NCBI GenBank assembly: GCA_964474205.1
Contig: CAYYRW010000005.1
Location: forward strand, 154,161 to 218,160
From: an uncultured Nitrospirales bacterium
Lineage (GTDB): Bacteria; Hydrogenedentota; Hydrogenedentia; Hydrogenedentales; CAILVY01
Reading direction: 5' to 3'
Length of the DNA: 64,000 nucleotides
Below the pieces are notes generated by a model. That model was given only the letters and a program-made list of their open reading frames with translations. It was not told the DNA's origin and searched no databases. Numbering within the stretch: position 1 is the stretch's first letter; each line of letters opens with the position of its first letter. Positions 1 through 64,000 of the stretch are shown piece by piece. Both the position numbers and the translations under genes were made by a program.

Positions 1-348
1 CCGTATATGATGATGTGGGTTCCGGAGGGCTGGCAGATTCAATTGCGCGCCAACGAAACCATTTCAATGATTTTGATGTTCCTGGCGGGGTTTGCCGTGG
101 CGTTTCAGTTTCCCATGGCGGTCATGATTCTGGTGTATATGGGGTTTCTTACCCCGGCGGTGCTGAAAACACAGCGCAAGTTCGCGTTTGTCATTATCGC
201 GGTGATTTCGGCGGTGCTCACGCCCCCGGACCCCGGTTCGATGATGATCATGATGCTTCCGCTGGTGTTGTTGTATGAAATAAGCATCTGGTTGTCGTAT
301 CTTGTCATCCGCAGGAAAAAACAGGCTGTCCAGGCCGGTCAGGCATAA
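1..348 (+). CDS. tatC: Sec-independent translocase subunit TatC (C-terminal part, 5' truncated by window)
   Basis: FQFPMAV...SAVLTPPDPGSMMIMMLPLVLLYEISI matches the TatC C-terminal signature; adjacent to a tatA/B-family gene. Confidence 0.9.
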   Translation, partial: PYMMMWVPEGWQIQLRANETISMILMFLAGFAVAFQFPMAVMILVYMGFLTPAVLKTQRKFAFVIIAVISAVLTPPDPGSMMIMMLPLVLLYEISIWLSYLVIRRKKQAVQAGQA

Positions 349-353
349 ATCCC

Positions 354-812
354 ATGATGGGCATTGGTTTTACAGAAATGTTGATTGTCGCGGGGATCGC
401 CCTGGTGTTCCTGGGGCCCGAAAAATTCCCCGATTTCGCCAAGATATTCATCCGGACCGTCCGCGACGTCCGCACCTACATGGACGATGTGAAAGAGGAA
501 GTGGCCAAGGAGGTGCTTCCCATGCAAAACGAGCTTAAACAGCTTGGCCGGTATGACGCGGAAACCTACATCAACAAGCTGATGGAGGACGACGGGGAAA
601 AGAGCGATGTCACGAATTCGCAGGCGGCCAGTTCCGACACCTTTTCCACGAACAAGACGGGGATTTCCCCGGAACCGCAGGATGGCGGAAAATATGAACA
701 GGAACCCGCTGGAACCGCTCAACCCGCCGGGGTCTCCGAACCCGCCGCTGATGAGACGCCGGCCTCTTCGGACGGCGAATCGCTAGAATCGCCTGAACGG
801 CTGGATGGATAA
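354..812 (+). CDS. tatB: TatA/TatB family translocase subunit with long acidic tail
   Basis: MGIGFTEMLIVAGIALVFLGPEKFP: N-terminal TM helix, GPxKxP hinge, amphipathic helix, acidic disordered C-terminus. Confidence 0.75.
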   Translation: MMGIGFTEMLIVAGIALVFLGPEKFPDFAKIFIRTVRDVRTYMDDVKEEVAKEVLPMQNELKQLGRYDAETYINKLMEDDGEKSDVTNSQAASSDTFSTNKTGISPEPQDGGKYEQEPAGTAQPAGVSEPAADETPASSDGESLESPERLDG

Positions 813-818
813 TGCACG

Positions 819-1706
819 ATGGTGACGGATAACGTTCTGAATCTCATTGGCAACACGCCGCTTATACGCTTGAAAAACGAAAATGTCTACGCGAAAGCGG
901 AATTCCTGAATCCGGGCGGGAGCATTAAAGACCGGGTGGCCTTGGCCATGATCGAAGGCGCGGAGCGCGATGGCAAGCTGAATGCCGATTCCATCATTAC
1001 GGAACCCACGTCCGGAAACACGGGCATTGGCATCGCCTTGGTCGGGCGGCTTAAGGGCTACAAAGTCTGTATCGTGATGCCCGAAAACATGAGCGAAGAG
1101 CGGAAAAAACTGATTCGCGCGCTGGGCGCGGAATTGATCCTGACGCCCGCCGTTGAGAGCATTGGGGGCGCGGTTAAGCGCGTCGAAGAAATGAAAAAGA
1201 ACGATCCACGGGTGTTTGTTCCGCAGCAATTCGAGAATCCTGAAAACCCGCGCATTCACTATGAAGAGACCGCCCATGAACTGTGGCGGCAAACCAACGG
1301 CGATGTCGCCTGTTTCGTGGCCGGGGTGGGAAGCGGCGGCACGTTGCAGGGGGTGGGAACCTTTCTCAAGGAACACAAGCCGGGCGTGCGGATTGCCGCC
1401 GTGGAACCCAAGAATGTGTCCGCGCTTTTGGGACACGAACCGGGCCTCCACCAAATCCAGGGCATCGGCGACGGCTTTATCCCCGCCGTGCTGGACGTGA
1501 AACTGGTGGATGAAGTGGTCGAAGTCACCGACGAGGACGCCATTGAAACCGCCCGGCAACTCAGCCGCGATTATGGCCTGCTGGCGGGCATTTCCGCCGG
1601 CGCCAATGTATGGGCCGCCCGCCAACTGGCCCAGCGCATCCCCGGCAATATCACGACCGTATTACCCGATCGGGCGGAACGCTACTTCAGTACCTCGTTG
1701 ATGTAA
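819..1706 (+). CDS. cysK: Cysteine synthase A (O-acetylserine sulfhydrylase)
   Basis: KAEFLNPGGSIKDR (PLP Lys), EPTSGNTG, QQFENPEN, GVGSGGT, IQGIG. Confidence 0.92.
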   Translation: MVTDNVLNLIGNTPLIRLKNENVYAKAEFLNPGGSIKDRVALAMIEGAERDGKLNADSIITEPTSGNTGIGIALVGRLKGYKVCIVMPENMSEERKKLIRALGAELILTPAVESIGGAVKRVEEMKKNDPRVFVPQQFENPENPRIHYEETAHELWRQTNGDVACFVAGVGSGGTLQGVGTFLKEHKPGVRIAAVEPKNVSALLGHEPGLHQIQGIGDGFIPAVLDVKLVDEVVEVTDEDAIETARQLSRDYGLLAGISAGANVWAARQLAQRIPGNITTVLPDRAERYFSTSLM

Positions 1707-1747
1707 TTCGCCATCCAGAAAGTCTTGGCAATACACGTAGTGATGTT

Positions 1748-3058
1748 CTATGCGGTGAGTCGTTTCGCCAAGCGCTTGGCCAGACCAATAATCGTCAAAA
1801 CCGTCGGACGCCCCAGCGCCTCGGGGAAAACACTGGCGTCGCACACATAGCATCCGGGGATTTCTGTTTGCAGATCGATGTCCACCATCTCCCCGAGGCG
1901 CACCGTGCCGCTGGGATGCGTGCCGCGCAAGGGCGACGTAAAAATGGTGGCGGGGTCGGCCCCGGCTTCCACGAGAATTCTCCTGCTGACGCGCTCGGCC
2001 TCGGCCATGCGTTCGCGGTCCCGCGCGGTAAGCGGTTTGCTGATCGCGCCGTTCTGATAGACTTTCCCGGAGATTTCGTCCTTTAATTTGATCATGACCC
2101 CCAGCAGGTTCTTCCATTTCGGCCAATACCCCAGATACTTCGGGCTTTTCAACGCGGCGATGATCGGGTACATCAGCCAGGGATCCGCGAGTGCGCTTAA
2201 CATGTACCCATCGGCCATGTTCTCCCACGACCATGTCATGGGAGGCTCCAGGCCGTTGCCTTGTTCCTTGGTGATGCCATAGACAATCACCGTCGTGTCC
2301 ATTGTCATGCCTTCGCCCGCCTGTGTCAATCCCGACATCCGCAAAATCGAGGGACTGCCCAGTCCGCCCGCGCACACCACCACCGTGTCCGCATGCGCTG
2401 TAAACGGCCAGCCGCGCATCCACCCCGAAACCCCTTTGCATTCGCCATGCTCGATGAATAGCCGTTCCACGTCCGCATGCGTTTCCACCTGCGCGCCCAG
2501 CGCCACGGCATCATCCACGTATTCCGCCGCGTTCCATTTCGCGCCGCACCGGCAGCCGAGCATGCACTTCGCGCCGCAATCAAAATGCGCGGAACGTGCC
2601 GGACGCATGAATTTCTCCTGCGGTTCCCAGGGATATCCCAGCGCTTGAGCGGCCTGCGCCAAGCGCGTGGAGGCCGCCCCACGCAATTCATCCGGCAACG
2701 GCGCAACGCCCAGTTCGTGTATAGTCTCCGCAACCTCGCTATCAATATCCACACCATATTTGGATTTAAGCCATGGGGGAGGGGGGGCGGCGCATCCGCA
2801 ATACATGTTCGTGGCCCCGCCCAGCATCATGGGCCGGACAATGTTCAGCCCTTCCTGTGTGAACAACAGTCCCAGCCGTTTCGAATACAACATCGCACCG
2901 GCGTAGGTCCCGTAGTAAAAATGCTTGCGATGATCCCCGCCGCTCTCAAACAGCAGGACTTTCTTGCCCCGCTTGCTAAGTTCGCGCGACAACGTTGCCC
3001 CGCCTGGTCCTGAACCCACCACAATCACATCCGCTGACAAGGATTTCACTTCCGCCAT
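1748..3058 (-). CDS. GMC-family FAD oxidoreductase
   Basis: DVIVVGSGPGGA (GxGxxG), C..C..GC motif (CGAKCMLGC), HPSGTVR, YVCDASVFP, PTVLTI; start moved to the ATG at 3058. Confidence 0.8.
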   Translation of the reverse strand: MAEVKSLSADVIVVGSGPGGATLSRELSKRGKKVLLFESGGDHRKHFYYGTYAGAMLYSKRLGLLFTQEGLNIVRPMMLGGATNMYCGCAAPPPPWLKSKYGVDIDSEVAETIHELGVAPLPDELRGAASTRLAQAAQALGYPWEPQEKFMRPARSAHFDCGAKCMLGCRCGAKWNAAEYVDDAVALGAQVETHADVERLFIEHGECKGVSGWMRGWPFTAHADTVVVCAGGLGSPSILRMSGLTQAGEGMTMDTTVIVYGITKEQGNGLEPPMTWSWENMADGYMLSALADPWLMYPIIAALKSPKYLGYWPKWKNLLGVMIKLKDEISGKVYQNGAISKPLTARDRERMAEAERVSRRILVEAGADPATIFTSPLRGTHPSGTVRLGEMVDIDLQTEIPGCYVCDASVFPEALGRPTVLTIIGLAKRLAKRLTA

Positions 3059-3136
3059 GGCTGTTCTCCCTTCAGAAACAGTATACCCGGTCTCCCATCG
3101 TACGCCAAACATTTTTGTTTTTTACAAGATGGAATT

Positions 3137-3165
3137 TTGCAAGAGCGGAATGGATATGGTAATAT
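3137..3165 (+). promoter_or_regulatory. Putative sigma-70 promoter for the RAPP leader ORF
   Basis: TTGCAA (3137-3142), 17-nt spacer, TAATAT (3160-3165) with TGn extension. Confidence 0.55.
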
Positions 3166-3237
3166 CTCACGCATCGGGAAGCGGCGGATTCGCTGACCGC
3201 GCATCGAACGCCATGTTCGTCTAAAGCAGGAAAGAAT

Positions 3238-3573
3238 ATGCACGTACGGATGAAAACCAGAATAACTCGGTTAAAGGGTTCCGTGTTTCACCAGTACCCG
3301 ATCATTTTCTATCTTGTTTTAGCGGCACTTCTGGCCTTTTTCGCGGTAGCGGTGGTCCATGAACTCATCCCCGGTTTATGCACCGCCGATGACGGGAATG
3401 AAGATACATGCCCCTTCTGCCGTCTTGTGCACGCGCTTGTGCTTGTAGTCCCATTTTTTGCCGCACTCTGCGGCTGGATTATCCGGCGCGGCATTCCATG
3501 CCGGATAACGGATCTCTTACTGCCGTCTTTTCATTCCCCTGCAAATCTGCTGCGCGCCCCCCCTGCGTTTTAG
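3238..3573 (+). CDS. DUF2946-like leader peptide with CxxC and C-terminal RAPP arrest motif
   Basis: Hydrophobic segment, CPFC (3409-3420), second hydrophobic segment, RAPP (3553-3564) followed by AF and stop; GCAGGAAAG upstream of ATG. Confidence 0.7.
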   Translation: MHVRMKTRITRLKGSVFHQYPIIFYLVLAALLAFFAVAVVHELIPGLCTADDGNEDTCPFCRLVHALVLVVPFFAALCGWIIRRGIPCRITDLLLPSFHSPANLLRAPPAF

Positions 3574-3807
3574 CCTGCCCTTTCACCGATACGGGCGATG
3601 CATCTTCCCATACCACCGTCTAAACCGTGTTAATGGTCCTGTCACCACGCCCGTACGCATTCTCCCCTTCTTTGCGTTTTGCGCGGTTCAGAGTGGTTCT
3701 GTTCCCGCTGTTGCATAAAAAGGCCGGGCCGGAAAAAACACATGTCATCAACGCCAATCGATAGAAAGTGCATTTCCCGGCCCAAACCAATGGAGATACA
3801 TTGTATC

Positions 3808-4770
3808 ATGAAAACGACAAAAAATGGTTTCACCCTTATCGAGCTGCTGGTGGTCATCGCCATCATCGGCATCCTGGCGGCCATCTTGCTGCCGGCCCTA
3901 TCGCGCGCCCGCGAGGCCGCGCGGCGCTCAAGCTGCCAGAACAACCTGAAGGAAATGGGATTGGTGTTCAAGATGTATGCCAACGAGTCCTCGGGCCAGA
4001 AGTTCCCGATCATGAAGACTCGGGGGTGCAATGGAAATATCTACCCCATGGAGCAGTCGCCCGACGCCACGACGCTCTATCCGGAGTATCTGACCGACTT
4101 CAATGTCCTCATCTGCCCCAGTTCAATCGGCGGCGCCACCGCGGAAGACCGCTGGGACAAGATCGACTCCCTAAGCCCCTTTGTGCGCGAGATACCGGGC
4201 TTCAGCAACAACGGGATTCTCGAACCCTGCGAGGTGCTCGGCTATCCGTACACCTATGTCAGTTACGCGATCACCTCCGAAATGACCGACACGCAGGAGA
4301 AGTGCCAATCGCTGTGGGACAATATTTTCGACGCCTCGGAGGGGCTTGCGGCCCAAATCACGGCGGATCCTTCTGTGGTTCACGAAGACTGGGCCGTGGC
4401 GATTGCCGGTTCCGGCACGGGCGGCGGCGATCTCATATACCGAATGCGCGAGGGGATCGAACGATTCTTAATCACGGACATCAACAACCCTGCGGCAAGC
4501 AGCAAGGCACAATCCGAATTGCCCTTGATGTGGGACGTAATCTGCGATGAAGCTCACCATTTCAACCATGTGCCGGGCGGTTCGAATGTCCTCTTTATGG
4601 ATGGCCATGTCGAGTTCGTCCGGTGGCCCGGCGCCCAAGGCCCGAATGGGTCGTGGACAAACCCCGCAACCGGCGGGCCCCTGCCGGTGGGAACATCCTT
4701 CCCCATGAATGCGGGCGGCATGATCTTTCATGAAGCAACCCATCATTACGGCGCATTATTGCCCGAATAA
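3808..4770 (+). CDS. DUF1559 prepilin-type N-terminal cleavage/methylation protein with H-X9-DG motif
   Basis: [48 protein letters not shown]; [15 protein letters not shown]; RBS GGAG before ATG 3808. Confidence 0.9.
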
Positions 4771-4776
4771 ATAAGG

Positions 4777-4816
4777 CCGGGCGGGGCACTAACGTATATG
4801 GCACCGCCTCGCCCGG
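4777..4816 (+). terminator. Stem-loop after the DUF1559 gene (possible terminator)
   Basis: CCGGGCGGGGC / GCCTCGCCCGG 11-bp stem with one G-U pair; no clear U-tract. Confidence 0.35.
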
Positions 4817-4932
4817 ACCAAATTCCTTGCTCTGAAAATCCCCCTCGTATGCGGGAGCAAAGGGCACGCTGTGCTAGATTCAACGCGTTTTTCCCATTTT
4901 CCTGCCGCTGCCACAACACAAGGATTTTTTGG

Positions 4933-4961
4933 TTGACTTTTCAAAAGAAATACGATAGACT
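4933..4961 (+). promoter_or_regulatory. Sigma-70 promoter of perR-katA
   Basis: TTGACT (4933-4938), N17, TAGACT (4956-4961). Confidence 0.65.
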
Positions 4962-4966
4962 TGCAC

Positions 4967-4983
4967 ATAGGAATGATTATTAT
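4967..4983. promoter_or_regulatory. Fur/PerR-type operator (autoregulatory)
   Basis: ATAGGAAT-G-ATTATTAT imperfect 8-1-8 inverted repeat between the -10 box and the perR start codon. Confidence 0.55.
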
Positions 4984-4987
4984 TACC

Positions 4988-5440
4988 ATGAATGGCGCCA
5001 CCTTACAGCATCGCCTGGAGGAATTTCAGGAAGCCTGCAAACGGCTTGGATTGAAGGTCACGCACCAGCGGATGGAGATTTTCCGCGGGGTGATCATGAC
5101 GGAGAAGCATCCCGATGCGGTGTCGGTGCATCGTCAGGTAAAGAAGCGGATTCCGATGATATCGCTCGACACGGTATACCGGAATCTGAAGTTGCTGGCG
5201 GAGCATGGGTTGATCTCGATCGTGGGGCTGAGCCAGGAGAGTCTTCGTTTTGACGGCAACAGCGCGCCGCACCATCATTTTACCTGCGTGAAGTGCGGCC
5301 TGATTCGCGATTTCTCTTGCGCGCCCATGGAGTGTCCGGCCATGCCGGAGGAGGCGAAAGCATTTGGGCGCCCCTTATCCGTCCATCTTGAAGTTAAGGG
5401 CCTGTGCGCCGTATGTAAAAAATCAGCCCATCGGCGTTAA
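4988..5440 (+). CDS. perR: Fur-family peroxide-responsive repressor (PerR-like)
   Basis: KVTHQR, HPDA, ISLDTVYRNL, RFDGN..PHHHFTCVKCG, C-terminal CAVC; directly upstream of catalase. Confidence 0.8.
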   Translation: MNGATLQHRLEEFQEACKRLGLKVTHQRMEIFRGVIMTEKHPDAVSVHRQVKKRIPMISLDTVYRNLKLLAEHGLISIVGLSQESLRFDGNSAPHHHFTCVKCGLIRDFSCAPMECPAMPEEAKAFGRPLSVHLEVKGLCAVCKKSAHRR

Positions 5441-5479
5441 GGCTGTTATTTGCCCCGCGTAATAAGAAGGTTTACGAAC

Positions 5480-5494
5480 TAGTAATGACTACGT
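5480..5494. promoter_or_regulatory. Second putative PerR box upstream of katA
   Basis: TAGTAAT-G-ACTACGT, 12/15 match to the TAGTAAT-G-ATTACTA consensus inferred from the perR site. Confidence 0.35.
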
Positions 5495-5563
5495 TTTGTT
5501 TAACAGGATGCCGGAGCAGGTGTCACACTGCTCCAACACCGAACCCAGAAAAGGAGAAACATC

Positions 5564-7018
5564 ATGAGCGACGAGAAAAAACTCACGAACAATGCCGGCG
5601 CCCCCGTAGTAGACAATCAGAATGTTCTAACGGCGGGGCCGCGCGGTCCGATGCTGCTGCAGGATGTCTGGTTTCTTGAAAAACTGGCGCATTTCGACCG
5701 GGAGGTCATTCCCGAGCGTCGGATGCACGCCAAAGGTTCCGGCGCCTATGGCACCTTCACGGTCACCCATGACATCACGAAATACACCAAGGCAAAGATT
5801 TTTTCGAGCGTGGGCAAGAAAACGGACCTGTTCGTCCGGTTTTCCACGGTGGCGGGCGAGCGCGGCGCGGCGGATGCCGAGCGTGACATTCGCGGTTTCG
5901 CCATCAAGTTTTATACGGAAGAGGGCAATTGGGACCTGGTGGGCAACAACACCCCAGTGTTCTTTTTGCGCGATCCGCTGAAGTTTCCGGACCTGAACCA
6001 TGCGGTCAAGCGCGATCCGCGCACCAACCTGCGCAGCGCGCTGAACAACTGGGATTTCTGGACCTCGCTGCCTGAAGCGCTGCATCAGGTCACTGTGGTG
6101 ATGAGTGATCGGGGCATCCCGGCCTCCTATCGCCACATGCACGGTTTCGGCAGCCATACCTTCAGCCTGATCAATGCGAAAAACGAGCGGTATTGGGTGA
6201 AATTCCATTTGCGCACCCAGCAGGGCATCAAAAACCTCACGGACGCGGAGGCGGAGGCCATCATCGGGAAATGCCGTGAAAGCCATCAACGCGACCTCTA
6301 CGAGAGCATCGAGAAGGGCGATTTCCCCAAGTGGACCCTGTTTATCCAGGTGATGCCGGAGAAGGACGCCGCGAAGTGCCCCTACAATCCCTTCGACCTG
6401 ACAAAAGTCTGGTTTCATAAAGACTACCCGTTGATTGAGGTGGGCGTGATGGAACTGAACCGCAATCCGGAAAACTATTTTGCGGAGGTGGAGCAATCCG
6501 CCTTCAATCCCGCCAATATCGTGCCCGGCATCGGATTTTCGCCGGACAAGATGCTGCAGGGCCGCCTGTTTTCGTACGGCGACGCTCAGCGCTACCGGCT
6601 TGGCGTGAATCATCACCTGATCCCCGTCAATAAGGCGCGGTGTCCCTTCCACAGCTATCACCGCGACGGCGCGATGCGGGTGGACGGCAACCATGGCAGC
6701 ACGCTGGGCTATGAGCCGAATAGTTTTGGCGAATGGAAGCAACAGCCGGACTTTGCGGAACCGCCGCTCGCCCTTGATGGCGCGGCCGATCATTGGAATC
6801 ACCGCGAGGACGATGATTATTACACCCAGCCGGGGATGCTGTTCCGCCTGATGAACAAAGCGCAACAGGAGGCCCTGTTCGGGAACACCGCACGGGCCAT
6901 GGGCGACGCTCCCAAGGAGATCAAAATCCGCCACATCAAGAATTGCCTGAAAGCTGATCCCGCCTACGGCAAAGGCGTGGCCGATGCACTGGGCATCCCG
7001 CTGAGCGAAGCATCGTAA
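5564..7018 (+). CDS. katA: Monofunctional heme catalase (small subunit)
   Basis: [18 protein letters not shown] distal His motif, [24 protein letters not shown] proximal Tyr; RBS AAGGAG. Confidence 0.97.
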
Positions 7019-7041
7019 GGAGCATAGTTTCTGAAACCATG

Positions 7042-7080
7042 CCGGGGTTGTCCATTCCGAAGTGGACAACCCCGGTTTAT
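7042..7080 (+). terminator. Rho-independent terminator after katA
   Basis: Perfect 13-bp stem CCGGGGTTGTCCA / TGGACAACCCCGG, 8-nt loop, followed by TTTAT. Confidence 0.8.
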
Positions 7081-7131
7081 ATGCGCGACAATAACAGAAG
7101 TGCTTGTAAAAACTTTGTAGGAGTAGTATCA

Positions 7132-7791
7132 ATGAGGCGGATAGGGAAAATCGTTGCGGTGATGCTGGGTGTTTTTTTTGCAGTGCTGGCGGTCCCCCTG
7201 TGGATGTATTTTCCCATGCATAATTTCCGGACGGTGGAGAAGAATGCCTTTTATGGTTCGCGGCAGATGGGGCCGAAGGCGTTGGAAGCGGCGATAAAAA
7301 AGCGCGGTATTCAGACCGTCCTCAATTTGCGCGGCGCGAATCCGGGCTCCCCATGGTATGACGCGGAAGTGGAGGTGTGTGCGCGGCTTGGCATCGCGCA
7401 TGAGGATTTCGGGTGGTCGAAAAACCAACTGCCCAAACCAGACTCGCTCTCCAAGTTTATTGATATTGTGGAACATGGGAAAAAGCCGTTCCTGGCGCAT
7501 TGTGAAGGCGGTACGCACCGAACGGGTGTGGCGGCAGCGTGTTATCTGCTGCTGCAAGGAGCCGATTCCGCTACGGCGCGAAAGCAGTTCGGGCTGATGT
7601 TCAATGATGCGCCCATCGGACGCTTGATAGACATTTATGAGGAAAGCGGCATGCCGTTTAAGCAATGGGTGCAGGAAGCCTATCCCGCCAAATACGAAGC
7701 CTTGATGACTTCTGTTTGCCTCCCCCCGCAGGATTCTTTGGTCGCGGCCGCTCAATTCGCCTGTACAACCGGGTTGGCGTGTAAAAACTGA
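7132..7791 (+). CDS. Membrane-anchored/exported tyrosine or dual-specificity phosphatase family protein
   Basis: N-terminal TM, GIQTVLNLRG, HCEGGTHRTG (C-X5-R P-loop); RBS AGGAG before ATG 7132. Confidence 0.8.
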   Translation: MRRIGKIVAVMLGVFFAVLAVPLWMYFPMHNFRTVEKNAFYGSRQMGPKALEAAIKKRGIQTVLNLRGANPGSPWYDAEVEVCARLGIAHEDFGWSKNQLPKPDSLSKFIDIVEHGKKPFLAHCEGGTHRTGVAAACYLLLQGADSATARKQFGLMFNDAPIGRLIDIYEESGMPFKQWVQEAYPAKYEALMTSVCLPPQDSLVAAAQFACTTGLACKN

Positions 7792-7843
7792 ATAAAAACA
7801 GCCGTTGGTTTCTTGAAAGAAACCCTGGATACGCCCTACGCTG

Positions 7844-9244
7844 ATGGCTATGAAACGAAAAATGCAAAAATACGGATTGCCGCCGGAAAGTACACCAATT
7901 GTATTGGAGAGCATCTCGGACGGGGTGTTTACCGTAGACCATGAATGGCAGGTGACCTCGTTTAACCGGGCCGCCGAGGAGATTACAGGGATTCCACGCG
8001 GGGAGGCTATCGGGCGGCGGTGCTGTGAAGTGTTTCGCGCGAGCATGTGCGAAACGGAATGCGCGCTGCGCCGCACCATGGATTCAGGAAAGCCGATTAT
8101 TAACAAGTCCGCGTTCATTGTGGACGCCAACGGACGGCGCATTCCTATTAGCGTGTCGACTGCCTTGCTGCGGAATACGCAAGGCAAAATTATGGGCGGT
8201 GTCGAGACCTTCCGCGACCTGAGCCTGGTCGAAGAACTCCGTAAGGAAATTAAGCAGCGATACGAGATATGCGATATCGTAAGCCGGAGCCCCCTCATGC
8301 GGAAACTGTTCGACATCTTGCCGCAGGTGGCGGCGAGCGGGGCCACCGTGGTGATCGAAGGAGAAACGGGTACTGGAAAGGAATTGCTTGCCCGGGCCTT
8401 GCATTCCATGAGCCCCCGGCATGAAAAACCATTCGTTGCGATCAATTGCGGGGCCCTTCCGGACACCCTGTTGGAATCCGAACTTTTCGGATATGTGGCA
8501 GGCGCCTTCACCGGAGCGGACAAAGACAAGCCCGGACGCTTCGCCCTCGCGGAGGGCGGCACGCTGTTTCTGGACGAGATAGGGGACATCAGTCCGGCCT
8601 TGCAGGTGCGCCTGTTGCGCGTGCTCCAGGAAAAAACCTACGAACCGCTGGGCTGCACGAAAACATGCAAAACGAATGTGCGGATCATCACGGCATCCAA
8701 TAAAAACCTGGAGGAACTGGTCGAGAAGGGCCTGTTCCGGCAGGACCTCTTTTACCGCATTCATGTCGTGCGGCTCGAATTGCCCCCATTGCGCAAACGG
8801 AAAGAGGATATCCCGCTGCTGGCGGAACACTTTATTCACCGGTTCAACCAGACCCATGGACGGAAAATCACCGGCGTTTCCCATGACGCCATGACCCTTT
8901 TGATGGCACATGACTACCCCGGCAATATCCGCGAGCTGGAAAACATTATCGAGCATGCCTTTGTGATTTGTCCGGATACGGAGATTTGTCCGCGCTGTTT
9001 GCCGGAGTCCCTGACCGCGAACCGCGAAGCCTCGTTGCCCCATTCTCCTGATGGATTTGATTCACGGATAAAAGCGGCGGAGGCACAAGCTATCCTGGAG
9101 GCCTTGGCGCGGTGCGATGGAAACCGCAACGAAGCCGCCAAGGTTTTGGGAATGCACAAGAGCACCTTGTTCAGAAAGATAAAGATACTCGGTCTTTCAC
9201 TATCCAAAGGGGACGGCCGCAAAGGGCATTCTGGCCGTAAATAG
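7844..9244 (+). CDS. PAS-domain sigma-54 enhancer-binding activator (Fis HTH)
   Basis: Cys-rich PAS domain (RRCCEVFRASMCETEC), GETGTGKE, ESELFG, GAFTGA, LFLDEIG, PGNIREL, C-terminal HTH. Confidence 0.93.
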   Translation: MAMKRKMQKYGLPPESTPIVLESISDGVFTVDHEWQVTSFNRAAEEITGIPRGEAIGRRCCEVFRASMCETECALRRTMDSGKPIINKSAFIVDANGRRIPISVSTALLRNTQGKIMGGVETFRDLSLVEELRKEIKQRYEICDIVSRSPLMRKLFDILPQVAASGATVVIEGETGTGKELLARALHSMSPRHEKPFVAINCGALPDTLLESELFGYVAGAFTGADKDKPGRFALAEGGTLFLDEIGDISPALQVRLLRVLQEKTYEPLGCTKTCKTNVRIITASNKNLEELVEKGLFRQDLFYRIHVVRLELPPLRKRKEDIPLLAEHFIHRFNQTHGRKITGVSHDAMTLLMAHDYPGNIRELENIIEHAFVICPDTEICPRCLPESLTANREASLPHSPDGFDSRIKAAEAQAILEALARCDGNRNEAAKVLGMHKSTLFRKIKILGLSLSKGDGRKGHSGRK

Positions 9245-9245
9245 A

Positions 9246-9292
9246 GTTGCAATATCGCGACCCTATTTCTATTAGAATCTCATTACTGCAAC
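9246..9292. promoter_or_regulatory. Two putative enhancer (UAS) sites
   Basis: GTTGCAATATCGCGAC (9246-9261, 12/16 palindromic) and ATCTCATTACTGCAAC (9277-9292, 11/16 to the reverse complement of site 1), about 90-135 bp upstream of the -24/-12 element. Confidence 0.55.
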
Positions 9293-9378
9293 TCTTTTCC
9301 TTCACTCTATTGCTGACAATACGCTATAACTCATTGTCTTGAAATGCTTTATGTGAAATGAAAGGAATTCAAACGAGT

Positions 9379-9394
9379 TTGGCATGTATCTTGT
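9379..9394 (+). promoter_or_regulatory. Sigma-54 (-24/-12) promoter, non-canonical GT at -12
   Basis: TTGGCATGTATCTTGT (GG-N10-GT) between the activator gene and the first operon gene. Confidence 0.65.
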
Positions 9395-9444
9395 TACACT
9401 TGTATTGTGTTATCCCTGATAGTGGTTTGAATAAAGGAAAGAAC

Positions 9445-9855
9445 ATGAAAGCCGCCGTGACCGTTTGGGAAGGCAGAATATCGCCGGTACTCGATACCGC
9501 GCGTTCCTTGGTGGTGGCGGATATTGAAGCCGGCGGATGGACCTCCCAACACGAAGAAATCTTTCCGGACGATGCGCCTCAGGAGAAAGTCTCACGGCTT
9601 TGTGCACTGGGTGTGGAAGTTCTGGTGTGCGGGGCGGTATCGCGTCCCTTGGCGGAGCTGATTTCTTCGTCTGGTATTCGATTGGTACCGTTTGTCTCCG
9701 GCGGACTTGACGAGATTTTAACGGCGTTGGCGGATGAACGTTTGCCTGACCCGGCGTTTTCGATGCCGGGATGTGGATGCCGTCAGGGACACCGCTTCCG
9801 TGGCCGCCACCGCATGTGTTCCTCGCGCCGGCCAAGTGTAAGACGCAGTTTATAA
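9445..9855 (+). CDS. NifB/NifX-family (IPR003731) Fe-Mo cofactor-binding-like protein
   Basis: RISPVLDTA..., GVEVLVCGAVS, Cys/Arg-rich tail GCGCRQGHRFRGRHR; start 9445 with AAAGGAAAG upstream. Confidence 0.8.
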   Translation: MKAAVTVWEGRISPVLDTARSLVVADIEAGGWTSQHEEIFPDDAPQEKVSRLCALGVEVLVCGAVSRPLAELISSSGIRLVPFVSGGLDEILTALADERLPDPAFSMPGCGCRQGHRFRGRHRMCSSRRPSVRRSL

Positions 9856-9875
9856 GCCGTGATGGAGAGAAAATA

Positions 9876-10193
9876 ATGTTTGGATTCGGACAAAAAAAAG
9901 GAAGTGCCGGAATGGGTTCCGGCGGTGGCCAAGGTCAAGGCGGCGGTCAAGGTCAAGGCGGCGGCCGAGGTCAAGGCGGCGGCCGAGGTCAAGGCGGCGG
10001 TCAAGGTCAAGGCGGCGGCCGAGGGCAAGGCGGCGGTCAAGGTCAAGGCCGGGGCCGTCAAGGCGGCATCGCCGCAGGGCCTGTTGGAACGTGTTTGTGC
10101 CCGCAATGTGGGTATTCCCAACCTCATGAGCGTGGCGTGCCGTGCATACAGGTTGCCTGCCCGAAGTGTGGTGCATCTATGCGCCGAGGGTGA
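9876..10193 (+). CDS. Gly/Gln/Arg-repeat protein with C-terminal Cys-rich metal-binding module
   Basis: (GGG[Q/R]GQ)x7 followed by CLCPQCG..PHERGVPC....CPKCG; RBS GGAGAG. Confidence 0.7.
   Translation: MFGFGQKKGSAGMGSGGGQGQGGGQGQGGGRGQGGGRGQGGGQGQGGGRGQGGGQGQGRGRQGGIAAGPVGTCLCPQCGYSQPHERGVPCIQVACPKCGASMRRG
9921..10046 (+). repeat. 18-bp coding tandem repeat, 7 copies
   Basis: Unit GGCGGCGG(T/C)C(A/G)AGGTCAA encoding GGGQGQ or GGGRGQ. Confidence 0.9.
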
Positions 10194-10209
10194 ACCTTGA
10201 GTACAAACT

Positions 10210-11058
10210 ATGGAGAAAGAATCTGTGCCAGAAGCAAGTACTATTGAAAGGAAGAGCCTGAATTGGCGCGGTCTGACAAGTCTCGTCGTGACGCTGGCCT
10301 TTCTTATGCTTGCAACAACGGGAATTGTCCTGTATGTCTCGCCACAGGGGCGTGTGGCCAATTGGACTGGCTGGAACGTCTTGGGGCTTGGCAAGGAACA
10401 ATGGGCGGCCGTACATATGACCGCGAGTTTGCTCTTTATCACGGCCGCAGGTTTTCATGTCTACTTCAACTGGCAGGTGCTCATTCGTTACTTGGTGTTA
10501 AAACGAAAACTTCACCTTGCGCGTGAGTTGGCCGGTGCGGTGGTTGTGGTAGCGGTAGTGTTCACGGGCACGATTCTTGATGTTCCGCCCTTTAGCAGTA
10601 TCGTTGTCCTGAATGACGGTATCAAAGCCTATTGGGAAAGCAGGAGTTCCCAGGCGCCTTATCCTCATGCGGAGATATCGACACTAACGGATTTCAGCGA
10701 GCGGACCGGCATCTCCCTGACGGTTTTGCAAAAACGCCTTGCGGCGGCGGGGATTACGGTAAGCGACCCTGCGTCGCAGACGTTCGAAGCCTTGGCACAT
10801 GCCCACGGTCTTTCCCCCACAGACCTGTTTGCCAAAATCTCGGCGCGAAATACATCCAGAGGGCAAGGGTCCGGTTTGGGGCGGCAGACGATTCGGAGCC
10901 TATGCGAGAGGGACAGCCTTCCGTTGGAGAAGATTCTGGGCGTTTTGCAGCAGCAGGGATTTACTGCCAGTGCGGAATCAACCCTGAAGAATTTAGCAGA
11001 ACAGAAAGGCATGTCCCCGGCGGACGTCAGGGACTTGCTTGTTGAGACGAACAAATAG
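10210..11058 (+). CDS. DUF4405 membrane protein (cytochrome b-like His pair) with soluble C-terminal helical repeats
   Basis: TGIVLY..PQGRVA.W..W..LGLGKEQWAAVH...FHVYFNW. Confidence 0.75.
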   Translation: MEKESVPEASTIERKSLNWRGLTSLVVTLAFLMLATTGIVLYVSPQGRVANWTGWNVLGLGKEQWAAVHMTASLLFITAAGFHVYFNWQVLIRYLVLKRKLHLARELAGAVVVVAVVFTGTILDVPPFSSIVVLNDGIKAYWESRSSQAPYPHAEISTLTDFSERTGISLTVLQKRLAAAGITVSDPASQTFEALAHAHGLSPTDLFAKISARNTSRGQGSGLGRQTIRSLCERDSLPLEKILGVLQQQGFTASAESTLKNLAEQKGMSPADVRDLLVETNK

Positions 11059-11094
11059 AGAGCGGGTATGACCCGCACCAAAAGGAGATACAAA

Positions 11095-11460
11095 ATGCCA
11101 GCAAGAGATGGAACAGGACCGCAAGGCGCGGGACCAATGACAGGGCGCGGCGCGGGGCGTTGCGCTGGGATTACTATGCCGGCAAGCGCCAATATGATCG
11201 CGGGAAGACGTTTTTGTGGCCGCGGATTTGGATTTGGCGGAGGCGGAGGCGGCCGCGGGCGCCGCAATTGGTTTAACGCCACGGGATTGCCCGTGTGGAT
11301 GCGATTCGGCTGGAACGCACAGGCAACACCCGCAGTGCCGTTCGGCGAGACCGAACAGACCGTGTTACAACGTCAAGCGGAGATGCTTCAACAGCAGCTC
11401 GACGCGATCAAAATGCGGCTTGACGTGTTGGCGGCTAATGCGGACGCCGTGAAGCGATAA
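11095..11460 (+). CDS. DUF5320-family Gly/Arg-rich protein with coiled-coil tail
   Basis: MPARDGTGPQGAGPMTGRGAGRC, GRGFGFGGGGGGRGRRNWF, coiled coil LQRQAEMLQQQLDAIKMRL; RBS AAGGAG. Confidence 0.85.
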   Translation: MPARDGTGPQGAGPMTGRGAGRCAGITMPASANMIAGRRFCGRGFGFGGGGGGRGRRNWFNATGLPVWMRFGWNAQATPAVPFGETEQTVLQRQAEMLQQQLDAIKMRLDVLAANADAVKR

Positions 11461-11562
11461 TCAACCAGTCTCACAAATAAGACAGGTTTCTTCTTCCGCC
11501 CCCCTGCGGCGCGGCACACGCTTCCATCAGACGGAGCGTGCGTAGAAGCAAAAGGTTAAACA

Positions 11563-12987
11563 ATGGTACAGTCGGCGAAAAGCAATCTCAGTCGATATGC
11601 CGTGGATTTCATTGACGATGCGCACTTGGGCAATGTATTGAAATGCGCATCGAACGATCCCGTGCGTATCCGTGAGGTCATTGCCAAAAGTCTCTCCAAG
11701 GAACCGCTGCAGATTGAGGAAACCGCAGCGCTATTGGCAGCGGACGCCCCGGATATTGTCGAGGAAATATTCGAAGGGGCACGCGAACTTAAGAAACGCG
11801 TTTATGGCAACCGGATTGTTCTGTTCGCGCCGCTCTATATCGGAAACGACTGTATCAACGACTGCCGTTACTGCGCCTTTCGCCGTTCCAACACGGGCGC
11901 TGTGCGTCGTACGCTGAGCACCCAGGAACTGGAAGATCAACTCCGGGCCCTGGAGAACAAAGGACACAAGCGGCTCATTCTTGTTTTTGGCGAGCACCCG
12001 AAGTACAACGCCGATTTTATCGCGGACTGTGTGCGGACGGCCTACCGTTTCAAGGTTGGACACGGAGAAATCCGGCGGGTTAACATCAACGCGGCGCCAC
12101 TCGATCTCGAAGGGTATCGGAAACTGAAGGACGCTGGGATTGGCACGTATCAGATTTTCCAGGAGACCTATCACCACGAGACGTATGCCCGGATGCATCC
12201 GGGAGGAACGCGCAAGGGGGACTACCTCTGGCGGCTTGATGGGCTTTCACGCGCCTTTGAAGCGGGTTGTGATGATGTGGGTCTTGGAGCGCTCTTCGGC
12301 CTCTATGACTGGAAGTTTGAGGTCTTGGGGCTGGTGAGTCATGCCTTGCATCTTCAGCGGACGTATGGGGTCGGATGTCATACAATCAGCTTCCCGAGGC
12401 TGCGTCCGGCGCATGGCGTGGACATGGAATGGCCGCACCTGGTCAGCGATCACGATTTCAAACGACTGGTTGCCATTCTGCGTTTGTCCGTTCCATACAC
12501 CGGCTTGATCCTGACCGCGCGAGAGCAGCCTGAGTTGCGGCGCGCGGTAATGGCCTTCGGGGTGTCGCAGATCGATGCCGGAAGCCGGGTCGAGTTGGGT
12601 GGATACACGGAACTAGGCGATGCCCAAGTCATGGAACGCGAGCAGTTTTCGTTGGGCGATATCCGTTCTCTGGATGAAGTCATGCGCGAACTGCTGGAGG
12701 ATGGGTACATCCCCAGTTTCTGCACCGCATGTTATCGGTTGGGACGCACCGGCGAACATTTTATGGAATTCGCCATACCCGGGTTTATCCAGAACTTCTG
12801 CACACCGAACGCCCTGACAACCCTAACGGAGTATCTTGTCGACTACGCCACGCCGGAGACCCGTGCGGCGGGAGAACGCGCGATCTCGCGCGAACTCGGG
12901 AGACTTCCCGATTCGCCCAAAAAGGAAGAGATTCTGAGACGTTTGCGTTGTATTGAGGAGACAGAACAACGTGATCTTTATTTCTAA
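11563..12987 (+). CDS. hydG: [FeFe]-hydrogenase H-cluster radical SAM maturase HydG
   Basis: FAPLYIGNDCINDCRYC (CX3CX2C), YQIFQETY, HTISFPR (dangler-Fe His position), C-terminal CTAC-X22-C auxiliary cluster motif that ThiH lacks. Confidence 0.9.
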   Translation: MVQSAKSNLSRYAVDFIDDAHLGNVLKCASNDPVRIREVIAKSLSKEPLQIEETAALLAADAPDIVEEIFEGARELKKRVYGNRIVLFAPLYIGNDCINDCRYCAFRRSNTGAVRRTLSTQELEDQLRALENKGHKRLILVFGEHPKYNADFIADCVRTAYRFKVGHGEIRRVNINAAPLDLEGYRKLKDAGIGTYQIFQETYHHETYARMHPGGTRKGDYLWRLDGLSRAFEAGCDDVGLGALFGLYDWKFEVLGLVSHALHLQRTYGVGCHTISFPRLRPAHGVDMEWPHLVSDHDFKRLVAILRLSVPYTGLILTAREQPELRRAVMAFGVSQIDAGSRVELGGYTELGDAQVMEREQFSLGDIRSLDEVMRELLEDGYIPSFCTACYRLGRTGEHFMEFAIPGFIQNFCTPNALTTLTEYLVDYATPETRAAGERAISRELGRLPDSPKKEEILRRLRCIEETEQRDLYF

Positions 12988-13025
12988 ACGTAGCCGCCCT
13001 GCCACTGTTTGTTGGAGGACTGACC

Positions 13026-13406
13026 ATGCGTAAGACCATCGCCATCGTGGGCGCATCGGCGGACCGCGCCAAGTACGGCAATAAGGCCGTGCGCGCATTT
13101 CTTCAGGGCGGGTGGACCGTGTATCCTGTGAATCCTGCCGTTTCGGAGGTGGAAGGCGTGAAAGCGTATGCCTCGGTATCGGACATACCGGACGGCATTG
13201 ATCGCGTTTCCATGTATGTGCCCCCCGCCATTGGCCGGAAAATGCTTCCGGCCATTGCGGAAAAATCGCCGGCAGAGTTCTTCCTGAATCCAGGCGCGGA
13301 AAATCCTGAACTGCTGCGGGACGCCGAAGCGCTCGGCCTTCGACCGATTCAGGCGTGCAGCATTGTGAATATCGGATTGCGTCCGGATATGTTTCCGGAC
13401 GAGTAG
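13026..13406 (+). CDS. CoA-binding domain protein (YccU-like)
   Basis: IAIVGASADRAKYGNKAV, VYPVNP, LNPG, ACSIV. Confidence 0.85.
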   Translation: MRKTIAIVGASADRAKYGNKAVRAFLQGGWTVYPVNPAVSEVEGVKAYASVSDIPDGIDRVSMYVPPAIGRKMLPAIAEKSPAEFFLNPGAENPELLRDAEALGLRPIQACSIVNIGLRPDMFPDE

Positions 13407-13464
13407 TATGGTGAAATGAACCATAGCGCAATGGGGATATTATCCCTGATGAAAGGACACGATA

Positions 13465-14145
13465 ATGGAACAGCAGGCTGAACGGATGCCGCTAATTGGC
13501 GAAAAAGCGCCCTCGTTTAAGGCAGAGACCACACAGGGAGAAATCAATTTCCCGGATTGTTACAAAGGGAAGTGGGTGGTCTTTTTCTCTCATCCGGCGG
13601 ATTTCACGCCGGTATGCACCACGGAATTCATGACCTTCGCCTCGATGGCACAAGAATTCAAAAAACTGAATTGTGAACTCCTGGGTCTGTCCATTGACAG
13701 CACCTACAGTCACATCGCGTGGCTGCGCACCATCAAAGAGAAAATTACGTACAAGGGCATGAAGGGGATCGAGGTCATGTTTCCCGTCATCAGCGACCTG
13801 ACAATGGAAGTTTCCCGGAAATTCGGGATGCTGCAGCCCGGCGCAAGCAACACGCAAGCTGTCCGCGCGGTTTTCATCATAGACCCGAAAGGGATCGTCC
13901 GGGCGTTGTTCTACTACCCGCTTAGCAATGGCCGCAATATGGAAGAGGTCAAGCGATTATTGATCGCCATGCAACATTCCGATAAATATAACGTCGCCAC
14001 GCCTGCCAACTGGCAACTTGGCGATGATGTAATCGTCCCGCCGCCTGGATCCTGCGGAACGGCCAAAGAGCGCATGAACAAGCCCGCCCCCGGCACCAAA
14101 GTGCTGGATTGGTTCATGGTTTTGAAGAAGTGTCCGCACAAATAA
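13465..14145 (+). CDS. Peroxiredoxin, Prx6 subfamily
   Basis: FFSHPADFTPVCTTE, GLSIDS..SHIAW, GRNMEEVKR, TPANW. Confidence 0.92.
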   Translation: MEQQAERMPLIGEKAPSFKAETTQGEINFPDCYKGKWVVFFSHPADFTPVCTTEFMTFASMAQEFKKLNCELLGLSIDSTYSHIAWLRTIKEKITYKGMKGIEVMFPVISDLTMEVSRKFGMLQPGASNTQAVRAVFIIDPKGIVRALFYYPLSNGRNMEEVKRLLIAMQHSDKYNVATPANWQLGDDVIVPPPGSCGTAKERMNKPAPGTKVLDWFMVLKKCPHK

Positions 14146-14184
14146 TCCCAAATGTCCGCAGAGACAAAGTGAGGAAATTGCAAA

Positions 14185-14331
14185 ATGAAGCTGGGCATTG
14201 ACATAACGAAGACGGGTCCGGAGACTGTTTTCAATGTACTTCGCCTGGCCCTGCATAGTCTTGAACAAAATGAGGAGGTGTGTATATTTCTTTCGGGCAA
14301 AGGCGTGAAATTGGATCAGGTGAAGGCATAA
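14185..14331 (+). pseudogene. Truncated DsrE-family protein (48 aa)
   Basis: Hand translation MKLGIDITKTGPETVFNVLRLALHSLEQNEEVCIFLSGKGVKLDQVKA*; RBS GAGG; resembles only the N-terminal half of DsrE-like proteins; below the ORF-track cutoff. Confidence 0.6.
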
Positions 14332-14364
14332 CGTTTTGCGATAATACGCAGGTTTGGAGGAAAA

Positions 14365-14727
14365 ATGAAAATTGTTGTTTCAGCGTCAGGCCAATCATTG
14401 GACGCGCAGGTGGACCCCCGTTTCGGCAGGGCGGCCTATTTTATCGCCGTGGATGACGAAACCGGAGCATTTCAGGCGCATGACAATGTGCAGAACCTGA
14501 ATGCGGCACAAGGCGCGGGCATTCAGTCCGCCGAAACCGTGTCCCGCATCGGGGGAGACGTTGTCATCACGGGACATTGCGGCCCGAAAGCCTTTACGGC
14601 GCTTTCCGCGGCGGGGATTAAGGTGGTGGTGGGAGCGCAAGGCACCGTGGCCGAAGCGATTGCGGCGTTCAAATCAGGCGCGCTCGTTCCGGCGGACGAC
14701 GCCAATGTTGAAGGGCACTGGGTGTGA
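14365..14727 (+). CDS. NifB/NifX-family protein
   Basis: VDPRFGRAAYF, NAAQGAGIQSA, VITGHCGPKAF, ANVEGHW; RBS GGAGG. Confidence 0.9.
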   Translation: MKIVVSASGQSLDAQVDPRFGRAAYFIAVDDETGAFQAHDNVQNLNAAQGAGIQSAETVSRIGGDVVITGHCGPKAFTALSAAGIKVVVGAQGTVAEAIAAFKSGALVPADDANVEGHWV

Positions 14728-15752
14728 GGGAGGATCGCTCCTTCATCGGCGCCCCGATTGGCGTTATTCACACCCAACATAGGGTCCCGGAAGAAACGCC
14801 TATCCAGCCGGCGTTCGCCATGAATTGTCCCGGCTGGCTTGAGGTTTTGCCTGAATATGCCGAGGGTCTGAAGAATCTTGAAGGATTTTCCCACATTGTG
14901 TTGCTTTATTATTTCCATCAGACCGGCCCTCCCCGGTTGACTGTGCGGCCATTTGTTGATGATACGCCCAGAGGTGTTTTTTCCACACGGCACCCACAAC
15001 GTCCCAATCCGATCGGTCTTTCTGTGGTGCGCCTGACGCGCATGGAAGGAACCCGTCTTTATATGGAGGGAATGGATATTTTGGATGGAACACCGTTGCT
15101 AGACATCAAGCCGTATATCCCAAAGTTTGACTGCCCGGAAAATGTGCGAGACGGTTGGTTTGGCGGGGTGGATGAAAAGACGGTGCAGCGGCGGGGCCGC
15201 AGGATGCGAAAAAAGCCCCAAGGGTGGCTGTCATTTTCTTTGATGTCCCTGGCGTTTTATTTCCGGGACCTGCTTCATCCGCCCGTAAAGATACTCCAGG
15301 AAGCAGGCTTGGCATCAGGTGCAACGGTGCTGGATTTTGGCTGCGGCCCCGGTGCGTTTTCTGTGGCGGCCGCCGGGATAGTGGGGCCAGGCGGCAAAGT
15401 TTTCGCCGTGGATGTCAATCCATTGGCGTTGGCCGCTGTCCATCGGACGGTGGAGAAAAAACAATTATGTAATGTCACCCTTTTATCACCAGCAGACCTC
15501 CTCGATATTCCGGAGGGCACTGTGGATATGGTCATCATGTATGATGTTCTCCACGATGTGCCCGATCCGCCGGCGGTGCTTGCATCGTTTTATCGATTGT
15601 TAAAGCCGGAAGGTCTTCTTACCGTCAGCGATCATCACATGATCAAAACAGCGATTTTTTCTGCTATTCAATCAAACGGCTTGTTTGAATTTTCCAACAA
15701 ATGGCATGGCCAAACAGGTTATTACTGCTTCAGGAGAGCCGCGCATGGCTGA
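14724..15752 (+). CDS. TrmO/TsaA-like domain fused to a class I SAM methyltransferase
   Basis: PIGVIHT, GLKNLEGFSHI, RGVFSTRHPQRPNPIGLS, DGTPLLDIKPY; then VLDFGCGPG, VFAVD, DVLHD. Confidence 0.8.
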   Translation: MREDRSFIGAPIGVIHTQHRVPEETPIQPAFAMNCPGWLEVLPEYAEGLKNLEGFSHIVLLYYFHQTGPPRLTVRPFVDDTPRGVFSTRHPQRPNPIGLSVVRLTRMEGTRLYMEGMDILDGTPLLDIKPYIPKFDCPENVRDGWFGGVDEKTVQRRGRRMRKKPQGWLSFSLMSLAFYFRDLLHPPVKILQEAGLASGATVLDFGCGPGAFSVAAAGIVGPGGKVFAVDVNPLALAAVHRTVEKKQLCNVTLLSPADLLDIPEGTVDMVIMYDVLHDVPDPPAVLASFYRLLKPEGLLTVSDHHMIKTAIFSAIQSNGLFEFSNKWHGQTGYYCFRRAAHG

Positions 15753-16620
15753 ACGAAGAATTATCGCAATAGCATCGGGCAAAGGCGGCACTGGGAAGAC
15801 CACGGTGGCCGTCAACCTGGCCTCCGTCATGGAGGGGATGGTCACCTACGCGGATTGCGACGTGGAGGAACCCAACGGGCATATCTTCTTGAAGCCCGCC
15901 CTGAACACCGGCAAGGCCGTTGGAATCCCTGTTCCCGTCGTGGATTCGGACAAGTGCACGGGCTGCGGAAGTTGCGCACAGGCATGCCGGTTCAACGCCA
16001 TCGCCTGTGTGCGAGAGAAGGTGCTGGTGTTCGCGGAGTTATGTCATGGGTGCGGGGGATGCGTCTTCGCCTGCCCTTCAAAGGCGATATCAGAAAAAGA
16101 GCATGGCATCGGAGTCGTGGAATCCGGCTATTCCAACCATCTTTCCTTTGTTCAAGGGCGGTTGCGTGTGGGCGCGGCAATGTCCCCGCCGCTGATCCGC
16201 GCGGTCATGGAATCCCTTCCCTCCGGCGGCAATGTGATTTTGGACGCGCCGCCGGGCACGTCCTGTCCCGTGATAGCGGCCATCAAGGGCAGTGATTATG
16301 TTGTATTGGTGACCGAGCCCACTCCCTTTGGCCTGCACGATCTGAAACTGGCCGTGGAAACCGTGCGGCAACTGGGCCTTCCCTTCGGGGTGGTGGTGAA
16401 CCGGTGTGATATTGGCGATGACCGGGTGGGGGACTATTGCCGGGAAGAGGCTATTCCCATACTCGTGGAAATTCCCGATGACCGGCGCATCGCCGAGGCT
16501 TATTCGCGCGGGGAGGTGGCGGTGGACGCCGTCCCCGGACTGCGCGGGGTATTCATGCAACTGGACCAGCGGATTCGCGAGTGCACAACAACGCTTAATG
16601 CGTTAAAAGGCGGCGCATGA
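15745..16620 (+). CDS. MinD-superfamily P-loop ATPase with inserted ferredoxin (COG1149-like)
   Basis: IASGKGGTGKTT, DCDVEEPN, two CxxCxxCxxxC motifs, DAPPGTSCP, VTEPTPFGLHD. Confidence 0.9.
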   Translation: MAERRIIAIASGKGGTGKTTVAVNLASVMEGMVTYADCDVEEPNGHIFLKPALNTGKAVGIPVPVVDSDKCTGCGSCAQACRFNAIACVREKVLVFAELCHGCGGCVFACPSKAISEKEHGIGVVESGYSNHLSFVQGRLRVGAAMSPPLIRAVMESLPSGGNVILDAPPGTSCPVIAAIKGSDYVVLVTEPTPFGLHDLKLAVETVRQLGLPFGVVVNRCDIGDDRVGDYCREEAIPILVEIPDDRRIAEAYSRGEVAVDAVPGLRGVFMQLDQRIRECTTTLNALKGGA

Positions 16621-17597
16621 TGATGCAGACGGTTCCACCCGGACGACGCTATACGCATATCTTCGGCCCCGTCCTTTCACGCCGTTTGGGAAGATCCCTC
16701 GGCGTTGACATTATGCCGTTCAAAACCTGCACCTATGATTGCCTCTATTGTGAACAGGGCCGGACCACCAACCACACGGCCCGCCGGGCCGTATATGTAT
16801 CCTGTGCGGAGGTGCTTGATGAATTGAAGCATTTTTTGTCGTCCATGCCCGAACCCGATTACATCACCTTGTCCGGCGCGGGGGAACCCACGCTTCATGC
16901 GGAACTCGGCGATCTTGTTCAGGGAATCAAGGCGATGACCGGCGTTCCCCTGGCCGTAATCACAAACGGCTCTTTGTTGTGGGACGTGAAGGTCCGGGAT
17001 GGACTGAAAAGGGCCGATGTGGTATTGCCGTCGCTGGACGCCGGCAATGCCCGGCTGTTCACCCGGATCAACCGCCCCGTTCCGGACATATCCTTCGATC
17101 AGATGCTTGGCGGCTTGATGGCATTTCGGGAGTCATTTCCCAATGAGATGTGGCTCGAGGTGATGCTTATGGACGGTATCACTTCCGGGGATTCGGAAGT
17201 CCGGGAAATCGCCGAACAGGTCCGGCGTTTTCGGCCCAATCGAATTCAGTTAAACACGGTGGTGCGTCCACCCGCGGAGCCCTCTGCTCGGCCAATTCCG
17301 AGAGCACGGCTCGAATCGCTCGCGGCCTTCTTTGAACCGCGTGCGGAGCCCATTGCGGACTATGCCGGCGCCATCCAGGAAATGAATGATTTCCCCGATG
17401 CGGATCGCCTGTTGAAACTCCTGGAACGGCGGCCCTGTTCGCTCATGCAGATTGCCGCCACACTGGGCCTGCGGCCGGTCGAAACGTCAAAGATTATTGA
17501 ACACCTTGCGGGGCAGAACAAGATTGTTCAGGAATGCTTTGGTAATTGCCTGTTTTTTTCAGCGGCGCATAAGGCCAATGAGGAAGAAAGTAGATGA
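16617..17597 (+). CDS. Radical SAM protein (COG0731-like)
   Basis: FGPVLSRRLGRSLGVD, CTYDCLYC, ITLSGAGEPTL, VITNGSLL, PSLDA. Confidence 0.88.
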   Translation: MMMQTVPPGRRYTHIFGPVLSRRLGRSLGVDIMPFKTCTYDCLYCEQGRTTNHTARRAVYVSCAEVLDELKHFLSSMPEPDYITLSGAGEPTLHAELGDLVQGIKAMTGVPLAVITNGSLLWDVKVRDGLKRADVVLPSLDAGNARLFTRINRPVPDISFDQMLGGLMAFRESFPNEMWLEVMLMDGITSGDSEVREIAEQVRRFRPNRIQLNTVVRPPAEPSARPIPRARLESLAAFFEPRAEPIADYAGAIQEMNDFPDADRLLKLLERRPCSLMQIAATLGLRPVETSKIIEHLAGQNKIVQECFGNCLFFSAAHKANEEESR

Positions 17598-18610
17598 AAG
17601 AACTCGTTGTGATTAGTGGCAAAGGTGGAACGGGCAAGACCAGTGTCGTTGCGGCTTTTGCGTCGCTGGCGGAACACAAGGTGCTGGCGGATTGCGATGT
17701 GGATGCGGCGGATCTTCATTTGATCCTTCAACCGGAAAACCGATCCATCCATGAATTTCGCAGTGGAAACGAGGCCATCATTCGCCCGGAGGTCTGCATC
17801 GGCTGCGGCGCGTGTCTGGTGCATTGCCGCTTTGGGGCGGTGAAACAGACTTCCGGCGTGGATGTCGAGTGGATGCTGCGCGCCTCCGCGCATGACTGCG
17901 GCGATTGTGATTTTTGCGTGCGTTCCTGCCCCAACCGCTCCGTTGACATGCTCCATGCAATACAGGAAAGCCTGGGTGCGGAAGCCAAGGCCGCCTTTGT
18001 TATTGATCCGCTTGCCTGTGAAGGGTGTGGCGTATGCGTGGATGCCTGCCCCGCAAAAGCGATAGATTTCCCGGAACGGCGTGCCGGGGAATGGTACATT
18101 TCGGACACGCGGCACGGTCCCATGGTGCATGCACGGCTGGGCATCGCCGCGGAAAATTCGGGGAAACTGGTGAGCCTTGTGCGACAGCAGGCTCGTCAGC
18201 TTGCCGTGGAACAGGGCAATGATTTGATATTGATTGACGGCCCCCCCGGAATAGGATGCCCGGTCATCGCCAGCATCACGGGCGCCTCGCTGGTGCTTAT
18301 TATCACGGAACCCACCCTCAGCGGCCAGCACGACTTTCAGCGCGTGGCCGAACTGGCGCGGCACTTCAACATTCCGGCGATGGTTTGTGTTAACAAGTGG
18401 AATCTGAATCCCGAAATGACGGAAGCCATTGAGGCGTCCGCGGAAGCCCTCGGCGTGAAATCCCTGGGAAGAATACGGTATGATCGATCCATCACCGAGG
18501 CACAAGTGGCGGGAAAAAACGTGTTGGAATATTCCGAAAAGGGCGCCAGTGAGGATATCCGTGGCCTTTGGGCGCGTCTGGATTCGTTTTTATCCGCCCG
18601 TGAAAATTGA
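17594..18610 (+). CDS. Second COG1149-like MinD/ferredoxin ATPase with three 4Fe-4S motifs
   Basis: SGKGGTGKTS, DCDVDAADL, CIGCGACLVHC, CGDCDFCVRSCP, CEGCGVCVDACP, GKLV, DGPPGIGCP. Confidence 0.9.
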   Translation: MKELVVISGKGGTGKTSVVAAFASLAEHKVLADCDVDAADLHLILQPENRSIHEFRSGNEAIIRPEVCIGCGACLVHCRFGAVKQTSGVDVEWMLRASAHDCGDCDFCVRSCPNRSVDMLHAIQESLGAEAKAAFVIDPLACEGCGVCVDACPAKAIDFPERRAGEWYISDTRHGPMVHARLGIAAENSGKLVSLVRQQARQLAVEQGNDLILIDGPPGIGCPVIASITGASLVLIITEPTLSGQHDFQRVAELARHFNIPAMVCVNKWNLNPEMTEAIEASAEALGVKSLGRIRYDRSITEAQVAGKNVLEYSEKGASEDIRGLWARLDSFLSAREN

Positions 18611-18646
18611 AATGGAAACAACAACGAACACGAGGAGAAACATCGT

Positions 18647-18733
18647 ATGCCAAGCCAAAACGCGCGGATACTGAACCGCGGGTTGGGCGGACGTGTGTTT
18701 TCCGTGCCGCCGCCTCTGGCGGGAAAGGTGTGA
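18647..18733 (+). CDS. Possible 28-aa small ORF
   Basis: MPSQNARILNRGLGGRVFSVPPPLAGKV* with GAGGAG about 9 nt upstream; no recognised family. Confidence 0.25.
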   Translation: MPSQNARILNRGLGGRVFSVPPPLAGKV

Positions 18734-18744
18734 AGGAGCGGACC

Positions 18745-19914
18745 ATGCCTAACGATCCCTTGACCCCCTATGGAAACCGTCCGATGGTGACGCCCATCGT
18801 CAACGCCGTGAATTACAAGTATCTTTCGTTTGATGTGTTGCGGCAAATCACCGATGGCGAGATTGATGGCTATACCTACCACCGCGACGACAACCCGACG
18901 GTGCGCGAAGTCGAGCGCCAAATGGCGGCGCTGGAAGGCGCCGAAGACTGTGTTGTCTGCACTTCGGGCATGGCCGCCTGCACCATGGTGTACCTGACCT
19001 ACTTGCAGGCGGGGGATCATGTCATCATTTTTCACGACACCTACGGCGCCAATTATAAGGTCTCGTTAATCCTTGAACGGTTGGGCATTGCGTTCACCTG
19101 GATGGATGCCGACGATGCCGGTCAAATCGAGCAGCAGCTTCGCGCCAACACGCGCATGATTTTTCTGGAGACGCCCACCAACCCCTTGTGTAAAATTATG
19201 GATGTACCCGCCCTCCGCCGCGCCGCGGATACGGTGGGCGCCATGCTGGTGGTGGACAACACCTTCGCCACGCCGTATCACCAAAATCCCTTAACCTTGG
19301 GGGCCGATTTGGTTGTACACAGCGCCACCAAGGCCCTCGGGGGGCACAATGATCTCATGGCGGGCGCCATCGCTGGTTCAAAAGAACACTACAACCGGTT
19401 GTGGTTCACCCGGCAGGCCATTGGCACCACCTTGGATGCCTATTCCGCCTTTCTGCTGGAACGGGGTCTGAAAACCTTTGACCTGCGCGCCGCCGCCATG
19501 GCACGCGGCGCACAGGCCGTCGCGGAATTCCTCGCCAGGCATCCGGCGGTCTCGCGGGTTTCCTATCCGGGGCTTCCCGATCATCCCGGGCATGCCGTGG
19601 CGGCGCGCCAGATGCACCGCGGTTTTGGCGGCATGCTTTCCTTCGACGTGGGCCAGGATGAAGAACATGCCAAGCGGTTTATCGCGGCGCTGCGCACCAT
19701 TTGCCACGCAGTCAGCCTGGGTGCAACGGAATCTCTAATCTGCATTCCGCATCTGACAACCATGCTGTATTTACCGCCGGAACGGCGGGCCCTCTTTGGA
19801 GTGAAGAAAAACACCGTCCGGTTGTCGGTGGGCATTGAACCGCCGGAAACCCTGTTGGCCGATCTGAAGCAGGCGCTGGCGTGTGTCGAGCAGGACGCCG
19901 CGCCCCATGGATAG
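18745..19914 (+). CDS. PLP-dependent trans-sulfuration enzyme (cystathionine gamma-synthase / Met or Cys lyase family)
   Basis: YHRDDNPT, SGMAA, LETPTNP, VDNTFATP, VHSATKALGGH (PLP Lys), VSLGATESL, RLSVGIE; RBS AAGGAG. Confidence 0.9.
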   Translation: MPNDPLTPYGNRPMVTPIVNAVNYKYLSFDVLRQITDGEIDGYTYHRDDNPTVREVERQMAALEGAEDCVVCTSGMAACTMVYLTYLQAGDHVIIFHDTYGANYKVSLILERLGIAFTWMDADDAGQIEQQLRANTRMIFLETPTNPLCKIMDVPALRRAADTVGAMLVVDNTFATPYHQNPLTLGADLVVHSATKALGGHNDLMAGAIAGSKEHYNRLWFTRQAIGTTLDAYSAFLLERGLKTFDLRAAAMARGAQAVAEFLARHPAVSRVSYPGLPDHPGHAVAARQMHRGFGGMLSFDVGQDEEHAKRFIAALRTICHAVSLGATESLICIPHLTTMLYLPPERRALFGVKKNTVRLSVGIEPPETLLADLKQALACVEQDAAPHG

Positions 19915-19923
19915 TTTTTTCAC

Positions 19924-19939
19924 TTGGCATGCATCATGT
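19924..19939 (+). promoter_or_regulatory. Second putative sigma-54 promoter
   Basis: TTGGCATGCATCATGT, 14/16 identical to the 9379-9394 element; about 50 bp upstream of the mrp-nifX start. Confidence 0.5.
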
Positions 19940-19990
19940 CCATGATGGACAGGTTGTTAACAAAAAGTTCGTTAGGAGATAGTACGCTAT

Positions 19991-21289
19991 ATGGAAGACA
20001 CCGATTCCGCCGTTTTCTCACAAGCGGCCCAAAAGCACGAGGCGGAGCCCATTTCGTGCGGCTCCTGTGACAAGGAAACGTGTTCGAGCAAGGTCCGGCG
20101 CCACAATGAAAGCGACAAAGACTTTTTGGAACGCCAGGAACTTGCTGAACGGTTATGCCAAATCAAGCATAAAATTCTTGTCTTGTCCGGAAAGGGCGGT
20201 GTGGGCAAAAGCACGGTGGCGGTCAATCTCGCCGTATCCTTAATGCTGGCCGGAAAGCGGGTAGGGCTGTTGGACGTGGATATTCATGGCCCCAGCATTC
20301 CGAAGATGATGCATCTGGAAGGTTCTCCGGTGTTGACCGAAGGGGACCGCCTGCTTCCCATCGAGGTGGGCGATATGAAGGTGTTGTCACTCGGATTCTT
20401 TCTGAAAAGCGCCGATGACGCGGTGATCTGGCGCGGACCCATGAAAATGGGGGTTATCAAGCAGTTTTTGAAGGATGCCTGCTGGGGTAAACTGGATTAT
20501 CTGGTTGTTGATTCCCCCCCCGGAACGGGTGACGAGCCGTTGTCCGTTTGTCAGCTTATTGAGAATGCCGATGGCGCAATCATTGTAACGACGCCGCAGG
20601 ATGTCTCCGTCGCCGATGTGCGCCGCTCGATCAGTTTTTGCCACGCACTTCACCTTCCCGTGCTGGGCGTGGTGGAAAACATGAGCGGTTTTGTTTGCCC
20701 GCACTGTGGTGAAATCACGAATATTTTCAAGACGGGAGGCGGGGCGCGGATGGCCGCCGAAATGGCCGTCCCCTTCTTGGGCTGCATCCCCCTTGACCCC
20801 AAGGTGGGCGAGTCCTGTGATGCCGGCGCCCCCTATGTGCACCATTATGCCGGCAGCGAAACCGCGAAAGCGTTTAACCAAATTATTCAACCCATTCTTG
20901 CACTGGATGGCGTTAAAACACCGCCATCCCTCGAAAAGGAGAGTAGAACGATGCGTATTGCGATTCCCGTGGCCAATGGAAGGCTTGCGATGCACTTTGG
21001 GCATTGCGAACAGTTCGCGCTTGTGGATGTGGAGCCAGCGGAGAAACAGATTGTTAAAACGGAACTGGTGGACGCGCCGGAACATCAGCCGGGGCTGCTG
21101 CCGCGCTGGCTCGGCGAAAGAGGGGCCAACGTGATCATCGCAGGCGGCATGGGCTCGCGCGCCCAAACCCTGTTTGCCGAGCAGGGGATAGCGGTGATCG
21201 TGGGCGCGCCCGCGGAAACCATCGAGTATTTGATAAAGTCTTATCTGGAAGGTACTTTGGAACCGGGCGAAAATGTCTGTGATCATTGA
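19991..21289 (+). CDS. Mrp/NBP35 (ApbC) Fe-S carrier ATPase fused to a C-terminal NifB/NifX domain
   Basis: N-terminal CGSCDKETC, SGKGGVGKST, DVDIHGPS, VIWRGP, DSPPGTGD, ENMSGFVCPHCG; then MRIAIPV...MHFGHC...HQPG...IAGGMG. Confidence 0.92.
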   Translation: MEDTDSAVFSQAAQKHEAEPISCGSCDKETCSSKVRRHNESDKDFLERQELAERLCQIKHKILVLSGKGGVGKSTVAVNLAVSLMLAGKRVGLLDVDIHGPSIPKMMHLEGSPVLTEGDRLLPIEVGDMKVLSLGFFLKSADDAVIWRGPMKMGVIKQFLKDACWGKLDYLVVDSPPGTGDEPLSVCQLIENADGAIIVTTPQDVSVADVRRSISFCHALHLPVLGVVENMSGFVCPHCGEITNIFKTGGGARMAAEMAVPFLGCIPLDPKVGESCDAGAPYVHHYAGSETAKAFNQIIQPILALDGVKTPPSLEKESRTMRIAIPVANGRLAMHFGHCEQFALVDVEPAEKQIVKTELVDAPEHQPGLLPRWLGERGANVIIAGGMGSRAQTLFAEQGIAVIVGAPAETIEYLIKSYLEGTLEPGENVCDH

Positions 21290-21508
21290 TGCCTCTACGA
21301 AGGCTGCGGCGCCCGGTTTACGAAGCCAATTCATGGGCCGGCCCTCCCGCAAGGGTGCGGGGTATGGATTCCCGTTCGTATACGGAACCGCCATTCCAGG
21401 CAAGATCATGCTTGGGGCCATTCGTATACTGTACTATATCAAGCATTGCGCTGATTCAAAAACTCGTGCATGGCCATTCTTCAAGAAACAGAAAGGGCAA
21501 GGATTTTC

Positions 21509-22864
21509 ATGGACAAACAAGATAAGCGGGGTTGTTTTCGGGCGGGTCTGAAATGGCTGGTGCGCGGATGCGCGGTGATTCTGCTCGTGTTCATGGTGGC
21601 GTTCCTGGTTCTGTTCCGGACCGCGCTCTATGATCGCTTTTATCTTTTTCCGAAACAAGCCCAGGCATGGGCGCAATTTAAAGCTGACCGGGTGGCGCCG
21701 GGCTTGGATGACGGATGGAATGAGTATCGGGGGTGCCTGCACGCCCATTCCGAGCTGTCGCACGATTCGGCCATACCCTTTCAGGATATTGTGAAGGCGT
21801 TGAAAACGGATGATGTGGACTTCATCTGTATGACGGACCATTACGAGGACGGAAAAGCGGACTATTCCCTTGGATGGAACGGCCTGCACGACGGCATCCT
21901 GTTTATTCGCGGGTACGAACTCGACCATGGCCTTATGCCCTGGGGTATTCCCGAAGGAACCGTCTTCCTGGCCTCCGACGAGCCGCGCGCCTTGGCAAAA
22001 CGTATTCACGAACTTGGCGCCGTCTTATTTTACTCTCATACCGAACAGGAACGGATGTGGGACTTGCCGGAATTGGAGGGCATGGAAATCTACAATATCC
22101 ATACGGATTTTCTGGATGAGGACAAAGCCAGCATCCGAAAACTCGCCCCCCAACTTATTCTTAATCTGCGCGCCTACCCGGAACAAACCTTGCGCCTTAT
22201 TTTTGATCCGCCCAAACAACAATTGGCGATCTGGGACGAATTAAACAAAACCCGCCACATCACCGGGATTGCCGCCAATGACTCGCATCAGAATGTGGGC
22301 ATACGGGGATTCTATACTGCGAACGATACCCTCATCCTCAAGGGAACGGGCGAAAAACATGACATTATCGGTGAATACAAGCTTAATTTCTTCACCCGCC
22401 TCGTTTTGCGTGCATTCTTCGGCCCGCTCGAACCGGAACGTCAGGTGCTCCGGATAGAATTGGATCCTTATGCCCGGTCTTGCCACTTCGTCAATACGCA
22501 CGTACTGGCGAAATCGTGTACGGAGAAAGATATTCTCGATTCCCTGCGCGCCGGGCGCGCCTTTGTGGCGTTCACCATGCTGGCGGACGCCAAAGGATTT
22601 GTCTGTTTCGCGCAAGGGCAAACAGCCAAAGCGGTGATGGGGGAGAGCATACCCCTGGAGAAGGGAATGAAATTGCGGGCCGCGGCCCCCAACGCATGCC
22701 GGTTCAAGGTACTCAAGGATGGCGCGCCCACCGGCCAGTTTGAGGGCACGGAACTCGATGTTGACATCACGCAACCCGGCAAATACCGGGTGGAAACGGA
22801 ACTGAACATCCTGGGCGAATGGACGCCCTGGATTTATACCAATCCCATTGAAGTGACCCCCTGA
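21509..22864 (+). CDS. PHP-domain metallohydrolase with N-terminal membrane anchor
   Basis: CLHAHSELSHD, MTDH, SHTE, EIYN, ANDSH metal-ligand motifs. Confidence 0.7.
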   Translation: MDKQDKRGCFRAGLKWLVRGCAVILLVFMVAFLVLFRTALYDRFYLFPKQAQAWAQFKADRVAPGLDDGWNEYRGCLHAHSELSHDSAIPFQDIVKALKTDDVDFICMTDHYEDGKADYSLGWNGLHDGILFIRGYELDHGLMPWGIPEGTVFLASDEPRALAKRIHELGAVLFYSHTEQERMWDLPELEGMEIYNIHTDFLDEDKASIRKLAPQLILNLRAYPEQTLRLIFDPPKQQLAIWDELNKTRHITGIAANDSHQNVGIRGFYTANDTLILKGTGEKHDIIGEYKLNFFTRLVLRAFFGPLEPERQVLRIELDPYARSCHFVNTHVLAKSCTEKDILDSLRAGRAFVAFTMLADAKGFVCFAQGQTAKAVMGESIPLEKGMKLRAAAPNACRFKVLKDGAPTGQFEGTELDVDITQPGKYRVETELNILGEWTPWIYTNPIEVTP

Positions 22865-22891
22865 ATAATTTCATAGAATAGGAATAGCACC

Positions 22892-24142
22892 ATGAACAAG
22901 CAGTATTCGTTTATCCTTAGCGCCGTTGTGACGGTGTATCTGGGCCTTTTTCTGGCGCATGGACTTGTATCCGATCTTGCCTATGCCGAATCCGAAATCC
23001 GCTCGACCGCCCATCCATCCAGCGTTCAGCCGGATCAAGTCTGCCTCACGTGGAGCGGCGACCCAACCACAACCCAGACGATTCAATGGCGGACCTCGCC
23101 GAAGGTGAAGAAAGGACGCATTCAGTACCGCGAGAAAAGCGCTCCGTCAAATACGTATACCGAAAAAGACGCTGTGCGCACGGAAATAGAGGACCCGGGC
23201 ACCGCCAATGATCCCATCAATCACCGCTTTACCGCGGTGCTGGACGGATTGAAGCCAAACACCACCTACTCTTACCGGGCCGGTGCTAAAAAAGGATGGA
23301 GCGATTGGACGGAGTTCAGCACCGCCCCCCAAACCACCGCGCCGTTTTCGTTTGTATATATGGGCGATCCGCAAGTCGGTTTGGACGCTTGGGGGCGCTT
23401 GTTGCACGCGGCTTGTGCGCGTAACCCGCAGGCGGCCTTTTATGCGGTTGCCGGGGATAATGTGAACCGGGGCAACAACCGGGAGGAATGGGACAACCTG
23501 TTTCATGCGGCCACCGGCGTGTTTGACCGGCGCCCCTATGTTCCCGCCTTGGGCAATCACGATTGCGCAAAAGCCGCCGGCCCGCGCACCTACCTGAAAC
23601 TTCTCACCCTCCCCGAAAACGGTCCAAAGGAGATCGGATTGGAACGTTCCTACTGCTTCAACTATGGAAACGCCCTGTTCCTTGTTCTCGATTCCAATTC
23701 ATCCATCGAGAAGCAACGGCCCTGGATGGAAGAGCAACTGAAATCCACCAAGGCCGTCTGGAAATTTGCGATCTATCATCATCCCGCCTATTCTTCCGCG
23801 CCCAAACGCGATAACGCCGATGTCCGCGAACACTGGGGAAGCCTTTTCGACCAATATCACGTGGATATGGCCTTGCAGGGGCATGACCATGGCTATCTGC
23901 GCACAAAACCCATGCGCGGCGGAAAGGAAGTTCCCTCGGCCGCCGAAGGCACCGTGTACGTGGTATCCGTTTCCGGAACCAAGTACTATGACGTCGGGCA
24001 GTTTGACTACGCCACGAAAACCCTTGACCATCTCTCCACCTATCAGATCATTGACATTCAGACCAGCCCCGAAAACAAACTCACCTATCGCGCGTACGAT
24101 ATAGATGGCACGGTGCGGGATGAGTTCACAATTGTGAAATAG
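22892..24142 (+). CDS. Purple acid phosphatase-family metallophosphoesterase with FN3-like domain
   Basis: Signal peptide; GDPQ, AGDNVN, LGNHD, HHP, GHDH. Confidence 0.88.
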   Translation: MNKQYSFILSAVVTVYLGLFLAHGLVSDLAYAESEIRSTAHPSSVQPDQVCLTWSGDPTTTQTIQWRTSPKVKKGRIQYREKSAPSNTYTEKDAVRTEIEDPGTANDPINHRFTAVLDGLKPNTTYSYRAGAKKGWSDWTEFSTAPQTTAPFSFVYMGDPQVGLDAWGRLLHAACARNPQAAFYAVAGDNVNRGNNREEWDNLFHAATGVFDRRPYVPALGNHDCAKAAGPRTYLKLLTLPENGPKEIGLERSYCFNYGNALFLVLDSNSSIEKQRPWMEEQLKSTKAVWKFAIYHHPAYSSAPKRDNADVREHWGSLFDQYHVDMALQGHDHGYLRTKPMRGGKEVPSAAEGTVYVVSVSGTKYYDVGQFDYATKTLDHLSTYQIIDIQTSPENKLTYRAYDIDGTVRDEFTIVK

Positions 24143-24323
24143 GAATATCAAGGCTCTATCACCATCGGGCATTTTTCGGCAATTCGAGAAAACCAAAGCT
24201 GGTTCTATTATCCGAAACTGCCTGCCCATTCCAGCCCATTTATTTCGGATTTATTCCCTTTAATTGTGGTTTGGCTTGTGGTATACTGAGTCAGACCACA
24301 ACATATTGGGTCTGGGAGGTTGA

Positions 24324-25760
24324 ATGAACGGCCTGAAGCGAAAGGTCCACTTCGTAGGAGTGGGCGGTATTGGCATGAGCGGATTGGCGGAAATCCTGCT
24401 TAATTTGGGGTATGAGGTTTCCGGCTCCGATCTCAAGGCTACTGAAATCACCGATCGTTTGAAACTCTACGGGTTGCGGTTTGCCGAAGGTCATGTGGCG
24501 GAAAATCTGGGGGATGCCGGCATTGTGGTGGTATCAGCAGCGGTGAGTCCTGATAACGCGGAAGTGAAAGCGGCGCGCGAACATGGTATCCCGATCATCC
24601 ATCGGAGCGATCTGCTGGCGGATTTGATTCGCTTGAAACCGAACGCGGTGGTAGTGGGGGGGACCCACGGGAAAACCACGACCACCTCCATGATCAGCGC
24701 CTTTCTGGATCGCGCGAACATGGGCGCCACCAGCATCATCGGCGGCATTCTGCACCGCAGCGGCACCAATGCGCGCTGGGGTACGGGCGACTATCTCGTC
24801 GCGGAAGCGGATGAACATGACGGTTCGTTTCTGCGCCTGCTGCCCACGATCGCGGTGGTCACCAATATCGACGCGGAGCATCTCGAATATTATGGCACGG
24901 TGGACCGTATTCAACGCGCCTTCACTGATTTCTGCAACAGTGTTCCGTTTTATGGATATTCGATCCTGTGCGGCGATGATGCCAACACCCGCGCCATCAT
25001 CCCCGAAATTGAAAGCGTTTGCCTGACCTATGGCCTTGGGGAGAATGTCTCGCTTCAGGGAGCCAATATCCGTATGGCGCCCGCGGACACGTCCCGGACC
25101 AAAGCCCAGCAATTGTCCCAGTTGCGCACCCAGGTGGATGTCATCAGCCATGATGAACGCCTGCATGTCAAAGGCCCCTTGGGAACTCTCGAATTTAACG
25201 CGATTGGCACCCATAACGTGCGCAATGCGCTGGCGGCCTGTTCGGTGGGGCTGTGTCTCGGCATGCGTTTCGGCCTTATCGCGGAAGGCCTGCGAATGTT
25301 CGATGGCGTGCAGCGCCGCTTGCAGGTGCGCGGAGAACAGCGCGGAGTGATCGTCGTGGAAGACTACGCCCACCATCCCACGGAAATCGCGAGCACCCTC
25401 GAAGCCGTGCGCTGGGTGGAACCCAATCGGATCATTGCCGTGTTCCAGCCCCATCTGTTCAGCCGGACCAAGTTCTTATGCGAAGAGTTCGCGCGCGTAT
25501 TGGCGACCGTTGACCGGGCCATCGTCACGGACATCTACCCCTCGCGCGAAGAACCCATGCCGGGGGTGGATTCCACTCTGATTGTGGATGCCGCCCGCGA
25601 TCATGGCGCGAAAAACGTGGAATTGATTGCGAACATGGAGTCGGTGCCCCATCGCATCGCCCCCGATCTGGCCAAAGGTGACGTGGTGTTGATTCTGGGC
25701 GCGGGGAACATCAACCGCATTGCGGAACCCCTGTTGCAGGAATTAAAAGGACGAAAATGA
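24324..25760 (+). CDS. murC: UDP-N-acetylmuramate--L-alanine ligase
   Basis: HFVGVGGIGMSG, GTHGKTTT, EADEHDGSFL, TNIDAEHL, EDYAHHPTE, FQPHLFSRT, GAGNI. Confidence 0.96.
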   Translation: MNGLKRKVHFVGVGGIGMSGLAEILLNLGYEVSGSDLKATEITDRLKLYGLRFAEGHVAENLGDAGIVVVSAAVSPDNAEVKAAREHGIPIIHRSDLLADLIRLKPNAVVVGGTHGKTTTTSMISAFLDRANMGATSIIGGILHRSGTNARWGTGDYLVAEADEHDGSFLRLLPTIAVVTNIDAEHLEYYGTVDRIQRAFTDFCNSVPFYGYSILCGDDANTRAIIPEIESVCLTYGLGENVSLQGANIRMAPADTSRTKAQQLSQLRTQVDVISHDERLHVKGPLGTLEFNAIGTHNVRNALAACSVGLCLGMRFGLIAEGLRMFDGVQRRLQVRGEQRGVIVVEDYAHHPTEIASTLEAVRWVEPNRIIAVFQPHLFSRTKFLCEEFARVLATVDRAIVTDIYPSREEPMPGVDSTLIVDAARDHGAKNVELIANMESVPHRIAPDLAKGDVVLILGAGNINRIAEPLLQELKGRK

Positions 25761-26545
25761 TTCGACCGGGAAAACCAGTACGCCTGAGCCGCATCGCCGC
25801 GCGGCGGCGCCGCAAGCGCCTGGCCGTCCGCCTTGTCGGGCTGCTGATTTTCATGGTGGTGGTGTTGGGGATGGTCCACGCCTTTTCCTCCTATGTGAAC
25901 GAATCACCGCGCTTTCAAGTGAAAAAAATCCGCGTGGAAGGCGCGATCATGCTCAAGGAGGAAGCGATCCTCGCGGTGGCCGGCATCACGAAAAAAGACA
26001 ACGTGTTGTGGTTCGACAGTGCCGCCATAAAGCGGCGGGTGGAGTCCATGCCCTATGTGAAGCGCTGCGAAGTACAGCGGGTATATCCGGACCTGGTGAT
26101 CATCCGCGTCGAAGAACGCACCCCCGCCGCCTCCCTGGTGGTGAATAACCGGGTATATGAAATTGATGTGGAGGGCGCCCCCTTGCGTGAATTGGCCCTG
26201 CGGGATCCGCCCACGGGACCGCTTATTACGAACATTCCGAATCTGGACGTGGTGGAACTGTCCCAGCGCATCGAGTCCCCGGAACTCAGGCTGGCCCTCG
26301 ATACCTGGCGGGCCTTTTCCTCCATTCCCCTGGCCTCCGAGATTACCCTGTCGGAAATCTCGATCCCGGCCCCCAACCAGATCATAACCTTTTTCGACGA
26401 GGTTCCATTTGAGGTGCGCTGGAGCGCCCAGGGATTGATGGAGCAGGCCCAGCGGCTGGACTTCCTGTGGCATGAGCGCAAAGGACAGTTTCCCTGCAAC
26501 GTCTATTTGGACTTGCGCTTTGAAAATGATATCGCGTGCAAATAG
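25757..26545 (+). CDS. ftsQ: Cell division protein FtsQ/DivIB
   Basis: Basic N-terminus, TM helix, POTRA domain (..PYVKRCEVQRVYPD..IRVEER), C-terminal YLDLRFE. Confidence 0.85.
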   Translation: MIRPGKPVRLSRIAARRRRKRLAVRLVGLLIFMVVVLGMVHAFSSYVNESPRFQVKKIRVEGAIMLKEEAILAVAGITKKDNVLWFDSAAIKRRVESMPYVKRCEVQRVYPDLVIIRVEERTPAASLVVNNRVYEIDVEGAPLRELALRDPPTGPLITNIPNLDVVELSQRIESPELRLALDTWRAFSSIPLASEITLSEISIPAPNQIITFFDEVPFEVRWSAQGLMEQAQRLDFLWHERKGQFPCNVYLDLRFENDIACK

Positions 26546-26623
26546 CGCCTGTGCGCCATTGTGCGTTGTTTGGTGGACATGGTATTATAAACGCTGCGTT
26601 GGGCAGCCTCGGAGAGAACACCC

Positions 26624-27880
26624 ATGACCGTTTCTACAAGCAATGACCTGCAAACCTTCGATCAACGCGCCGTCATCAAGGTATGTGGAATCGGCGGCGG
26701 CGGCGGCAATGCCATTGGCCGCATGATCCAGGCGGGACTGGCCGACGTTGAATTCATTACCATCAACACCGACGCCCAAGCCTTGAAAAATTCCCCGGCG
26801 GGCACCCGTTTGCAGATCGGCACCCAACTCACCAGCGGTCTGGGGTCGGGGGCGAAACCGGAAGTCGGGTTTCGCGCCGCCGAAGAAGACCGGGAACGCA
26901 TCCGGGAAGTCCTGAGCGGGGCCGACATGGTGTTTCTCACGGCGGGCTTGGGCGGCGGCACAGGCACGGGCGCCAGCCCGATTGTGGCGGAAGAAGCCCG
27001 TAATACCGGCGCGTTGACCGTCGCGATTGTCACCCTTCCTTTCAGTTTCGAGGGAAAAGAGCGCATGGCCAATGCTATGAAGGGCCTTGTCGATCTCGAA
27101 AAGCATGTGGACACCCTCATCGTGGTGCCCAATGACCGCGTTTCCGCGCTCAGTCACGAGAGTATGTCCTTTCTGAGCGCGTTCAGCATGGCGGACGAAG
27201 TGCTGGCCAATGGTGTGCGCGCCATCTCCGAACTGATCACTATCCCTGGCCTGATCAATCTCGATTTCGCCGACGTGCGCACCATCATGCAGGCCCGCGG
27301 GCGCGCCCTGATGGGTATTGGCACGGCGGAAGGCGATGAGCGCGCCGTGCGCGCCGCGGAAGAGGCCATCATTTGTCCATTGCTGGAACAATCCAATATC
27401 AACGGCGCGATGGGCGTCATCGTGAATATCAAAGGCGGCTGCGATATCCGGATGCGTGAAGTGCAAAGCGCGGTCAACACGGTGAAAAAAGCCGCCCATC
27501 CCGACGCCAACATTATTTTCGGCGCCGTGGTGGACGAAAATGAACGTCCGGAAATCCAGGTGACGGTCATTGCCGCCGGCTTTCCCAAAGGCGTTTCCGA
27601 AGCCTTCCTGGCCCAGGAACCCGCCGCCCCGGCACCGGTTGAACCCAGACCCGTCCCGGCCCCTGTACCCGCCCTGGCCCCTGTACCCGCCCCCACAACC
27701 AAAGAATCCACCCCACCACCCAAATCAACCGCCCCGCCCCGGGAACAAATGCAGTTCCCGGAAGAAAACTTAAAACAACACGGTTTGGAACCCGAAATGC
27801 CACAAGAACCCGAACGCGACATGGGCATTCCCACGTTTTTGTGGAAACGGAAGCAACAGATACAACAGAGGAAAAAGTGA
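26624..27880 (+). CDS. ftsZ: Cell division GTPase FtsZ
   Basis: GGGGGNA, NTDAQAL, GGGTGTG, PFSFEG, NLDFADV, Pro-rich linker, GIPTFL tail. Confidence 0.98.
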   Translation: MTVSTSNDLQTFDQRAVIKVCGIGGGGGNAIGRMIQAGLADVEFITINTDAQALKNSPAGTRLQIGTQLTSGLGSGAKPEVGFRAAEEDRERIREVLSGADMVFLTAGLGGGTGTGASPIVAEEARNTGALTVAIVTLPFSFEGKERMANAMKGLVDLEKHVDTLIVVPNDRVSALSHESMSFLSAFSMADEVLANGVRAISELITIPGLINLDFADVRTIMQARGRALMGIGTAEGDERAVRAAEEAIICPLLEQSNINGAMGVIVNIKGGCDIRMREVQSAVNTVKKAAHPDANIIFGAVVDENERPEIQVTVIAAGFPKGVSEAFLAQEPAAPAPVEPRPVPAPVPALAPVPAPTTKESTPPPKSTAPPREQMQFPEENLKQHGLEPEMPQEPERDMGIPTFLWKRKQQIQQRKK

Positions 27881-28974
27881 GAGAACGATTCATCAAATTA
27901 TTACAGCGCGCGGTCCAAAAGGACGCCTCCGACATTCACCTCAAGACCGGAAGCCAGCCTTTCCTGCGGGTGGATGGTGAAATCGCGGATACCAATACCG
28001 AACCCTTGCAGGCCGAAGATATCGCCGCCATTCTGGACATCATCCTCAGCGAAGACCAGAAGAAATACTTTGCGCGGCGCGGCGAAATCGACTTGTCCTT
28101 CACGGAAAAGGGCGTGGGGCGTTTCCGGGTGAACGTCTTCCGGCAACGGGGCACCATTTCCGTTGTCATGCGCCGCATTAAAACCAAAATCCTGACCTTT
28201 GACCAATTGCACCTCCCGCCCGTCACGGTGCGCTTCGCCACCATGCAGCGCGGGCTGATTATCATCACCGGCACCACCGGCAGCGGCAAATCCACCACCC
28301 TGGCCTCTATTGTGGACTATATCAATGACAACCGCCGGTGCCATGTGGTGACCATTGAAGACCCCATCGAATATGTCCACTCCGACCGGAAGGCCATCAT
28401 CAATCAGCGGGAAATCACCATAGACACCCAGGATTTCTCCACCGCCCTCAAATCCGTCATGCGCCAGGACCCCGATGTGATCCTTGTGGGCGAAATGCGC
28501 GACCTGGAAACCTTCATGGCCGCCATCGCCGCCGCCGAAACCGGCCACCTCGTCTTCAGCACCCTGCACACCACCAACGTGATGCAGACCGTGGACCGCA
28601 TCATCGACCTCTTTCCCTCCAATCAGCACGACCAGGTCCGCTCGGCCCTGGCCCTCAACCTGCGCGCCATCATGTGCATGCGGTTGCTTGTGCGCGCGGA
28701 CGGCGTGGGCCGCGTCCCCACCTGCGAAGTCTTGTTCAATACGCCGTCTGTACGGAAACTCATCAAGGAGAACCGGATTGCGCAACTGGAAACCGCCATC
28801 CAAGCGGGCAAGGAAGAAGGCATGCAGACCTTCAATGACAGCTTGTATGATCTTATCCGCACCGGACTAATCACCAACGATGTAGCCATGGAAATTTCCG
28901 ACAATCCGGAAGAACTCAATATGTTGTTGCAGGGCATTCGCCTGAGTTCCAAACGCGGCGGAATCCTGAAATAA
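27877..28974 (+). CDS. pilT: PilT/PilU-family type IV pilus retraction ATPase
   Basis: ASDIHL, RFRVNVF, GTTGSGKSTT, TIEDPIE, QDPDVILVGEMRD, GHLVFSTLHT, GMQTF; GTG start overlaps the ftsZ stop (GTGA). Confidence 0.88.
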   Translation: MRERFIKLLQRAVQKDASDIHLKTGSQPFLRVDGEIADTNTEPLQAEDIAAILDIILSEDQKKYFARRGEIDLSFTEKGVGRFRVNVFRQRGTISVVMRRIKTKILTFDQLHLPPVTVRFATMQRGLIIITGTTGSGKSTTLASIVDYINDNRRCHVVTIEDPIEYVHSDRKAIINQREITIDTQDFSTALKSVMRQDPDVILVGEMRDLETFMAAIAAAETGHLVFSTLHTTNVMQTVDRIIDLFPSNQHDQVRSALALNLRAIMCMRLLVRADGVGRVPTCEVLFNTPSVRKLIKENRIAQLETAIQAGKEEGMQTFNDSLYDLIRTGLITNDVAMEISDNPEELNMLLQGIRLSSKRGGILK

Positions 28975-29003
28975 CGCTGCTTCCCCGGGAGAAGGGAAAA
29001 CCT

Positions 29004-30053
29004 ATGCGACAAGGCACGCTGATCCTTTGTGCAATAGGAATGCTTACCTGTGTGGGGGCCTCCGCACAGTACACCGCCCCGGCGCGCATCAAGGCCTTTT
29101 GTGTGGACTTCAACTGGGGAACCGAAGGCTTCGCCCCCCCCGGCATGTACGCCAAAGCCTCCCCGAAAGAGCACCTGGCCTGGTACAAGGCCATGGGTGT
29201 GAACACCATTCAAACCTTTTGCGTGAGTTGCCCGGGGTATGCATGGTACAAAAGCCAAATCGCGCCGGTGCAGCCGGGCATGGAAGGGGATTTCCTCAAA
29301 GAAATAACGGCATTGGGCCATGCGGAGGGGATGAAGGTTATGGGCTATTTCTGTATTGGCGCCAATGCCTTTTGGTCGGAAAAACATCCCGATCAATGCC
29401 ATCCCCACCCCAATTCCATTGCTATCCCTTTCACCAGAGAGTACATCGAGTATTTGAGCCGCGTCATCCCCGAGGCGCTTCATAGGACGGGCATAGACGG
29501 TTTCATGATTGATTGGATGTACAACGCCTCGCACCTGTACCCGGATAAACAATACGCCTGGTTGGAATGTGAGAAACAGATGTACCAAGAACTCATGGGG
29601 CAGCCGTTTCCCGGCGAGGCCGCCATGGACACCGCGCGCACCACGGAATTTAACCGCCGCGCCGTCATGCGCTGCTGGGATTGCATCCACACTGCGGCCA
29701 AATCCGCCAAGCCGGACTGTATCATTTGGCTGAGTTGTTTTGATCCGCAACATCCGCAGATTTCCGGCTCGCGCATGCTGCGCGAGGTGGACTGGCTGAT
29801 GAATGAACATCCCGATCCCGTGAAACTCGAAGAGGCCAGGAAAGCCACATCCCCCAGAACACGCCTCATCCAGTGTATTTGCGGATGGGGCGCCCAGCAT
29901 GATGCCGGGAAAATCATGCATGACCCGCGTTTCGCGGATATGGGACTCTATGGATTCGCCCGGCCCGACGTGAATACCACCCTGCCGCTACACGATGATT
30001 CGGACAATGCCCGGAATATTGCCGCCATGCGCCAGTTCTTCACCGCACATTAA
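29004..30053 (+). CDS. Exported glycoside hydrolase-like TIM-barrel protein (alpha-L-fucosidase/GHL6-like)
   Basis: Signal peptide; GYAWY, DFLKEI..LGHAEGMKVMGY, IDGFMIDW; family call is tentative. Confidence 0.5.
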   Translation: MRQGTLILCAIGMLTCVGASAQYTAPARIKAFCVDFNWGTEGFAPPGMYAKASPKEHLAWYKAMGVNTIQTFCVSCPGYAWYKSQIAPVQPGMEGDFLKEITALGHAEGMKVMGYFCIGANAFWSEKHPDQCHPHPNSIAIPFTREYIEYLSRVIPEALHRTGIDGFMIDWMYNASHLYPDKQYAWLECEKQMYQELMGQPFPGEAAMDTARTTEFNRRAVMRCWDCIHTAAKSAKPDCIIWLSCFDPQHPQISGSRMLREVDWLMNEHPDPVKLEEARKATSPRTRLIQCICGWGAQHDAGKIMHDPRFADMGLYGFARPDVNTTLPLHDDSDNARNIAAMRQFFTAH

Positions 30054-30193
30054 GATTCAAAACAACCCTGCCTAAGTCCTTTTACGACGCCCTATTGCAA
30101 CCTTTCCGCCCTGATGGGCATAATACCTTTATCAAGGCATGTGCACGGGCCGTGAATGTGTACATCTCAACTTCTTTCAGGAGCGCAAAAAAA

Positions 30194-30922
30194 ATGAAAT
30201 GCCGGGCGTATTTGGGAATGATGGGCGTTTGGGCTTGGGCGATAGGTCTGCCCGCGATGGCGCAGGAGACCGCCGCCCCCGTGGCGGGGGCCGGTCAACG
30301 CATGACGGTGATGATGATGATCCAGCAGGGCGGCGTGATTACCTGGCTCATCATGGCGCTTGGTTTTTTCACCTTCACCTGGGCCATCTACCTGCTCGCC
30401 ACGATAACCCCCCGGCGCGAGGCGCCGGCCCAACTGGCCAAACGTGTCCAGACCGCCATACGCGCGGGTGATATCAAGGGCGCCCTCCAAATGTGCCATG
30501 ACCGCGATGAATTGCTGGCGAACGTATTGCGCGCGGGCCTGAAGATGGCGGGGCACGAACGCTACGTCATCCAGGATGCGATGGAAAGCGAAGGGGAACG
30601 CGGATCAACCGCGCTGTGGCAGCGAATATCCTATCTGAACAGCGCGGCAACGCTGGCCCCGCTCCTGGGCCTGCTCGGAACGGTGTGGGGGATGATGCTG
30701 GCCTTCGGGTCCATCGCCTTCGACACGGCGCAGGTTAAAATGCTGAATATGGCCTCGAGCGTGGCGCTGGCCATGATCACCACCGCCGCCGGCCTGTTGC
30801 TCGCCATTCCCGCCATGGCGGTCTATTTCTATCTTCGCGGGCGCGTCATAAAAATCATCGCCAATGTCGAGGCCCATGCCAGCGAGTTCATCGAACTCAT
30901 CACGCGGAGTAAACCGGAATGA
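30194..30922 (+). CDS. exbB: MotA/TolQ/ExbB proton channel protein
   Basis: LAPLLGLLGTVWGM, AMITTAAGLLLAIP. Confidence 0.88.
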   Translation: MKCRAYLGMMGVWAWAIGLPAMAQETAAPVAGAGQRMTVMMMIQQGGVITWLIMALGFFTFTWAIYLLATITPRREAPAQLAKRVQTAIRAGDIKGALQMCHDRDELLANVLRAGLKMAGHERYVIQDAMESEGERGSTALWQRISYLNSAATLAPLLGLLGTVWGMMLAFGSIAFDTAQVKMLNMASSVALAMITTAAGLLLAIPAMAVYFYLRGRVIKIIANVEAHASEFIELITRSKPE

Positions 30923-31353
30923 GGTTCGGCAGACGCATCCAGGAAGAGGCTGACACCATTCAAATGGCGCCGCTGATTGATATTGTGTTCCTGACCTTGA
31001 TTTTTTTCATGGCCACCTCCGTCTATTCCACCCTCGAACGCGAAGTGGACGTCAAACTGCCCACGGCGGATTCCGGACGCCAGGAACAACGGACGCCAGG
31101 CGAAATATTCATCAATGTCCGGGCGGACGGCTCGGTCGTGGTCAACAACCGCGAAATGAAACTCGAGGAGCTTCAAGCGGTGCTGGACCGCGTGGCGGAG
31201 TATTTCCCCGGCGGCGGCGTCATTATCCGGGGAGACCGCGGCGTCGAACTCGGCCAGATTATCAAAGTGCTCGACTGTTGCCGGAAAGCGGACATTCAGG
31301 ATATCTCGTTCGCCGTGACCAATGAGGAAACAGGGGGGGGGACGGCAAAATGA
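30919..31353 (+). CDS. exbD: ExbD/TolR biopolymer transport protein
   Basis: MAPLIDIVFLTLIFFM (conserved TM Asp), VKLP, IRGD...V. Confidence 0.9.
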   Translation: MRFGRRIQEEADTIQMAPLIDIVFLTLIFFMATSVYSTLEREVDVKLPTADSGRQEQRTPGEIFINVRADGSVVVNNREMKLEELQAVLDRVAEYFPGGGVIIRGDRGVELGQIIKVLDCCRKADIQDISFAVTNEETGGGTAK

Positions 31354-33680
31354 AACACGGAATGCGATGCCTGCTGGTGCTGGTCCTGCCAGCCGCGCTC
31401 TGGGCGGAAAATGGCACGGAGCAGACCCAACTGGATTTCGCCAACGGACTTTTCCAACGGGGTTTTTATAAAGAAGCAGTCCAGGAATATGAATCGTTCC
31501 TCAAAGCGCATCCCTCCAGCCCCTCCACGCCGTCCGCCTGGTATCGTTTGGGAGAATCCGCCTATTCCTCCGGCGTGTATGACAAAGCCCTGGCCGCCTT
31601 CGATCAAGTGCTGGCCTCCGCCGCGGAGGACGCCATAAAAAAGCGCGCCACCCTGAGCCGGGCGGAAGTGCTGTGTTTTTTGAAACGCCCGGATGACGCG
31701 CTTCCCGTGCTTCAAACCCTGAGCGCCGCCGAACAACCCCCGGAAATCCGGGGCCGCGCCTTGTATTATCTGGGGAAAATCCAACGGGAAAAAGGGCAGA
31801 TTGACGCAGCCGCCGCCACATTAAATGCCCTGACGCAAACCCTCCCCAATACCCCCATGATCCCCTATGCGCGCCACCAACTGGCGTATGTGCTGTTGGA
31901 CAAACAGGACTTTGAAAAGGCCGCCCTCGAATTCTCCGCCATTGCGAACAGCAATACCGACCCCGCCTTGCGCATGGAGTCCCGTTATCGTGCCGCCGAA
32001 GCCTATGACAAACTGGGGTGGTCCAGCGCGGCCCTCGGGGCCTACGAACAACTGCGCAAGGATTTTCCGGATTCGGACTACGCGCGGCGCGCGGACTATG
32101 GCTATGCATGGGCCTTGTATCATGAGGGCAAATACCCGGACGCGGCGGCGGCGGCCCAGGCCTTCCTCGAGAAGAATCCCGAGTCCCCCTACCGCGTGGG
32201 CATGAACTACCTCCGGGCCAATTGCGTGCAACAGCAAAAGCAATATGATGAAGCCCTGGCCCTCTATCGGGGGATTCGCAAAGACCACCCGGAGAGTGAA
32301 TTCGCCTGGCGTTCCCAGTATAAAATGGCCTGGGCATTGTTTATGAAAAACGATATTCCCGCCGCCAAGCGTGAAATCACGGCCTTTCTCCAGGAACACA
32401 AAGAAAGCGATTTGAAAGGGGATGCGGGATTTCTTTTGGGTACTATCCTCATGACCGAGGGGAATTACGAAGATGCCCACCAGGAATTCCGCCTCGTGGC
32501 GGAAAAATATGCTTCGAGCGAGTTTGGTGTCGAGGCGCTGTACCGCTCCGCGGAATGCCTCGCCCAATTGGGCCTCACGGATCAAGCCGCGGCGGCGTTT
32601 GAAGACTTTGTCAAGCGCTATCCCGACAACCCCATGACCGAGCAAGCGATCCTGCGGGCCGGCGATGCACAATTCAACGCATCGGCTTTTGAACAGGCCG
32701 TGGCGAAATACAAGGCCATTCTGGAAAAGCCCGCGGACCCCTCGATGGAGCAAGACGCCCTGTACCGGCTCGCCATCACGTATCACAACATGAAAAACTA
32801 TGCGGAAAGCGCGAACACCCTGAAAAAACTGCTGGAGAAATTTCCCGAAGGCCCGCATAAGGCCGAATGCCATTTTCGTATGGCCGAGCATCTGCTGCGG
32901 GACGCGAATGATGCCATCAACGCTTTGCCGGAATATCAGGCGGCGTTTGATGCGGAGCCCAAGGGGGAATTCGCGGGGCTTTCTCTGCGCGGCGTGGCGT
33001 TGGCGCGGTATGAACGCAAAGACTTCGAGCCGGCCGCCGAACTGTTTCTCCGCGTTATCAATGAATTTCCCGCCGTTCCGCTTAATGAACAAACCTATGC
33101 ATGGCTGGGCCAATATCTTTTCGACGCCCAAAAATGGGATTTGGCCGCGCCCGTATTTCAGGCCATGTACAAAGCCCTTCCGGAGTACCCCAATCCGGAA
33201 CGCATTCTGTTCCTGATTGCCGAGTGCAGCGACAAGGCGGGCCATCTGGAGGAAGCCCTGACCCGTTATCAGGCCGTGGTGGATGCAGTCCCTGCCAGCG
33301 GAAAGGCCGCCGAAGCCAAATTCCGCATGGCGCAGATTCTCGAGTCAACACAGCAAAACGACAAGGCCACCGCCCTGTACGAAGCCGCCGCAAGCGCCAA
33401 CAACAGCGAGGTGGCGGCCCGGGCTCAATTCCGGCTAGCGGAAATTTTGGAGGCTTCCGGGGATTCCGATAAAGCGGCACGCAGTTACATGCGCGTGGCC
33501 ATTCTCTTTCTGGACCCCGAACTCTCCCCGGAGTCCCTGTGGCGCGCCGGGCAATGCTATGAAAAAGCAAAGGCCCCGGATCAGGCGCGCAAAGCCTACG
33601 AGGAACTGGCCGCGGATTACCCCGATCATCCCAACACGGCAAAAGCCAAAGAAGCCTTGGCAAGGATGGGCTCGAAATGA
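31350..33680 (+). CDS. Exported tetratricopeptide repeat protein (YbgF/BamD-like repeats)
   Basis: Signal peptide; more than 15 TPR units ending in ..YP.S..-type turns. Confidence 0.85.
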   Translation: MKHGMRCLLVLVLPAALWAENGTEQTQLDFANGLFQRGFYKEAVQEYESFLKAHPSSPSTPSAWYRLGESAYSSGVYDKALAAFDQVLASAAEDAIKKRATLSRAEVLCFLKRPDDALPVLQTLSAAEQPPEIRGRALYYLGKIQREKGQIDAAAATLNALTQTLPNTPMIPYARHQLAYVLLDKQDFEKAALEFSAIANSNTDPALRMESRYRAAEAYDKLGWSSAALGAYEQLRKDFPDSDYARRADYGYAWALYHEGKYPDAAAAAQAFLEKNPESPYRVGMNYLRANCVQQQKQYDEALALYRGIRKDHPESEFAWRSQYKMAWALFMKNDIPAAKREITAFLQEHKESDLKGDAGFLLGTILMTEGNYEDAHQEFRLVAEKYASSEFGVEALYRSAECLAQLGLTDQAAAAFEDFVKRYPDNPMTEQAILRAGDAQFNASAFEQAVAKYKAILEKPADPSMEQDALYRLAITYHNMKNYAESANTLKKLLEKFPEGPHKAECHFRMAEHLLRDANDAINALPEYQAAFDAEPKGEFAGLSLRGVALARYERKDFEPAAELFLRVINEFPAVPLNEQTYAWLGQYLFDAQKWDLAAPVFQAMYKALPEYPNPERILFLIAECSDKAGHLEEALTRYQAVVDAVPASGKAAEAKFRMAQILESTQQNDKATALYEAAASANNSEVAARAQFRLAEILEASGDSDKAARSYMRVAILFLDPELSPESLWRAGQCYEKAKAPDQARKAYEELAADYPDHPNTAKAKEALARMGSK

Positions 33681-35425
33681 TTCTGAGCCGCCATACGGTC
33701 TTTGCCTTGAGCGTCCTGCTCTCCCTGGCCTTCCATGGACTGTTTCTGGCCATTGCCCCCCGCATCGATGTGTTTCAGCGCAACACCGGCCAGGCCATTC
33801 TCCAATACTACAACATCCGGTTGATGGAAGAGGGGGCCATCACTTCCTACACGGAACAGAGTCCCCAGGGAGCGCTGGGAAAAGGGGAGCCCCAGGGTTT
33901 GGTGTCCCGTCCTGGAAAAGTGCAAGACCTTATCGCGCGCGAGAATGAGGTGGCGAAAACCTCCGGCTCCTCTCAAACCGCTCCCCTCGAGGTTACGCAA
34001 TTGCCCGAGCGCGTGGCTTCCGACAGCGTGGAACGCGAACATGACCTTCAGGCGGATGAACTGGCCATGAAGAGCGTGGACGCCAAAATTCTGGAAATCA
34101 GCCAGGAAACCGCGCGTAAAGACGTGCAAGTGGCACGGCGTCTTGTGCGGCCCAGCCCGGGGCGCATCCTTGAAGAAGGGGAGTATCCCGCTTTGCGCAT
34201 TCCAAGGACGGATGAGGATGAAACGCCCCTGCGTTTGACAAGTCCGCCGAGTCCATTCACCGCCGAGGAACAGATTGTCCGAAGCACCGAGCAAGCGCCC
34301 GGTCCCGAAGCGATGGCGCCGCCCCCGCCCGCCCCGGATGCAGTGATGCCCCGCAATGCACTGTCTCAGGAAACAGCGCAGGCGCGCGCGGAAAACATCC
34401 ATGCGCTCCTGGATGATCTGATGGATATCAAGCTCACCGCGTATATTCCCAAGGAAAACTCCCACGGCTACTTTCAATTGACCATTGTGCCCAAGGAAAA
34501 CGAATCCATCGGCATTTTGCCCAAAGATGTGACGTTCATCATTGACGCCTCCGGCAGTATTACCCAGAGCAAATTGAATATAACCCGGCGGGGGCTGCAG
34601 GCGGCGGTAAAATTACTTCATCCGGAAGACCGGTTTAACATAATCGTTTTCCGTGAAGCCGGAACACCCTTCAAACCCGAATTGACCCCCGCCACGGAGG
34701 AAGCCAAGACCGAAGCTATCGCCTTTCTCGAAACCTTAAAAGCGAAGGGGGAGACCGATGTCTACCGCGCGATTAAGCCCGTGCTTTCCACCACCCCACG
34801 GCCGGGGAGCCCCAGTGTTATCCTGGTTATCAGCGATGGCCGCGCCACAGTTGGCGAACGCGATGCGCGCGCCATCATCAACGGCATCACGGCGGAAAAC
34901 AACTTCAGGAACAGCATCTTTGCCTTTGGCGGCGGTGAAACCGTTCACCGCTATCTGATGGACCTGCTTGCCTACCGCAATAAGGGCGAGTCCCAGGTGT
35001 CCGCTAAAATTGAAGATATCGAAAAGGATTTGCCCGCCTTTTTCGCGAAAATTTCCGACCCGCTTCTGGTGAGCCTGAAAACAGATTATGCCAATATTGA
35101 AGGAAACAGCGTGTTTCCTGAAGTCGTTCCCGATTTCTACAAGGGACGCGCCGTGACCGTCTATGGCCGTTTTGATCCCGCGAAAGACACCGAATTTGTC
35201 ATGCGCCTCGCCGGTACGGCGCAGGATCAACACAAGGAAATCATTTTCCGCGCCGATCTCCGCAAAGCGGCCACCGGCAAACAGGCCATTCTCAAACAAT
35301 GGGCCTTCCAGAAAGCGTATGCCATCATCGGGCAAATCTCGCGTGACGGAGAACGCCCCGAATTAATGAATCAACTCAGGGAATTGAAGCAAAAGTATGG
35401 CGTCGGCACCAGCTACGACCAATAA
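33677..35425 (+). CDS. Membrane-anchored VWA protein with TonB/TolA-like TM motif
   Basis: TM helix with S16-x3-H20, Pro-rich linker, MIDAS IIDASGS, ISDG. Confidence 0.75.
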   Translation: MILSRHTVFALSVLLSLAFHGLFLAIAPRIDVFQRNTGQAILQYYNIRLMEEGAITSYTEQSPQGALGKGEPQGLVSRPGKVQDLIARENEVAKTSGSSQTAPLEVTQLPERVASDSVEREHDLQADELAMKSVDAKILEISQETARKDVQVARRLVRPSPGRILEEGEYPALRIPRTDEDETPLRLTSPPSPFTAEEQIVRSTEQAPGPEAMAPPPPAPDAVMPRNALSQETAQARAENIHALLDDLMDIKLTAYIPKENSHGYFQLTIVPKENESIGILPKDVTFIIDASGSITQSKLNITRRGLQAAVKLLHPEDRFNIIVFREAGTPFKPELTPATEEAKTEAIAFLETLKAKGETDVYRAIKPVLSTTPRPGSPSVILVISDGRATVGERDARAIINGITAENNFRNSIFAFGGGETVHRYLMDLLAYRNKGESQVSAKIEDIEKDLPAFFAKISDPLLVSLKTDYANIEGNSVFPEVVPDFYKGRAVTVYGRFDPAKDTEFVMRLAGTAQDQHKEIIFRADLRKAATGKQAILKQWAFQKAYAIIGQISRDGERPELMNQLRELKQKYGVGTSYDQ

Positions 35426-37088
35426 TACCGGCCCTGCGCATCCCGTTCAGGCGTGGATGAAGGTTCTGAATGCGCCCCTGCCTTTCTTAACCGCCGCCTT
35501 TGCTCCCGTCTACGGCCCTTCACAAGACATTATTGCAGGCCGTGTGGCCCTGCTGCGTCCGATCCTCGAATCCTTTTTGCATCAGTTTGGCGACAGGCCG
35601 GTCCGCATATTCCGTTCTCCAGGGCGGATCAATATGCGCGGCATGCACGTTGACACCCATGGCGGCTATCTGAACCTAATGACCCACCAACGGGAAATTA
35701 TGCTGGTGACCGCCCAGACGGACGACGACGCCTTTGTTTTCGCGAACACGGACCGAAATTTTGGGAACACGGAATTCGGGCTGACAAACCTCGATTTTGC
35801 CCGGTCCTGGATGGAGTTCATTGCGCTCGATGCCGCCGTGCAAACAGCCATAAAAGGGGAGTGGGCCAACTATGTGCGGGGTGCCATAACCCGCGCATGC
35901 CGGGCAGCGGGACGGCAACTCCCCGGCATGGTGGGCGTGATTGGGAGCGATCTTCCGCAAGGCGCGGCGCTCAGTTCCTCCCATGCGTTATGTGTGGCCA
36001 CCCTGCATGCCGCCTTGTCCTGGAACGGGATCATGCTCACCCCCGAAGAACGCATTCTCGCCATACGCGATGCGGAATGGTATACCGGCGCGCGCACCGG
36101 CACCAGCGACCAGGCCGCCATGGTGCTTGGCAGGCAGAACACCCTTGTTAATGTGGCCCTGCTCGCGGAAGACCTGGATTGTTCCGGCGCGCGCTATTTG
36201 CCCTTTCCCGGGGAACTGGCCATTCTCGTAATCAATTCGTTCACAACACGCAGCCTGAGCGGAGCACAACGTATTGCCTATACCCGCAATCGTTTTGCCT
36301 ATAGCATGGCCCTGGAAATTCTCCGCCAGGAAATGACCGCGATGGAGTGCCCGCCCAAACAGATTGCCGCGATGGATCGCCTGTCGCGAATATCCCCCGA
36401 AGCCCTGGGAGGCCTGAAACCCTTCTACCGCATCATGCTTCGCATCCCGGAGGAATTGTCCATTGCCCAGATGCGGCAACGCTATGCCCTGCCCAATTTC
36501 GAGGAAGCCTATGATCGCTATTTCGGCGGGGTGCCTGTGGAACAACGCCCGGACACCATCGCCATACGCGGCCCGCTCCTGTATGGCATCGCCGAATCCG
36601 AACGCGCGCGCGCCTTCCTGCCCGCGCTCGAATCAGGACAATTTGCGCTGGCCGGGAAACTCATGACCGCCGGTCATGACGGCGACCGGCTCAAAACGAA
36701 CACGAACGAGCCTTACCATCGTTCCGTCACCGATCAGGTGCTGCGTCACTGGGAATCCTCCGAAACACCGGTCATGCTCTGCCCGGGCGACTATGGCGCC
36801 AGCAGCCCCGTCCTGGACCTTCTTGTGGACACCGCCTTGCGCGCGGGCGCATTGGGCGCCTGCCTCACCGGAGCCGGCATCGCGGGAACCGTCTTGGCTT
36901 TGTGCCAACGCGAAAAAACAACCGCGATTATGGAAGCACTGTGCAACAAAATGGCTTCCGAAGAATACGCGCGTTTGGCCAGCCTTCCATCCCCGCTCAC
37001 CACGGACCAATTACATCAGGCTGTTCTCATCAATCAGGCCCCCGCCGGGGCGGGGGAGCTGTGTTTCCCCTCCTGTCCACCATCATAA
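35397..37088 (+). CDS. Galactokinase-like GHMP kinase (divergent)
   Basis: SPGRINMRGMHVD, PQGAALSSS, GTSDQ, GACLTGAGIAG; start uncertain (35397 or 35457). Confidence 0.75.
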   Translation: MASAPATTNNTGPAHPVQAWMKVLNAPLPFLTAAFAPVYGPSQDIIAGRVALLRPILESFLHQFGDRPVRIFRSPGRINMRGMHVDTHGGYLNLMTHQREIMLVTAQTDDDAFVFANTDRNFGNTEFGLTNLDFARSWMEFIALDAAVQTAIKGEWANYVRGAITRACRAAGRQLPGMVGVIGSDLPQGAALSSSHALCVATLHAALSWNGIMLTPEERILAIRDAEWYTGARTGTSDQAAMVLGRQNTLVNVALLAEDLDCSGARYLPFPGELAILVINSFTTRSLSGAQRIAYTRNRFAYSMALEILRQEMTAMECPPKQIAAMDRLSRISPEALGGLKPFYRIMLRIPEELSIAQMRQRYALPNFEEAYDRYFGGVPVEQRPDTIAIRGPLLYGIAESERARAFLPALESGQFALAGKLMTAGHDGDRLKTNTNEPYHRSVTDQVLRHWESSETPVMLCPGDYGASSPVLDLLVDTALRAGALGACLTGAGIAGTVLALCQREKTTAIMEALCNKMASEEYARLASLPSPLTTDQLHQAVLINQAPAGAGELCFPSCPPS

Positions 37089-37161
37089 ATTTGACTCTTT
37101 CCCGTCCAAAGGAGTCCAATGTCTGCGGTGCCACGGAGGCGGGGCGTTAGTCCTCACGAAT

Positions 37162-37189
37162 ATTCCACCGGCGGGTGGTGGAATGTTTT
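37162..37189 (+). terminator. Putative intrinsic terminator of the exbB...kinase operon
   Basis: ATTCCACC / GGTGGAAT stem, 7-nt loop, followed by GTTTT. Confidence 0.55.
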
Positions 37190-37262
37190 AACTCCCGCAA
37201 CGGGGTAATGCTGTAAGGTTGCTGCCGGTGTACCCGGCAAACCAGACGAGGAGTAGGTAGTA

Positions 37263-38516
37263 ATGAATCACGCGGACAACGACAGGAACGAATTTTACAA
37301 GAACGCACGGTACGATTTGCCGGGGCCCCTGGTGGGCGTGCGGGTAGTGGAAGTAACCACCACGTGGGCGGGACCGCGGTGCGGATGCATTTTGGCCGAT
37401 TATGGCGCGGATGTCGTGCGCGTGGAATTGGCGCAGGTGCCGGATGTAACCCGGAGACTGCCGCCGTATTTGCCGGGTACGAATCCGCCCGACGGGTTTC
37501 TGCATGCTTCCGCCAACAAAAACAAACGCAGTATCGCATTGGACATCCGAAAACCCGAAGGCCGCGAGGTGTTTATGCGGATGCTTCCGAATTTTGACGT
37601 GGTACTCGAGAATTTCAAAAAAGGCACCATGGCCTCCTGGGGATGTTCCTATGAAGACTGCTGCAACGTCGTTCCCAACATCATTTATATCTCCATCACC
37701 GGATTTGGACAATACGGCCCCTATTCTGAACGCCCCGGTTATGACCCCGCCGCCCAAGCCTATTCTGGCTTCATGTGGCTGAACCGTGAAAACGAGGAGC
37801 AAATCCCCATGCGCGCGCCCACGTTTCTCGCGGATGAACTGGCGGGATTGCATGGCGCCTTGAGCGCCGTGGCCTCCATCCGCCATCGTGAACGCACCGG
37901 GGAAGGACAACACATTGATGTTTCCCTGCTGGATGCCGCCATGGATTCCAGCACGGGCCTGCTCGTGCAAGCCGCCGCGGGCATTGAGCCGGCCATTGTT
38001 GGCAATCCCATGACCTTCGCCGCGCCCACGAACATCTTCAAATGCAAGGATGGTTTTGTATACGCCGGGGTTTTGTTGGACACCCACTGGAAAGTCATGG
38101 CCAAAATGATTGGCCGTCCCGAACTCGCCGACGACCCCCGTTATTCCAGTTTCTTTGGACGCATTCTCCAGCGCGCGGACGTTGATGCGATTCTCGGAGA
38201 ATGGTGCGCCCGGCACACCCGTGAGGAAGTTGTGAATATCTGCCAGGAGCATCAACTCGCCGTGGCGCCCGTGTGCTCCGCCATGGAAGCGGTCAACGAT
38301 CCGCACGTGCAAATACGCGAGGCGTTTTCGCCGGTTAAAACAACCGAAGGCGAGGACTTGTTTTTGAACAGCCCGGCGCCCAAAATGTCCCGCACCCCCT
38401 TAAAAAACCGCACCACCGCCCCCGCGCTCGGCCAACACACCGACGAACTTCTCGAAGCCGCCGGGATCAGCGAAGCGGAGCGTCTGCAACTGCGGGAAAA
38501 GGGGATTATTCAATAG
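37263..38516 (+). CDS. Family III CoA-transferase (CaiB/BaiF)
   Basis: PLVGVRVVE, GPRCG.ILADYGADV, NKNKRSIALD, ENFKKG, GFGQYGPY..RPGYD. Confidence 0.9.
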   Translation: MNHADNDRNEFYKNARYDLPGPLVGVRVVEVTTTWAGPRCGCILADYGADVVRVELAQVPDVTRRLPPYLPGTNPPDGFLHASANKNKRSIALDIRKPEGREVFMRMLPNFDVVLENFKKGTMASWGCSYEDCCNVVPNIIYISITGFGQYGPYSERPGYDPAAQAYSGFMWLNRENEEQIPMRAPTFLADELAGLHGALSAVASIRHRERTGEGQHIDVSLLDAAMDSSTGLLVQAAAGIEPAIVGNPMTFAAPTNIFKCKDGFVYAGVLLDTHWKVMAKMIGRPELADDPRYSSFFGRILQRADVDAILGEWCARHTREEVVNICQEHQLAVAPVCSAMEAVNDPHVQIREAFSPVKTTEGEDLFLNSPAPKMSRTPLKNRTTAPALGQHTDELLEAAGISEAERLQLREKGIIQ

Positions 38517-38523
38517 GTACGGC

Positions 38524-39213
38524 ATGCCTGCGGAAAGCAACGGTTTGACGCGTATGCGAATGCGGAAAGCACCGCATTATGGGCGAAGGGCGGCCTTCGC
38601 GCTTGCCCTGTTGTGCATTGCCGGGTGCGGCACCCTGCCGGATAATGGAACGGCCAGGCTCGTGGAAGTGAATTCCATTATCCCGGATATCCTGCTCGAT
38701 ATTCGCTACGCCACCCCGGACAATTTCACCCGTCAAACTGTATATCCCTGTGCACGCTGCTTTTTACTCGAAGAGGCGGCCTTTGCCCTGAAAGAAGTCC
38801 AAGGAGAACTCCGCCCCATGGGATACCGCCTTAAAATTTTCGACGGATACCGCCCCCTGTCCGTCCAACGCCGTTTCTGGGCCATTCTGCCGGATCCACG
38901 CTATGTGGCCGACCCCGCCGTCGGCTCCCGGCACAACCGTGGTTGCGCGGTGGACCTCACCCTCGTGGATTTAAATGGAAAAGATGTCCCCATGCCCACG
39001 GAATTCGACGACTTCACTGAAAAAGCCCATCCCGCCTATGGGAACCTTCCCGAAGATGTCCGGCGCAACCGTTCCTTGCTGAAATCGGTCATGGAACGCC
39101 ATGGATTCACCCAATTCCCCACGGAATGGTGGCATTTCGATTATACGGGCTGGGAAAAACACCCCCTCCTGGATATCCCCCTTGAATCAATGCCCCGTTC
39201 AAGACAGAAATGA
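38524..39213 (+). CDS. ddpX: D-alanyl-D-alanine dipeptidase (M15D, VanX/DdpX-like) lipoprotein
   Basis: Lipobox IAGC; DIRYATPDNF, FDGYRP, SRHNRGCAVD, EWWHF. Confidence 0.88.
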   Translation: MPAESNGLTRMRMRKAPHYGRRAAFALALLCIAGCGTLPDNGTARLVEVNSIIPDILLDIRYATPDNFTRQTVYPCARCFLLEEAAFALKEVQGELRPMGYRLKIFDGYRPLSVQRRFWAILPDPRYVADPAVGSRHNRGCAVDLTLVDLNGKDVPMPTEFDDFTEKAHPAYGNLPEDVRRNRSLLKSVMERHGFTQFPTEWWHFDYTGWEKHPLLDIPLESMPRSRQK

Positions 39214-39222
39214 GAACGCCTT

Positions 39223-40980
39223 CTAGTGGCGGGCGTTGCCGAAGAGCAACCACGAACCCATGGTGTCAAGCACCGCGTCCGGGTTGGAAGCATAAACGCT
39301 GTCAAGACTCAGGATAAGTTCCAGTAATTGGCCGAGCCCGTCGGAGATGCCGTTGTACAGGGTCTCCAGGGCCTGAAGATTTTCAGAATCCTGCAAGATG
39401 GTGTAGATCGCTTCGAGGGCATCCAGCGCCTGATGCTGGGCGTCATACCCCGCCAACTGTTCATCCGCATAGGCGGCGCTGGTGACCAGTTGCGAGCCCA
39501 AGCGCTGCACGCCCTGATAGATTTGCTGCGCCGTGTCATAATCGCCCGCCGCTTCATATTTTTGCCCCTGCGCAATCAAATTCTGGCTCAGCTTGGTAAG
39601 GTCCGAGTATTCATAGCTCCCCGCCGAGGCGCCCGCCATGAACCGGGCGGTGTCCGCGTCCATGCCGCTTAATAAGTAGGCTGCTTCCCGGGCCCGCGCT
39701 GCTTCCTGCGCATACGAATCCAATTCCTGCAACCCGCACGCCTTCGTCAGCGCGTTGAGCGCGCCTTCCGGATCATCATTCGCGAAACGCAGCTTTGCTT
39801 CCATGAACAGCGGCATGCTGTTGTTGGGATCGTTCTCGCTCAACGCATTCAGATGCGCGAGGCTTTCCGCAACACTGTTGGGAGTATCCGCCAATGCTTT
39901 CGACAGCGCCAGCTTCAAATACGGATCCTCCGGATGCTCTTTGGCCGCATTGCGCAATATGTCCGCCGCTTCCTCCGCGGGCAAATACTGGCATAGGGCC
40001 GCCACCGCATCCGGTGAAATCCCCGGCTCCCGCAACAACTGCCGCGCTTCCTCCGGCGTCAAACTGCCCCATTGATCAAAACGGGCCCGCGCGTCCTTCC
40101 GGCCCAGCAACGCTTCGCGCCGTGCGTTAATGGCGTCCTGTAGGGAAATCCCTTTGGTCAAGCGTTCCGCTCTGACGGTGTCCACCTCCTCTTTTTTCGG
40201 TTCCCGTTCCCGCATCCGGCGGATGTCATCGCTGAATTTCTTCCGCTTGGCGATGGTGGCCGGATTCTGCGTATGCTTGAAACTCCCCGCGGGGGATGTC
40301 TTTCGGGCCGTTTGGGAGGAATCTCCCCCCATCCCTGTCTTTTGGTTCACATAAAGGTTCAGGGCAAACACCGCCCCAATTACCAAGCAAGCCGCCGCCG
40401 CCAGCAGAGCCCAACTCCAGCGGAAACGGGGTTGTGCCGCCGGCGCCTGTACGCGCGGGCGTGCCCGGAAGGGAACTACTTTCGGCGCCGGGGACTGAAC
40501 CGCCTGAATACGCCGCAGGATATCGTCCGTCAAATCCACCTGTGGCAGTTTCGCAAATTCCTCGGCGCCCATGGCCTCGCATTCCGCGTGAAGCGCCGAA
40601 AGCGCCGTTACTTCCGCCTGTAGGAGGGGAGAGGCGCTCAAGTGCTTTTCATAGTCTTCCCTGGCTTGCGGCGGCAGCTCCCCCTCGATATAGGCCATCA
40701 GTTCAACGGAATCCGCGAATTCCAGCGGCGCCAAAACACGGCGTCCGGATTTCACTTCATCAAGTCCCCGCATCACCGCGTCAACCAAATCCACCACCGG
40801 CGCGTTCTGGTGCTGAAGTGCACACAGGGATTCAACATCGTGGTGGAGTGTTTGAATTTCATTTAAGGCGGCGCGGCAAACGGCACACTGCTCCGCATGC
40901 TTTAGCACCTCGGGGGGGAGTGTTTCCTCCGCCGAGCCGTACAAGGCTTCTTGATACTGTCTACACCACTTTGTATTCAC
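39223..40980 (-). CDS. Anti-sigma factor: tandem ZAS-like domains, TM helix, periplasmic TPR-like region
   Basis: HAEQCAVC (HxxxCxxC), second degenerate copy, TM WSWALLAAAACLVIGAVF; GTG start overlaps the ECF sigma stop. Confidence 0.7.
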   Translation of the reverse strand: MNTKWCRQYQEALYGSAEETLPPEVLKHAEQCAVCRAALNEIQTLHHDVESLCALQHQNAPVVDLVDAVMRGLDEVKSGRRVLAPLEFADSVELMAYIEGELPPQAREDYEKHLSASPLLQAEVTALSALHAECEAMGAEEFAKLPQVDLTDDILRRIQAVQSPAPKVVPFRARPRVQAPAAQPRFRWSWALLAAAACLVIGAVFALNLYVNQKTGMGGDSSQTARKTSPAGSFKHTQNPATIAKRKKFSDDIRRMREREPKKEEVDTVRAERLTKGISLQDAINARREALLGRKDARARFDQWGSLTPEEARQLLREPGISPDAVAALCQYLPAEEAADILRNAAKEHPEDPYLKLALSKALADTPNSVAESLAHLNALSENDPNNSMPLFMEAKLRFANDDPEGALNALTKACGLQELDSYAQEAARAREAAYLLSGMDADTARFMAGASAGSYEYSDLTKLSQNLIAQGQKYEAAGDYDTAQQIYQGVQRLGSQLVTSAAYADEQLAGYDAQHQALDALEAIYTILQDSENLQALETLYNGISDGLGQLLELILSLDSVYASNPDAVLDTMGSWLLFGNARH

Positions 40981-41657
40981 ACTTGCTCTTTCAAATGCAC
41001 ACAAGATTCATGCAACTGTTTTAATATCCGGTGGAGCCTGGTCCGTATGGCGCCCTCCGTACTGTCCATCGTTTCCGCAATTTCACGGGCCGACAGCCGC
41101 TGAAAGTACCGAAGATGCACTATCTCCCGCGCTTCCGCGGGGAGCGTGCCCAACATCGTTAGCAGCATCCTGCGCCGTTCTTCCGCCATCAGAAGGTCCG
41201 AAGGACCGTCCACGGCGATGGCATGGACTTCACCGGATTCTTCCCGCGCGGCGCTGGCGTATTCCTCCAGCGTCTCCATCTGCACCGTCTTCTTGCGCTT
41301 GATTTCATTCAGGCAGAGGTTCCGCGCGATACATAACATCCATGGCTTAAACTTTCGTTCCACATCAAACCGGTCCCGCGCCGCATATACCCGGAGAAAC
41401 GTTTCCTGGGCCGTTTCCTTCGCCACTTCCACGTTCTTCAAGTAGTGCAGGCAGAAGCGAAACACATCGTTCTGATAGCGCCTGACCAGCTCGGCCAGGG
41501 CATTGTCCTGACCGCCGCTCAGCATCGCCATCAGCCCTTCGTCGGTCTGTTCGTGGGCCGGGCTCCTGGGCATCCCCAGGACCGCCGCCGCATTACCGGC
41601 GCGCATTTCGCTGTCCTTGTCTGCTGTTGGATTCTGCATACTATACAATCCATCCAT
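40977..41657 (-). CDS. ECF RNA polymerase sigma factor
   Basis: Region 2 (LVRRYQ, AQETFLRVY, FKPWMLCIARN) and region 4 (LRYFQRLSAREIAE..GAIRTRLHR). Confidence 0.92.
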   Translation of the reverse strand: MDGLYSMQNPTADKDSEMRAGNAAAVLGMPRSPAHEQTDEGLMAMLSGGQDNALAELVRRYQNDVFRFCLHYLKNVEVAKETAQETFLRVYAARDRFDVERKFKPWMLCIARNLCLNEIKRKKTVQMETLEEYASAAREESGEVHAIAVDGPSDLLMAEERRRMLLTMLGTLPAEAREIVHLRYFQRLSAREIAETMDSTEGAIRTRLHRILKQLHESCVHLKEQV

Positions 41658-41804
41658 TCAAACATCACATTGTTTTGGAAATTTGTGATTTTGACTTCGG
41701 AATCTGCGTAAGATACTGAAATTAAATAACTTAGGGTAATTGTAAAAACAAACCGTAGTATCAGGAGTCAAAATCGCTTCAAGCACATGTTCGTATGCGT
41801 AGGC

Positions 41805-41833
41805 ATTATCAACAGGAAAAGAACCGCTGTCAA
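41805..41833 (-). promoter_or_regulatory. Sigma-70 promoter for the ECF/anti-sigma operon
   Basis: Minus strand TTGACA (41833-41828), N17, GATAAT (41810-41805). Confidence 0.65.
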
Positions 41834-41966
41834 ATGACTTGCCGCTGATGCTCCACCCAATCCACATCATTCTCCGGGCGCGGATACCATTTCCGCCCCT
41901 CTACAATGGACTTCCACCTCATAACTTGTATACACTCTCCTCTGGTAAAATAATGGATGACCCGCG

Positions 41967-42941
41967 ATGGGGCAACGAATGACCCAAAAACATTCCACAA
42001 TAATAATCGCCCTCTTGTTTCTCCTGCCCAACTTTTTAGGCTTTGTCATCTTCATGCTGGGGCCCGTGCTATTCTCCCTCGGCGCCTCCTTCACCAACTG
42101 GAACCTGATGAATAGCTATCCTGTGGCCTGGGTGGGCCTGCAAAACTACGAAAAACTCTTTCATGACCAGGAATTTTGGGTCTACCTCATCAACACCTTT
42201 TATCTCATGCTCGGGATGCCCGTTTCCATCGCGGGGTCCTTGTTCTTGGCCATTCTGCTCGCCCAAAAACTCCGGGGGGTGGTTGTTTACCGCACTTTAT
42301 TCTACCTCCCCAGTTTCACCGCCGGCGTGGCCCTCCTGATCCTCTGGAAAGCCCTGTACAATCCCTCCTTTGGCCCCATCAACCTGGTGTTGGACTATCT
42401 TCTGGACCCGGTTCGCTATTTTTTCCCCATCGAACCCCCGCAATGGCTGGCCTCCACAAAAAATCTGTTGGGTCTTGCCGTGGACAAGGCGGCCCTCCTC
42501 CCGGCGCAATTTGGCGTGGGCGCCCGCGATGCCATCATTATCATGGGCATCTGGACCGCGGTGGGAGGGGGAAACATGCTCCTGTACCTCGCGGGCATCT
42601 CCAATATCCCCCCGGAATTGTATGAAGCGGCGGAAATTGACGGGGCGGGAGTCTGGGCCAAATTCCGGCATATCACCTGGCCCCAACTCGCGCCCACGAC
42701 CTTTTTCATCGTCATCATGAGCGTCATTGGCGGAATCCAGGGCGGCTTCGAGCAGGCCCGGGTATTAACCCTCGGCGGGCCCGCAGGCACCACCACCACC
42801 TTGTCCTACTACATTTACATAAAAGCCTTTGAACAGTTCCAAATCGGCTACGCCTCGGCGGTAGCCTGGTTCCTCTTTGCGATTGTGTTCGCCATTACCC
42901 TTGTGAACTGGCGCTTTGGCGGACGTTATGTAAATTACTGA
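41967..42941 (+). CDS. Carbohydrate ABC transporter permease (MalF-like)
   Basis: WVGLQNY, YRTLFYLPS, LYEAAEIDGAG.W.KFRHITWPQL. Confidence 0.92.
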   Translation: MGQRMTQKHSTIIIALLFLLPNFLGFVIFMLGPVLFSLGASFTNWNLMNSYPVAWVGLQNYEKLFHDQEFWVYLINTFYLMLGMPVSIAGSLFLAILLAQKLRGVVVYRTLFYLPSFTAGVALLILWKALYNPSFGPINLVLDYLLDPVRYFFPIEPPQWLASTKNLLGLAVDKAALLPAQFGVGARDAIIIMGIWTAVGGGNMLLYLAGISNIPPELYEAAEIDGAGVWAKFRHITWPQLAPTTFFIVIMSVIGGIQGGFEQARVLTLGGPAGTTTTLSYYIYIKAFEQFQIGYASAVAWFLFAIVFAITLVNWRFGGRYVNY

Positions 42942-42958
42942 ACGGCGGGAAAGCGTGC

Positions 42959-43828
42959 ATGTCAATAAGAATGGAGACGGTAAAAGAGCGGGGACTCACC
43001 CGGTGGTGGTTCCGGTACGGACGGTTTCTCAGTTCCCACCTCGTTCTCCTGTTCTTCGCCCTCACCACCCTGCTTCCTTTTCTCTGGATGGTCCTGACCA
43101 GTTTCAAACCCCTGAACGAAATCCACGCCCTGAATCCCATCCCGCACCACTGGAAATTCACCAACTATAATGAAGTACTGACCAACAAGGACATCTCCTT
43201 CGCCCGGTATTATTTCAACAGCCTCTTTGTCGCCGCATGGGTGACCTTCCTCTCCTGCCTCACCAGCGCCTTCGCCGCCTATGCCTTCTCCCGCCTCCGG
43301 TGGCCCGGGCGCGATCATGTCTTCAAGCTCTATCTTGCCACGCTCATGATCCCTGGCGTTGTCACCATGATCCCCAACTACACCATCATGGTCAAACTCC
43401 ATCTCCTCGATTCCTACCTTGGCCTCATCGTGCCCGTGTCCTTCACCGCCTTCGGCACCTTCATGCTCCGCCAATTCATGCTCACCATCCCGCCGTCGCT
43501 CGATGAAGCGGCCACCATTGACGGAGCCTCCCACTGGCAACTTTTCTGGGATATCATTCTGCCCCTCACGCGCCCCGGACTCATTGTCCTCGCCATCTTC
43601 ACCTTTCTTGGAAACTACGGGAGCTTCTTCTGGCCCCTCGTTATCATCAAAAGCGAACACCTCCGCACCCTCCCCGTTGGCATGGTCTATTTCGACTCCG
43701 TCTACGGCCGCCAAACCAACCTCATCATGGCCGCCTCCGTCATGAACATCGTCCCCCTCATTATCCTTTTCATCGTTCTTCAGAAATATTTGGTCCGGGG
43801 TATCCAGCTTGGCGCCGTCAAAGGATAA
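42959..43828 (+). CDS. Carbohydrate ABC transporter permease (MalG-like)
   Basis: PFLWMVLTSFK, YYFNSL, AYAFSRL, LDEAATIDGA, RTLPVG. Confidence 0.92.
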   Translation: MSIRMETVKERGLTRWWFRYGRFLSSHLVLLFFALTTLLPFLWMVLTSFKPLNEIHALNPIPHHWKFTNYNEVLTNKDISFARYYFNSLFVAAWVTFLSCLTSAFAAYAFSRLRWPGRDHVFKLYLATLMIPGVVTMIPNYTIMVKLHLLDSYLGLIVPVSFTAFGTFMLRQFMLTIPPSLDEAATIDGASHWQLFWDIILPLTRPGLIVLAIFTFLGNYGSFFWPLVIIKSEHLRTLPVGMVYFDSVYGRQTNLIMAASVMNIVPLIILFIVLQKYLVRGIQLGAVKG

Positions 43829-43842
43829 CCTATACTGCCGCC

Positions 43843-45114
43843 TTAGCTTTTCCGGCGCAATTCCACATGAGGATGCTTGTCGTAGAGGATATCCACGATT
43901 TCACCGTCGCGAAGAATTGACATACGCGCTGCTTCCATCACCAGTTCATTCGTGCTCGAATTGGCCGGCGTCGCGATGATGCCCCGTTTGTCCACCTCGG
44001 CGATCAGTTCCCGCCGCCGTTGCAACGCCTCCGTTTCCGTCATGCCCGCCACTTCCTGTTCAATCCGGTGGATGGTGCGAAGCGTTGCCGCGACGGATTC
44101 AAAACCATACCCCGCCGGTTTGCAGCCCGGCCCTTCCCAAGGCACCAGCCGGAAGAAGTCCGGACTCACAAAATTGAAATACGATCCAGCGCAACCGATG
44201 CCTTCAAGATAGGAATGGCTGACGCCCCGGAACTGGTCATCATGCTTAATCAGGCCCGTTTTTCCCTTGCCTTCGCAGAACATGCTCAGGCATTGCTCAT
44301 TGCTTCCCGCGCCATCGTCCGGATACCCCAACCCATCGGTCACCGACAGGATGGCGCCGTTTTCAAACGTCACCCGGCCATTCGCCCACATATACCCTTC
44401 GTTTCCATTCGGAAACTTACCCTTAATGCCCACTACCGACACCGAAACCGGCCTCAGCCCCGTAATGAAATATACCAAGTCCACATAGTGACACCCCACG
44501 TACGTGAAGGGATCCGATTGATCGCACGTAAACCAGTTTTGGAAATTGGAGTGGCGGTAATAATAGGGCTCGATCATTTTCGCCTCACCCATGACAAACT
44601 CGCCAAAATGACCCAGGGCGTACTGCCGTTTGGCCATCAGCGCGCGCGTATCAAAACGCTTATGATATTCCACCCCGACGAACAAGCCCTTTTCCCGGGC
44701 AAGTTCTTCAATTTCCACTGCGTCGTCATAACGCTGCACCAGCGGCTTCACACACAACACATGCTGGTTGTGCTTCAACGCTTCCATCACCACGGAATAG
44801 TGCAAATGGTCCGGCATGGCCACAATGATCGCCTGCCGAGGTTTCATCTTTGCCAAAACGTCCTTGAACAGTTCGGGGAAGTTGCGGTCCGCCGGTTCTT
44901 CCAGCGCGGGATACGGAGTGAACGCCTGCCCCGGAAACGCCTCCTGTAATTCCTTGTTCCCTTTCAACGCTTTGAGCGGCGGATTGTTCAGTGCGCACAC
45001 CGCGATGTTCCGCGCCATCCCGCGCTGCAAGTGATACACGGAAGGAAGAATCAGGTCATTTGTAATCATCCCCCCGCCCACAATGGTGACATCTATGCGC
45101 GTGTCCGTATCCAT
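43843..45114 (-). CDS. Gfo/Idh/MocA-family oxidoreductase
   Basis: IVGGGMI, AMPDHLH, HVLCVKPL, YHKRFD, GCHYVD. Confidence 0.85.
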   Translation of the reverse strand: MDTDTRIDVTIVGGGMITNDLILPSVYHLQRGMARNIAVCALNNPPLKALKGNKELQEAFPGQAFTPYPALEEPADRNFPELFKDVLAKMKPRQAIIVAMPDHLHYSVVMEALKHNQHVLCVKPLVQRYDDAVEIEELAREKGLFVGVEYHKRFDTRALMAKRQYALGHFGEFVMGEAKMIEPYYYRHSNFQNWFTCDQSDPFTYVGCHYVDLVYFITGLRPVSVSVVGIKGKFPNGNEGYMWANGRVTFENGAILSVTDGLGYPDDGAGSNEQCLSMFCEGKGKTGLIKHDDQFRGVSHSYLEGIGCAGSYFNFVSPDFFRLVPWEGPGCKPAGYGFESVAATLRTIHRIEQEVAGMTETEALQRRRELIAEVDKRGIIATPANSSTNELVMEAARMSILRDGEIVDILYDKHPHVELRRKS

Positions 45115-45117
45115 GCA

Positions 45118-46134
45118 TTACTTTCCTTGTGAGGGTGCCGTCTCGCCGCTGCCCGGCGCGGCCTCCAGTACTTCCACATTCAACACCTTGCGCGCATCCT
45201 CCACCAATTGCTGGAGCAGCAAATGCTTTTTCGCGGCAAAAAGGGCGTTTTTCAGACGATCCTGCATTTTTTCATAGGGGACTTCGCCGGGATCATTGCG
45301 CGCCTCGACCAACATGATATGCCATCCCAGCCGCGATTGGAACGGGTCGGAAACCTGTCCCACAGGCAGTTGAAACATGCGCTCCGCCACTTCCGGAAGC
45401 ATTTTGCCGGCCGTGGCCTCGTAATATACTCCCCCGAGCGGCGCCGAAAGGGGATCCTCGGATTGTTGGCGCGCCACATCCTCGAATTTCGCCCCCGCCA
45501 AAATCTTGGCCCGGAGTTCCTCCACCCGCTTCTTCGCCGCCTCCATGCCCGCCGTGTCATTGGGTTTGGACCGAATCAGAATATGCGCGATATCCGCCGT
45601 GGGCGTTTCCCGCTTGGTGCGGCCTTCTTTCCGCCACAGGGCGTATTCCGCCTTCAGTTCCTCCTCCGTCACTTCGATCCCCTTCGTTTTTTCGGCCACC
45701 CACCGCTCGGTCATCAAGCGGTGGCGTATTTCCTGCTTCAACGCCTCCTCCGTCATCCCCTCATGTTTCAAATAGGCCTGAAAGTTTTCCTCCGTGCCTA
45801 AGGCCGCCTTGCCCTCCGCATACTCTTTCTCGATTTCTTCGTTGGATACGGCCATGCCGGCATTTCCCGCCAGCACGCGTATCACGCGCCCATTGATGAG
45901 GTCATCCAGTGTGGCCCGGCGGAACGCGCCATCCACGGTGGCCGGACGTCCCGTTTCCAATTCCACGCGCCGCACCCGGTACTCCAAGTCCCGTTGAAAT
46001 TCCTGTCCCGTGATGATCTCATCGCCAATCTTCGCGACCACCGCCGGCACTTCGGAAGCGGGGGGGGAGGGGGCTTCCTGCGAAAATGCCACGCCACACC
46101 CCAATATGAATCCCATCACACAAATAATCCGCAT
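45118..46134 (-). CDS. SurA/PrsA-like parvulin peptidyl-prolyl isomerase
   Basis: Signal peptide, VVAKIGDEIIT, AHILI, FEDVARQQSED..SAPLGG, PFQSRLGWHI. Confidence 0.88.
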   Translation of the reverse strand: MRIICVMGFILGCGVAFSQEAPSPPASEVPAVVAKIGDEIITGQEFQRDLEYRVRRVELETGRPATVDGAFRRATLDDLINGRVIRVLAGNAGMAVSNEEIEKEYAEGKAALGTEENFQAYLKHEGMTEEALKQEIRHRLMTERWVAEKTKGIEVTEEELKAEYALWRKEGRTKRETPTADIAHILIRSKPNDTAGMEAAKKRVEELRAKILAGAKFEDVARQQSEDPLSAPLGGVYYEATAGKMLPEVAERMFQLPVGQVSDPFQSRLGWHIMLVEARNDPGEVPYEKMQDRLKNALFAAKKHLLLQQLVEDARKVLNVEVLEAAPGSGETAPSQGK

Positions 46135-46169
46135 TATCACTCCTGACCTGCACATGGTTCCTCGTTCCG

Positions 46170-47219
46170 CTATTTCAACGTCACGGTCTTGCCGAGTTTC
46201 GCGGAACGGTAAATGGTTTCAATCAATTCCACCGCATGCCGCCCCTCGCGGCCGTCCACGCGCGGCTTTCGGCCCTGTTGAATGGCGCGAACAAAATCCT
46301 CGATCTGGCGCCGGTGCCCTTCGGTCTTCAACGCCGACAACGGGTCCCCCGCGCCCGAACCCAGCGCGGATTCCCGGCCCATCATGGCCTCGATTTTTCC
46401 ATCAATGGCTTTGCGCTTCGCAAACTTCCACAACACAATCTCGCCGTCTTGCAACGCCGCACTGCCTTCCGTCCCATAAATCTCCACCCGCGCCGAATGC
46501 CCCGGCCAGGCCGCCGTGGTGCCCTCGATAACGCCCATGGCCCCATTTTTGAACACCAGCATCGCCGTGGATAGGTCTTCCACCTCCAATCCCGGATGGC
46601 CGACACACGCCGTTTGCGCGGTCACCCGCTTCACCGGCCCCATGAAATACAGCAGCAAATCAATCGAATGAATTCCCTGGTTCATCAACGCCCCGCCGCC
46701 ATCGAACTTCTTGGTGCCCCGCCACTTCACGTTCGCATAGTATTCCTGCGTGCGGTACCACTTGATATACGCGTCGCCCAGCACCAGTTTCCCAAAACGC
46801 CCCTGCTGAACCGCCTTGAGAATATGCTGCGTCCCTTCCGCGAACCGGCTCTGGAAAACACACCCCAGCAACACCTTCGCCTTGTCCGCCGCGCGAATGA
46901 TCCGGTCAATGCGCTCCGTGTTAATCTCCAGGGGTTTTTCCGAAAGAATGTGCTTCCCCGCCGCCGCGCACGCCTCCGCGATGTCCACCCGAAGGCCGCT
47001 GGGCACGCAGATTGACACCGCTTGAATATCCTTGCGCTTCAGCATCGCCCGGTAATCGGTATACGCCTCCGCGCCGTATTGTCCCGCCAGCGCTTGCGCA
47101 CGCGCTTCATCTATATCGGAAACCGCCAGCAGTTTCGCGCTCCGGATTTGGCTGATTGCCGCCGCATGCACCGGTCCGATGTTTCCGCATCCCACAATGG
47201 CCATTCCAACTTTCGACAT
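46170..47219 (-). CDS. Gfo/Idh/MocA-family oxidoreductase (WbpB-like candidate)
   Basis: AIVGCGNIG, CVPSGL, HILSEKP, GGGALMNQGIHSID; follows a DegT aminotransferase. Confidence 0.85.
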   Translation of the reverse strand: MSKVGMAIVGCGNIGPVHAAAISQIRSAKLLAVSDIDEARAQALAGQYGAEAYTDYRAMLKRKDIQAVSICVPSGLRVDIAEACAAAGKHILSEKPLEINTERIDRIIRAADKAKVLLGCVFQSRFAEGTQHILKAVQQGRFGKLVLGDAYIKWYRTQEYYANVKWRGTKKFDGGGALMNQGIHSIDLLLYFMGPVKRVTAQTACVGHPGLEVEDLSTAMLVFKNGAMGVIEGTTAAWPGHSARVEIYGTEGSAALQDGEIVLWKFAKRKAIDGKIEAMMGRESALGSGAGDPLSALKTEGHRRQIEDFVRAIQQGRKPRVDGREGRHAVELIETIYRSAKLGKTVTLK

Positions 47220-47289
47220 GGGTACTTCCTCCTTCCATACAACAACGCGTATTATACATGCGCGCACGAAATGTATACAGCAACTTGCC

Positions 47290-48396
47290 TCAGTGCGCCA
47301 GATGGTCTTTGACCGCCGCAATCACTTCATCCAGGTGTTCCGGGGTCAATTCCGGCACAATCGGCAGCGCCAGCACTTCGCGGCTCGCCCGGTCCGCCTC
47401 GGGACACTGCGCCTTTTCACAGCCATAGGGCTTAAAACAGTCCTGCCGATGCAACGGGAGCGGGTAAAACACCCCGCAGCCGATGCCGCGCTCCTGGAAC
47501 AGCTTCCGGGCTTCATCCCGCCGCGGCAACCGGATTACATACTGATGATACACATGATAATTCCCTAAAGCCTCCTCCGGAACCGTCACCTCCGGCATTG
47601 CACTAAAATGCTGCGTATAATACCGCGCGTTCGCGCGCCGCTGCTCATTCCACTCCGTTAAATACTGCAATTTGACGTTCAACACCGCCGCCTGAATCGC
47701 ATGAAGGTGGCTGTTCGTGCCCACAATTGAATGGATATACGTGGTTCCCGCCCCGTGCGCCCGCAACAGCCGAACCTTTTCCGCCATCGCCGCATCCGTC
47801 GCCGCCACCATCCCGCCTTCCCCCGCCGCCCCCAGATTCTTCGTCGGATAAAAACTAATCGCGCCCGCCTGGCCCATCGAACACGCCGGACGCCCCTGAT
47901 ACGACGCACCCAAGGCTTGCGCCGAATCTTCGATAACCGCCAAGCCATGCCGCTGTGCCATTTCCAGCAACGGCATCATGTCCGCGCATTGCCCATAGAG
48001 ATGCACGGGCACAATCGCCCGGGTCCGAGGCGTAATCAATCCTTCGATCTGAGCAACGTTTATAGTGAACGTGACGGGATCAATATCCGCGAATACCGGG
48101 ATGCCCCCCGCATTCACAATCGCCCCCGCCGTCGCAAAAAACGTGAACGGGGTGGTGATTACCTCATCGCCGGGGTTCAGCGAAAGGGCTTTCAAGGGGA
48201 GCAGCAAGGCATCCGTGCCCGTTGACACGCCCATCGCTTGGTGTGTTTGCGTCATCGCGGCAATCGCCTGTTCAAGACGCTCCACCTGCGGCCCGCCGCG
48301 GAACTGCTGCGAAGCCAACACCTCCGCCACCGCCGCATCAATCTCCGGTTTAAGCCGCGCATACTGCTTCTTCAAATCCATCATCGGAACAGACAC
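47290..48396 (-). CDS. DegT/DnrJ/EryC1/StrS aminotransferase
   Basis: STGTDAL, PFTFFAT, PVHLYGQ, IEDSAQA, SFYPTKNLG, VYHQY; GTG start with AGGAG RBS. Confidence 0.92.
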   Translation of the reverse strand: MSVPMMDLKKQYARLKPEIDAAVAEVLASQQFRGGPQVERLEQAIAAMTQTHQAMGVSTGTDALLLPLKALSLNPGDEVITTPFTFFATAGAIVNAGGIPVFADIDPVTFTINVAQIEGLITPRTRAIVPVHLYGQCADMMPLLEMAQRHGLAVIEDSAQALGASYQGRPACSMGQAGAISFYPTKNLGAAGEGGMVAATDAAMAEKVRLLRAHGAGTTYIHSIVGTNSHLHAIQAAVLNVKLQYLTEWNEQRRANARYYTQHFSAMPEVTVPEEALGNYHVYHQYVIRLPRRDEARKLFQERGIGCGVFYPLPLHRQDCFKPYGCEKAQCPEADRASREVLALPIVPELTPEHLDEVIAAVKDHLAH

Positions 48397-48451
48397 TGTA
48401 CTTTCTCCTGAAAAAATCACTTCGGAGCGTAACAAATGCCACCCGTTAAAG

Positions 48452-48493
48452 TAAAAAATAAAACCCGGACGGAGCGCTCCGCCCCGTCCGGTT
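48452..48493 (-). terminator. Intrinsic terminator downstream of the OmpA gene
   Basis: CCGGACGG / CCGTCCGG stem; plus-strand A-run gives a U-tract on the minus strand. Confidence 0.65.
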
Positions 48494-48515
48494 ATGGTTA
48501 TCGAATCATTCGTTC

Positions 48516-49643
48516 TTAGAGAACGCTTAACTCGACCCGGCGATTCTTGTACATGTTCGCGGGGGAATCATTGGGAACCAGCGGTTTGCTCTCGCCGAAG
48601 CCCTTGGATTCCAGACGCGCCGCATCCACGCCGCGCTTGATCAGCGAATCTTTTACCGCCGCTGCGCGCCGTTCAGACAGTTTCTGATTGTATTCATCCG
48701 ATGCATTGGAGTCCGTATGTCCGTCCACACTGATCCGGACATTTGGATTGTTCTTCAAGACCGTGGCCACTTCATTCAATTCGGCGTCGAATTCCGGCTT
48801 GATCACCGCGCTGTCGTTGTCGAAATTCACATTCTGCAACACCCAGCAGCCGCGCTCATCCACTTTCGCGCCCTTGGGCGTGCCCGGGCACTGATCTTTG
48901 TCGTCATACACGCCGTCGCCATCGCTGTCGATTGGCCCTTTGGGCGCTTCCGCTTTCGGGCCGAAGAAAATGTCCCGAACCAGGCCTTCCAGGGCCGCGG
49001 CGGAATTCAGCGTCAGGCCGTCATAGGCTTTTCCGCATCCATTCACCGTGGCCATGTCCGCCAGCAATTTCTTTCCACACTCGCAATTACCCACATGCAC
49101 GGTGTAGATGCACAGTTCTCCGCCGTGTGCCGCTTTCAGTTCTTTGCACGCATCCAATACCGCCTGCGGACTGAACACTTCGCCGTCCGAGAACACCAGC
49201 AGGGCGCCGCGTCCGCCTTTGCCTTCCACGTCCTTTTTCAGCCCTTTCAGCGCCGTGGAAAGAGGCGTATAGCCGCCCAGCCACTTCAAACCCGCCGCGC
49301 TCTTATTCATGCCCTCCCGGCAATAGGGGGCCAGGGGATTCTTCATCCAGGTGGGTGGGGGAGTGCCCGCGAAGGAATTCAATCCGGAAAGGTACTTCCC
49401 ATCCGGCATCGAACCCACAAATCCCTGAACCAGCGCCTTTTCATAGTCAAACGCCCCATTGACACCCAGCGAGTCTGTGGCATCCGCCAGGATAATGAGT
49501 TGATCCCGGACGATCTGCTCATTGGCCTTGGGAACCACCGGCCCCACAGTCAGGCCCTTGGTACTCGGAAACGTAACGCACCCTGTAATCGCAACTATCA
49601 TGAGTACGCTCAAGGTCATACCCAACACCCATGTCTTCTTCAT
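48516..49643 (-). CDS. Lipoprotein with VWA domain, TSP3-like repeat and OmpA peptidoglycan-binding domain
   Basis: Lipobox ITGC; LADATDS, FSDG; DSDGDGVYDDKDQC; VNFDND, DGHTDS..YNQKLSERRA, NRRVE. Confidence 0.88.
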   Translation of the reverse strand: MKKTWVLGMTLSVLMIVAITGCVTFPSTKGLTVGPVVPKANEQIVRDQLIILADATDSLGVNGAFDYEKALVQGFVGSMPDGKYLSGLNSFAGTPPPTWMKNPLAPYCREGMNKSAAGLKWLGGYTPLSTALKGLKKDVEGKGGRGALLVFSDGEVFSPQAVLDACKELKAAHGGELCIYTVHVGNCECGKKLLADMATVNGCGKAYDGLTLNSAAALEGLVRDIFFGPKAEAPKGPIDSDGDGVYDDKDQCPGTPKGAKVDERGCWVLQNVNFDNDSAVIKPEFDAELNEVATVLKNNPNVRISVDGHTDSNASDEYNQKLSERRAAAVKDSLIKRGVDAARLESKGFGESKPLVPNDSPANMYKNRRVELSVL

Positions 49644-49899
49644 AGCCTGTCCCTCCTTCGTTTTTACCAACCCGCAACAACCGCCTCTGGGCCACCCCAG
49701 AAACATAAAACTATCCCGCTATTCTTTCTCGAATAGATGAATAGGATTTACCATGCTCCTCCACGTACATTAAAACTTCTTTGCGATGCTTTTTATTCCC
49801 AGTTTTGTCAACTGTCTCACCGCCTTCGCGCGTCATCCCGCATACAACCCAAAATTGACGCATTTCAAGTATAGCACCAATGATAGTCTTTGAAAAGGA

Positions 49900-51240
49900 T
49901 TATTTTCCCTGTAGCCGGACCGTAAACCGGTTTTCACCGGTCTTCAGGTCATAGCGAAGAAATAACAATTCGCGCGGCAGGATTTTCCCCTCAAGAAGCC
50001 CCGGTGCCTCCCCTATTTGATACAGGCTATAATCCCCCCATAAGGTGATTCCAAAGGGCATGGGGGAGGGGCTGTGCACGGACAACTCGATTTCCCGGCT
50101 CCAACTATATTGTGTATTATGAATCAAGCGCACACAAGGAATGGTGGGTTCCGCATAATATGCCGTGGAGTCCCAGGTCCGCCCATAGTTTCGAATACAG
50201 ACCGGCTGCACCCGCCCGTCCACGAACATCATCTGTGCTCCTTGATCACAATAAAAAAACGTCTTTGGCCAGGGACCGGGGCTTGTATTCCAGGCGTAAT
50301 CCGGATTCGGGCGGGAGTGGGGGATATAATCCCACAGCATATACGAGGGGGGCATGGCGTCATACGTTGTACGATAGAGGCGGGCGGCTTCTCCCAGTGT
50401 CATCATGCGGGCATGCGGCTGAATATGCTTGACAAATTCCCGAAGCAAAATGGCCGCCTCGCGGATGTCCTCTTCGGTATAGCAGTACCAGCCTTCATTC
50501 CGCTCCATTTCATGCGCTTCCTGATGCTGCAAGAGGAACACATGCCGGTTATACCGGGTATTGCGCAGATAGTTGTCCGCCACGCCTTTCCAATACCCAA
50601 TATTCTCCCAGGAACATAGCCCGCCCCGCGCCACGTCATTCGGGTCGGTGCTGTATAAACACGGATTGCCGCTGTGAAAACTATTGAGCAAATCGCGGGA
50701 AGTCCATTCCATCGCCACCACGCTTCGCCCCGGCGCGGGGCGAAGCCGGTCCTCCGGATGCATGTAATAACATCCCCAGGGGCACCCCCGGTCCGTAATC
50801 TGGTCCACTTCAATCTGTTCCCAGCAGAATCCCCACAACCCTTCCATGCCCAAGGCATTGCACATCCGCACAATATCCTTATCCGTGTGCCCCGCCGCCA
50901 CCGTCACTTCCGCCCAGGGCAACGATTTTCGGATGCCGTCCCGGGCCGCCGCCAACCGTCCAATTTTCTCCTGCAATGTTCCTGCAAAATCCCCTTGGCC
51001 CGTCACCAGTTCCGGCTGCGCGGCCGCCACGTCATCCCCATGCGCGTTATGCCATTCGGTCAGTTCGCGGGCTGCGAGCCGCGCCGATTCGGGCGAGACA
51101 ATCCAGGTTATCTTGACCCCGAACGGATGCAGCGTTTCCGCCAGCAGCCGCATGCCCTGGATGCAGGTCACGTCATTCGTGTGCCGGGACGCCAGACTGG
51201 CAAAGGTATAAATCAACTCGCCCATGCTTTGCTTCTCCAT
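49900..51240 (-). CDS. Hypothetical protein, possible deacetylase/glycoside hydrolase-like barrel
   Basis: 446-aa ORF co-oriented with the mla operon; KITW, GLWG.CW, GCPW motifs reminiscent of DUF3863/NodB-like folds (weak). Confidence 0.55.
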   Translation of the reverse strand: MEKQSMGELIYTFASLASRHTNDVTCIQGMRLLAETLHPFGVKITWIVSPESARLAARELTEWHNAHGDDVAAAQPELVTGQGDFAGTLQEKIGRLAAARDGIRKSLPWAEVTVAAGHTDKDIVRMCNALGMEGLWGFCWEQIEVDQITDRGCPWGCYYMHPEDRLRPAPGRSVVAMEWTSRDLLNSFHSGNPCLYSTDPNDVARGGLCSWENIGYWKGVADNYLRNTRYNRHVFLLQHQEAHEMERNEGWYCYTEEDIREAAILLREFVKHIQPHARMMTLGEAARLYRTTYDAMPPSYMLWDYIPHSRPNPDYAWNTSPGPWPKTFFYCDQGAQMMFVDGRVQPVCIRNYGRTWDSTAYYAEPTIPCVRLIHNTQYSWSREIELSVHSPSPMPFGITLWGDYSLYQIGEAPGLLEGKILPRELLFLRYDLKTGENRFTVRLQGK

Positions 51241-51250
51241 GTGCGGGCTG

Positions 51251-51844
51251 TCAGGAACAGTTCATTATGGCGGCAACGGCTTGCTGGACCACTTGGGCAA
51301 TCGCTTTGCTCATGGCCGCCGCCAAAGCCGGGGCTTTTTTCCCGCCCTCGAGCGGCACTTCGGCGTGCAGCGTATCGGCCCATACGCTGGTGTTGGCCGC
51401 AACATCCCGTACCTCCAAGCGAATCTCCAACTCCGCCGTCCACGAGGATTGCGTGCGGTTCTCATGAAACTTCCGCACATAGCCGGTCAACATTAAATCC
51501 GGCGGCCCCATCTCCGCCGCGTCGCCGACATCCCGAAAACGTTTGCTCGAAGCGAGCGCGTCCGCCAGTGCCTGCGTGACCAGCGCGCCCGGTTTCTGCG
51601 ACCATTCCTCGTCCGCGCGGTACCCCAGCAGATGGTCTTCGCCCACAAACGCCATCCGCCGGTCATACGGTTGCGCCACCGCCAACGGACGGTACCCCAG
51701 CGACTTGTTCAGCGGCGCGGCCGGTTCCACCGCAATCGAAGGATTCACCGTGAAATACCGCGTGGGCACCACGGTCCTCGGGGCAAGACATCCCGCCAGC
51801 AACATCGCCAGCGCGGCGCTCAGGCATGCACGTGTTCGTGTCAT
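51251..51844 (-). CDS. ABC transport auxiliary lipoprotein (PqiC-like)
   Basis: Lipobox LAGC, TRYFT, YDRRMAF, EEWSQKPG, LTGYVRKF. Confidence 0.8.
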   Translation of the reverse strand: MTRTRACLSAALAMLLAGCLAPRTVVPTRYFTVNPSIAVEPAAPLNKSLGYRPLAVAQPYDRRMAFVGEDHLLGYRADEEWSQKPGALVTQALADALASSKRFRDVGDAAEMGPPDLMLTGYVRKFHENRTQSSWTAELEIRLEVRDVAANTSVWADTLHAEVPLEGGKKAPALAAAMSKAIAQVVQQAVAAIMNCS

Positions 51845-52833
51845 TTGAACAGTTCCTTTATTCTACCCTTGCCGCGAAGCATGGCCGAGGGGTCTTCCTT
51901 CAACTGATCCAGGAGGTCGCGCAGGTTGGTAAAGGCCTCGCTGATCTCGTCCAACGATGTGCGCACCGTATATTCCACATTGTCCACTTCGTGCAAGGCA
52001 TTCACGCTCATCGAATCAAATTGTGTCAGCGTCGTTTCCAGCTTCTTGGACACCCCCGCGATATTTTCCAGCACCTGATTCAACTTGCCCTGCAATTCCG
52101 GCACCTGGACCTGGTCCACTTTCCCCTTGATAGTCCCCACCAGTTCATCCACGTTCTTCGTCAGCTTCCGAACATCCTTGGCCAGCGCCTTGAAGTCATC
52201 CACGGCCGATTCCGCTTTGCCGCGCAGGCCCGTAACCGTCTTTTTCGCCTCCCCCACAAAATCATTCCCATTCTCCATAAAGGTCTGGCCATCGTCCAGA
52301 ATCCGGTTCACTTTCTCGATAATGGCCGTCAAATCCCCTTCCTCGATGCCCGCTAGCCCCGTGCTGACCGATTCCGCGATGGACGACATATTCTCGATGA
52401 TATCCTCCATGCGCGAGCTTAGCGCCGTGATGATCGAAACTTTGGGCTTAATCTCGGTTCCGGGCTTCAGGTGCGGCGCCTCGGGATCGCCCCCCGCAAG
52501 CTGAATGCACATGGTCCCCGTTGCGAGACTGTACAACACCAATTGGGCCTCCACCCCTTCATTCAAGGTGACCTTTGTGGGATTTACAATGACATCCACG
52601 TGCGCGCGCCGGTTTGGCGTCACCCGGATATTCTCGACCTTGCCCACCGGCACCCCCATGTACTGCACCACCCCGCCCTCATACAGGCCGAATACCGACT
52701 CATCGAATTCGACCCAATACCGGACGCCCTGTTCCTTGTATAGTCCGGAGATCAAAATAACCCCGGACACCGCCAGTGAAGCGCACATCACCAGGAAAGC
52801 GCCCACCTTCATTTTCTGCGTTCGTGTGGCCAC
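51841..52833 (-). CDS. mlaD: MCE/MlaD family protein
   Basis: KVGAF TM, F.ESVFGLYEGG.VQYMGVPVGKV, helical C-terminus, LKEDPSAMLRG. Confidence 0.88.
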   Translation of the reverse strand: MATRTQKMKVGAFLVMCASLAVSGVILISGLYKEQGVRYWVEFDESVFGLYEGGVVQYMGVPVGKVENIRVTPNRRAHVDVIVNPTKVTLNEGVEAQLVLYSLATGTMCIQLAGGDPEAPHLKPGTEIKPKVSIITALSSRMEDIIENMSSIAESVSTGLAGIEEGDLTAIIEKVNRILDDGQTFMENGNDFVGEAKKTVTGLRGKAESAVDDFKALAKDVRKLTKNVDELVGTIKGKVDQVQVPELQGKLNQVLENIAGVSKKLETTLTQFDSMSVNALHEVDNVEYTVRTSLDEISEAFTNLRDLLDQLKEDPSAMLRGKGRIKELFK

Positions 52834-52851
52834 GAATTCATTCCTTCTCGG

Positions 52852-53624
52852 TCAGATCGTTCGTTGAAGTATATAGTCATCGGGCCGCCGTTCAAAAAAC
52901 TGCCGCACCCGTTCAACCGTTGTCTGTTCCACCTCGTCCAACGTCCCATCAAAAACCACCCTTCCCCGGTCCAGCATCAATACCCGGTCCGCTATCTTGC
53001 GGATGGAATCCAGTTCATGGGTCACAATCACAAACGTGATTCCAAGCATTCGCCGGAGGTCCAGGATTAGTTCATCCAGCCCGCAGGCCATAATCGGATC
53101 AAGGCCCGCCGAGGGTTCGTCAAAATACACCAGCGGCGGGTCCAGCGCAATCGCGCGCGCCAACCCCGCGCGCTTGCGCATCCCCCCGGACAACTCGTCC
53201 GGCATCAGATGCGCCACGCCGGCCAATCCCACCAGCCCCAGCTTCATGCGGACCACCGCCTGGATCAGCGGCTCATCCATGTTGCCATATTCGCGCAACG
53301 GCAGCGCCACATTGTCGCCCACCGTCATCGAATTCAACAACCCGCTGGTCTGGAAGGCAATCCCGATGGACCGCTGCATTTTCGCCAGGCCGTCCTCCTC
53401 CATGGGAACGATATCCTCCCCCTGATAAATGATTTGGCCGGAGGAAGGTTTCAGCAGACCGCACATGTGTTTCAACAGCGTGGTTTTCCCGCAACCGCTG
53501 CCGCCGATGATCACATACACCGCGCCCCGCGGCACCGCCAGCGAGACATGGTCCAGAACCTGTGTTTCGCCATAATGCGTGACCAGGTCCCGCACTTCAA
53601 TAATGCTATGGTTGTTTTCTGTAT

Positions 53625-53628
<4 letters not shown>
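52852..53628 (-). CDS. mlaF: MlaF-like ABC ATPase
   Basis: GGSGCGKTT, LSGGMRKRAGLARA, FDEPSAGLDP, VTHE. Confidence 0.92.
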
Positions 53629-56995
<3,367 letters not shown>

Positions 56996-57051
56996 TTACA
57001 CGAGTGGGCACTAATATGCTACCCTGTACCCATGGCGCGGCCGCCCCAAGG

Positions 57052-57080
57052 TTGAAATTGCCGCGTTGAGTTTCTACTAT
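57052..57080 (+). promoter_or_regulatory. Sigma-70 promoter for the hydrolase-moxR operon
   Basis: TTGAAA, N17, TACTAT. Confidence 0.55.
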
Positions 57081-57132
57081 GCCTGGAGTATCGGCTGGAT
57101 GATGTACATGAATCTTTGGAGACAACAACCGT

Positions 57133-58098
57133 ATGCTTGACCTTGCAAAAGTTAAATCACCGGTGGAGTGGACTGCCATGCGCAGCCAAATCGAGGCGGC
57201 GGTGCTGGACGTCATCGGCCCCGTCTCCAAAGATCGCATTGACCTCCAACTCAAAACCGTCGATGAAGTCGAATTCCGCGGCTATGTCCGCAAACGCATC
57301 AATTATTTCGTGGACGCCTGGGACCGCATCTCCGCGTGGCTCTTTGTGCCCGATGGAAAAGACGAGGCCCCCGGCATTTTATGCTGCCATCAGCAGGTGC
57401 CGCAGGGAAAAGATGAACCCGCCGGCCTTGAAGGCGAAGCCCGGATGGCCCTCGCCCAGCATTATGCCGAACACGGCTTTGTGACCCTTGCCCCCGATTG
57501 CATCACGGCCGGGGACCGCGTTTCCATGAAACTCAAACCCTACGACGCCAAAACATTCTACAAAGACAACCCCAAAGGCTCCGTCACCGCCAAAATGCTG
57601 GCCGACCACATGCGCGCCATAGATGTCTTCTCGGAAGTCAAGCGGGTGGATGCCGCGCGCGTCGGGGTTGTCGGCCATGGCCTCGGCGCCTACAACGCCA
57701 TGTTGCTCGCCGCCTTTGACGACCGCATCCAAGCCTGCGTGGCCAGTTGCGGGTTCACCCGTTTTGCCACGGACAAAGAACCGGAACGCTGGTTTCCCGA
57801 AGAAGGGTTCATTCTGCTCCCGAAACTGAAGGAAATCATCAAATCCGGAAAATATCCCTTCGATTGGGAACACATCCTGGCCTTGGCCGCGCCAAGCCCC
57901 ACCCTGATAATTACCACGCTCACCGAGGCTGCGTATACCAATCCCCGAAGTTGCCAGAAAGCCGTTACCACGGCGAGCCGCATCTATAAACTGTTGGGCG
58001 CCCCCAGCGCCATCGACTACTACGGGCACCATGACGGGCACCGAATCACCCCCGGGACCCTGGAAGTGGCCGACGAATGGTTTGAACGCTGGCTGTAA
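57133..58098 (+). CDS. Dienelactone hydrolase-like alpha/beta hydrolase with Gly at the nucleophile position
   Basis: ISAWLFVP, PGILCCH, GFVTLAPD, RVGVVGHGLGA, DWEHILALAAP, HDGH. Confidence 0.8.
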   Translation: MLDLAKVKSPVEWTAMRSQIEAAVLDVIGPVSKDRIDLQLKTVDEVEFRGYVRKRINYFVDAWDRISAWLFVPDGKDEAPGILCCHQQVPQGKDEPAGLEGEARMALAQHYAEHGFVTLAPDCITAGDRVSMKLKPYDAKTFYKDNPKGSVTAKMLADHMRAIDVFSEVKRVDAARVGVVGHGLGAYNAMLLAAFDDRIQACVASCGFTRFATDKEPERWFPEEGFILLPKLKEIIKSGKYPFDWEHILALAAPSPTLIITTLTEAAYTNPRSCQKAVTTASRIYKLLGAPSAIDYYGHHDGHRITPGTLEVADEWFERWL

Positions 58099-58112
58099 TC
58101 CCGGAGTATTTC

Positions 58113-59060
58113 ATGGACAGGCAAGCCGTTGATCAGGCCCAAAAGCTCGTTGAAAACGTCGAACGCGTCGTCTTTGGCAAATATGAAGTGGTGAAGCTTT
58201 GCATTGTAGGACTCCTCGCGCGGGGGCATATCCTCATTGAAGACGTCCCCGGCATCGGAAAAACCACCATTGCCCAAGCCATTGCCCGCTCCCTGGATTG
58301 CTCGTTTTGCCGCATCCAATTCACCAGCGACATGCTCCCCTCGGACATTCTGGGGGTTTCCATCCTCGATCCCAAAACACAGGAGTTCAAGTTTCGGCAG
58401 GGGCCCATTTTCGCCAATGTGGTGCTGGCGGACGAAGTGAACCGCACCCCCCCGAAAACCCAGAGCGCCTTGTTGGAAGCCATGAGTGAAAATCAGGTCT
58501 CCGTGGACGGGAAAACCTATCCGCTTCCCAGACCCTTCATTGTCATGGCCACCCAAAACCCCATTGAATACGAAGGCACGTACACCCTCCCTGAATCCCA
58601 ACTGGACCGTTTTCTCCTGAGGGCCGAGATTGGGTACCCACCCGCCGCCGACGAGTTGCGCATCATGCGCCGGCGTGATCCCCTGAAAGACCTGGCGGAA
58701 CTGCAGCCCGTGCTGACCGCCGCGAATCTCGTGCATATGCAAGATTGCGTCGGCCAAATACACGTGGATGAGTCCGTGGCGCAGTACATGCTCGCCATTG
58801 TACAAGCCACCCGCGCCCATGAACAGATTCAACTGGGGGCCAGCCCCCGCGGCGCGTTGTCCTTTTACGAAGCCTGTCAGGCCCGCGCCATGGTGGAGGG
58901 AAAAGACTTTGTTACCCCCGCCGATGTGAAACACATGGCCGGACCCGTTCTCGGCCACCGAATCCTCATAAAATCCCGTGGCGCCGATCTCGCCACTGCG
59001 GCCCGCGAACGCGCCCGCGTCATCACCGAAATCCTGAAAACCATCAAGGCCCCGGACTAA
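58113..59060 (+). CDS. MoxR-family AAA+ ATPase
   Basis: EDVPGIGKT, RIQFTSDMLPSD, LADEVNRTPPKTQSALLEAM, ATQNP, LPESQLDRF, GASPRG. Confidence 0.95.
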   Translation: MDRQAVDQAQKLVENVERVVFGKYEVVKLCIVGLLARGHILIEDVPGIGKTTIAQAIARSLDCSFCRIQFTSDMLPSDILGVSILDPKTQEFKFRQGPIFANVVLADEVNRTPPKTQSALLEAMSENQVSVDGKTYPLPRPFIVMATQNPIEYEGTYTLPESQLDRFLLRAEIGYPPAADELRIMRRRDPLKDLAELQPVLTAANLVHMQDCVGQIHVDESVAQYMLAIVQATRAHEQIQLGASPRGALSFYEACQARAMVEGKDFVTPADVKHMAGPVLGHRILIKSRGADLATAARERARVITEILKTIKAPD

Positions 59061-59061
59061 T

Positions 59062-60138
59062 ATGCGCCTCGTTCGCGGCAAAAGGGCGGGCAATCGTTTC
59101 ACCCGTTCAGGAGGCGCGTTTGGCCTCATCGCCTTCTTGCTCTTGTTTGCCGCGTGGAATACCGGAAACAACCTGTTTTATCTGGTCTTGGGCGGCGTCC
59201 TCAGTTTCATGTTCATTTCGGTGATCCTCATGTTTTGGGATATGCGCCGTCTCGTTATGCAACGGGAAGTCCCCGCCGCCGTATACCGCATGGAACCCTT
59301 CCTCGCCGGCGTCCGCGTCGAAAACCACAAACGTTTCCTGCCCGCCATGGGCCTCGGAATCTCCCGGCAAGATTCCCCGAAGAAACTCCTGGGGGCTATT
59401 ACCAAAATTCCCGCACGGGGCGCCGCCCTCCTGAACATTCCCATGACCATGGAAAAACGCGGTGTGCATCCCCTGCCGCCCTTCATCCTCCACACCAGCT
59501 TCCCCTTCGGCCTCATGGAACGCCGGAAGCGGTATCAGGACAACCTTGAAATCCTCGTATACCCCAGGGTGAGCCCCTTGCGCACCGCTGTGGTTGAACA
59601 AATGCCCGGGCCCTCCGCCGCCGCGCGGACAATCACGGCGGACGGTGATGAGTTCTTCAGCCTGCGCGAGTACCTGCCCGGCGACGAACTGCGCCGCGTG
59701 GCCTGGCGCATCAGTGCGCGCATGGGCGTCTGGATGGTCCGGGAAATGTCCCTGCATCATTCCCGCTATGTGACCTTTGCCCTGGACACGCGAATCGTGC
59801 CGGACCTGCCGGACTTCGAGGAGCGTTTTGAAGAAGCCATCGAATTAACCGCTTCCCTCGCGATTTCCCTCCTGAAACGCCACTATCATGTCGGTATTGC
59901 CGCCCCCGGCGCCGCGCTCGAAGCAGGCGATGGAACCCATCACGAACGCAAAATACTCGATATGCTCGCCAAAGTGGTTCCATTCCGGGAAACCATGGAT
60001 TTCGACGCTTTTTTACATTCCCTTGAACATCAGGAAGCACGGTTGATCTGTATTTCCCCCGATCCCCGGCAATGGGGGAACAAAGCCGCCTTCGGCGCCC
60101 TGTACACCCTGAATCTCAATGAGGTGGTCCATGCCTGA
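59062..60138 (+). CDS. DUF58 domain protein
   Basis: N-terminal TM pair (NTGNNL), FPFGL, LVYP, EFFSLREYLPGD..RRVAW..SAR. Confidence 0.9.
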   Translation: MRLVRGKRAGNRFTRSGGAFGLIAFLLLFAAWNTGNNLFYLVLGGVLSFMFISVILMFWDMRRLVMQREVPAAVYRMEPFLAGVRVENHKRFLPAMGLGISRQDSPKKLLGAITKIPARGAALLNIPMTMEKRGVHPLPPFILHTSFPFGLMERRKRYQDNLEILVYPRVSPLRTAVVEQMPGPSAAARTITADGDEFFSLREYLPGDELRRVAWRISARMGVWMVREMSLHHSRYVTFALDTRIVPDLPDFEERFEEAIELTASLAISLLKRHYHVGIAAPGAALEAGDGTHHERKILDMLAKVVPFRETMDFDAFLHSLEHQEARLICISPDPRQWGNKAAFGALYTLNLNEVVHA

Positions 60139-62344
60139 ACGGACTCCGCTCCTATTGCGCTTTTCCTCCGCAGGCGTGGTGTTCGCGGGGTTTCTGGCAT
60201 TGACCGCGGTCAGGGAATACAGTCCCTTGATTCTTTTCTTTCCTCTGCTATTGCTCCTGCTCACACCTCCGGGGGAATGGCTGGACCGGCACTACCGGGC
60301 GTACCGGATTTTCTCCAAAGGGATTTCCATAACCTTTTTATGTTTCATCCCTCTGTTCTTTCTGATACTCGGCGTCCTCAATGGCGTGCTCGTGGTGATT
60401 GTGTTCGTGCTCGCCTACACCCTCCTTCACAAGAAATCCGAGTCCAATTACTATCACTTGTACCTGATGTCCTTCTTTCTGGTGCTGGCGGCCTGTGCGC
60501 AATCCCCCGAACCCCTTATCGGTCTGGCCATGCTCCTGTTTCTGGTCAGTTCCATCTGGGCCTTCATCGCGCTGCGTTTGTATATGGACGCATTGATCAG
60601 CATTGCCACCCCCCCCGAAATCATCGGAAAAACCGGCGCCGTATCGGCCGCCCCCATAAATCTTTCAGCACGTTTTGACGCTGGTTTGATACTGGCCATT
60701 TTTCTTGTCTCATGCATCGCCGTGGTGCTCACCTCTGTTTTTTTTGTGGCCACCCCGCGCGTCGAAGCGGGTTTTCTCGGGCGCAACCCCCTTGAATTGA
60801 CCCGCACCGGCATTCCCCGCACGGTCAACTTGGCCCGCAGAACCATTTTGACGGAAGACGCCACCGCCGTCATGCGCGTCACCTTCCCCGACGAGCCCAA
60901 CGGCCAGTATACCGGCGAGATGTACTGGCGCATCACCACCTTGCCCCGCTACGATGGCGTCCAATGGAAACACGCCCCCCTCAATGACACCGGCCTGCCC
61001 AACGTGCCCAACACCGCGCTTGCTTCGCTGATGGCCCCCTTTCGAAGCCATGTGCTCGTTGCCGACCGGAGCAAATCCACCAGTCAGCGTATTGTTCGCC
61101 AGGAAATTTACATGGAAGACGTCCCCAGTGAAGGCATCCCCTGTTTGGACCTTGTCTGGCGCGTTTCGCTTCAAAGCACCTCCAGGGGCATGAGTGTCCT
61201 CTGGGATTCCACAAAAGACTTCACGGTGCTGCTCCAAAGCATCCGTGAACGCCGTGCCGCGTATGAAGTTTTGTCTGAAATTCCGCATATAGACCCCGCA
61301 CTTTTGCGTGCCGCCCCCACGGATTATGCCGCCCGAATGCCCCCCCAGGATTTTACGCTGCTCACCCGGCACGACCTCCTGCCAGAAACCATGGCCTTGG
61401 TCAACGATATCACTAAAAATGCCCAAAACCCCTATGACAAGGCATGTGCCATCCAAGCGTGGCTCAGCGGACCTAATTTCCGTTACTCCCTCATCGTGCC
61501 GCCGCTCCCGGAACGTAATCCCATGGACGCCTTTCTGTTGCGCGAACGGCGGGGCCATTGCGAACTCTTCAGCAGCGCGATGGCCCTTATGTTGCGCGGA
61601 CTCGGAATTCCCGCACGTGTGGTGAGCGGATATCGCGGGGGAGAGTGGAACACCTTCGACGGCTCTTACACCATCCGTGCGCGCATGGCGCACCTCTGGG
61701 TGGAAGCGTTGTTCCCCGGGGTGGGCTGGGTGCGTTTTGATCCCTCCCCGCGCTCCAATCTCGAAGACCCCATGGGCTTTCGCGCGATGGCCGGGTGGTT
61801 GTCCGGATTTTCCCTGCGCGCCAAAATGCTCTGGCACCAGGAAGTCATTCGCTTCGACCGCGGCGCGCAACTCAAGCGCCTCCAAGACCTTTCCTTGGGG
61901 CTGGTCCGCTGGTTTCAAAAAAACGAGTCCGAAGAGACGCCCCCTGAAACGGCCCCTCAGGCCCCGCCCGCCCTGAGCGGCACGATGAAGATCGCCGTCA
62001 TCCTTCTGGTGGGCGTCTTAATTCTCATGGCCTTTCTGCGTCCGCAACGCATCTCTTCAAGACCCGCCGTTGCACTTACGGACGACCAGAAGCGCGCCCA
62101 AACCCTTTACCGGAACCTTATCCGAAAACTGGGCCGGTTCGGCGTCTCGATGCCCAACCGGGTCCCCGGAGAAGAATTCCCCGAACTCCCAAGGGAACTG
62201 GAATCCGCGAAATCATTTATCCAGGAACTTCTATCCACCTATCTCGAATGCCGCTTTGGGAAACGCCCCCTTTCTCGAAATCACTATCGGCTCCTCCTGC
62301 GGAACATGCGCCACATCGGAAAAAACCGACCTATTTCCCCTTGA
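60131..62344 (+). CDS. DUF3488/transglutaminase-like (TgpA-type) membrane protein
   Basis: Multi-TM N-terminus; GHCELFSSAM (Cys), GIPARVVSGY, AHLWVE (His), WVRFDPSP (Asp). Confidence 0.9.
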   Translation: MPERTPLLLRFSSAGVVFAGFLALTAVREYSPLILFFPLLLLLLTPPGEWLDRHYRAYRIFSKGISITFLCFIPLFFLILGVLNGVLVVIVFVLAYTLLHKKSESNYYHLYLMSFFLVLAACAQSPEPLIGLAMLLFLVSSIWAFIALRLYMDALISIATPPEIIGKTGAVSAAPINLSARFDAGLILAIFLVSCIAVVLTSVFFVATPRVEAGFLGRNPLELTRTGIPRTVNLARRTILTEDATAVMRVTFPDEPNGQYTGEMYWRITTLPRYDGVQWKHAPLNDTGLPNVPNTALASLMAPFRSHVLVADRSKSTSQRIVRQEIYMEDVPSEGIPCLDLVWRVSLQSTSRGMSVLWDSTKDFTVLLQSIRERRAAYEVLSEIPHIDPALLRAAPTDYAARMPPQDFTLLTRHDLLPETMALVNDITKNAQNPYDKACAIQAWLSGPNFRYSLIVPPLPERNPMDAFLLRERRGHCELFSSAMALMLRGLGIPARVVSGYRGGEWNTFDGSYTIRARMAHLWVEALFPGVGWVRFDPSPRSNLEDPMGFRAMAGWLSGFSLRAKMLWHQEVIRFDRGAQLKRLQDLSLGLVRWFQKNESEETPPETAPQAPPALSGTMKIAVILLVGVLILMAFLRPQRISSRPAVALTDDQKRAQTLYRNLIRKLGRFGVSMPNRVPGEEFPELPRELESAKSFIQELLSTYLECRFGKRPLSRNHYRLLLRNMRHIGKNRPISP

Positions 62345-63671
62345 CCGGCTTGGCCGGCGCCTGGGGTTTTGCGGGAGGTTGCGGCTTGGGCTTGGCCGCA
62401 TTCAACAACAATCCCACCGAATCCGCCTCCCATAGCGCCACCGCCAAGTCCATCTGCTCGTTCTGATCAAAATCCCCCATGCACAAGGCCCGCGGACGCC
62501 CCTGCTCGAAGGCATATTCCTCCCGGTGAAACCGTTGTTGCTTGGACGTATCGGAAGACACATTGATCAGCACAATGACCTTCCCCGAGGCATAACAGGC
62601 CACCCCAAAATCCGGCTTCCCGTCCCCGGTCAAATCCTCCGCCACCATATCGCGAATCTCATGCTCCAGCACGCCGCGGTCCGTCCCCAGCATGATTTCC
62701 TGCGATACGCTGAAGGAAAACGGTCCGTCCCCATAAAAAATCACCAGCGAATCTTCCGTATGTGAATGCGCCACCACAATATCCGGCAGCCCATCCTGAT
62801 TCACGTCGCAAATTCGCGCTTTCGTGGGGAGATGCCCCCGGGTGGGAAGGCGGGCCGCTTCCGAAAAAGCTCCGCTCCCATCGCCTTTCCAAAGCGTCAA
62901 TTCTCCCGTGGCATACATGGCCACCGCCAAATCACTCTCTTTGTCCCCGTCAAAATCCGCCACCGCCACATCCCGCGGTCCGCCCGCCGCCTTGATAAAC
63001 TTCGGCGCGCCAAAATACGCCGTGGCATCCCCCGGCATGAATACCAGCACGTCACTGGACCAGCCCGCCGCCACCAGGTCCCGCAACCCATCATGGGTAA
63101 TATCCTGCACCGCCACCGAGGTCAGTCCCGGACGCGTAAACACCTCGTTTCCATCCCCGTCCGTCTGCCGGAAATAGGGGAGGGCATCCTCCTGAAAACG
63201 AAACTCCACGGGAAGAAACACATTCTCCTGCTGATTGTTCAGGAAAAGCGATATGGGATTGTGCTTGGTCGCCAGAAAACTGGCCACAATGATGTCCGGC
63301 CATTTCATGGCGTCCACATTCGCCACGGCCAAGGCATAGGGGGCGAATCCCGTTTTCAGGGAAGGATGCAGTTTCGCATAATTCAACCGTTCATTCGGCA
63401 CGAGAATCGAAATCTCGTCATTCGCCGGGCGCTCCTCCCGCGGGTCCCCCAATACGCCCCGGTCCGCCGTGATGATTTCCGGCAGCCCATCCCCGTTAAG
63501 GTCTTGGGCGATAATCGCCGAGGGATTCGGGCCCACCTGATAAAGCATCGCATGTTTCACAAAGGCATCCGCATGGGCCAATGACATCAGTCCTAGGCTT
63601 GCGAAAGCGGCCCAGCACCAACCACGCCCTAAATGCCGCCCCGGCTTTCGGGGGACTATTGCCTGATTCAT
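62331..63671 (-). CDS. Exported FG-GAP/VCBS repeat beta-propeller protein
   Basis: Signal peptide; repeated DLNGDGLPEI, DITHDGLRDL, DFDGDKESDL, DVNQDGLPDI, DLTGDGKPDF, DFDQNEQMDL. Confidence 0.9.
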   Translation of the reverse strand: MNQAIVPRKPGRHLGRGWCWAAFASLGLMSLAHADAFVKHAMLYQVGPNPSAIIAQDLNGDGLPEIITADRGVLGDPREERPANDEISILVPNERLNYAKLHPSLKTGFAPYALAVANVDAMKWPDIIVASFLATKHNPISLFLNNQQENVFLPVEFRFQEDALPYFRQTDGDGNEVFTRPGLTSVAVQDITHDGLRDLVAAGWSSDVLVFMPGDATAYFGAPKFIKAAGGPRDVAVADFDGDKESDLAVAMYATGELTLWKGDGSGAFSEAARLPTRGHLPTKARICDVNQDGLPDIVVAHSHTEDSLVIFYGDGPFSFSVSQEIMLGTDRGVLEHEIRDMVAEDLTGDGKPDFGVACYASGKVIVLINVSSDTSKQQRFHREEYAFEQGRPRALCMGDFDQNEQMDLAVALWEADSVGLLLNAAKPKPQPPAKPQAPAKPVKGK

Positions 63672-63686
63672 TTCAATTCCTCTTCG

Positions 63687-64000
63687 TTATCCGGCCAACT
63701 GCGCGGCCAGCCGGAGCGCCGCCAAAAGACTGTGCTCCCGCGCAATCCCTTGGCCCGCGATATCATACGCCGTGCCATGGTCCACCGAGGTGCGGACAAT
63801 CGGGATGCCCAGCGTCACGTTCACCCCTTCGTCCATGGCGACTAACTTCAACGGAATGTGGCCCTGATCATGATACATCGCAATCACCATGTCGAACCGG
63901 CCATCCCGCATTTTACCGAATAACGTATCAGGGGGATGCGGGCCGCCGCAATCAATTCCTTCATTCCGGCATTGTCGAACCGCCGGGGCAATTTCTTCGA
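63687..64000 (-). CDS. pdxA: 4-hydroxythreonine-4-phosphate dehydrogenase (C-terminal part, 5' truncated by window)
   Basis: [44 protein letters not shown]. Confidence 0.93.

Follow-up and report, generated by a model that had tools for sequence, protein, structure and literature searches.

The window, by which we mean the whole 64-kb stretch of DNA analysed here, contains a short open reading frame (ORF) and, 234 nt further on (3574-3807), a gene for a prepilin-type DUF1559 protein. The ORF, hereafter the leader, is separated from a GMC oxidoreductase gene on the minus strand by a divergent intergenic region in which a promoter-like site is located. The two genes are probably co-transcribed, and a strong hairpin without a U-tract, just 3' of the DUF1559 stop codon, likely marks the end of the two-gene unit (the promoter-like sites of the next gene are at 4933-4983). 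Neither a second prepilin gene nor another credible leader ending in RxPP was found within the window. The architecture is as originally predicted: a 111-aa ORF with a hydrophobic segment, a CPFC motif and RAPP two codons before the stop is present and is conserved in homologues, the spacer has exactly the stated length, and the downstream gene has the stated domain matches. The coordinates of these features are listed in Table 1.

Table 1. Features of the leader and DUF1559 gene region (positions in the window)
Feature	Position	Strand	Basis or remark
Promoter-like site, TTGCAA-17-TAATAT	3137..3165	+	8/12 consensus positions; weak
Shine-Dalgarno-like AGGAAAG of leader	3228..3234	+	AGGA 6 nt 5' of leader ATG; sequence reading
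Leader ORF, 111 aa	3238..3573	+	Predicted divergent DUF2946/CruR/CutF-like sensory arrest peptide
N-terminal hydrophobic segment, residues ~22-40 (to ~45 by Kyte-Doolittle)	3301..3357	+	After basic n-region
Candidate sensor loop, H41-E-L-I-P-G-L-C48 ... C58-P-F-C61	3358..3420	+	Residue conservation
CPFC, leader residues 58-61	3409-3420	+	Sequence reading
Second hydrophobic segment, residues ~62-83 (~60-83)	3421..3486	+	Kyte-Doolittle profile
RAPP arrest motif, residues 106-109 of 111 (CGC GCC CCC CCT)	3553..3564	+	Followed by Ala-Phe-stop
C-rich, G-poor rut-like tract, first 100 nt of spacer	3574..3673	+	C 39, G 16
Conserved hairpin, ~66 nt, 3' part of spacer	3722..3787	+	Nucleotide conservation; ends ~5 nt before Shine-Dalgarno sequence
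Shine-Dalgarno sequence GGAGA of DUF1559 gene	3792..3796	+	Sequence reading
Prepilin-type DUF1559/H-X9-DG protein, 320 aa	3808..4770	+	Presumed regulated gene
H308-E-A-T-H312 (HExxH), C-terminal helix of DUF1559 protein	4729..4743	+	66 orthologues
Strong hairpin without U-tract, just 3' of DUF1559 stop	4775..4819	+	-27.4 kcal/mol, z -3.08

The N-terminal hydrophobic segment of the leader is kept in the homologue alignment and, judging from this conservation and from the Kyte-Doolittle profile, is predicted to be an export signal or an Nin-Cout anchor. The RAPP motif near the stop codon is not significant when taken alone: one match to a RAPP-type codon pattern was found against 0.30 expected, and 25 of 100 shuffled sequences contained at least one. 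The ORF and its motifs are considered to be beyond chance because they are conserved in five close homologues and in 87 cluster representatives. The five close homologues (43-53% identity) all retain HELIPxLC, CPFC and RAPPA, and residues H41, E42, P45, C48, C58, P59, F60 and C61 are invariant among them. A profile search with the leader family recovered the 87 cluster representatives, 85 of which have R[AGSV]PP, in most cases at a distance of 1-8 residues from the C-terminal end. Counts of the individual motifs in the family are 60 for RAPP, 21 for RGPP, 4 for RSPP and 1 for RVPP, and the tail after RxPP is two residues long in 30/86 sequences, four in 16, five in 11 and three in 8. Across 79 relatives (mean column identity 21%), the R, P and P of RxPP are the sole invariant residues; H41 is at least 90% conserved over the same number of family members.

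The distance between CxxC and RxPP is nearly constant. CxxC is present in 77/88 leader-family sequences, and the gap, which is 44 residues in the window leader, is 43 residues in 18 sequences and 44 in 48 (66 of the 77 automatic counts; six of the remaining 11 had taken an extra CxxC nearer to RxPP). By locus, it is 43-44 residues in L006, L007 and L012-L014 and 42 in L008. One sub-branch of the family lacks CxxC (HGLAPxLW...GPFR) and still has RxPP.

A gap of this size is typical of DUF2946 proteins, the hallmarks of which are a CXXC motif, RAPP, an export signal and a gap of 45 +/- 1-2 residues (Roy et al. 2022, PMC9426467); in two canonical proteobacterial examples, the gap is 45-46 residues. 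The homology of the leader to DUF2946 was detected only via its relatives and by profile-profile comparison, as direct scans were empty: searching the leader against Pfam and NCBIfam did not yield DUF2946, and the DUF2946 model itself (PF11162, gathering score 23.7 bits) did not match it at E <= 1 or E <= 10. The closest homologue (P0002) scores below the cut-off, at 16.3 bits (E 0.017). PF11162 is matched by 53 of the 79 profile-defined relatives (best E 6.7e-7), two of which exceed the cut-off (P0045, 27.6 bits; P0070, 28.2 bits) in alignments that begin in the CxxC region and extend to the very end of the model. When the close family was compared by hhalign with the group that includes these above-cut-off members, a probability of 98.75% was obtained (E 1.4e-16, 93 columns). 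The predicted assignment to the DUF2946/CruR/CutF type is borne out by these values and by the 44-residue spacing, and the proposed check against PF11162, which matches 53 of the 79 relatives, failed for the window protein itself. On these sequence comparisons, the leader is a distant relative of the CruR/CutF (DUF2946) leader peptides, with a remote homology that is not reflected in annotation.

The pairing of leader and DUF1559 gene was observed in 8/8 further loci where the downstream sequence could be read; three of them (counting two nearly identical contigs as one) had been selected by their DUF1559 protein alone. In L001, L002, L003 and L006 the leader is followed by a DUF1559 gene, and the L005 sequence ends within the conserved Shine-Dalgarno (SD) region. 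The loci selected by DUF1559 orthologue (L012, L013 and L014/L015) have an upstream ORF with CxxC, a gap of 43-44 residues and R[SG]PP; this ORF is uncalled in 4/4 loci found through the DUF1559 protein. A sizeable branch of DUF2946-like leaders thus escapes both the Pfam model and gene callers. Spacers between leader and downstream gene range from 95 to 245 nt; this length and the position of the leader agree with the DUF2946 pattern, in which the uORF opens a putative operon and a long spacer sets it apart from a metal-homeostasis gene, and the DUF1559 protein may likewise be linked to metals. Other family members have metal-related neighbours: a ZnuA-type binding protein gene and an ABC-3 permease gene come after the leader in L007, and the start of the leader is overlapped by a gene for a DtxR-family repressor in L005 and L008. 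With leader motifs as the query, only 1 and 3 loci were recovered from collections of genome and metagenome contigs. In the loci compared, the results support the predicted conservation of the ORF, CxxC and RxPP before DUF1559 orthologues.

This pairing is not a discovery. DUF1559 had been proposed as an undescribed target class for such leaders, but a survey by Fujiwara et al. 2025 (EMBO J, PMC12992588) already contains it: in the source data for Fig. 4A/B, 'DUF1559 domain-containing protein' ranks within the top 30 gene classes that follow RAPP and RGPP upstream ORFs (uORFs). That survey counts 112 RAPP uORFs before DUF1559 genes (6.5-fold over AAPP) and 116 RGPP uORFs (8.7-fold over AGPP), of which 104/112 and 107/116, respectively, are classed as 'SP' by DeepTMHMM (PMC12992588). 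One of its examples before DUF1559 is a PGAP-annotated DUF2946 gene directly upstream, and in 5/5 readable examples CxxC (or CxxF) lies exactly 43 residues before RxPP. DUF1559 is absent from the main text of the same paper, and DUF1559, N_methyl and Planctomycetes are unmentioned in the supplements of Roy 2022 and Ozturk 2023.

The downstream protein matches N_methyl (PF07963, E 8e-9), DUF1559/SBP_bac_10 (PF07596, N-terminal region, E 6e-11) and H-X9-DG (TIGR04294, E 9e-7), all over their cut-offs. Its orthologues share 52-84% identity, and several are named as Candidatus Hydrogenedentota. The AlphaFold2 model of the protein has a mean pLDDT of 94.4; a Foldseek search of the PDB with this model gave no fold match (best E 3.6), and a PDB sequence search covered only the pilin alpha-1 helix. 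The His-rich C-terminus that had been described is present in the form of DEAHHFNH and HEATHHY. Among 66 orthologues, H308 is invariant and E309, H312, H251, H254, D265 and H267 are at least 90% conserved. The HExxH motif may have a metal-binding role, and the protein might act in metal acquisition. Further downstream in the window are genes for a PerR-like Fur regulator, a catalase and a peroxiredoxin.

The promoter upstream of the leader fared less well than predicted: the putative sigma-70 site agrees with the consensus at too few positions to be reported by a scan requiring at least 9/12, and this consensus may not suit Hydrogenedentota. The same scan, which thus misses the leader's own proposed promoter, detects no promoter-like site within the spacer and no intrinsic terminator there; the spacer may have a promoter of its own in its conserved 3' part. 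For the first 100 nt of the spacer, C minus G is at the 98.7th percentile of all 100-nt segments in the window. In 12/12 loci, the 60 nt that follow the leader stop contain at least as much C as G, although these loci are related and the combined p-value overstates the support, and the skew is modest (5.5% of 60-nt segments in the window are equally skewed).

The spacer had also been described as structured. This does not hold for the spacer as a whole, the fold of which is not more stable than that of shuffled sequences (z = -0.04), and holds only for the conserved hairpin in its 3' part. For this hairpin, RNAalifold predicts 16 pairs from five sequences; 83% of cells are paired compared to 73% in shuffles, with 0/500 shuffles as high, and six pairs have both sides changed (again from five sequences). 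The single-sequence fold has an energy of -20.1 kcal/mol (z -1.9). AATGGAG at the DUF1559 SD is common to L001, L003 and L005, and the SD is not stably sequestered in predicted folds. Neither of two candidate anti-SD elements is supported in the window. Pairing of the Pro-Pro codons with the DUF1559 ribosome binding site (RBS) has a probability of 0.00 in the window, and as a general mechanism it finds no support in synonymous recoding, which shows no selection for pairing except in L013. For the pyrimidine tract after the leader stop, the pairing probability with the SD is 0.03 in the window and the combined p over 10 loci is 0.82; such pairing is predicted only in the short-spacer loci L014, L002 and L007. 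An Rfam scan of 3100-3900 (E <= 10) returned sub-threshold chance matches, the best being SorX on the opposite strand (22.5 bits; gathering score 46.6).

We consider it fairly probable that the 111-aa ORF is a divergent sensory arrest leader of the DUF2946 (CruR/CutF) class and that it controls the DUF1559 gene in cis in a CruR-like manner. The nascent chain would be targeted for export by the N-terminal hydrophobic segment, and the ribosome would halt on RAPP. RAPP and RGPP are robust arrest motifs that are refractory to EF-P, and in the in vitro stall on CruR the P and A sites are occupied by the two Pro codons (PMC12992588). On the basis of this published toeprint, the predicted register places Pro108 (CCC, 3559-3561) at the P site, with Pro109 (CCT, 3562-3564) next to it at the A site. 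At the stall, the His/Cys loop (H41, C48, C58-P-F-C61), at its fixed distance of 44 residues from RAPP, would be just out of the exit tunnel, where a transition metal bound to it could alter the duration of the stall. Copper would be the expected metal by homology, with zinc or another metal possible; judged by the Cys3His-like ligand set and by the ZnuA and DtxR neighbours, zinc, manganese or iron would fit as well as copper. The readout would most probably be that of Bordetella CruR: a ribosome halted two codons short of the stop would block Rho from the C-rich, G-poor start of the spacer and RNA polymerase would read into the DUF1559 gene, and release of the stall would lead to termination of transcription. 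A more specific version, which we regard as rather unlikely, is that this branch of leaders senses a metal other than copper (e.g. zinc, at a Cys3His-type site formed by H41, C48, C58 and C61) and gates a metal-regulated DUF1559 surface or periplasmic pseudopilin, which would itself bind metal by way of its conserved His/Asp/HExxH cluster.

The same leader could instead act on translation, with its stall unmasking the DUF1559 RBS from mRNA structure and leaving transcription unaffected. RBS unmasking is the mechanism of Rhodobacter CutF-CutO, in which a stem-loop immediately 3' of cutF contains a CTTC anti-SD (PMC9973294; bioRxiv 10.1101/2025.02.05.636593), and in most loci the leader stop is followed by pyrimidine-rich tracts resembling CCUUC/CUCC, those of the three short-spacer loci being predicted to pair with the downstream SD. 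At the window locus this control appears unlikely: besides the low pairing values given above, both there and over the 10 loci, the duplex between the 20 nt after the stop and the SD is weaker than that of 98% of shuffles, the choice of codons for RAPP does not favour pairing with the initiation region, and the conserved hairpin leaves the SD unpaired. In addition, the 234-nt spacer exceeds the range of under 100 nt deemed compatible with stem-loop melting (Ozturk et al., PMC9973294). A different cue for the arrest peptide is equally improbable in our view, namely export or membrane insertion capacity (as for SecM, MifM, VemP and ApdA/ApdP) or periplasmic thiol-redox state sensed via the cysteines. 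An export signal with a second hydrophobic segment ~25 residues before RAPP is a geometry that suits pulling-force sensing, genes for DsbA and thioredoxin are also preceded by RAPP/RGPP uORFs (PMC12992588), and the cysteines are not always required, since the sub-branch without CxxC retains RxPP. The downstream gene is, however, not a Sec, YidC or Dsb gene and falls outside the localisation machinery. The oxidative-stress genes of the window, which would suit a redox cue, are not kept in L012-L014 and have promoter-like sites of their own. The homology to DUF2946, both studied members of which are copper-responsive, and the ZnuA/ABC-3 and DtxR neighbours of other family members also argue for a metal.

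It is very unlikely that the ORF product is an ordinary small membrane protein that works with the DUF1559 protein (e.g. as an anchor or chaperone) and that RAPP is non-regulatory. Two hydrophobic segments with conserved Cys and His residues would suit a stable membrane metalloprotein too, but the invariance among the 79 relatives is confined to the R, P and P of RxPP, a motif held at a fixed distance from CxxC and a few residues from the stop. Few tetrapeptides are avoided in bacterial proteomes as strongly as RAPP and RGPP, the exception being the C-termini of small exported proteins before regulated genes (PMC12992588), and CruR and CutF are barely detectable as proteins (PMC9426467; PMC9973294).

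One of the closest known systems is CruR (Bp2923) of Bordetella pertussis, a DUF2946 uORF before bfrG, which encodes a TonB-dependent transporter (Roy et al. 2022, mBio, PMC9426467). Both leaders have an export signal at the N-terminus and a CxxC motif, and in both RAPP lies two to three residues from the stop, with a fixed gap between the motifs (45 residues in CruR, 44 in the window leader); both are the first gene of their unit (a probable unit in the window) and are followed by a long spacer that is C-rich after the stop (162 bp in CruR, 234 nt here); and they share remote sequence homology via the DUF2946 profile. The window protein differs in falling under the Pfam threshold, in its additional conserved HELIPGLC and strongly hydrophobic segment after CxxC, and in its host (Candidatus Hydrogenedentota rather than Proteobacteria). 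It also precedes a prepilin-type DUF1559 gene instead of a TonB-dependent transporter gene, and the roles of Rho and copper are proposed here by analogy with CruR.

CutF, the DUF2946-like leader of the cutFOG operon of Rhodobacter capsulatus (Ozturk et al. 2023, PMC9973294; 2025, bioRxiv 10.1101/2025.02.05.636593), is known to work only in cis on the next gene, as the window leader would. CutF has CxxxC and an EF-P-sensitive PPP, whereas the window leader has CxxC and RAPP, and the short spacer of CutF contains an SD-masking stem-loop, in contrast to the long spacer here with no predicted SD masking. The catalogue of Fujiwara et al. 2025 (PMC12992588) contains the same pairing of RAPP/RGPP uORFs with DUF1559 genes, with most uORFs predicted to be secreted, but gives the DUF1559-linked uORFs as counts and sequences only. 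ApdA, ApdP and SecM resemble the window leader in having an export signal and a C-terminal arrest core of the RAPP/RAGP type, and they control the next gene in cis, as is proposed here for the window leader (PMC7897499; PMC10951233); they differ in lying upstream of sec or yidC genes and in having no conserved Cys/His sensor (Sakiyama et al. 2021, PMC7897499; Morici et al. 2024, PMC10951233). The window leader lies before a pilin-like gene and is homologous to DUF2946: no sec or yidC gene is immediately downstream of it, and N_methyl and DUF1559 domains are found at this position in the window and in the eight other loci.

DUF1559 proteins are among the largest families of unknown function; they are pilin-like, and single genomes of Planctomycetota and allied phyla encode many of them. 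The presence of a DUF2946-type leader before particular groups of DUF1559 orthologues gives a testable hypothesis, namely that expression of these proteins is tuned by a transition metal. It would also extend the CruR/CutF mechanism, as proposed here, to the uncultured phylum Candidatus Hydrogenedentota. If these DUF1559 proteins are indeed metal-regulated and metal-binding, this would be a first functional foothold for part of the DUF1559 family in Planctomycetota, Hydrogenedentota and their relatives, and the DUF1559 protein could act as the TonB-dependent copper receptors do behind CruR in Proteobacteria.

The leader described in the original prediction, a CxxC and RAPP peptide ahead of a prepilin-type DUF1559 gene, is essentially as first observed. 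It has a basic N-terminus, a hydrophobic segment (approximately residues 22-45), the loop H41-ELIPGL-C48 ... C58-PF-C61 and a second hydrophobic segment (approximately residues 60-83). A word-indexed search returned five homologues (43-53% identity), and F24, F34, A36, H41, E42, L43, I44, P45, L47, C48, C58, P59, F60, C61, L63 and R-A-P-P-A are invariant in their alignment. Searching 1.84 billion cluster representatives with a profile gave 87 proteins at E ≤ 0.001, mostly 87-138 aa in length; 85 of these end in R[AGSV]PP (RAPP 60, RGPP 21, RSPP 4, RVPP 1), followed most commonly by two residues and then by four, five or three. The gap from CxxC to RxPP is 44 residues in 48 sequences and 43 in 18, while six of the 11 outliers reflect counts from an additional CxxC nearer RxPP. 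When 79 members are aligned (mean column identity 21%), the R, P and P of RxPP are the only invariant columns. The ORF, its CxxC and its RxPP motif are conserved in both the close homologues and the profile matches; the ORF is genuine and its motifs are under selection, as judged from sequence. Coordinates are listed in the table below.

Features of the leader locus and of related loci (positions in the window unless a locus is named)
Feature	Location	Strand	Remarks
Leader ORF	3238-3573	+	111 aa; MHVRMKTRITRLKGSVFHQYPIIFYLVLAALLAFFAVAVVHELIPGLCTADDGNEDTCPFCRLVHALVLVVPFFAALCGWIIRRGIPCRITDLLLPSFHSPANLLRAPPAF
RAPP of leader	3553-3564	+	residues 106-109; two codons ahead of stop
Conserved hairpin	3722-3787		~66 nt; 3' part of spacer; ends ~5 nt ahead of SD
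DUF1559 gene	3808-4770	+	320 aa; prepilin N-methylation motif, PF07596 and H-X9-DG, all over curated cut-offs
HExxH motif	4729-4743		H308-E-A-T-H312; C-terminal helix of DUF1559 protein
GC-rich strong hairpin	4775-4819		directly after DUF1559 stop; -27.4 kcal/mol, z -3.1; no U-tract behind
PerR-like Fur-family regulator, promoter-like sites	4933-4983		own sites, from promoter scan
Oxidative-stress cluster	4988-7018, 13465-14145		
Catalase	5564-7018		
Peroxiredoxin	13465-14145		
Fe-S-related run	15685-21289		
L007 unit	L007:3968-7814		headed by close relative of leader (CPFC, 44 residues, RAPP)
DtxR-family repressor gene/leader overlap	L005:106-959, L008:1699-2584		repressor gene overlaps leader start
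Uncalled leader ORFs	L012:5558-5905, L013:5421-5816, L014:5526-5864, L015:5475-5864		

The four hallmarks of DUF2946 proteins (CXXC, RAPP, an export signal and a gap of 45 +/- 1-2 residues; Roy et al., PMC9426467) are all found in the leader, with a gap of 44. A direct HMM test against the DUF2946 model PF11162 failed, giving no match even at E ≤ 10. PF11162 is matched by 53 of 79 relatives (best E 6.7e-7), from the CxxC region through the final model position, and two of them, P0045 (27.6 bits) and P0070 (28.2 bits), exceed the gathering score of 23.7 bits. Using hhalign, the close leader family aligns to the group containing these two proteins with 98.75% probability (E 1.4e-16). Because of these matches and this alignment, we file the leader as a divergent, sub-threshold branch of DUF2946, and the predicted family type is upheld by way of remote homology.

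A sub-branch of the relatives (P0062, P0065, P0073-P0076, P0082, P0084, P0086) keeps RxPP and lacks the cysteines: HGLAPxLW ... GPFR replaces HELIPGLC ... CPFC, and in P0074 the distance to RxPP, counted by eye, is the same 44 residues. The signal sensed by these leaders may be something other than a thiophilic metal.

The pairing of leader and DUF1559 gene is consistent across loci. The spacer is exactly 234 nt in the window, and a prepilin/DUF1559 gene lies 104-245 nt 3' of the leader in L001, L002, L003 and L006, which are all of the leader-derived loci with a readable downstream region (L005 ends within the conserved SD region). As an independent test, we started from DUF1559 orthologues (64-74% identity) and inspected their contigs upstream. 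In L012, L013 and L014/L015, an uncalled ORF precedes the gene; its N-terminus is hydrophobic, and it carries a His cluster and CxxC, then R[SG]PP after 43-44 residues and a tail of 2-5 residues. These leaders, two of them from AT-rich genomes, are strongly diverged and retain the architecture alone. Public annotation has an "empty" gap of 0.6-1.1 kb at each position, and the leader branch is therefore systematically under-annotated. The next gene is convergent in L012 and L014, so the regulated unit there comprises only the leader and the DUF1559 gene; in the window, promoter-like sites precede the gene next to DUF1559. Names of the DUF1559 orthologues and of cluster mates sharing 90% identity or more assign the host to Candidatus Hydrogenedentota.

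DUF1559 had been thought an undescribed target class for such leaders, which is not so: it is among the top 30 gene classes behind RAPP and RGPP uORFs (Fujiwara et al., EMBO J 2025, PMC12992588). In that study, the source data behind Fig. 4A/B give 112 RAPP uORFs before DUF1559 versus 68 AAPP (6.5-fold, p 2.7e-34) and 116 RGPP versus 24 AGPP (8.7-fold, p 2.1e-30), with the majority of the uORF products predicted to be secreted. In five of five of its examples that we compared, CxxC (or CxxF) is exactly 43 residues ahead of RxPP; one is a Rhodopirellula sequence (RE6C locus tags), and another, immediately upstream of a DUF1559 gene, is a PGAP "DUF2946 domain-containing protein". DUF1559 is absent from the main text of the study, and the pairing has therefore been catalogued and neither interpreted nor tested. 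Roy et al. mention just "a few" Planctomycetes homologues (PMC9426467).

Across 66 orthologues of the DUF1559 protein, C43, C74, C103, C141, H254, D265 and H308 are invariant, and conservation is 90% or higher at H251, H267, E309, H312, D243 and D247. The globular part is confidently modelled by AlphaFold2 (mean pLDDT 94.4) and appears to have a fold without an experimentally solved relative: a Foldseek search of the PDB gave no neighbour by structure (best E 3.6), and PDB sequence matches cover the pilin alpha-1 helix and nothing further. The protein might plausibly bind metal or help to acquire it. A second orthologue group behind leaders (L001, L002) is without the HExxH tail.

Other leader contexts point to metals, in agreement with surveys in which DUF2946/CutF-like genes sit upstream of metal-homeostasis genes and are not all copper-specific (PMC9973294). 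Behind the L007 leader come an outer-membrane-like protein (479 aa, with a signal peptide and without a Pfam family), a binding protein of the ZnuA type and an ABC-3 permease. In L005 and L008, the gene overlapping the leader start encodes a DtxR-family metal-dependent repressor, which suggests that the two are translationally coupled and that metal control has a further layer at transcription. Either Zn(II) or Cu(I) would fit a ligand set of H41, C48, C58 and C61; C48 is swapped for His in many relatives.

The predicted sigma-70 promoter (TTGCAA-17-TAATAT) is weak, with 8/12 consensus positions, and was unreported by our scan (at least 9/12 required). Nor is the spacer structured as a whole, since it folds no better than shuffles (z = -0.04). 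Its first 100 nt are C-rich (C 39, G 16; 98.7th percentile of the window), and C ≥ G within 60 nt of the leader stop in 12/12 loci, although the combined p of 1e-6 is overstated because the loci are related. Scanning the spacer identified no intrinsic terminators and no promoter-like sites under the sigma-70 consensus, which may not be the host's. The hairpin in its 3' part is conserved in nucleotide sequence and has 83% of cells paired versus 73% in shuffles (0/500 reach the observed value) and six pairs altered on both sides, far better than slid controls; its single-sequence fold has z = -1.9, and nothing in Rfam matches it. It may serve in pausing or termination, as a stabilising element or as a place where a protein binds.

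Two studied leaders offer models for the read-out. In CruR, stalling at RAPP keeps Rho from terminating transcription in a 162-bp spacer, and the stall is lifted by copper (PMC9426467); in CutF, a copper-induced stall leads the ribosome to melt a stem-loop masking the SD of the next gene (PMC9973294; bioRxiv 10.1101/2025.02.05.636593). A CutF-like leader would have the stalled ribosome unmask the SD of the DUF1559 gene, and post-stop/SD pairing is seen in L014, L002 and L007, where spacers are short (104-136 nt). In the window, however, the 20 nt after the stop pair with the SD at 0.03, pairing between the initiation region and the RxPP codons is 0.00, and the hairpin leaves the SD free. Over ten loci, post-stop/SD pairing is no better than in shuffles (combined p 0.82), and synonymous recoding revealed no selection for RxPP-codon pairing except in L013. 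A Rho-type read-out would fit better than SD masking. For the window we favour a CruR-like attenuator, in which the stall would block Rho-dependent termination in the spacer, because the spacer start is C-rich, the scan gave no promoter-like site or intrinsic terminator in the spacer and no SD masking is predicted, with a CutF-like model as the less likely rival; this reading does not extend to the metal or the direction of the response.

The leader locus is adjoined by an oxidative-stress cluster of a PerR-like Fur-family regulator, catalase and peroxiredoxin, a synteny not conserved in other leader loci. The Fe-S-related run comprises two Fer4 and CbiA/ParA-type NTPases, a radical SAM protein, a Cys/Met PLP enzyme and a NUBPL-type NTPase fused to a Nitro_FeMo-Co domain; the last resembles the NUBPL/Mrp-type P-loop NTPase gene directly upstream of the L007 leader.

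Conservation, remote homology and independent synteny support the core of the interpretation as a putative metal-responsive arrest leader. The element is new and lacks annotation, while the kind of regulator to which it belongs is known; its target class is already catalogued and unstudied. The Pfam model and gene callers are shown to miss this leader branch, and the pairing suggests a way to test what some DUF1559 proteins do.

What the first reader, a model, noticed from the sequence alone, without database searches (positions are those of the whole stretch)
7844..21289. Sigma-54 operon joining a locally orphan HydG to an IssA/NifX-like Fe-S handling cluster
Seen: a bona fide HydG (CX3CX2C, dangler His, CX2CX22C) with no hydE, hydF or hydA anywhere in the 64 kb. 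It is embedded among three NifB/NifX domains, two ferredoxin-MinD ATPases, Mrp/ApbC, a second radical SAM enzyme, a PLP sulfur-amino-acid lyase, DUF4405, DUF5320, a CoA-binding protein and Prx6, all co-oriented behind a PAS enhancer-binding protein. Established: HydG cleaves Tyr to CO and CN and builds an Fe(CO)2(CN)-cysteine synthon. NifX-type domains carry Fe-S cofactor precursors. Pyrococcus IssA (same domain family) stores Fe and S. Mrp/ApbC carries Fe-S clusters. Inference: either a dedicated Fe/S/cysteine supply line for H-cluster maturation, or an undescribed pathway in which the HydG synthon is handed to NifX-like carriers for a different organometallic cofactor.
Basis: partly seen in the sequence, partly recalled or inferred. 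Interest (0 to 1): 0.78.

Follow-up and report, generated by a model that had tools for sequence, protein, structure and literature searches.

The report
hydG embedded in orange-protein (ORP) operon
A normal-looking hydrogenase-maturation gene (hydG) sits inside a redox-controlled operon for the poorly understood 'orange protein' iron-sulfur complex, and the pairing recurs in at least ten related uncultured bacteria, which makes that complex a testable candidate for supplying iron and sulfur to HydG.

Summary
Window 7844-21289 is one co-oriented gene row behind a PAS/sigma-54 activator. It contains a bona fide HydG, and no hydE, hydF or hydA lies anywhere in the 64 kb.

It has MrpORP, two MinD-ferredoxin ATPases (Orp3/4-like), an orange-protein homologue and an OrpR-type activator. 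The activator carries the published Fe-S cysteine triad. A sigma-54 promoter is positionally conserved in 8 related operons.

The window comes from Hydrogenedentota, a phylum reported to be rich in [FeFe]-hydrogenases. Its HydG shows no sign of changed constraint: 192 of 193 conserved columns are kept.

In about 150 relatives at 75% identity or less, hydG sits in ordinary hydA / hydE-hydG-aspA-hydF loci. Every hydG at 76-89% identity whose context I read lies inside an ORP operon. That gives 10 distinct arrangements counting the window, with hydG at several positions in the operon; L042 at 75% adds another. Some sister operons lack hydG.

Best reading: canonical hydG was recruited into the low-redox OrpR regulon, probably next to its Fe-S/cysteine suppliers. 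A new organometallic cofactor is not excluded but is unlikely. Whether hydE/hydF exist elsewhere in these genomes could not be tested.

The parts
4961..5440 (+). FUR-family (PerR-like) regulator; conserved flank of the operon
   Evidence: Pfam FUR, E 5e-25. FUR-catalase lies next to the activator in L163, L171 and L175 as well.
5564..7018 (+). Catalase; conserved flank
   Evidence: Pfam Catalase, 644 bits. 95%, 87% and 90% identical to the catalases flanking the operons in L163, L171 and L175.
7039..7791 (+). Dual-specificity/Tyr-phosphatase-like protein; a mobile member of the neighbourhood
   Evidence: Pfam Tc-R-P / PTP-SAK. Homologues at 62-70% identity lie downstream of MrpORP in L165, L168 and L174.
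7844..9244 (+). OrpR-type sigma-54 enhancer-binding protein (PAS, AAA+ with GAFTGA, HTH_8)
   Evidence: Pfam. The PAS domain carries C60-x-E62-x6-C69-x3-C73, which matches the DvH OrpR Fe-S ligands C52/E54/C61/C65 (PMC8359166).
9245..9262 (.). Imperfect palindrome AGTTGCAATATCGCGACC; candidate activator-binding site
   Evidence: Related palindromes (~AGTCGCA-N4-TGCGACT) lie just after the activator gene in seven related operons. Similar in layout to the DvH OrpR site GGGCGYRTTTTGCGCCC. Binding was not tested.
9380..9395 (+). Sigma-54-type promoter TGGCATGTATCTTGTT (-24 GG / -12 TG)
   Evidence: TGGCA[CT]-N5-[TCA]TG[CT] lies roughly 30-70 bp upstream of the first NifX gene in all 8 related operons examined. 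Window-wide, the motif is no more frequent than chance, so the evidence is positional conservation.
9445..9855 (+). NifX-like protein with a conserved C-terminal MPGCGC...Arg-rich tail (first gene of the operon)
   Evidence: Pfam Nitro_FeMo-Co, 25.7 bits, below the 26.3 cut-off. Orthologues with the same tail occur in L163, L165, L168, L171 and L174.
9876..10193 (+). Small Gly/Gln/Arg-rich protein ending in CxCPxCG-x3-PHxRGxPC-x4-CPxCG; candidate small metal-binding Orp component
   Evidence: This frame is conserved in L165 and L174. The alternative frame 9880-10200 used by public gene calls is not. No Pfam hit.
10210..11058 (+). DUF4405 membrane protein
   Evidence: Pfam DUF4405, 65.9 bits. 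Also present in L165 and L172.
11068..11460 (+). DUF5320 protein; the most frequent upstream neighbour of hydG
   Evidence: Pfam DUF5320, 93.9 bits. Directly upstream of hydG in the window, L165/6, L168/9, L171 and L174; a DUF5320-like ORF precedes hydG in L042.
11563..12987 (+). HydG, [FeFe]-hydrogenase H-cluster radical SAM maturase (tyrosine lyase that builds the Fe(CO)2(CN)Cys synthon)
   Evidence: TIGR03955 489 bits against a 312 cut-off. 4WCX E 2e-142. All cluster ligands and His260 are invariant. 192 of 193 conserved columns are kept.
13026..13406 (+). CoA_binding_2 protein
   Evidence: Pfam, 92.6 bits. Follows hydG in L165 and L168. Follows DUF5320 directly in L167, where hydG is absent.
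13465..14145 (+). Peroxiredoxin with a 1-Cys Prx C-terminal domain
   Evidence: NF009668 319 bits against a 211 cut-off. 72-91% identical copies lie in L083, L165, L167, L168, L172 and L173.
14365..14727 (+). Orange-protein (Orp8) homologue; single-domain NifX/Di-Nase protein
   Evidence: Pfam Nitro_FeMo-Co, 77.5 bits. Best solved-structure match is 2WFB, 'ORP', E 3.8e-22.
14724..15752 (+).
   Evidence: Pfam TrmO_N 135 bits plus Methyltransf_31. TIGR00104 125 bits against a 93 cut-off. TrmO genes also occur in L042 and L175.
15745..16620 (+). MinD/ParA-type ATPase with an inserted 2x[4Fe-4S] ferredoxin domain (Orp3/Orp4-like)
   Evidence: Pfam CbiA plus Fer4. Start taken from the gene call on identical DNA in L081. 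Orp3/Orp4 description in PMC6345978.
16623..17597 (+). Radical SAM protein of unknown function (CX3CX2C; COG0731/TYW1-like), accessory
   Evidence: Pfam Radical_SAM. No NCBIfam equivalog. No solved relative. Absent from the operon in L171 and found outside ORP operons in L176.
17594..18610 (+). Second MinD/ParA-ferredoxin ATPase (Orp3/Orp4-like)
   Evidence: Pfam CbiA plus Fer4_7.
18745..19914 (+). Cys/Met-metabolism PLP enzyme (cystathionine gamma-lyase/synthase family); possible cysteine or sulfide source
   Evidence: Pfam Cys_Met_Meta_PP, 398 bits. No NCBIfam equivalog reaches its cut-off. Best solved match 4L0O, E 1e-85. 82% identical copies lie in L083, L165 and L168.
19991..21289 (+). 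MrpORP (Orp9): Mrp/NBP35 P-loop Fe-S carrier fused to a NifX/Di-Nase domain
   Evidence: NF041136 540.8 bits against a 450 cut-off. GKGGVGKS, CPHC and the HFGHCE motif are present. Motifs as described in PMC6345978.

Best explanation
Window 7844-21289 is an expanded orange-protein (ORP) operon of a Hydrogenedentota bacterium.

Regulation. An OrpR-type activator carries a redox-sensitive Fe-S cluster in its PAS domain. By analogy with Desulfovibrio, it would switch on a sigma-54 promoter at 9380-9395 only at low redox potential. The promoter would drive one co-oriented row of genes.

Content. The ORP core is two NifX-type proteins, a small Cys-rich protein, DUF5320, two MinD-ferredoxin ATPases and the Fe-S carrier MrpORP. 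The accessories are DUF4405, a CoA-binding protein, a peroxiredoxin, a TrmO-methyltransferase, a second radical SAM enzyme and a PLP cysteine/methionine enzyme.

Role of hydG. A fully canonical hydG has been recruited into this row. It most likely still cleaves tyrosine and builds the Fe(CO)2(CN)(Cys) synthon for [FeFe]-hydrogenases encoded elsewhere, working with hydE and hydF that are also elsewhere.

What the placement would achieve. First, the committed and oxygen-labile step of H-cluster synthesis would be made only under strict anoxia. Second, HydG would be produced together with carriers that can rebuild its clusters and reload its sacrificial 'dangler' iron and cysteine (MrpORP, NifX-type proteins, the PLP enzyme).

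Shown: gene identities, the regulatory motifs, the canonical sequence of HydG, and the conservation of the embedding.

Inferred: operon transcription, redox gating, presence of hydE/F/A elsewhere, and any physical supply from Orp proteins to HydG.
For: Identity of the system:
- MrpORP is above its equivalog cut-off.
- The best solved match of the 120-aa NifX protein is the D. gigas orange protein 2WFB.
- There are two MinD-ferredoxin ATPases.
- The activator has the OrpR cysteine triad, conserved in all 7 related activators (PMC8359166).
- A sigma-54 promoter and a palindrome are positionally conserved in 8 operons.

HydG is canonical:
- TIGR03955 489 bits.
- All ligands are invariant.
- Only 1 of 193 conserved columns is changed.
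- Identity to other HydGs (71.7%) equals the mean between canonical HydGs (71.1%).

Taxon and clients:
- All 9 organism-named FtsZ hits are Candidatus Hydrogenedentes.
- L171 is GCA_019455225.1, classified as Hydrogenedentota.
- The phylum holds 492 [FeFe]-hydrogenases in 179 genomes (PMC11406978).

Conserved embedding:
- Every hydG at 76-89% identity whose context was read lies in an ORP operon: L165/6, L168/9, L171, L174, L172, L083, L173, L175. L042 at 75% does too.
- hydG sits at several different positions in these operons.
- These HydGs form one exclusive clade in the tree. Bootstrap is 100 for the core and 35 for all 12. In the earlier, smaller tree, the core plus L083 had bootstrap 94.
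- About 150 HydGs at 75% identity or less sit in hydA / hydE-hydG-aspA-hydF loci.

Plausibility of supply:
- MrpORP transfers Fe-S clusters to apo-proteins (PMC6345978).
- HydG needs a carrier to load its dangler iron with cysteine, and the native carriers are unknown in organisms without NfuA (PMC12501116).
Against: - No hydE, hydF or hydA was found within 10 kb of any ORP-embedded hydG. I could not examine the rest of those genomes.
- The embedding is not universal. L163 is the closest relative by flanking genes (catalase 95% identical), and L167 has the same kind of operon. Both lack hydG. The L167 contig carries a solitary hydG elsewhere.
- The ORP-context HydGs may all descend from one insertion. 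The many loci are therefore not independent events, and deep-node support is weak (35%).
- Co-transcription and redox control are inferred from motifs and from Desulfovibrio.
- The function of the ORP complex itself is unknown. A role in cell division has been proposed.
Confidence: 0.6

Rival explanations
1. Co-regulation only. hydG landed in an operon that is expressed under strict anoxia and is kept there because that timing is convenient. The Orp proteins do not serve HydG in any specific way.
For: - hydG is absent from otherwise equivalent operons (L163, L167).
- It is solitary elsewhere on the contig that carries L167.
- hydG scattered away from hydE/F is common in these phyla.
- The operon's accessory content is very variable.
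- OrpR in Desulfovibrio is a pure redox switch (PMC8359166).
Against: - hydG stays inside the operon through several rearrangements. It is found next to DUF5320, NifX, MrpORP or the PLP enzyme.
- It persists even in minimal versions such as Prx-NifX-HydG-MrpORP in L173, where no activator gene lies nearby.
- HydG has a known, unmet need for an Fe-S/iron carrier.
Confidence: 0.25
2. New pathway. In these genomes HydG works without HydE/HydF and hands its Fe(CO)2(CN) synthon, or free CO/CN, to NifX-type/ORP carriers to build a different organometallic cofactor.
For: - No hydE/F/A lies within 10 kb of any of the 12 ORP-context hydGs.
- NifX-type domains are cofactor carriers.
- A second radical SAM enzyme and methyltransferases are often present.
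- A Pro-to-Cys change next to the invariant His273 marks the core subclade.
Against: - The HydG sequence shows no relaxed or altered constraint.
- The second radical SAM, the methyltransferase and the PLP enzyme are dispensable (L171, L173).
- The phylum is rich in [FeFe]-hydrogenases, which require HydG.
- The same ORP system exists without hydG in Desulfovibrio and in sister operons.
Confidence: 0.07
3. The protein is really a ThiH-type tyrosine lyase for thiamine synthesis, or the adjacency is an assembly or binning artefact.
For: ThiH is the nearest paralogous family (280 bits). JGI pipelines label many of these proteins '2-iminoacetate synthase'.
Against: - The ThiH score is below its 380-bit cut-off, while HydG is far above its own.
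- The HydG-specific C-terminal CX2CX22C domain is present.
- The same gene order occurs in independent assemblies from different samples.
Confidence: 0.02

Closest known systems
Orange-protein (ORP) complex and OrpR regulon of Desulfovibrio vulgaris Hildenborough (Orp3, Orp4, Orp5, Orp8, Orp9/MrpORP; OrpR = DVU2106)
   Same: - MrpORP two-domain carrier with CXXC and HFGHCE motifs.
- Two MinD-ferredoxin ATPases.
- A single-domain orange-protein homologue.
- A sigma-54 activator with the PAS cysteine triad.
- A sigma-54 promoter with an upstream GC-cored, AT-centred palindrome.
   Different: - One long co-directional operon instead of two divergent ones.
- Extra NifX-type protein with a Cys/Arg tail.
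- Added DUF5320, DUF4405, peroxiredoxin, CoA-binding protein, TrmO-methyltransferase, radical SAM and PLP enzyme.
- Above all, an embedded hydG. OrpR ChIP-seq maps the DvH regulon to only the two orp operons, which the papers read here describe without hydG. No paper in the library links HydG with ORP.
Canonical [FeFe]-hydrogenase maturation loci (hydE-hydG-aspA-hydF beside hydA/nuoEF/rex)
   Same: The HydG is 70-75% identical to those in such loci, with identical cluster ligands and domain layout.
   Different: None of hydE, hydF, aspA or hydA is nearby. The neighbours are Fe-S carriers and redox-stress genes, and expression is apparently under OrpR/sigma-54 rather than Rex or two-component control.
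NfuA as iron/Fe-S carrier for HydG in the defined in-vitro maturation system (PMC12501116)
   Same: It is an Fe-S carrier that would rebuild HydG clusters and reload the dangler iron together with cysteine. The operon offers an Mrp-type carrier (fused to NifU_N in several relatives) and a possible cysteine-producing enzyme.
   Different: No NfuA homologue is present here. The proposed carriers are Mrp/NBP35 and NifX-type proteins, and nothing has been tested.
Pyrococcus furiosus IssA
   Same: Shares the NifX/Di-Nase fold family. The first NifX-like protein has a cationic C-terminal tail.
   Different: The tail here is Cys-rich (MPGCGC...) and short. No thioferrate-storage evidence exists. The MrpORP paper itself states that Orp9 lacks the IssA tail.

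Membership tests
HydG (TIGR03955) | Radical SAM CX3CX2C motif | tested here: met
   C97-x3-C101-x2-C104, invariant in 171 aligned HydGs.
HydG (TIGR03955) | C-terminal auxiliary-cluster motif CX2CX22C, absent from ThiH | tested here: met
   C387, C390 and C413 are invariant.
HydG (TIGR03955) | Conserved histidine that ligates the dangler iron | tested here: met
   His260 aligns with the His at position 266 of the 4WCX chain and is invariant. The second invariant His273 is also kept. Which of the two is the published His265 rests on my reading of the numbering.
HydG (TIGR03955) | Equivalog score above cut-off and above the paralogue ThiH | tested here: met
   489.1 bits against a 312.15 cut-off. 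ThiH scores 279.9 bits against 380.
HydG (TIGR03955) | Co-occurrence with hydE, hydF and an [FeFe]-hydrogenase in the same genome | not testable with these tools
   Absent from the 64 kb and from +/-10 kb of all ORP-context hydGs. The genomes could not be searched. The phylum-level literature is favourable.
HydG (TIGR03955) | Tyrosine cleavage to CO and CN- and synthon formation | not testable with these tools
   Needs biochemistry.
ORP system (Desulfovibrio) | MrpORP: Mrp/NBP35 P-loop domain with CXXC, plus a Di-Nase domain with the HFGHCE motif | tested here: met
   NF041136 540.8 bits against 450. GKGGVGKS, CPHC and HFGHCE are seen in the translation. Motifs per PMC6345978.
ORP system (Desulfovibrio) | Two paralogous MinD-type ATPases, each with two [4Fe-4S] ferredoxin motifs (Orp3, Orp4) | tested here: met
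   Pfam CbiA/ParA plus Fer4 on 15745-16620 and 17594-18610.
ORP system (Desulfovibrio) | Single-domain orange protein (Orp8) | tested here: met
   14365-14727 against 2WFB 'ORP', E 3.8e-22 over residues 2-108.
ORP system (Desulfovibrio) | OrpR: sigma-54 activator whose PAS domain carries three conserved Cys plus an acidic residue | tested here: met
   C60-x-E62-x6-C69-x3-C73 has the same spacing as C52/E54/C61/C65. Conserved in 7 of 7 related activators, all with GAFTGA.
ORP system (Desulfovibrio) | Sigma-54 promoter with an upstream palindromic OrpR site | tested here: inconclusive
   The motifs are present and positionally conserved in 8 operons. The palindrome resembles the DvH site but is not identical. 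Function was not tested.
ORP system (Desulfovibrio) | Two divergent orp operons flanking orpR | tested here: not met
   All genes here are co-directional downstream of the activator.
ORP system (Desulfovibrio) | Small [2Fe-2S] protein Orp5 | tested here: inconclusive
   The candidate is the Cys-rich 105-aa product of 9876-10193. No Orp5 sequence was available for comparison.
ORP system (Desulfovibrio) | Mo-Cu (S2MoS2CuS2MoS2) cluster on the orange protein; complex formation | not testable with these tools
   Needs biochemistry. Relatives L175 and L042 add FmdE, and L175 also adds ModA-like genes.
ThiH (TIGR02351) | Score above the equivalog cut-off; no C-terminal cluster domain | tested here: not met
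   279.9 bits against a 380 cut-off. The C-terminal domain is present.
IssA-type Fe/S storage protein | NifX domain plus a cationic C-terminal tail that binds thioferrate | tested here: inconclusive
   9445-9855 has a weak NifX domain and a Cys/Arg-rich tail. There was no sequence comparison with IssA and no chemistry.

The most novel reading that the evidence does not exclude
In this Hydrogenedentota lineage, HydG works without HydE/HydF. It delivers its Fe(CO)2(CN) unit, or CO/CN ligands, to NifX-type orange-protein carriers, making a non-hydrogenase organometallic iron cofactor under OrpR control.

A milder and more likely novel reading is that the ORP complex is the native iron/sulfur/cysteine donor of HydG. 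That would give the ORP complex its first defined biochemical role. I put this at roughly 0.35.
Probability: 0.07. Interest if true: 0.95.

Novelty: new variant of a known kind. Interest (0 to 1): 0.6.

Why it matters
Two open questions meet here.

First, the orange-protein complex of anaerobes has had no defined function since its description in 2011. [quoted passage not shown]

Second, the hydrogenase-maturation field has just shown that HydG needs an Fe-S/iron carrier to reload its sacrificial dangler iron. It states that the native carriers are unknown in organisms that lack NfuA (PMC12501116).

A hydG kept inside ORP operons through many rearrangements is a concrete lead for both questions. 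It nominates MrpORP, the NifX-type proteins, DUF5320 and the PLP enzyme as candidates. These can be tested directly in the existing defined maturation assay.

It also predicts that H-cluster synthesis in Hydrogenedentota is gated by redox potential through an Fe-S-sensing sigma-54 activator.

If the link turns out to be co-regulation only, the result is still a tidy annotation of a widespread but unannotated operon in an uncultured phylum.

Tried and rejected
1. The two large collection scans with HydG stopped at 600 pattern matches. They missed the closest relatives (87-88% identity). At first they suggested that the adjacency was almost unique. Anchoring on the second radical SAM protein and on the protein database corrected this.

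2. I tried to learn whether genomes with ORP-embedded hydG have hydE/F/A. The supplements of PMC11406978 hold GCA_019455225.1 only in the metadata and KO sheets. The hydrogenase sheets are truncated. The window's 234-kb source contig is not retrievable. I ran no further search on HydF. Only the best 120 hits are listed, and a non-Hydrogenedentota query would probably not surface the relevant proteins. I used that search to fix the taxon with FtsZ instead.

3. Rfam found no riboswitch or other RNA in the window.

4. The sigma-54 consensus is not enriched window-wide (28 matches against 37.7 expected). Only positional conservation supports the promoter.

5. The second radical SAM protein has no solved relative and no equivalog. 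It also occurs outside ORP operons, so I treat it as an accessory gene.

6. My crude ORF caller picked antisense shadow ORFs in GC-rich loci. Counts were therefore redone with tblastn.

7. Fievet et al. 2011 (PMC3133258) is not held. ORP facts come from the three later papers.

Full report
**What is in the window**

The + strand from 7844 to 21289 carries a tight row of genes:
- a PAS / AAA+ / HTH sigma-54 activator (7844-9244)
- a weak NifX-type protein (true start probably ATG 9445, end 9855)
- a small Gly/Cys-rich protein (9876-10193)
- DUF4405 (10210-11058)
- DUF5320 (11068-11460)
- HydG (11563-12987)
- a CoA_binding_2 protein (13026-13406)
- a peroxiredoxin (13465-14145)
- a NifX protein (14365-14727)
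- a TrmO_N-methyltransferase fusion (14724-15752)
- a MinD-ferredoxin ATPase (15745-16620)
- a radical SAM protein (16623-17597)
- a second MinD-ferredoxin ATPase (17594-18610)
- a Cys/Met PLP enzyme (18745-19914)
- an Mrp-NifX fusion (19991-21289)

It missed the TrmO-methyltransferase and the small Cys-rich gene. Public gene calls read that small gene in the wrong frame. The frame starting at 9876 gives a C-terminal CxCPxCG...PHxRGxPC...CPxCG motif that is conserved in L165 and L174.

**HydG is genuine**

- It scores 489 bits on the HydG equivalog model (cut-off 312). On ThiH it scores only 280 bits (cut-off 380).
- It matches the solved HydG 4WCX at E = 2e-142 over its full length.
- It has C97x3C101x2C104, C387x2C390x22C413 and His260. 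These are identical in all 171 HydGs I aligned.
- tblastn with HydE, HydF, HydA, AspA, NuoE/F and Rex taken from related hyd loci finds none of them in the 64 kb.
- The rest of the window is housekeeping: murC-ftsQ-ftsZ, Mla, LigA, MoxR/DUF58 and others.
- Identical DNA is present in two independent assemblies, so the order is not an artefact.

**The surrounding cluster has a name**

- The last gene scores 540.8 bits on NF041136, 'iron-sulfur cluster carrier protein MrpORP' (cut-off 450). It carries the P-loop, the CPHC motif and the HFGHCE motif described for Desulfovibrio Orp9 (PMC6345978).
- The best solved-structure match of the 120-aa NifX protein is 2WFB, the Desulfovibrio gigas orange protein (E 3.8e-22).
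- The two MinD-ferredoxin ATPases correspond to Orp3 and Orp4.
- The activator's PAS domain has C60-x-E62-x6-C69-x3-C73. This is exactly the spacing of C52, E54, C61 and C65, which hold the redox-sensing [4Fe-4S] cluster of OrpR (PMC8359166). The motif and GAFTGA are conserved in all seven related activators.
- Between the activator and the first NifX gene lie an imperfect palindrome (9245-9262) and a sigma-54-type promoter (9380-9395).
- Window-wide, the promoter consensus is not enriched.
- However, TGGCA[CT]-N5-[TCA]TG[CT] sits roughly 30-70 bp upstream of the first NifX gene in all eight related operons examined. Seven of them carry similar palindromes (~AGTCGCA-N4-TGCGACT). The Desulfovibrio OrpR site is GGGCGYRTTTTGCGCCC.

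This is therefore an ORP/OrpR system. It is arranged as one operon rather than two divergent ones, and it has many extra genes.

**Whose genome**

- All nine organism-named hits to the window's FtsZ are Candidatus Hydrogenedentes. The best named hits to the radical SAM protein and to HydG are the same.
- One relative, L171, lies in GCA_019455225.1. A survey of the phylum classifies that assembly as Hydrogenedentota and rates it 98.9% complete.
- That survey found 492 [FeFe]-hydrogenase sequences in 179 genomes and group A3 enzymes in most members (PMC11406978).
- A HydG in this phylum therefore has obvious clients.

**Is the adjacency conserved?**

The first two scans returned 160 loci with HydGs 67-79% identical. 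Almost all are textbook loci. Neighbours were identified as HydF, group A6 HydA, aspartate ammonia-lyase, NuoE/F-like subunits and Rex. In the genome scan, 69 of 80 loci have hydE, hydF or hydA within 10 kb. Only L042 and L083 had ORP-type neighbours.

These scans were truncated and missed the nearest relatives. Anchoring on the second radical SAM protein and on the protein database gave a different picture. Every HydG between 76% and 89% identity whose context I read is inside an ORP operon:

| Locus | HydG identity | Gene order around hydG |
|---|---|---|
| L165/L166 | 88% | DUF5320-HydG-CoA_binding-Prx-NifX, as in the window |
| L168/L169 | 87% | DUF5320-HydG-CoA_binding-Prx-NifX, as in the window |
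| L171 | 83% | activator-NifX-DUF5320-HydG-NifX-MinD-MinD-NifU/MrpORP |
| L174 | 83% | activator-NifX-x-DUF5320-HydG-NifX-MinD-rSAM-MinD-NifU/MrpORP |
| L083 | 79% | ...MinD-PLP enzyme-HydG-MrpORP |
| L172 | 78% | NifX-HydG-Prx-DUF4405-MinD... |
| L173 | 77% | Prx-NifX-HydG-MrpORP |
| L175 | 77% | NifX-TrmO-x-HydG-methyltransferase-MinD-FmdE-ModA-like... |

L042 (75%) has DUF5320-NifX-?-TrmO/FmdE-[assembly gap]-DUF5320-like-HydG.

None of these loci has hydE, hydF, hydA or aspA within 10 kb.

In a neighbour-joining tree, all 12 ORP-context HydGs form one clade that contains no canonical-context member. Bootstrap is 100 for the core at 83% identity or more, and 35 for all twelve. In the earlier, smaller tree, the core plus L083 had bootstrap 94.

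**The embedding is not universal**

- L163 has the closest flanks to the window (catalase 95%, activator 87% identical). Its operon is shorter, with no hydG, no PLP enzyme and no MrpORP.
- L167 has DUF5320 followed directly by the CoA-binding gene. That is an empty site exactly where hydG sits in the window.
- The same 2.17-Mb contig carries a solitary hydG elsewhere, among glycosyl-hydrolase and glycosyltransferase genes. The nearest relatives of that hydG are the ORP-clade HydGs.
- So hyd maturase genes are dispersed in this lineage anyway. The ORP position is one frequent and persistent home for hydG, not an obligatory one.

**Has this HydG changed function?**

I see no sign of it.
- Of 193 alignment columns at least 95% conserved in 158 other HydGs, only one differs in the clade. 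It is Pro272 to Cys, next to the invariant His273, and it occurs only in the core at 83% identity or more.
- The window protein's mean identity to other HydGs (71.7%) equals the mean between canonical HydGs (71.1%).
- A recruited enzyme making a different product would be expected to drift.

**How it most likely works**

Shown: the parts, the motifs and the conservation.

Established elsewhere:
- OrpR activates sigma-54 transcription only at low redox potential, through its PAS Fe-S cluster (PMC8359166).
- MrpORP binds Fe-S clusters and transfers them to apo-proteins (PMC6345978).
- HydG consumes a cysteine-bound dangler iron at each turnover. In vitro it needs an Fe-S carrier (NfuA) plus cysteine to be reloaded, and the native carriers are unknown in organisms without NfuA (PMC12501116).

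Inferred:
- In this lineage, hydG is transcribed with the orp genes from the OrpR-dependent promoter. The first committed and oxygen-labile step of H-cluster synthesis would then be restricted to strict anoxia.
- The co-produced carriers (MrpORP, NifX-type proteins, perhaps DUF5320 and the small Cys protein) and the PLP enzyme would keep HydG supplied with clusters, iron and cysteine.
- The synthon would then go to HydE and HydF encoded elsewhere.

I give this whole picture about 0.6. A version with co-regulation but no specific supply gets about 0.25. A pathway to a different organometallic cofactor gets about 0.07.

**Novelty**

- Both the ORP system and HydG are known.
- The papers read here describe the Desulfovibrio orp operons without hydG. 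The library search found no paper that mentions HydG together with the orange protein, MrpORP, Orp3 or DUF5320.
- The conserved embedding of hydG in ORP operons of Hydrogenedentota, and perhaps a planctomycete MAG, is therefore a new variant of a known kind.
- It matters because it ties an orphan complex to a maturation step whose in-vivo iron donor is an acknowledged gap, and the link can be tested with existing assays.

**Main limitation**

I could not search the genomes that carry ORP-embedded hydG for hydE, hydF and hydA. That one computation would settle the choice between the ordinary and the exotic readings.

Noticed in passing
In L042 the TrmO domain is fused to an FmdE-like domain. 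In L175 the operon also holds FmdE, two ModA-like binding proteins and an ABC transporter. This hints at a molybdate/tungstate link, which recalls the Mo-Cu cluster reported on the orange protein.
   Followed up: partly
window 9876-10193 (overlaps the alternative frame 9880-10200): A small protein with a Gly/Gln/Arg-rich repeat and a conserved C-terminal CxCPxCG-x3-PHxRGxPC-x4-CPxCG motif. Public gene calls (L082, L168) use the other frame, which gives an Ala/Lys/Val repeat with no conservation. It has no Pfam family. It may be the small Fe-S Orp component.
   Followed up: partly
window 4961-7791; L163 4008-6031; L171 5426-7408; L175 3849-5887: A FUR-family regulator and a catalase lie next to the OrpR-type activator in four related loci. 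A dual-specificity-phosphatase-like gene moves between the upstream and downstream ends of the operon. With the peroxiredoxin and, in relatives, ferritin, the region looks like a redox-stress and iron island.
   Followed up: partly
window 9445-9855 (C-terminal 30 residues): The first NifX-like protein ends in a conserved MPGCGC-x2-G-x-RF-x-GRR...C tail rich in Arg. The tail is shared by orthologues in five loci. Its cationic character recalls the IssA tail, but it is Cys-rich.
   Followed up: no
window 12376-12378 (HydG residue 272): Pro272 is replaced by Cys directly before the invariant His273, in the GVG[P/C]HTIS motif. The change occurs in all seven HydGs of the core subclade at 83% identity or more. 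Only 2 of 159 other HydGs have it. Its significance is unknown.
   Followed up: partly
window about 11470-11500; L165, L168, L174 at the equivalent place: A short inverted repeat (AAGGAG-N8-CTCCTT, degenerate in the window) is conserved just after the DUF5320 stop codon and upstream of hydG. It could be a processing or stabilising hairpin, or a weak attenuator. It has no T-run.
   Followed up: no
window 24324-27880: murC-ftsQ-ftsZ lies 3 kb downstream of MrpORP. The Desulfovibrio ORP complex has been proposed to act in septum positioning. The proximity is not conserved in L163/L164, so it may be coincidence.
   Followed up: partly
window 3679-4770; L167 2621-3532: DUF1559 / N-terminal-methylation-motif proteins occur here in Hydrogenedentota. 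From my own knowledge they are typical of the Planctomycetota-Verrucomicrobiota group. In L167 one sits between the activator and the operon, behind a second sigma-54-like motif.
   Followed up: no
L169 16622-18085; L176 17853-19245; L167 20521-20963: Mobile or diversity-generating elements flank related loci. L169 has a group II intron-type reverse transcriptase. L176 has a reverse transcriptase with a bAvd accessory gene (retroelement-like). L167 has a serine recombinase.
   Followed up: no
L018, L047, L063, L031 (Thermoguttaceae/Planctomycetaceae MAGs): A separate clade of planctomycete HydGs also lacks hydE/F/A within 10 kb, and it has no ORP genes nearby. This shows that split hyd loci are common in these phyla.
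   Followed up: partly
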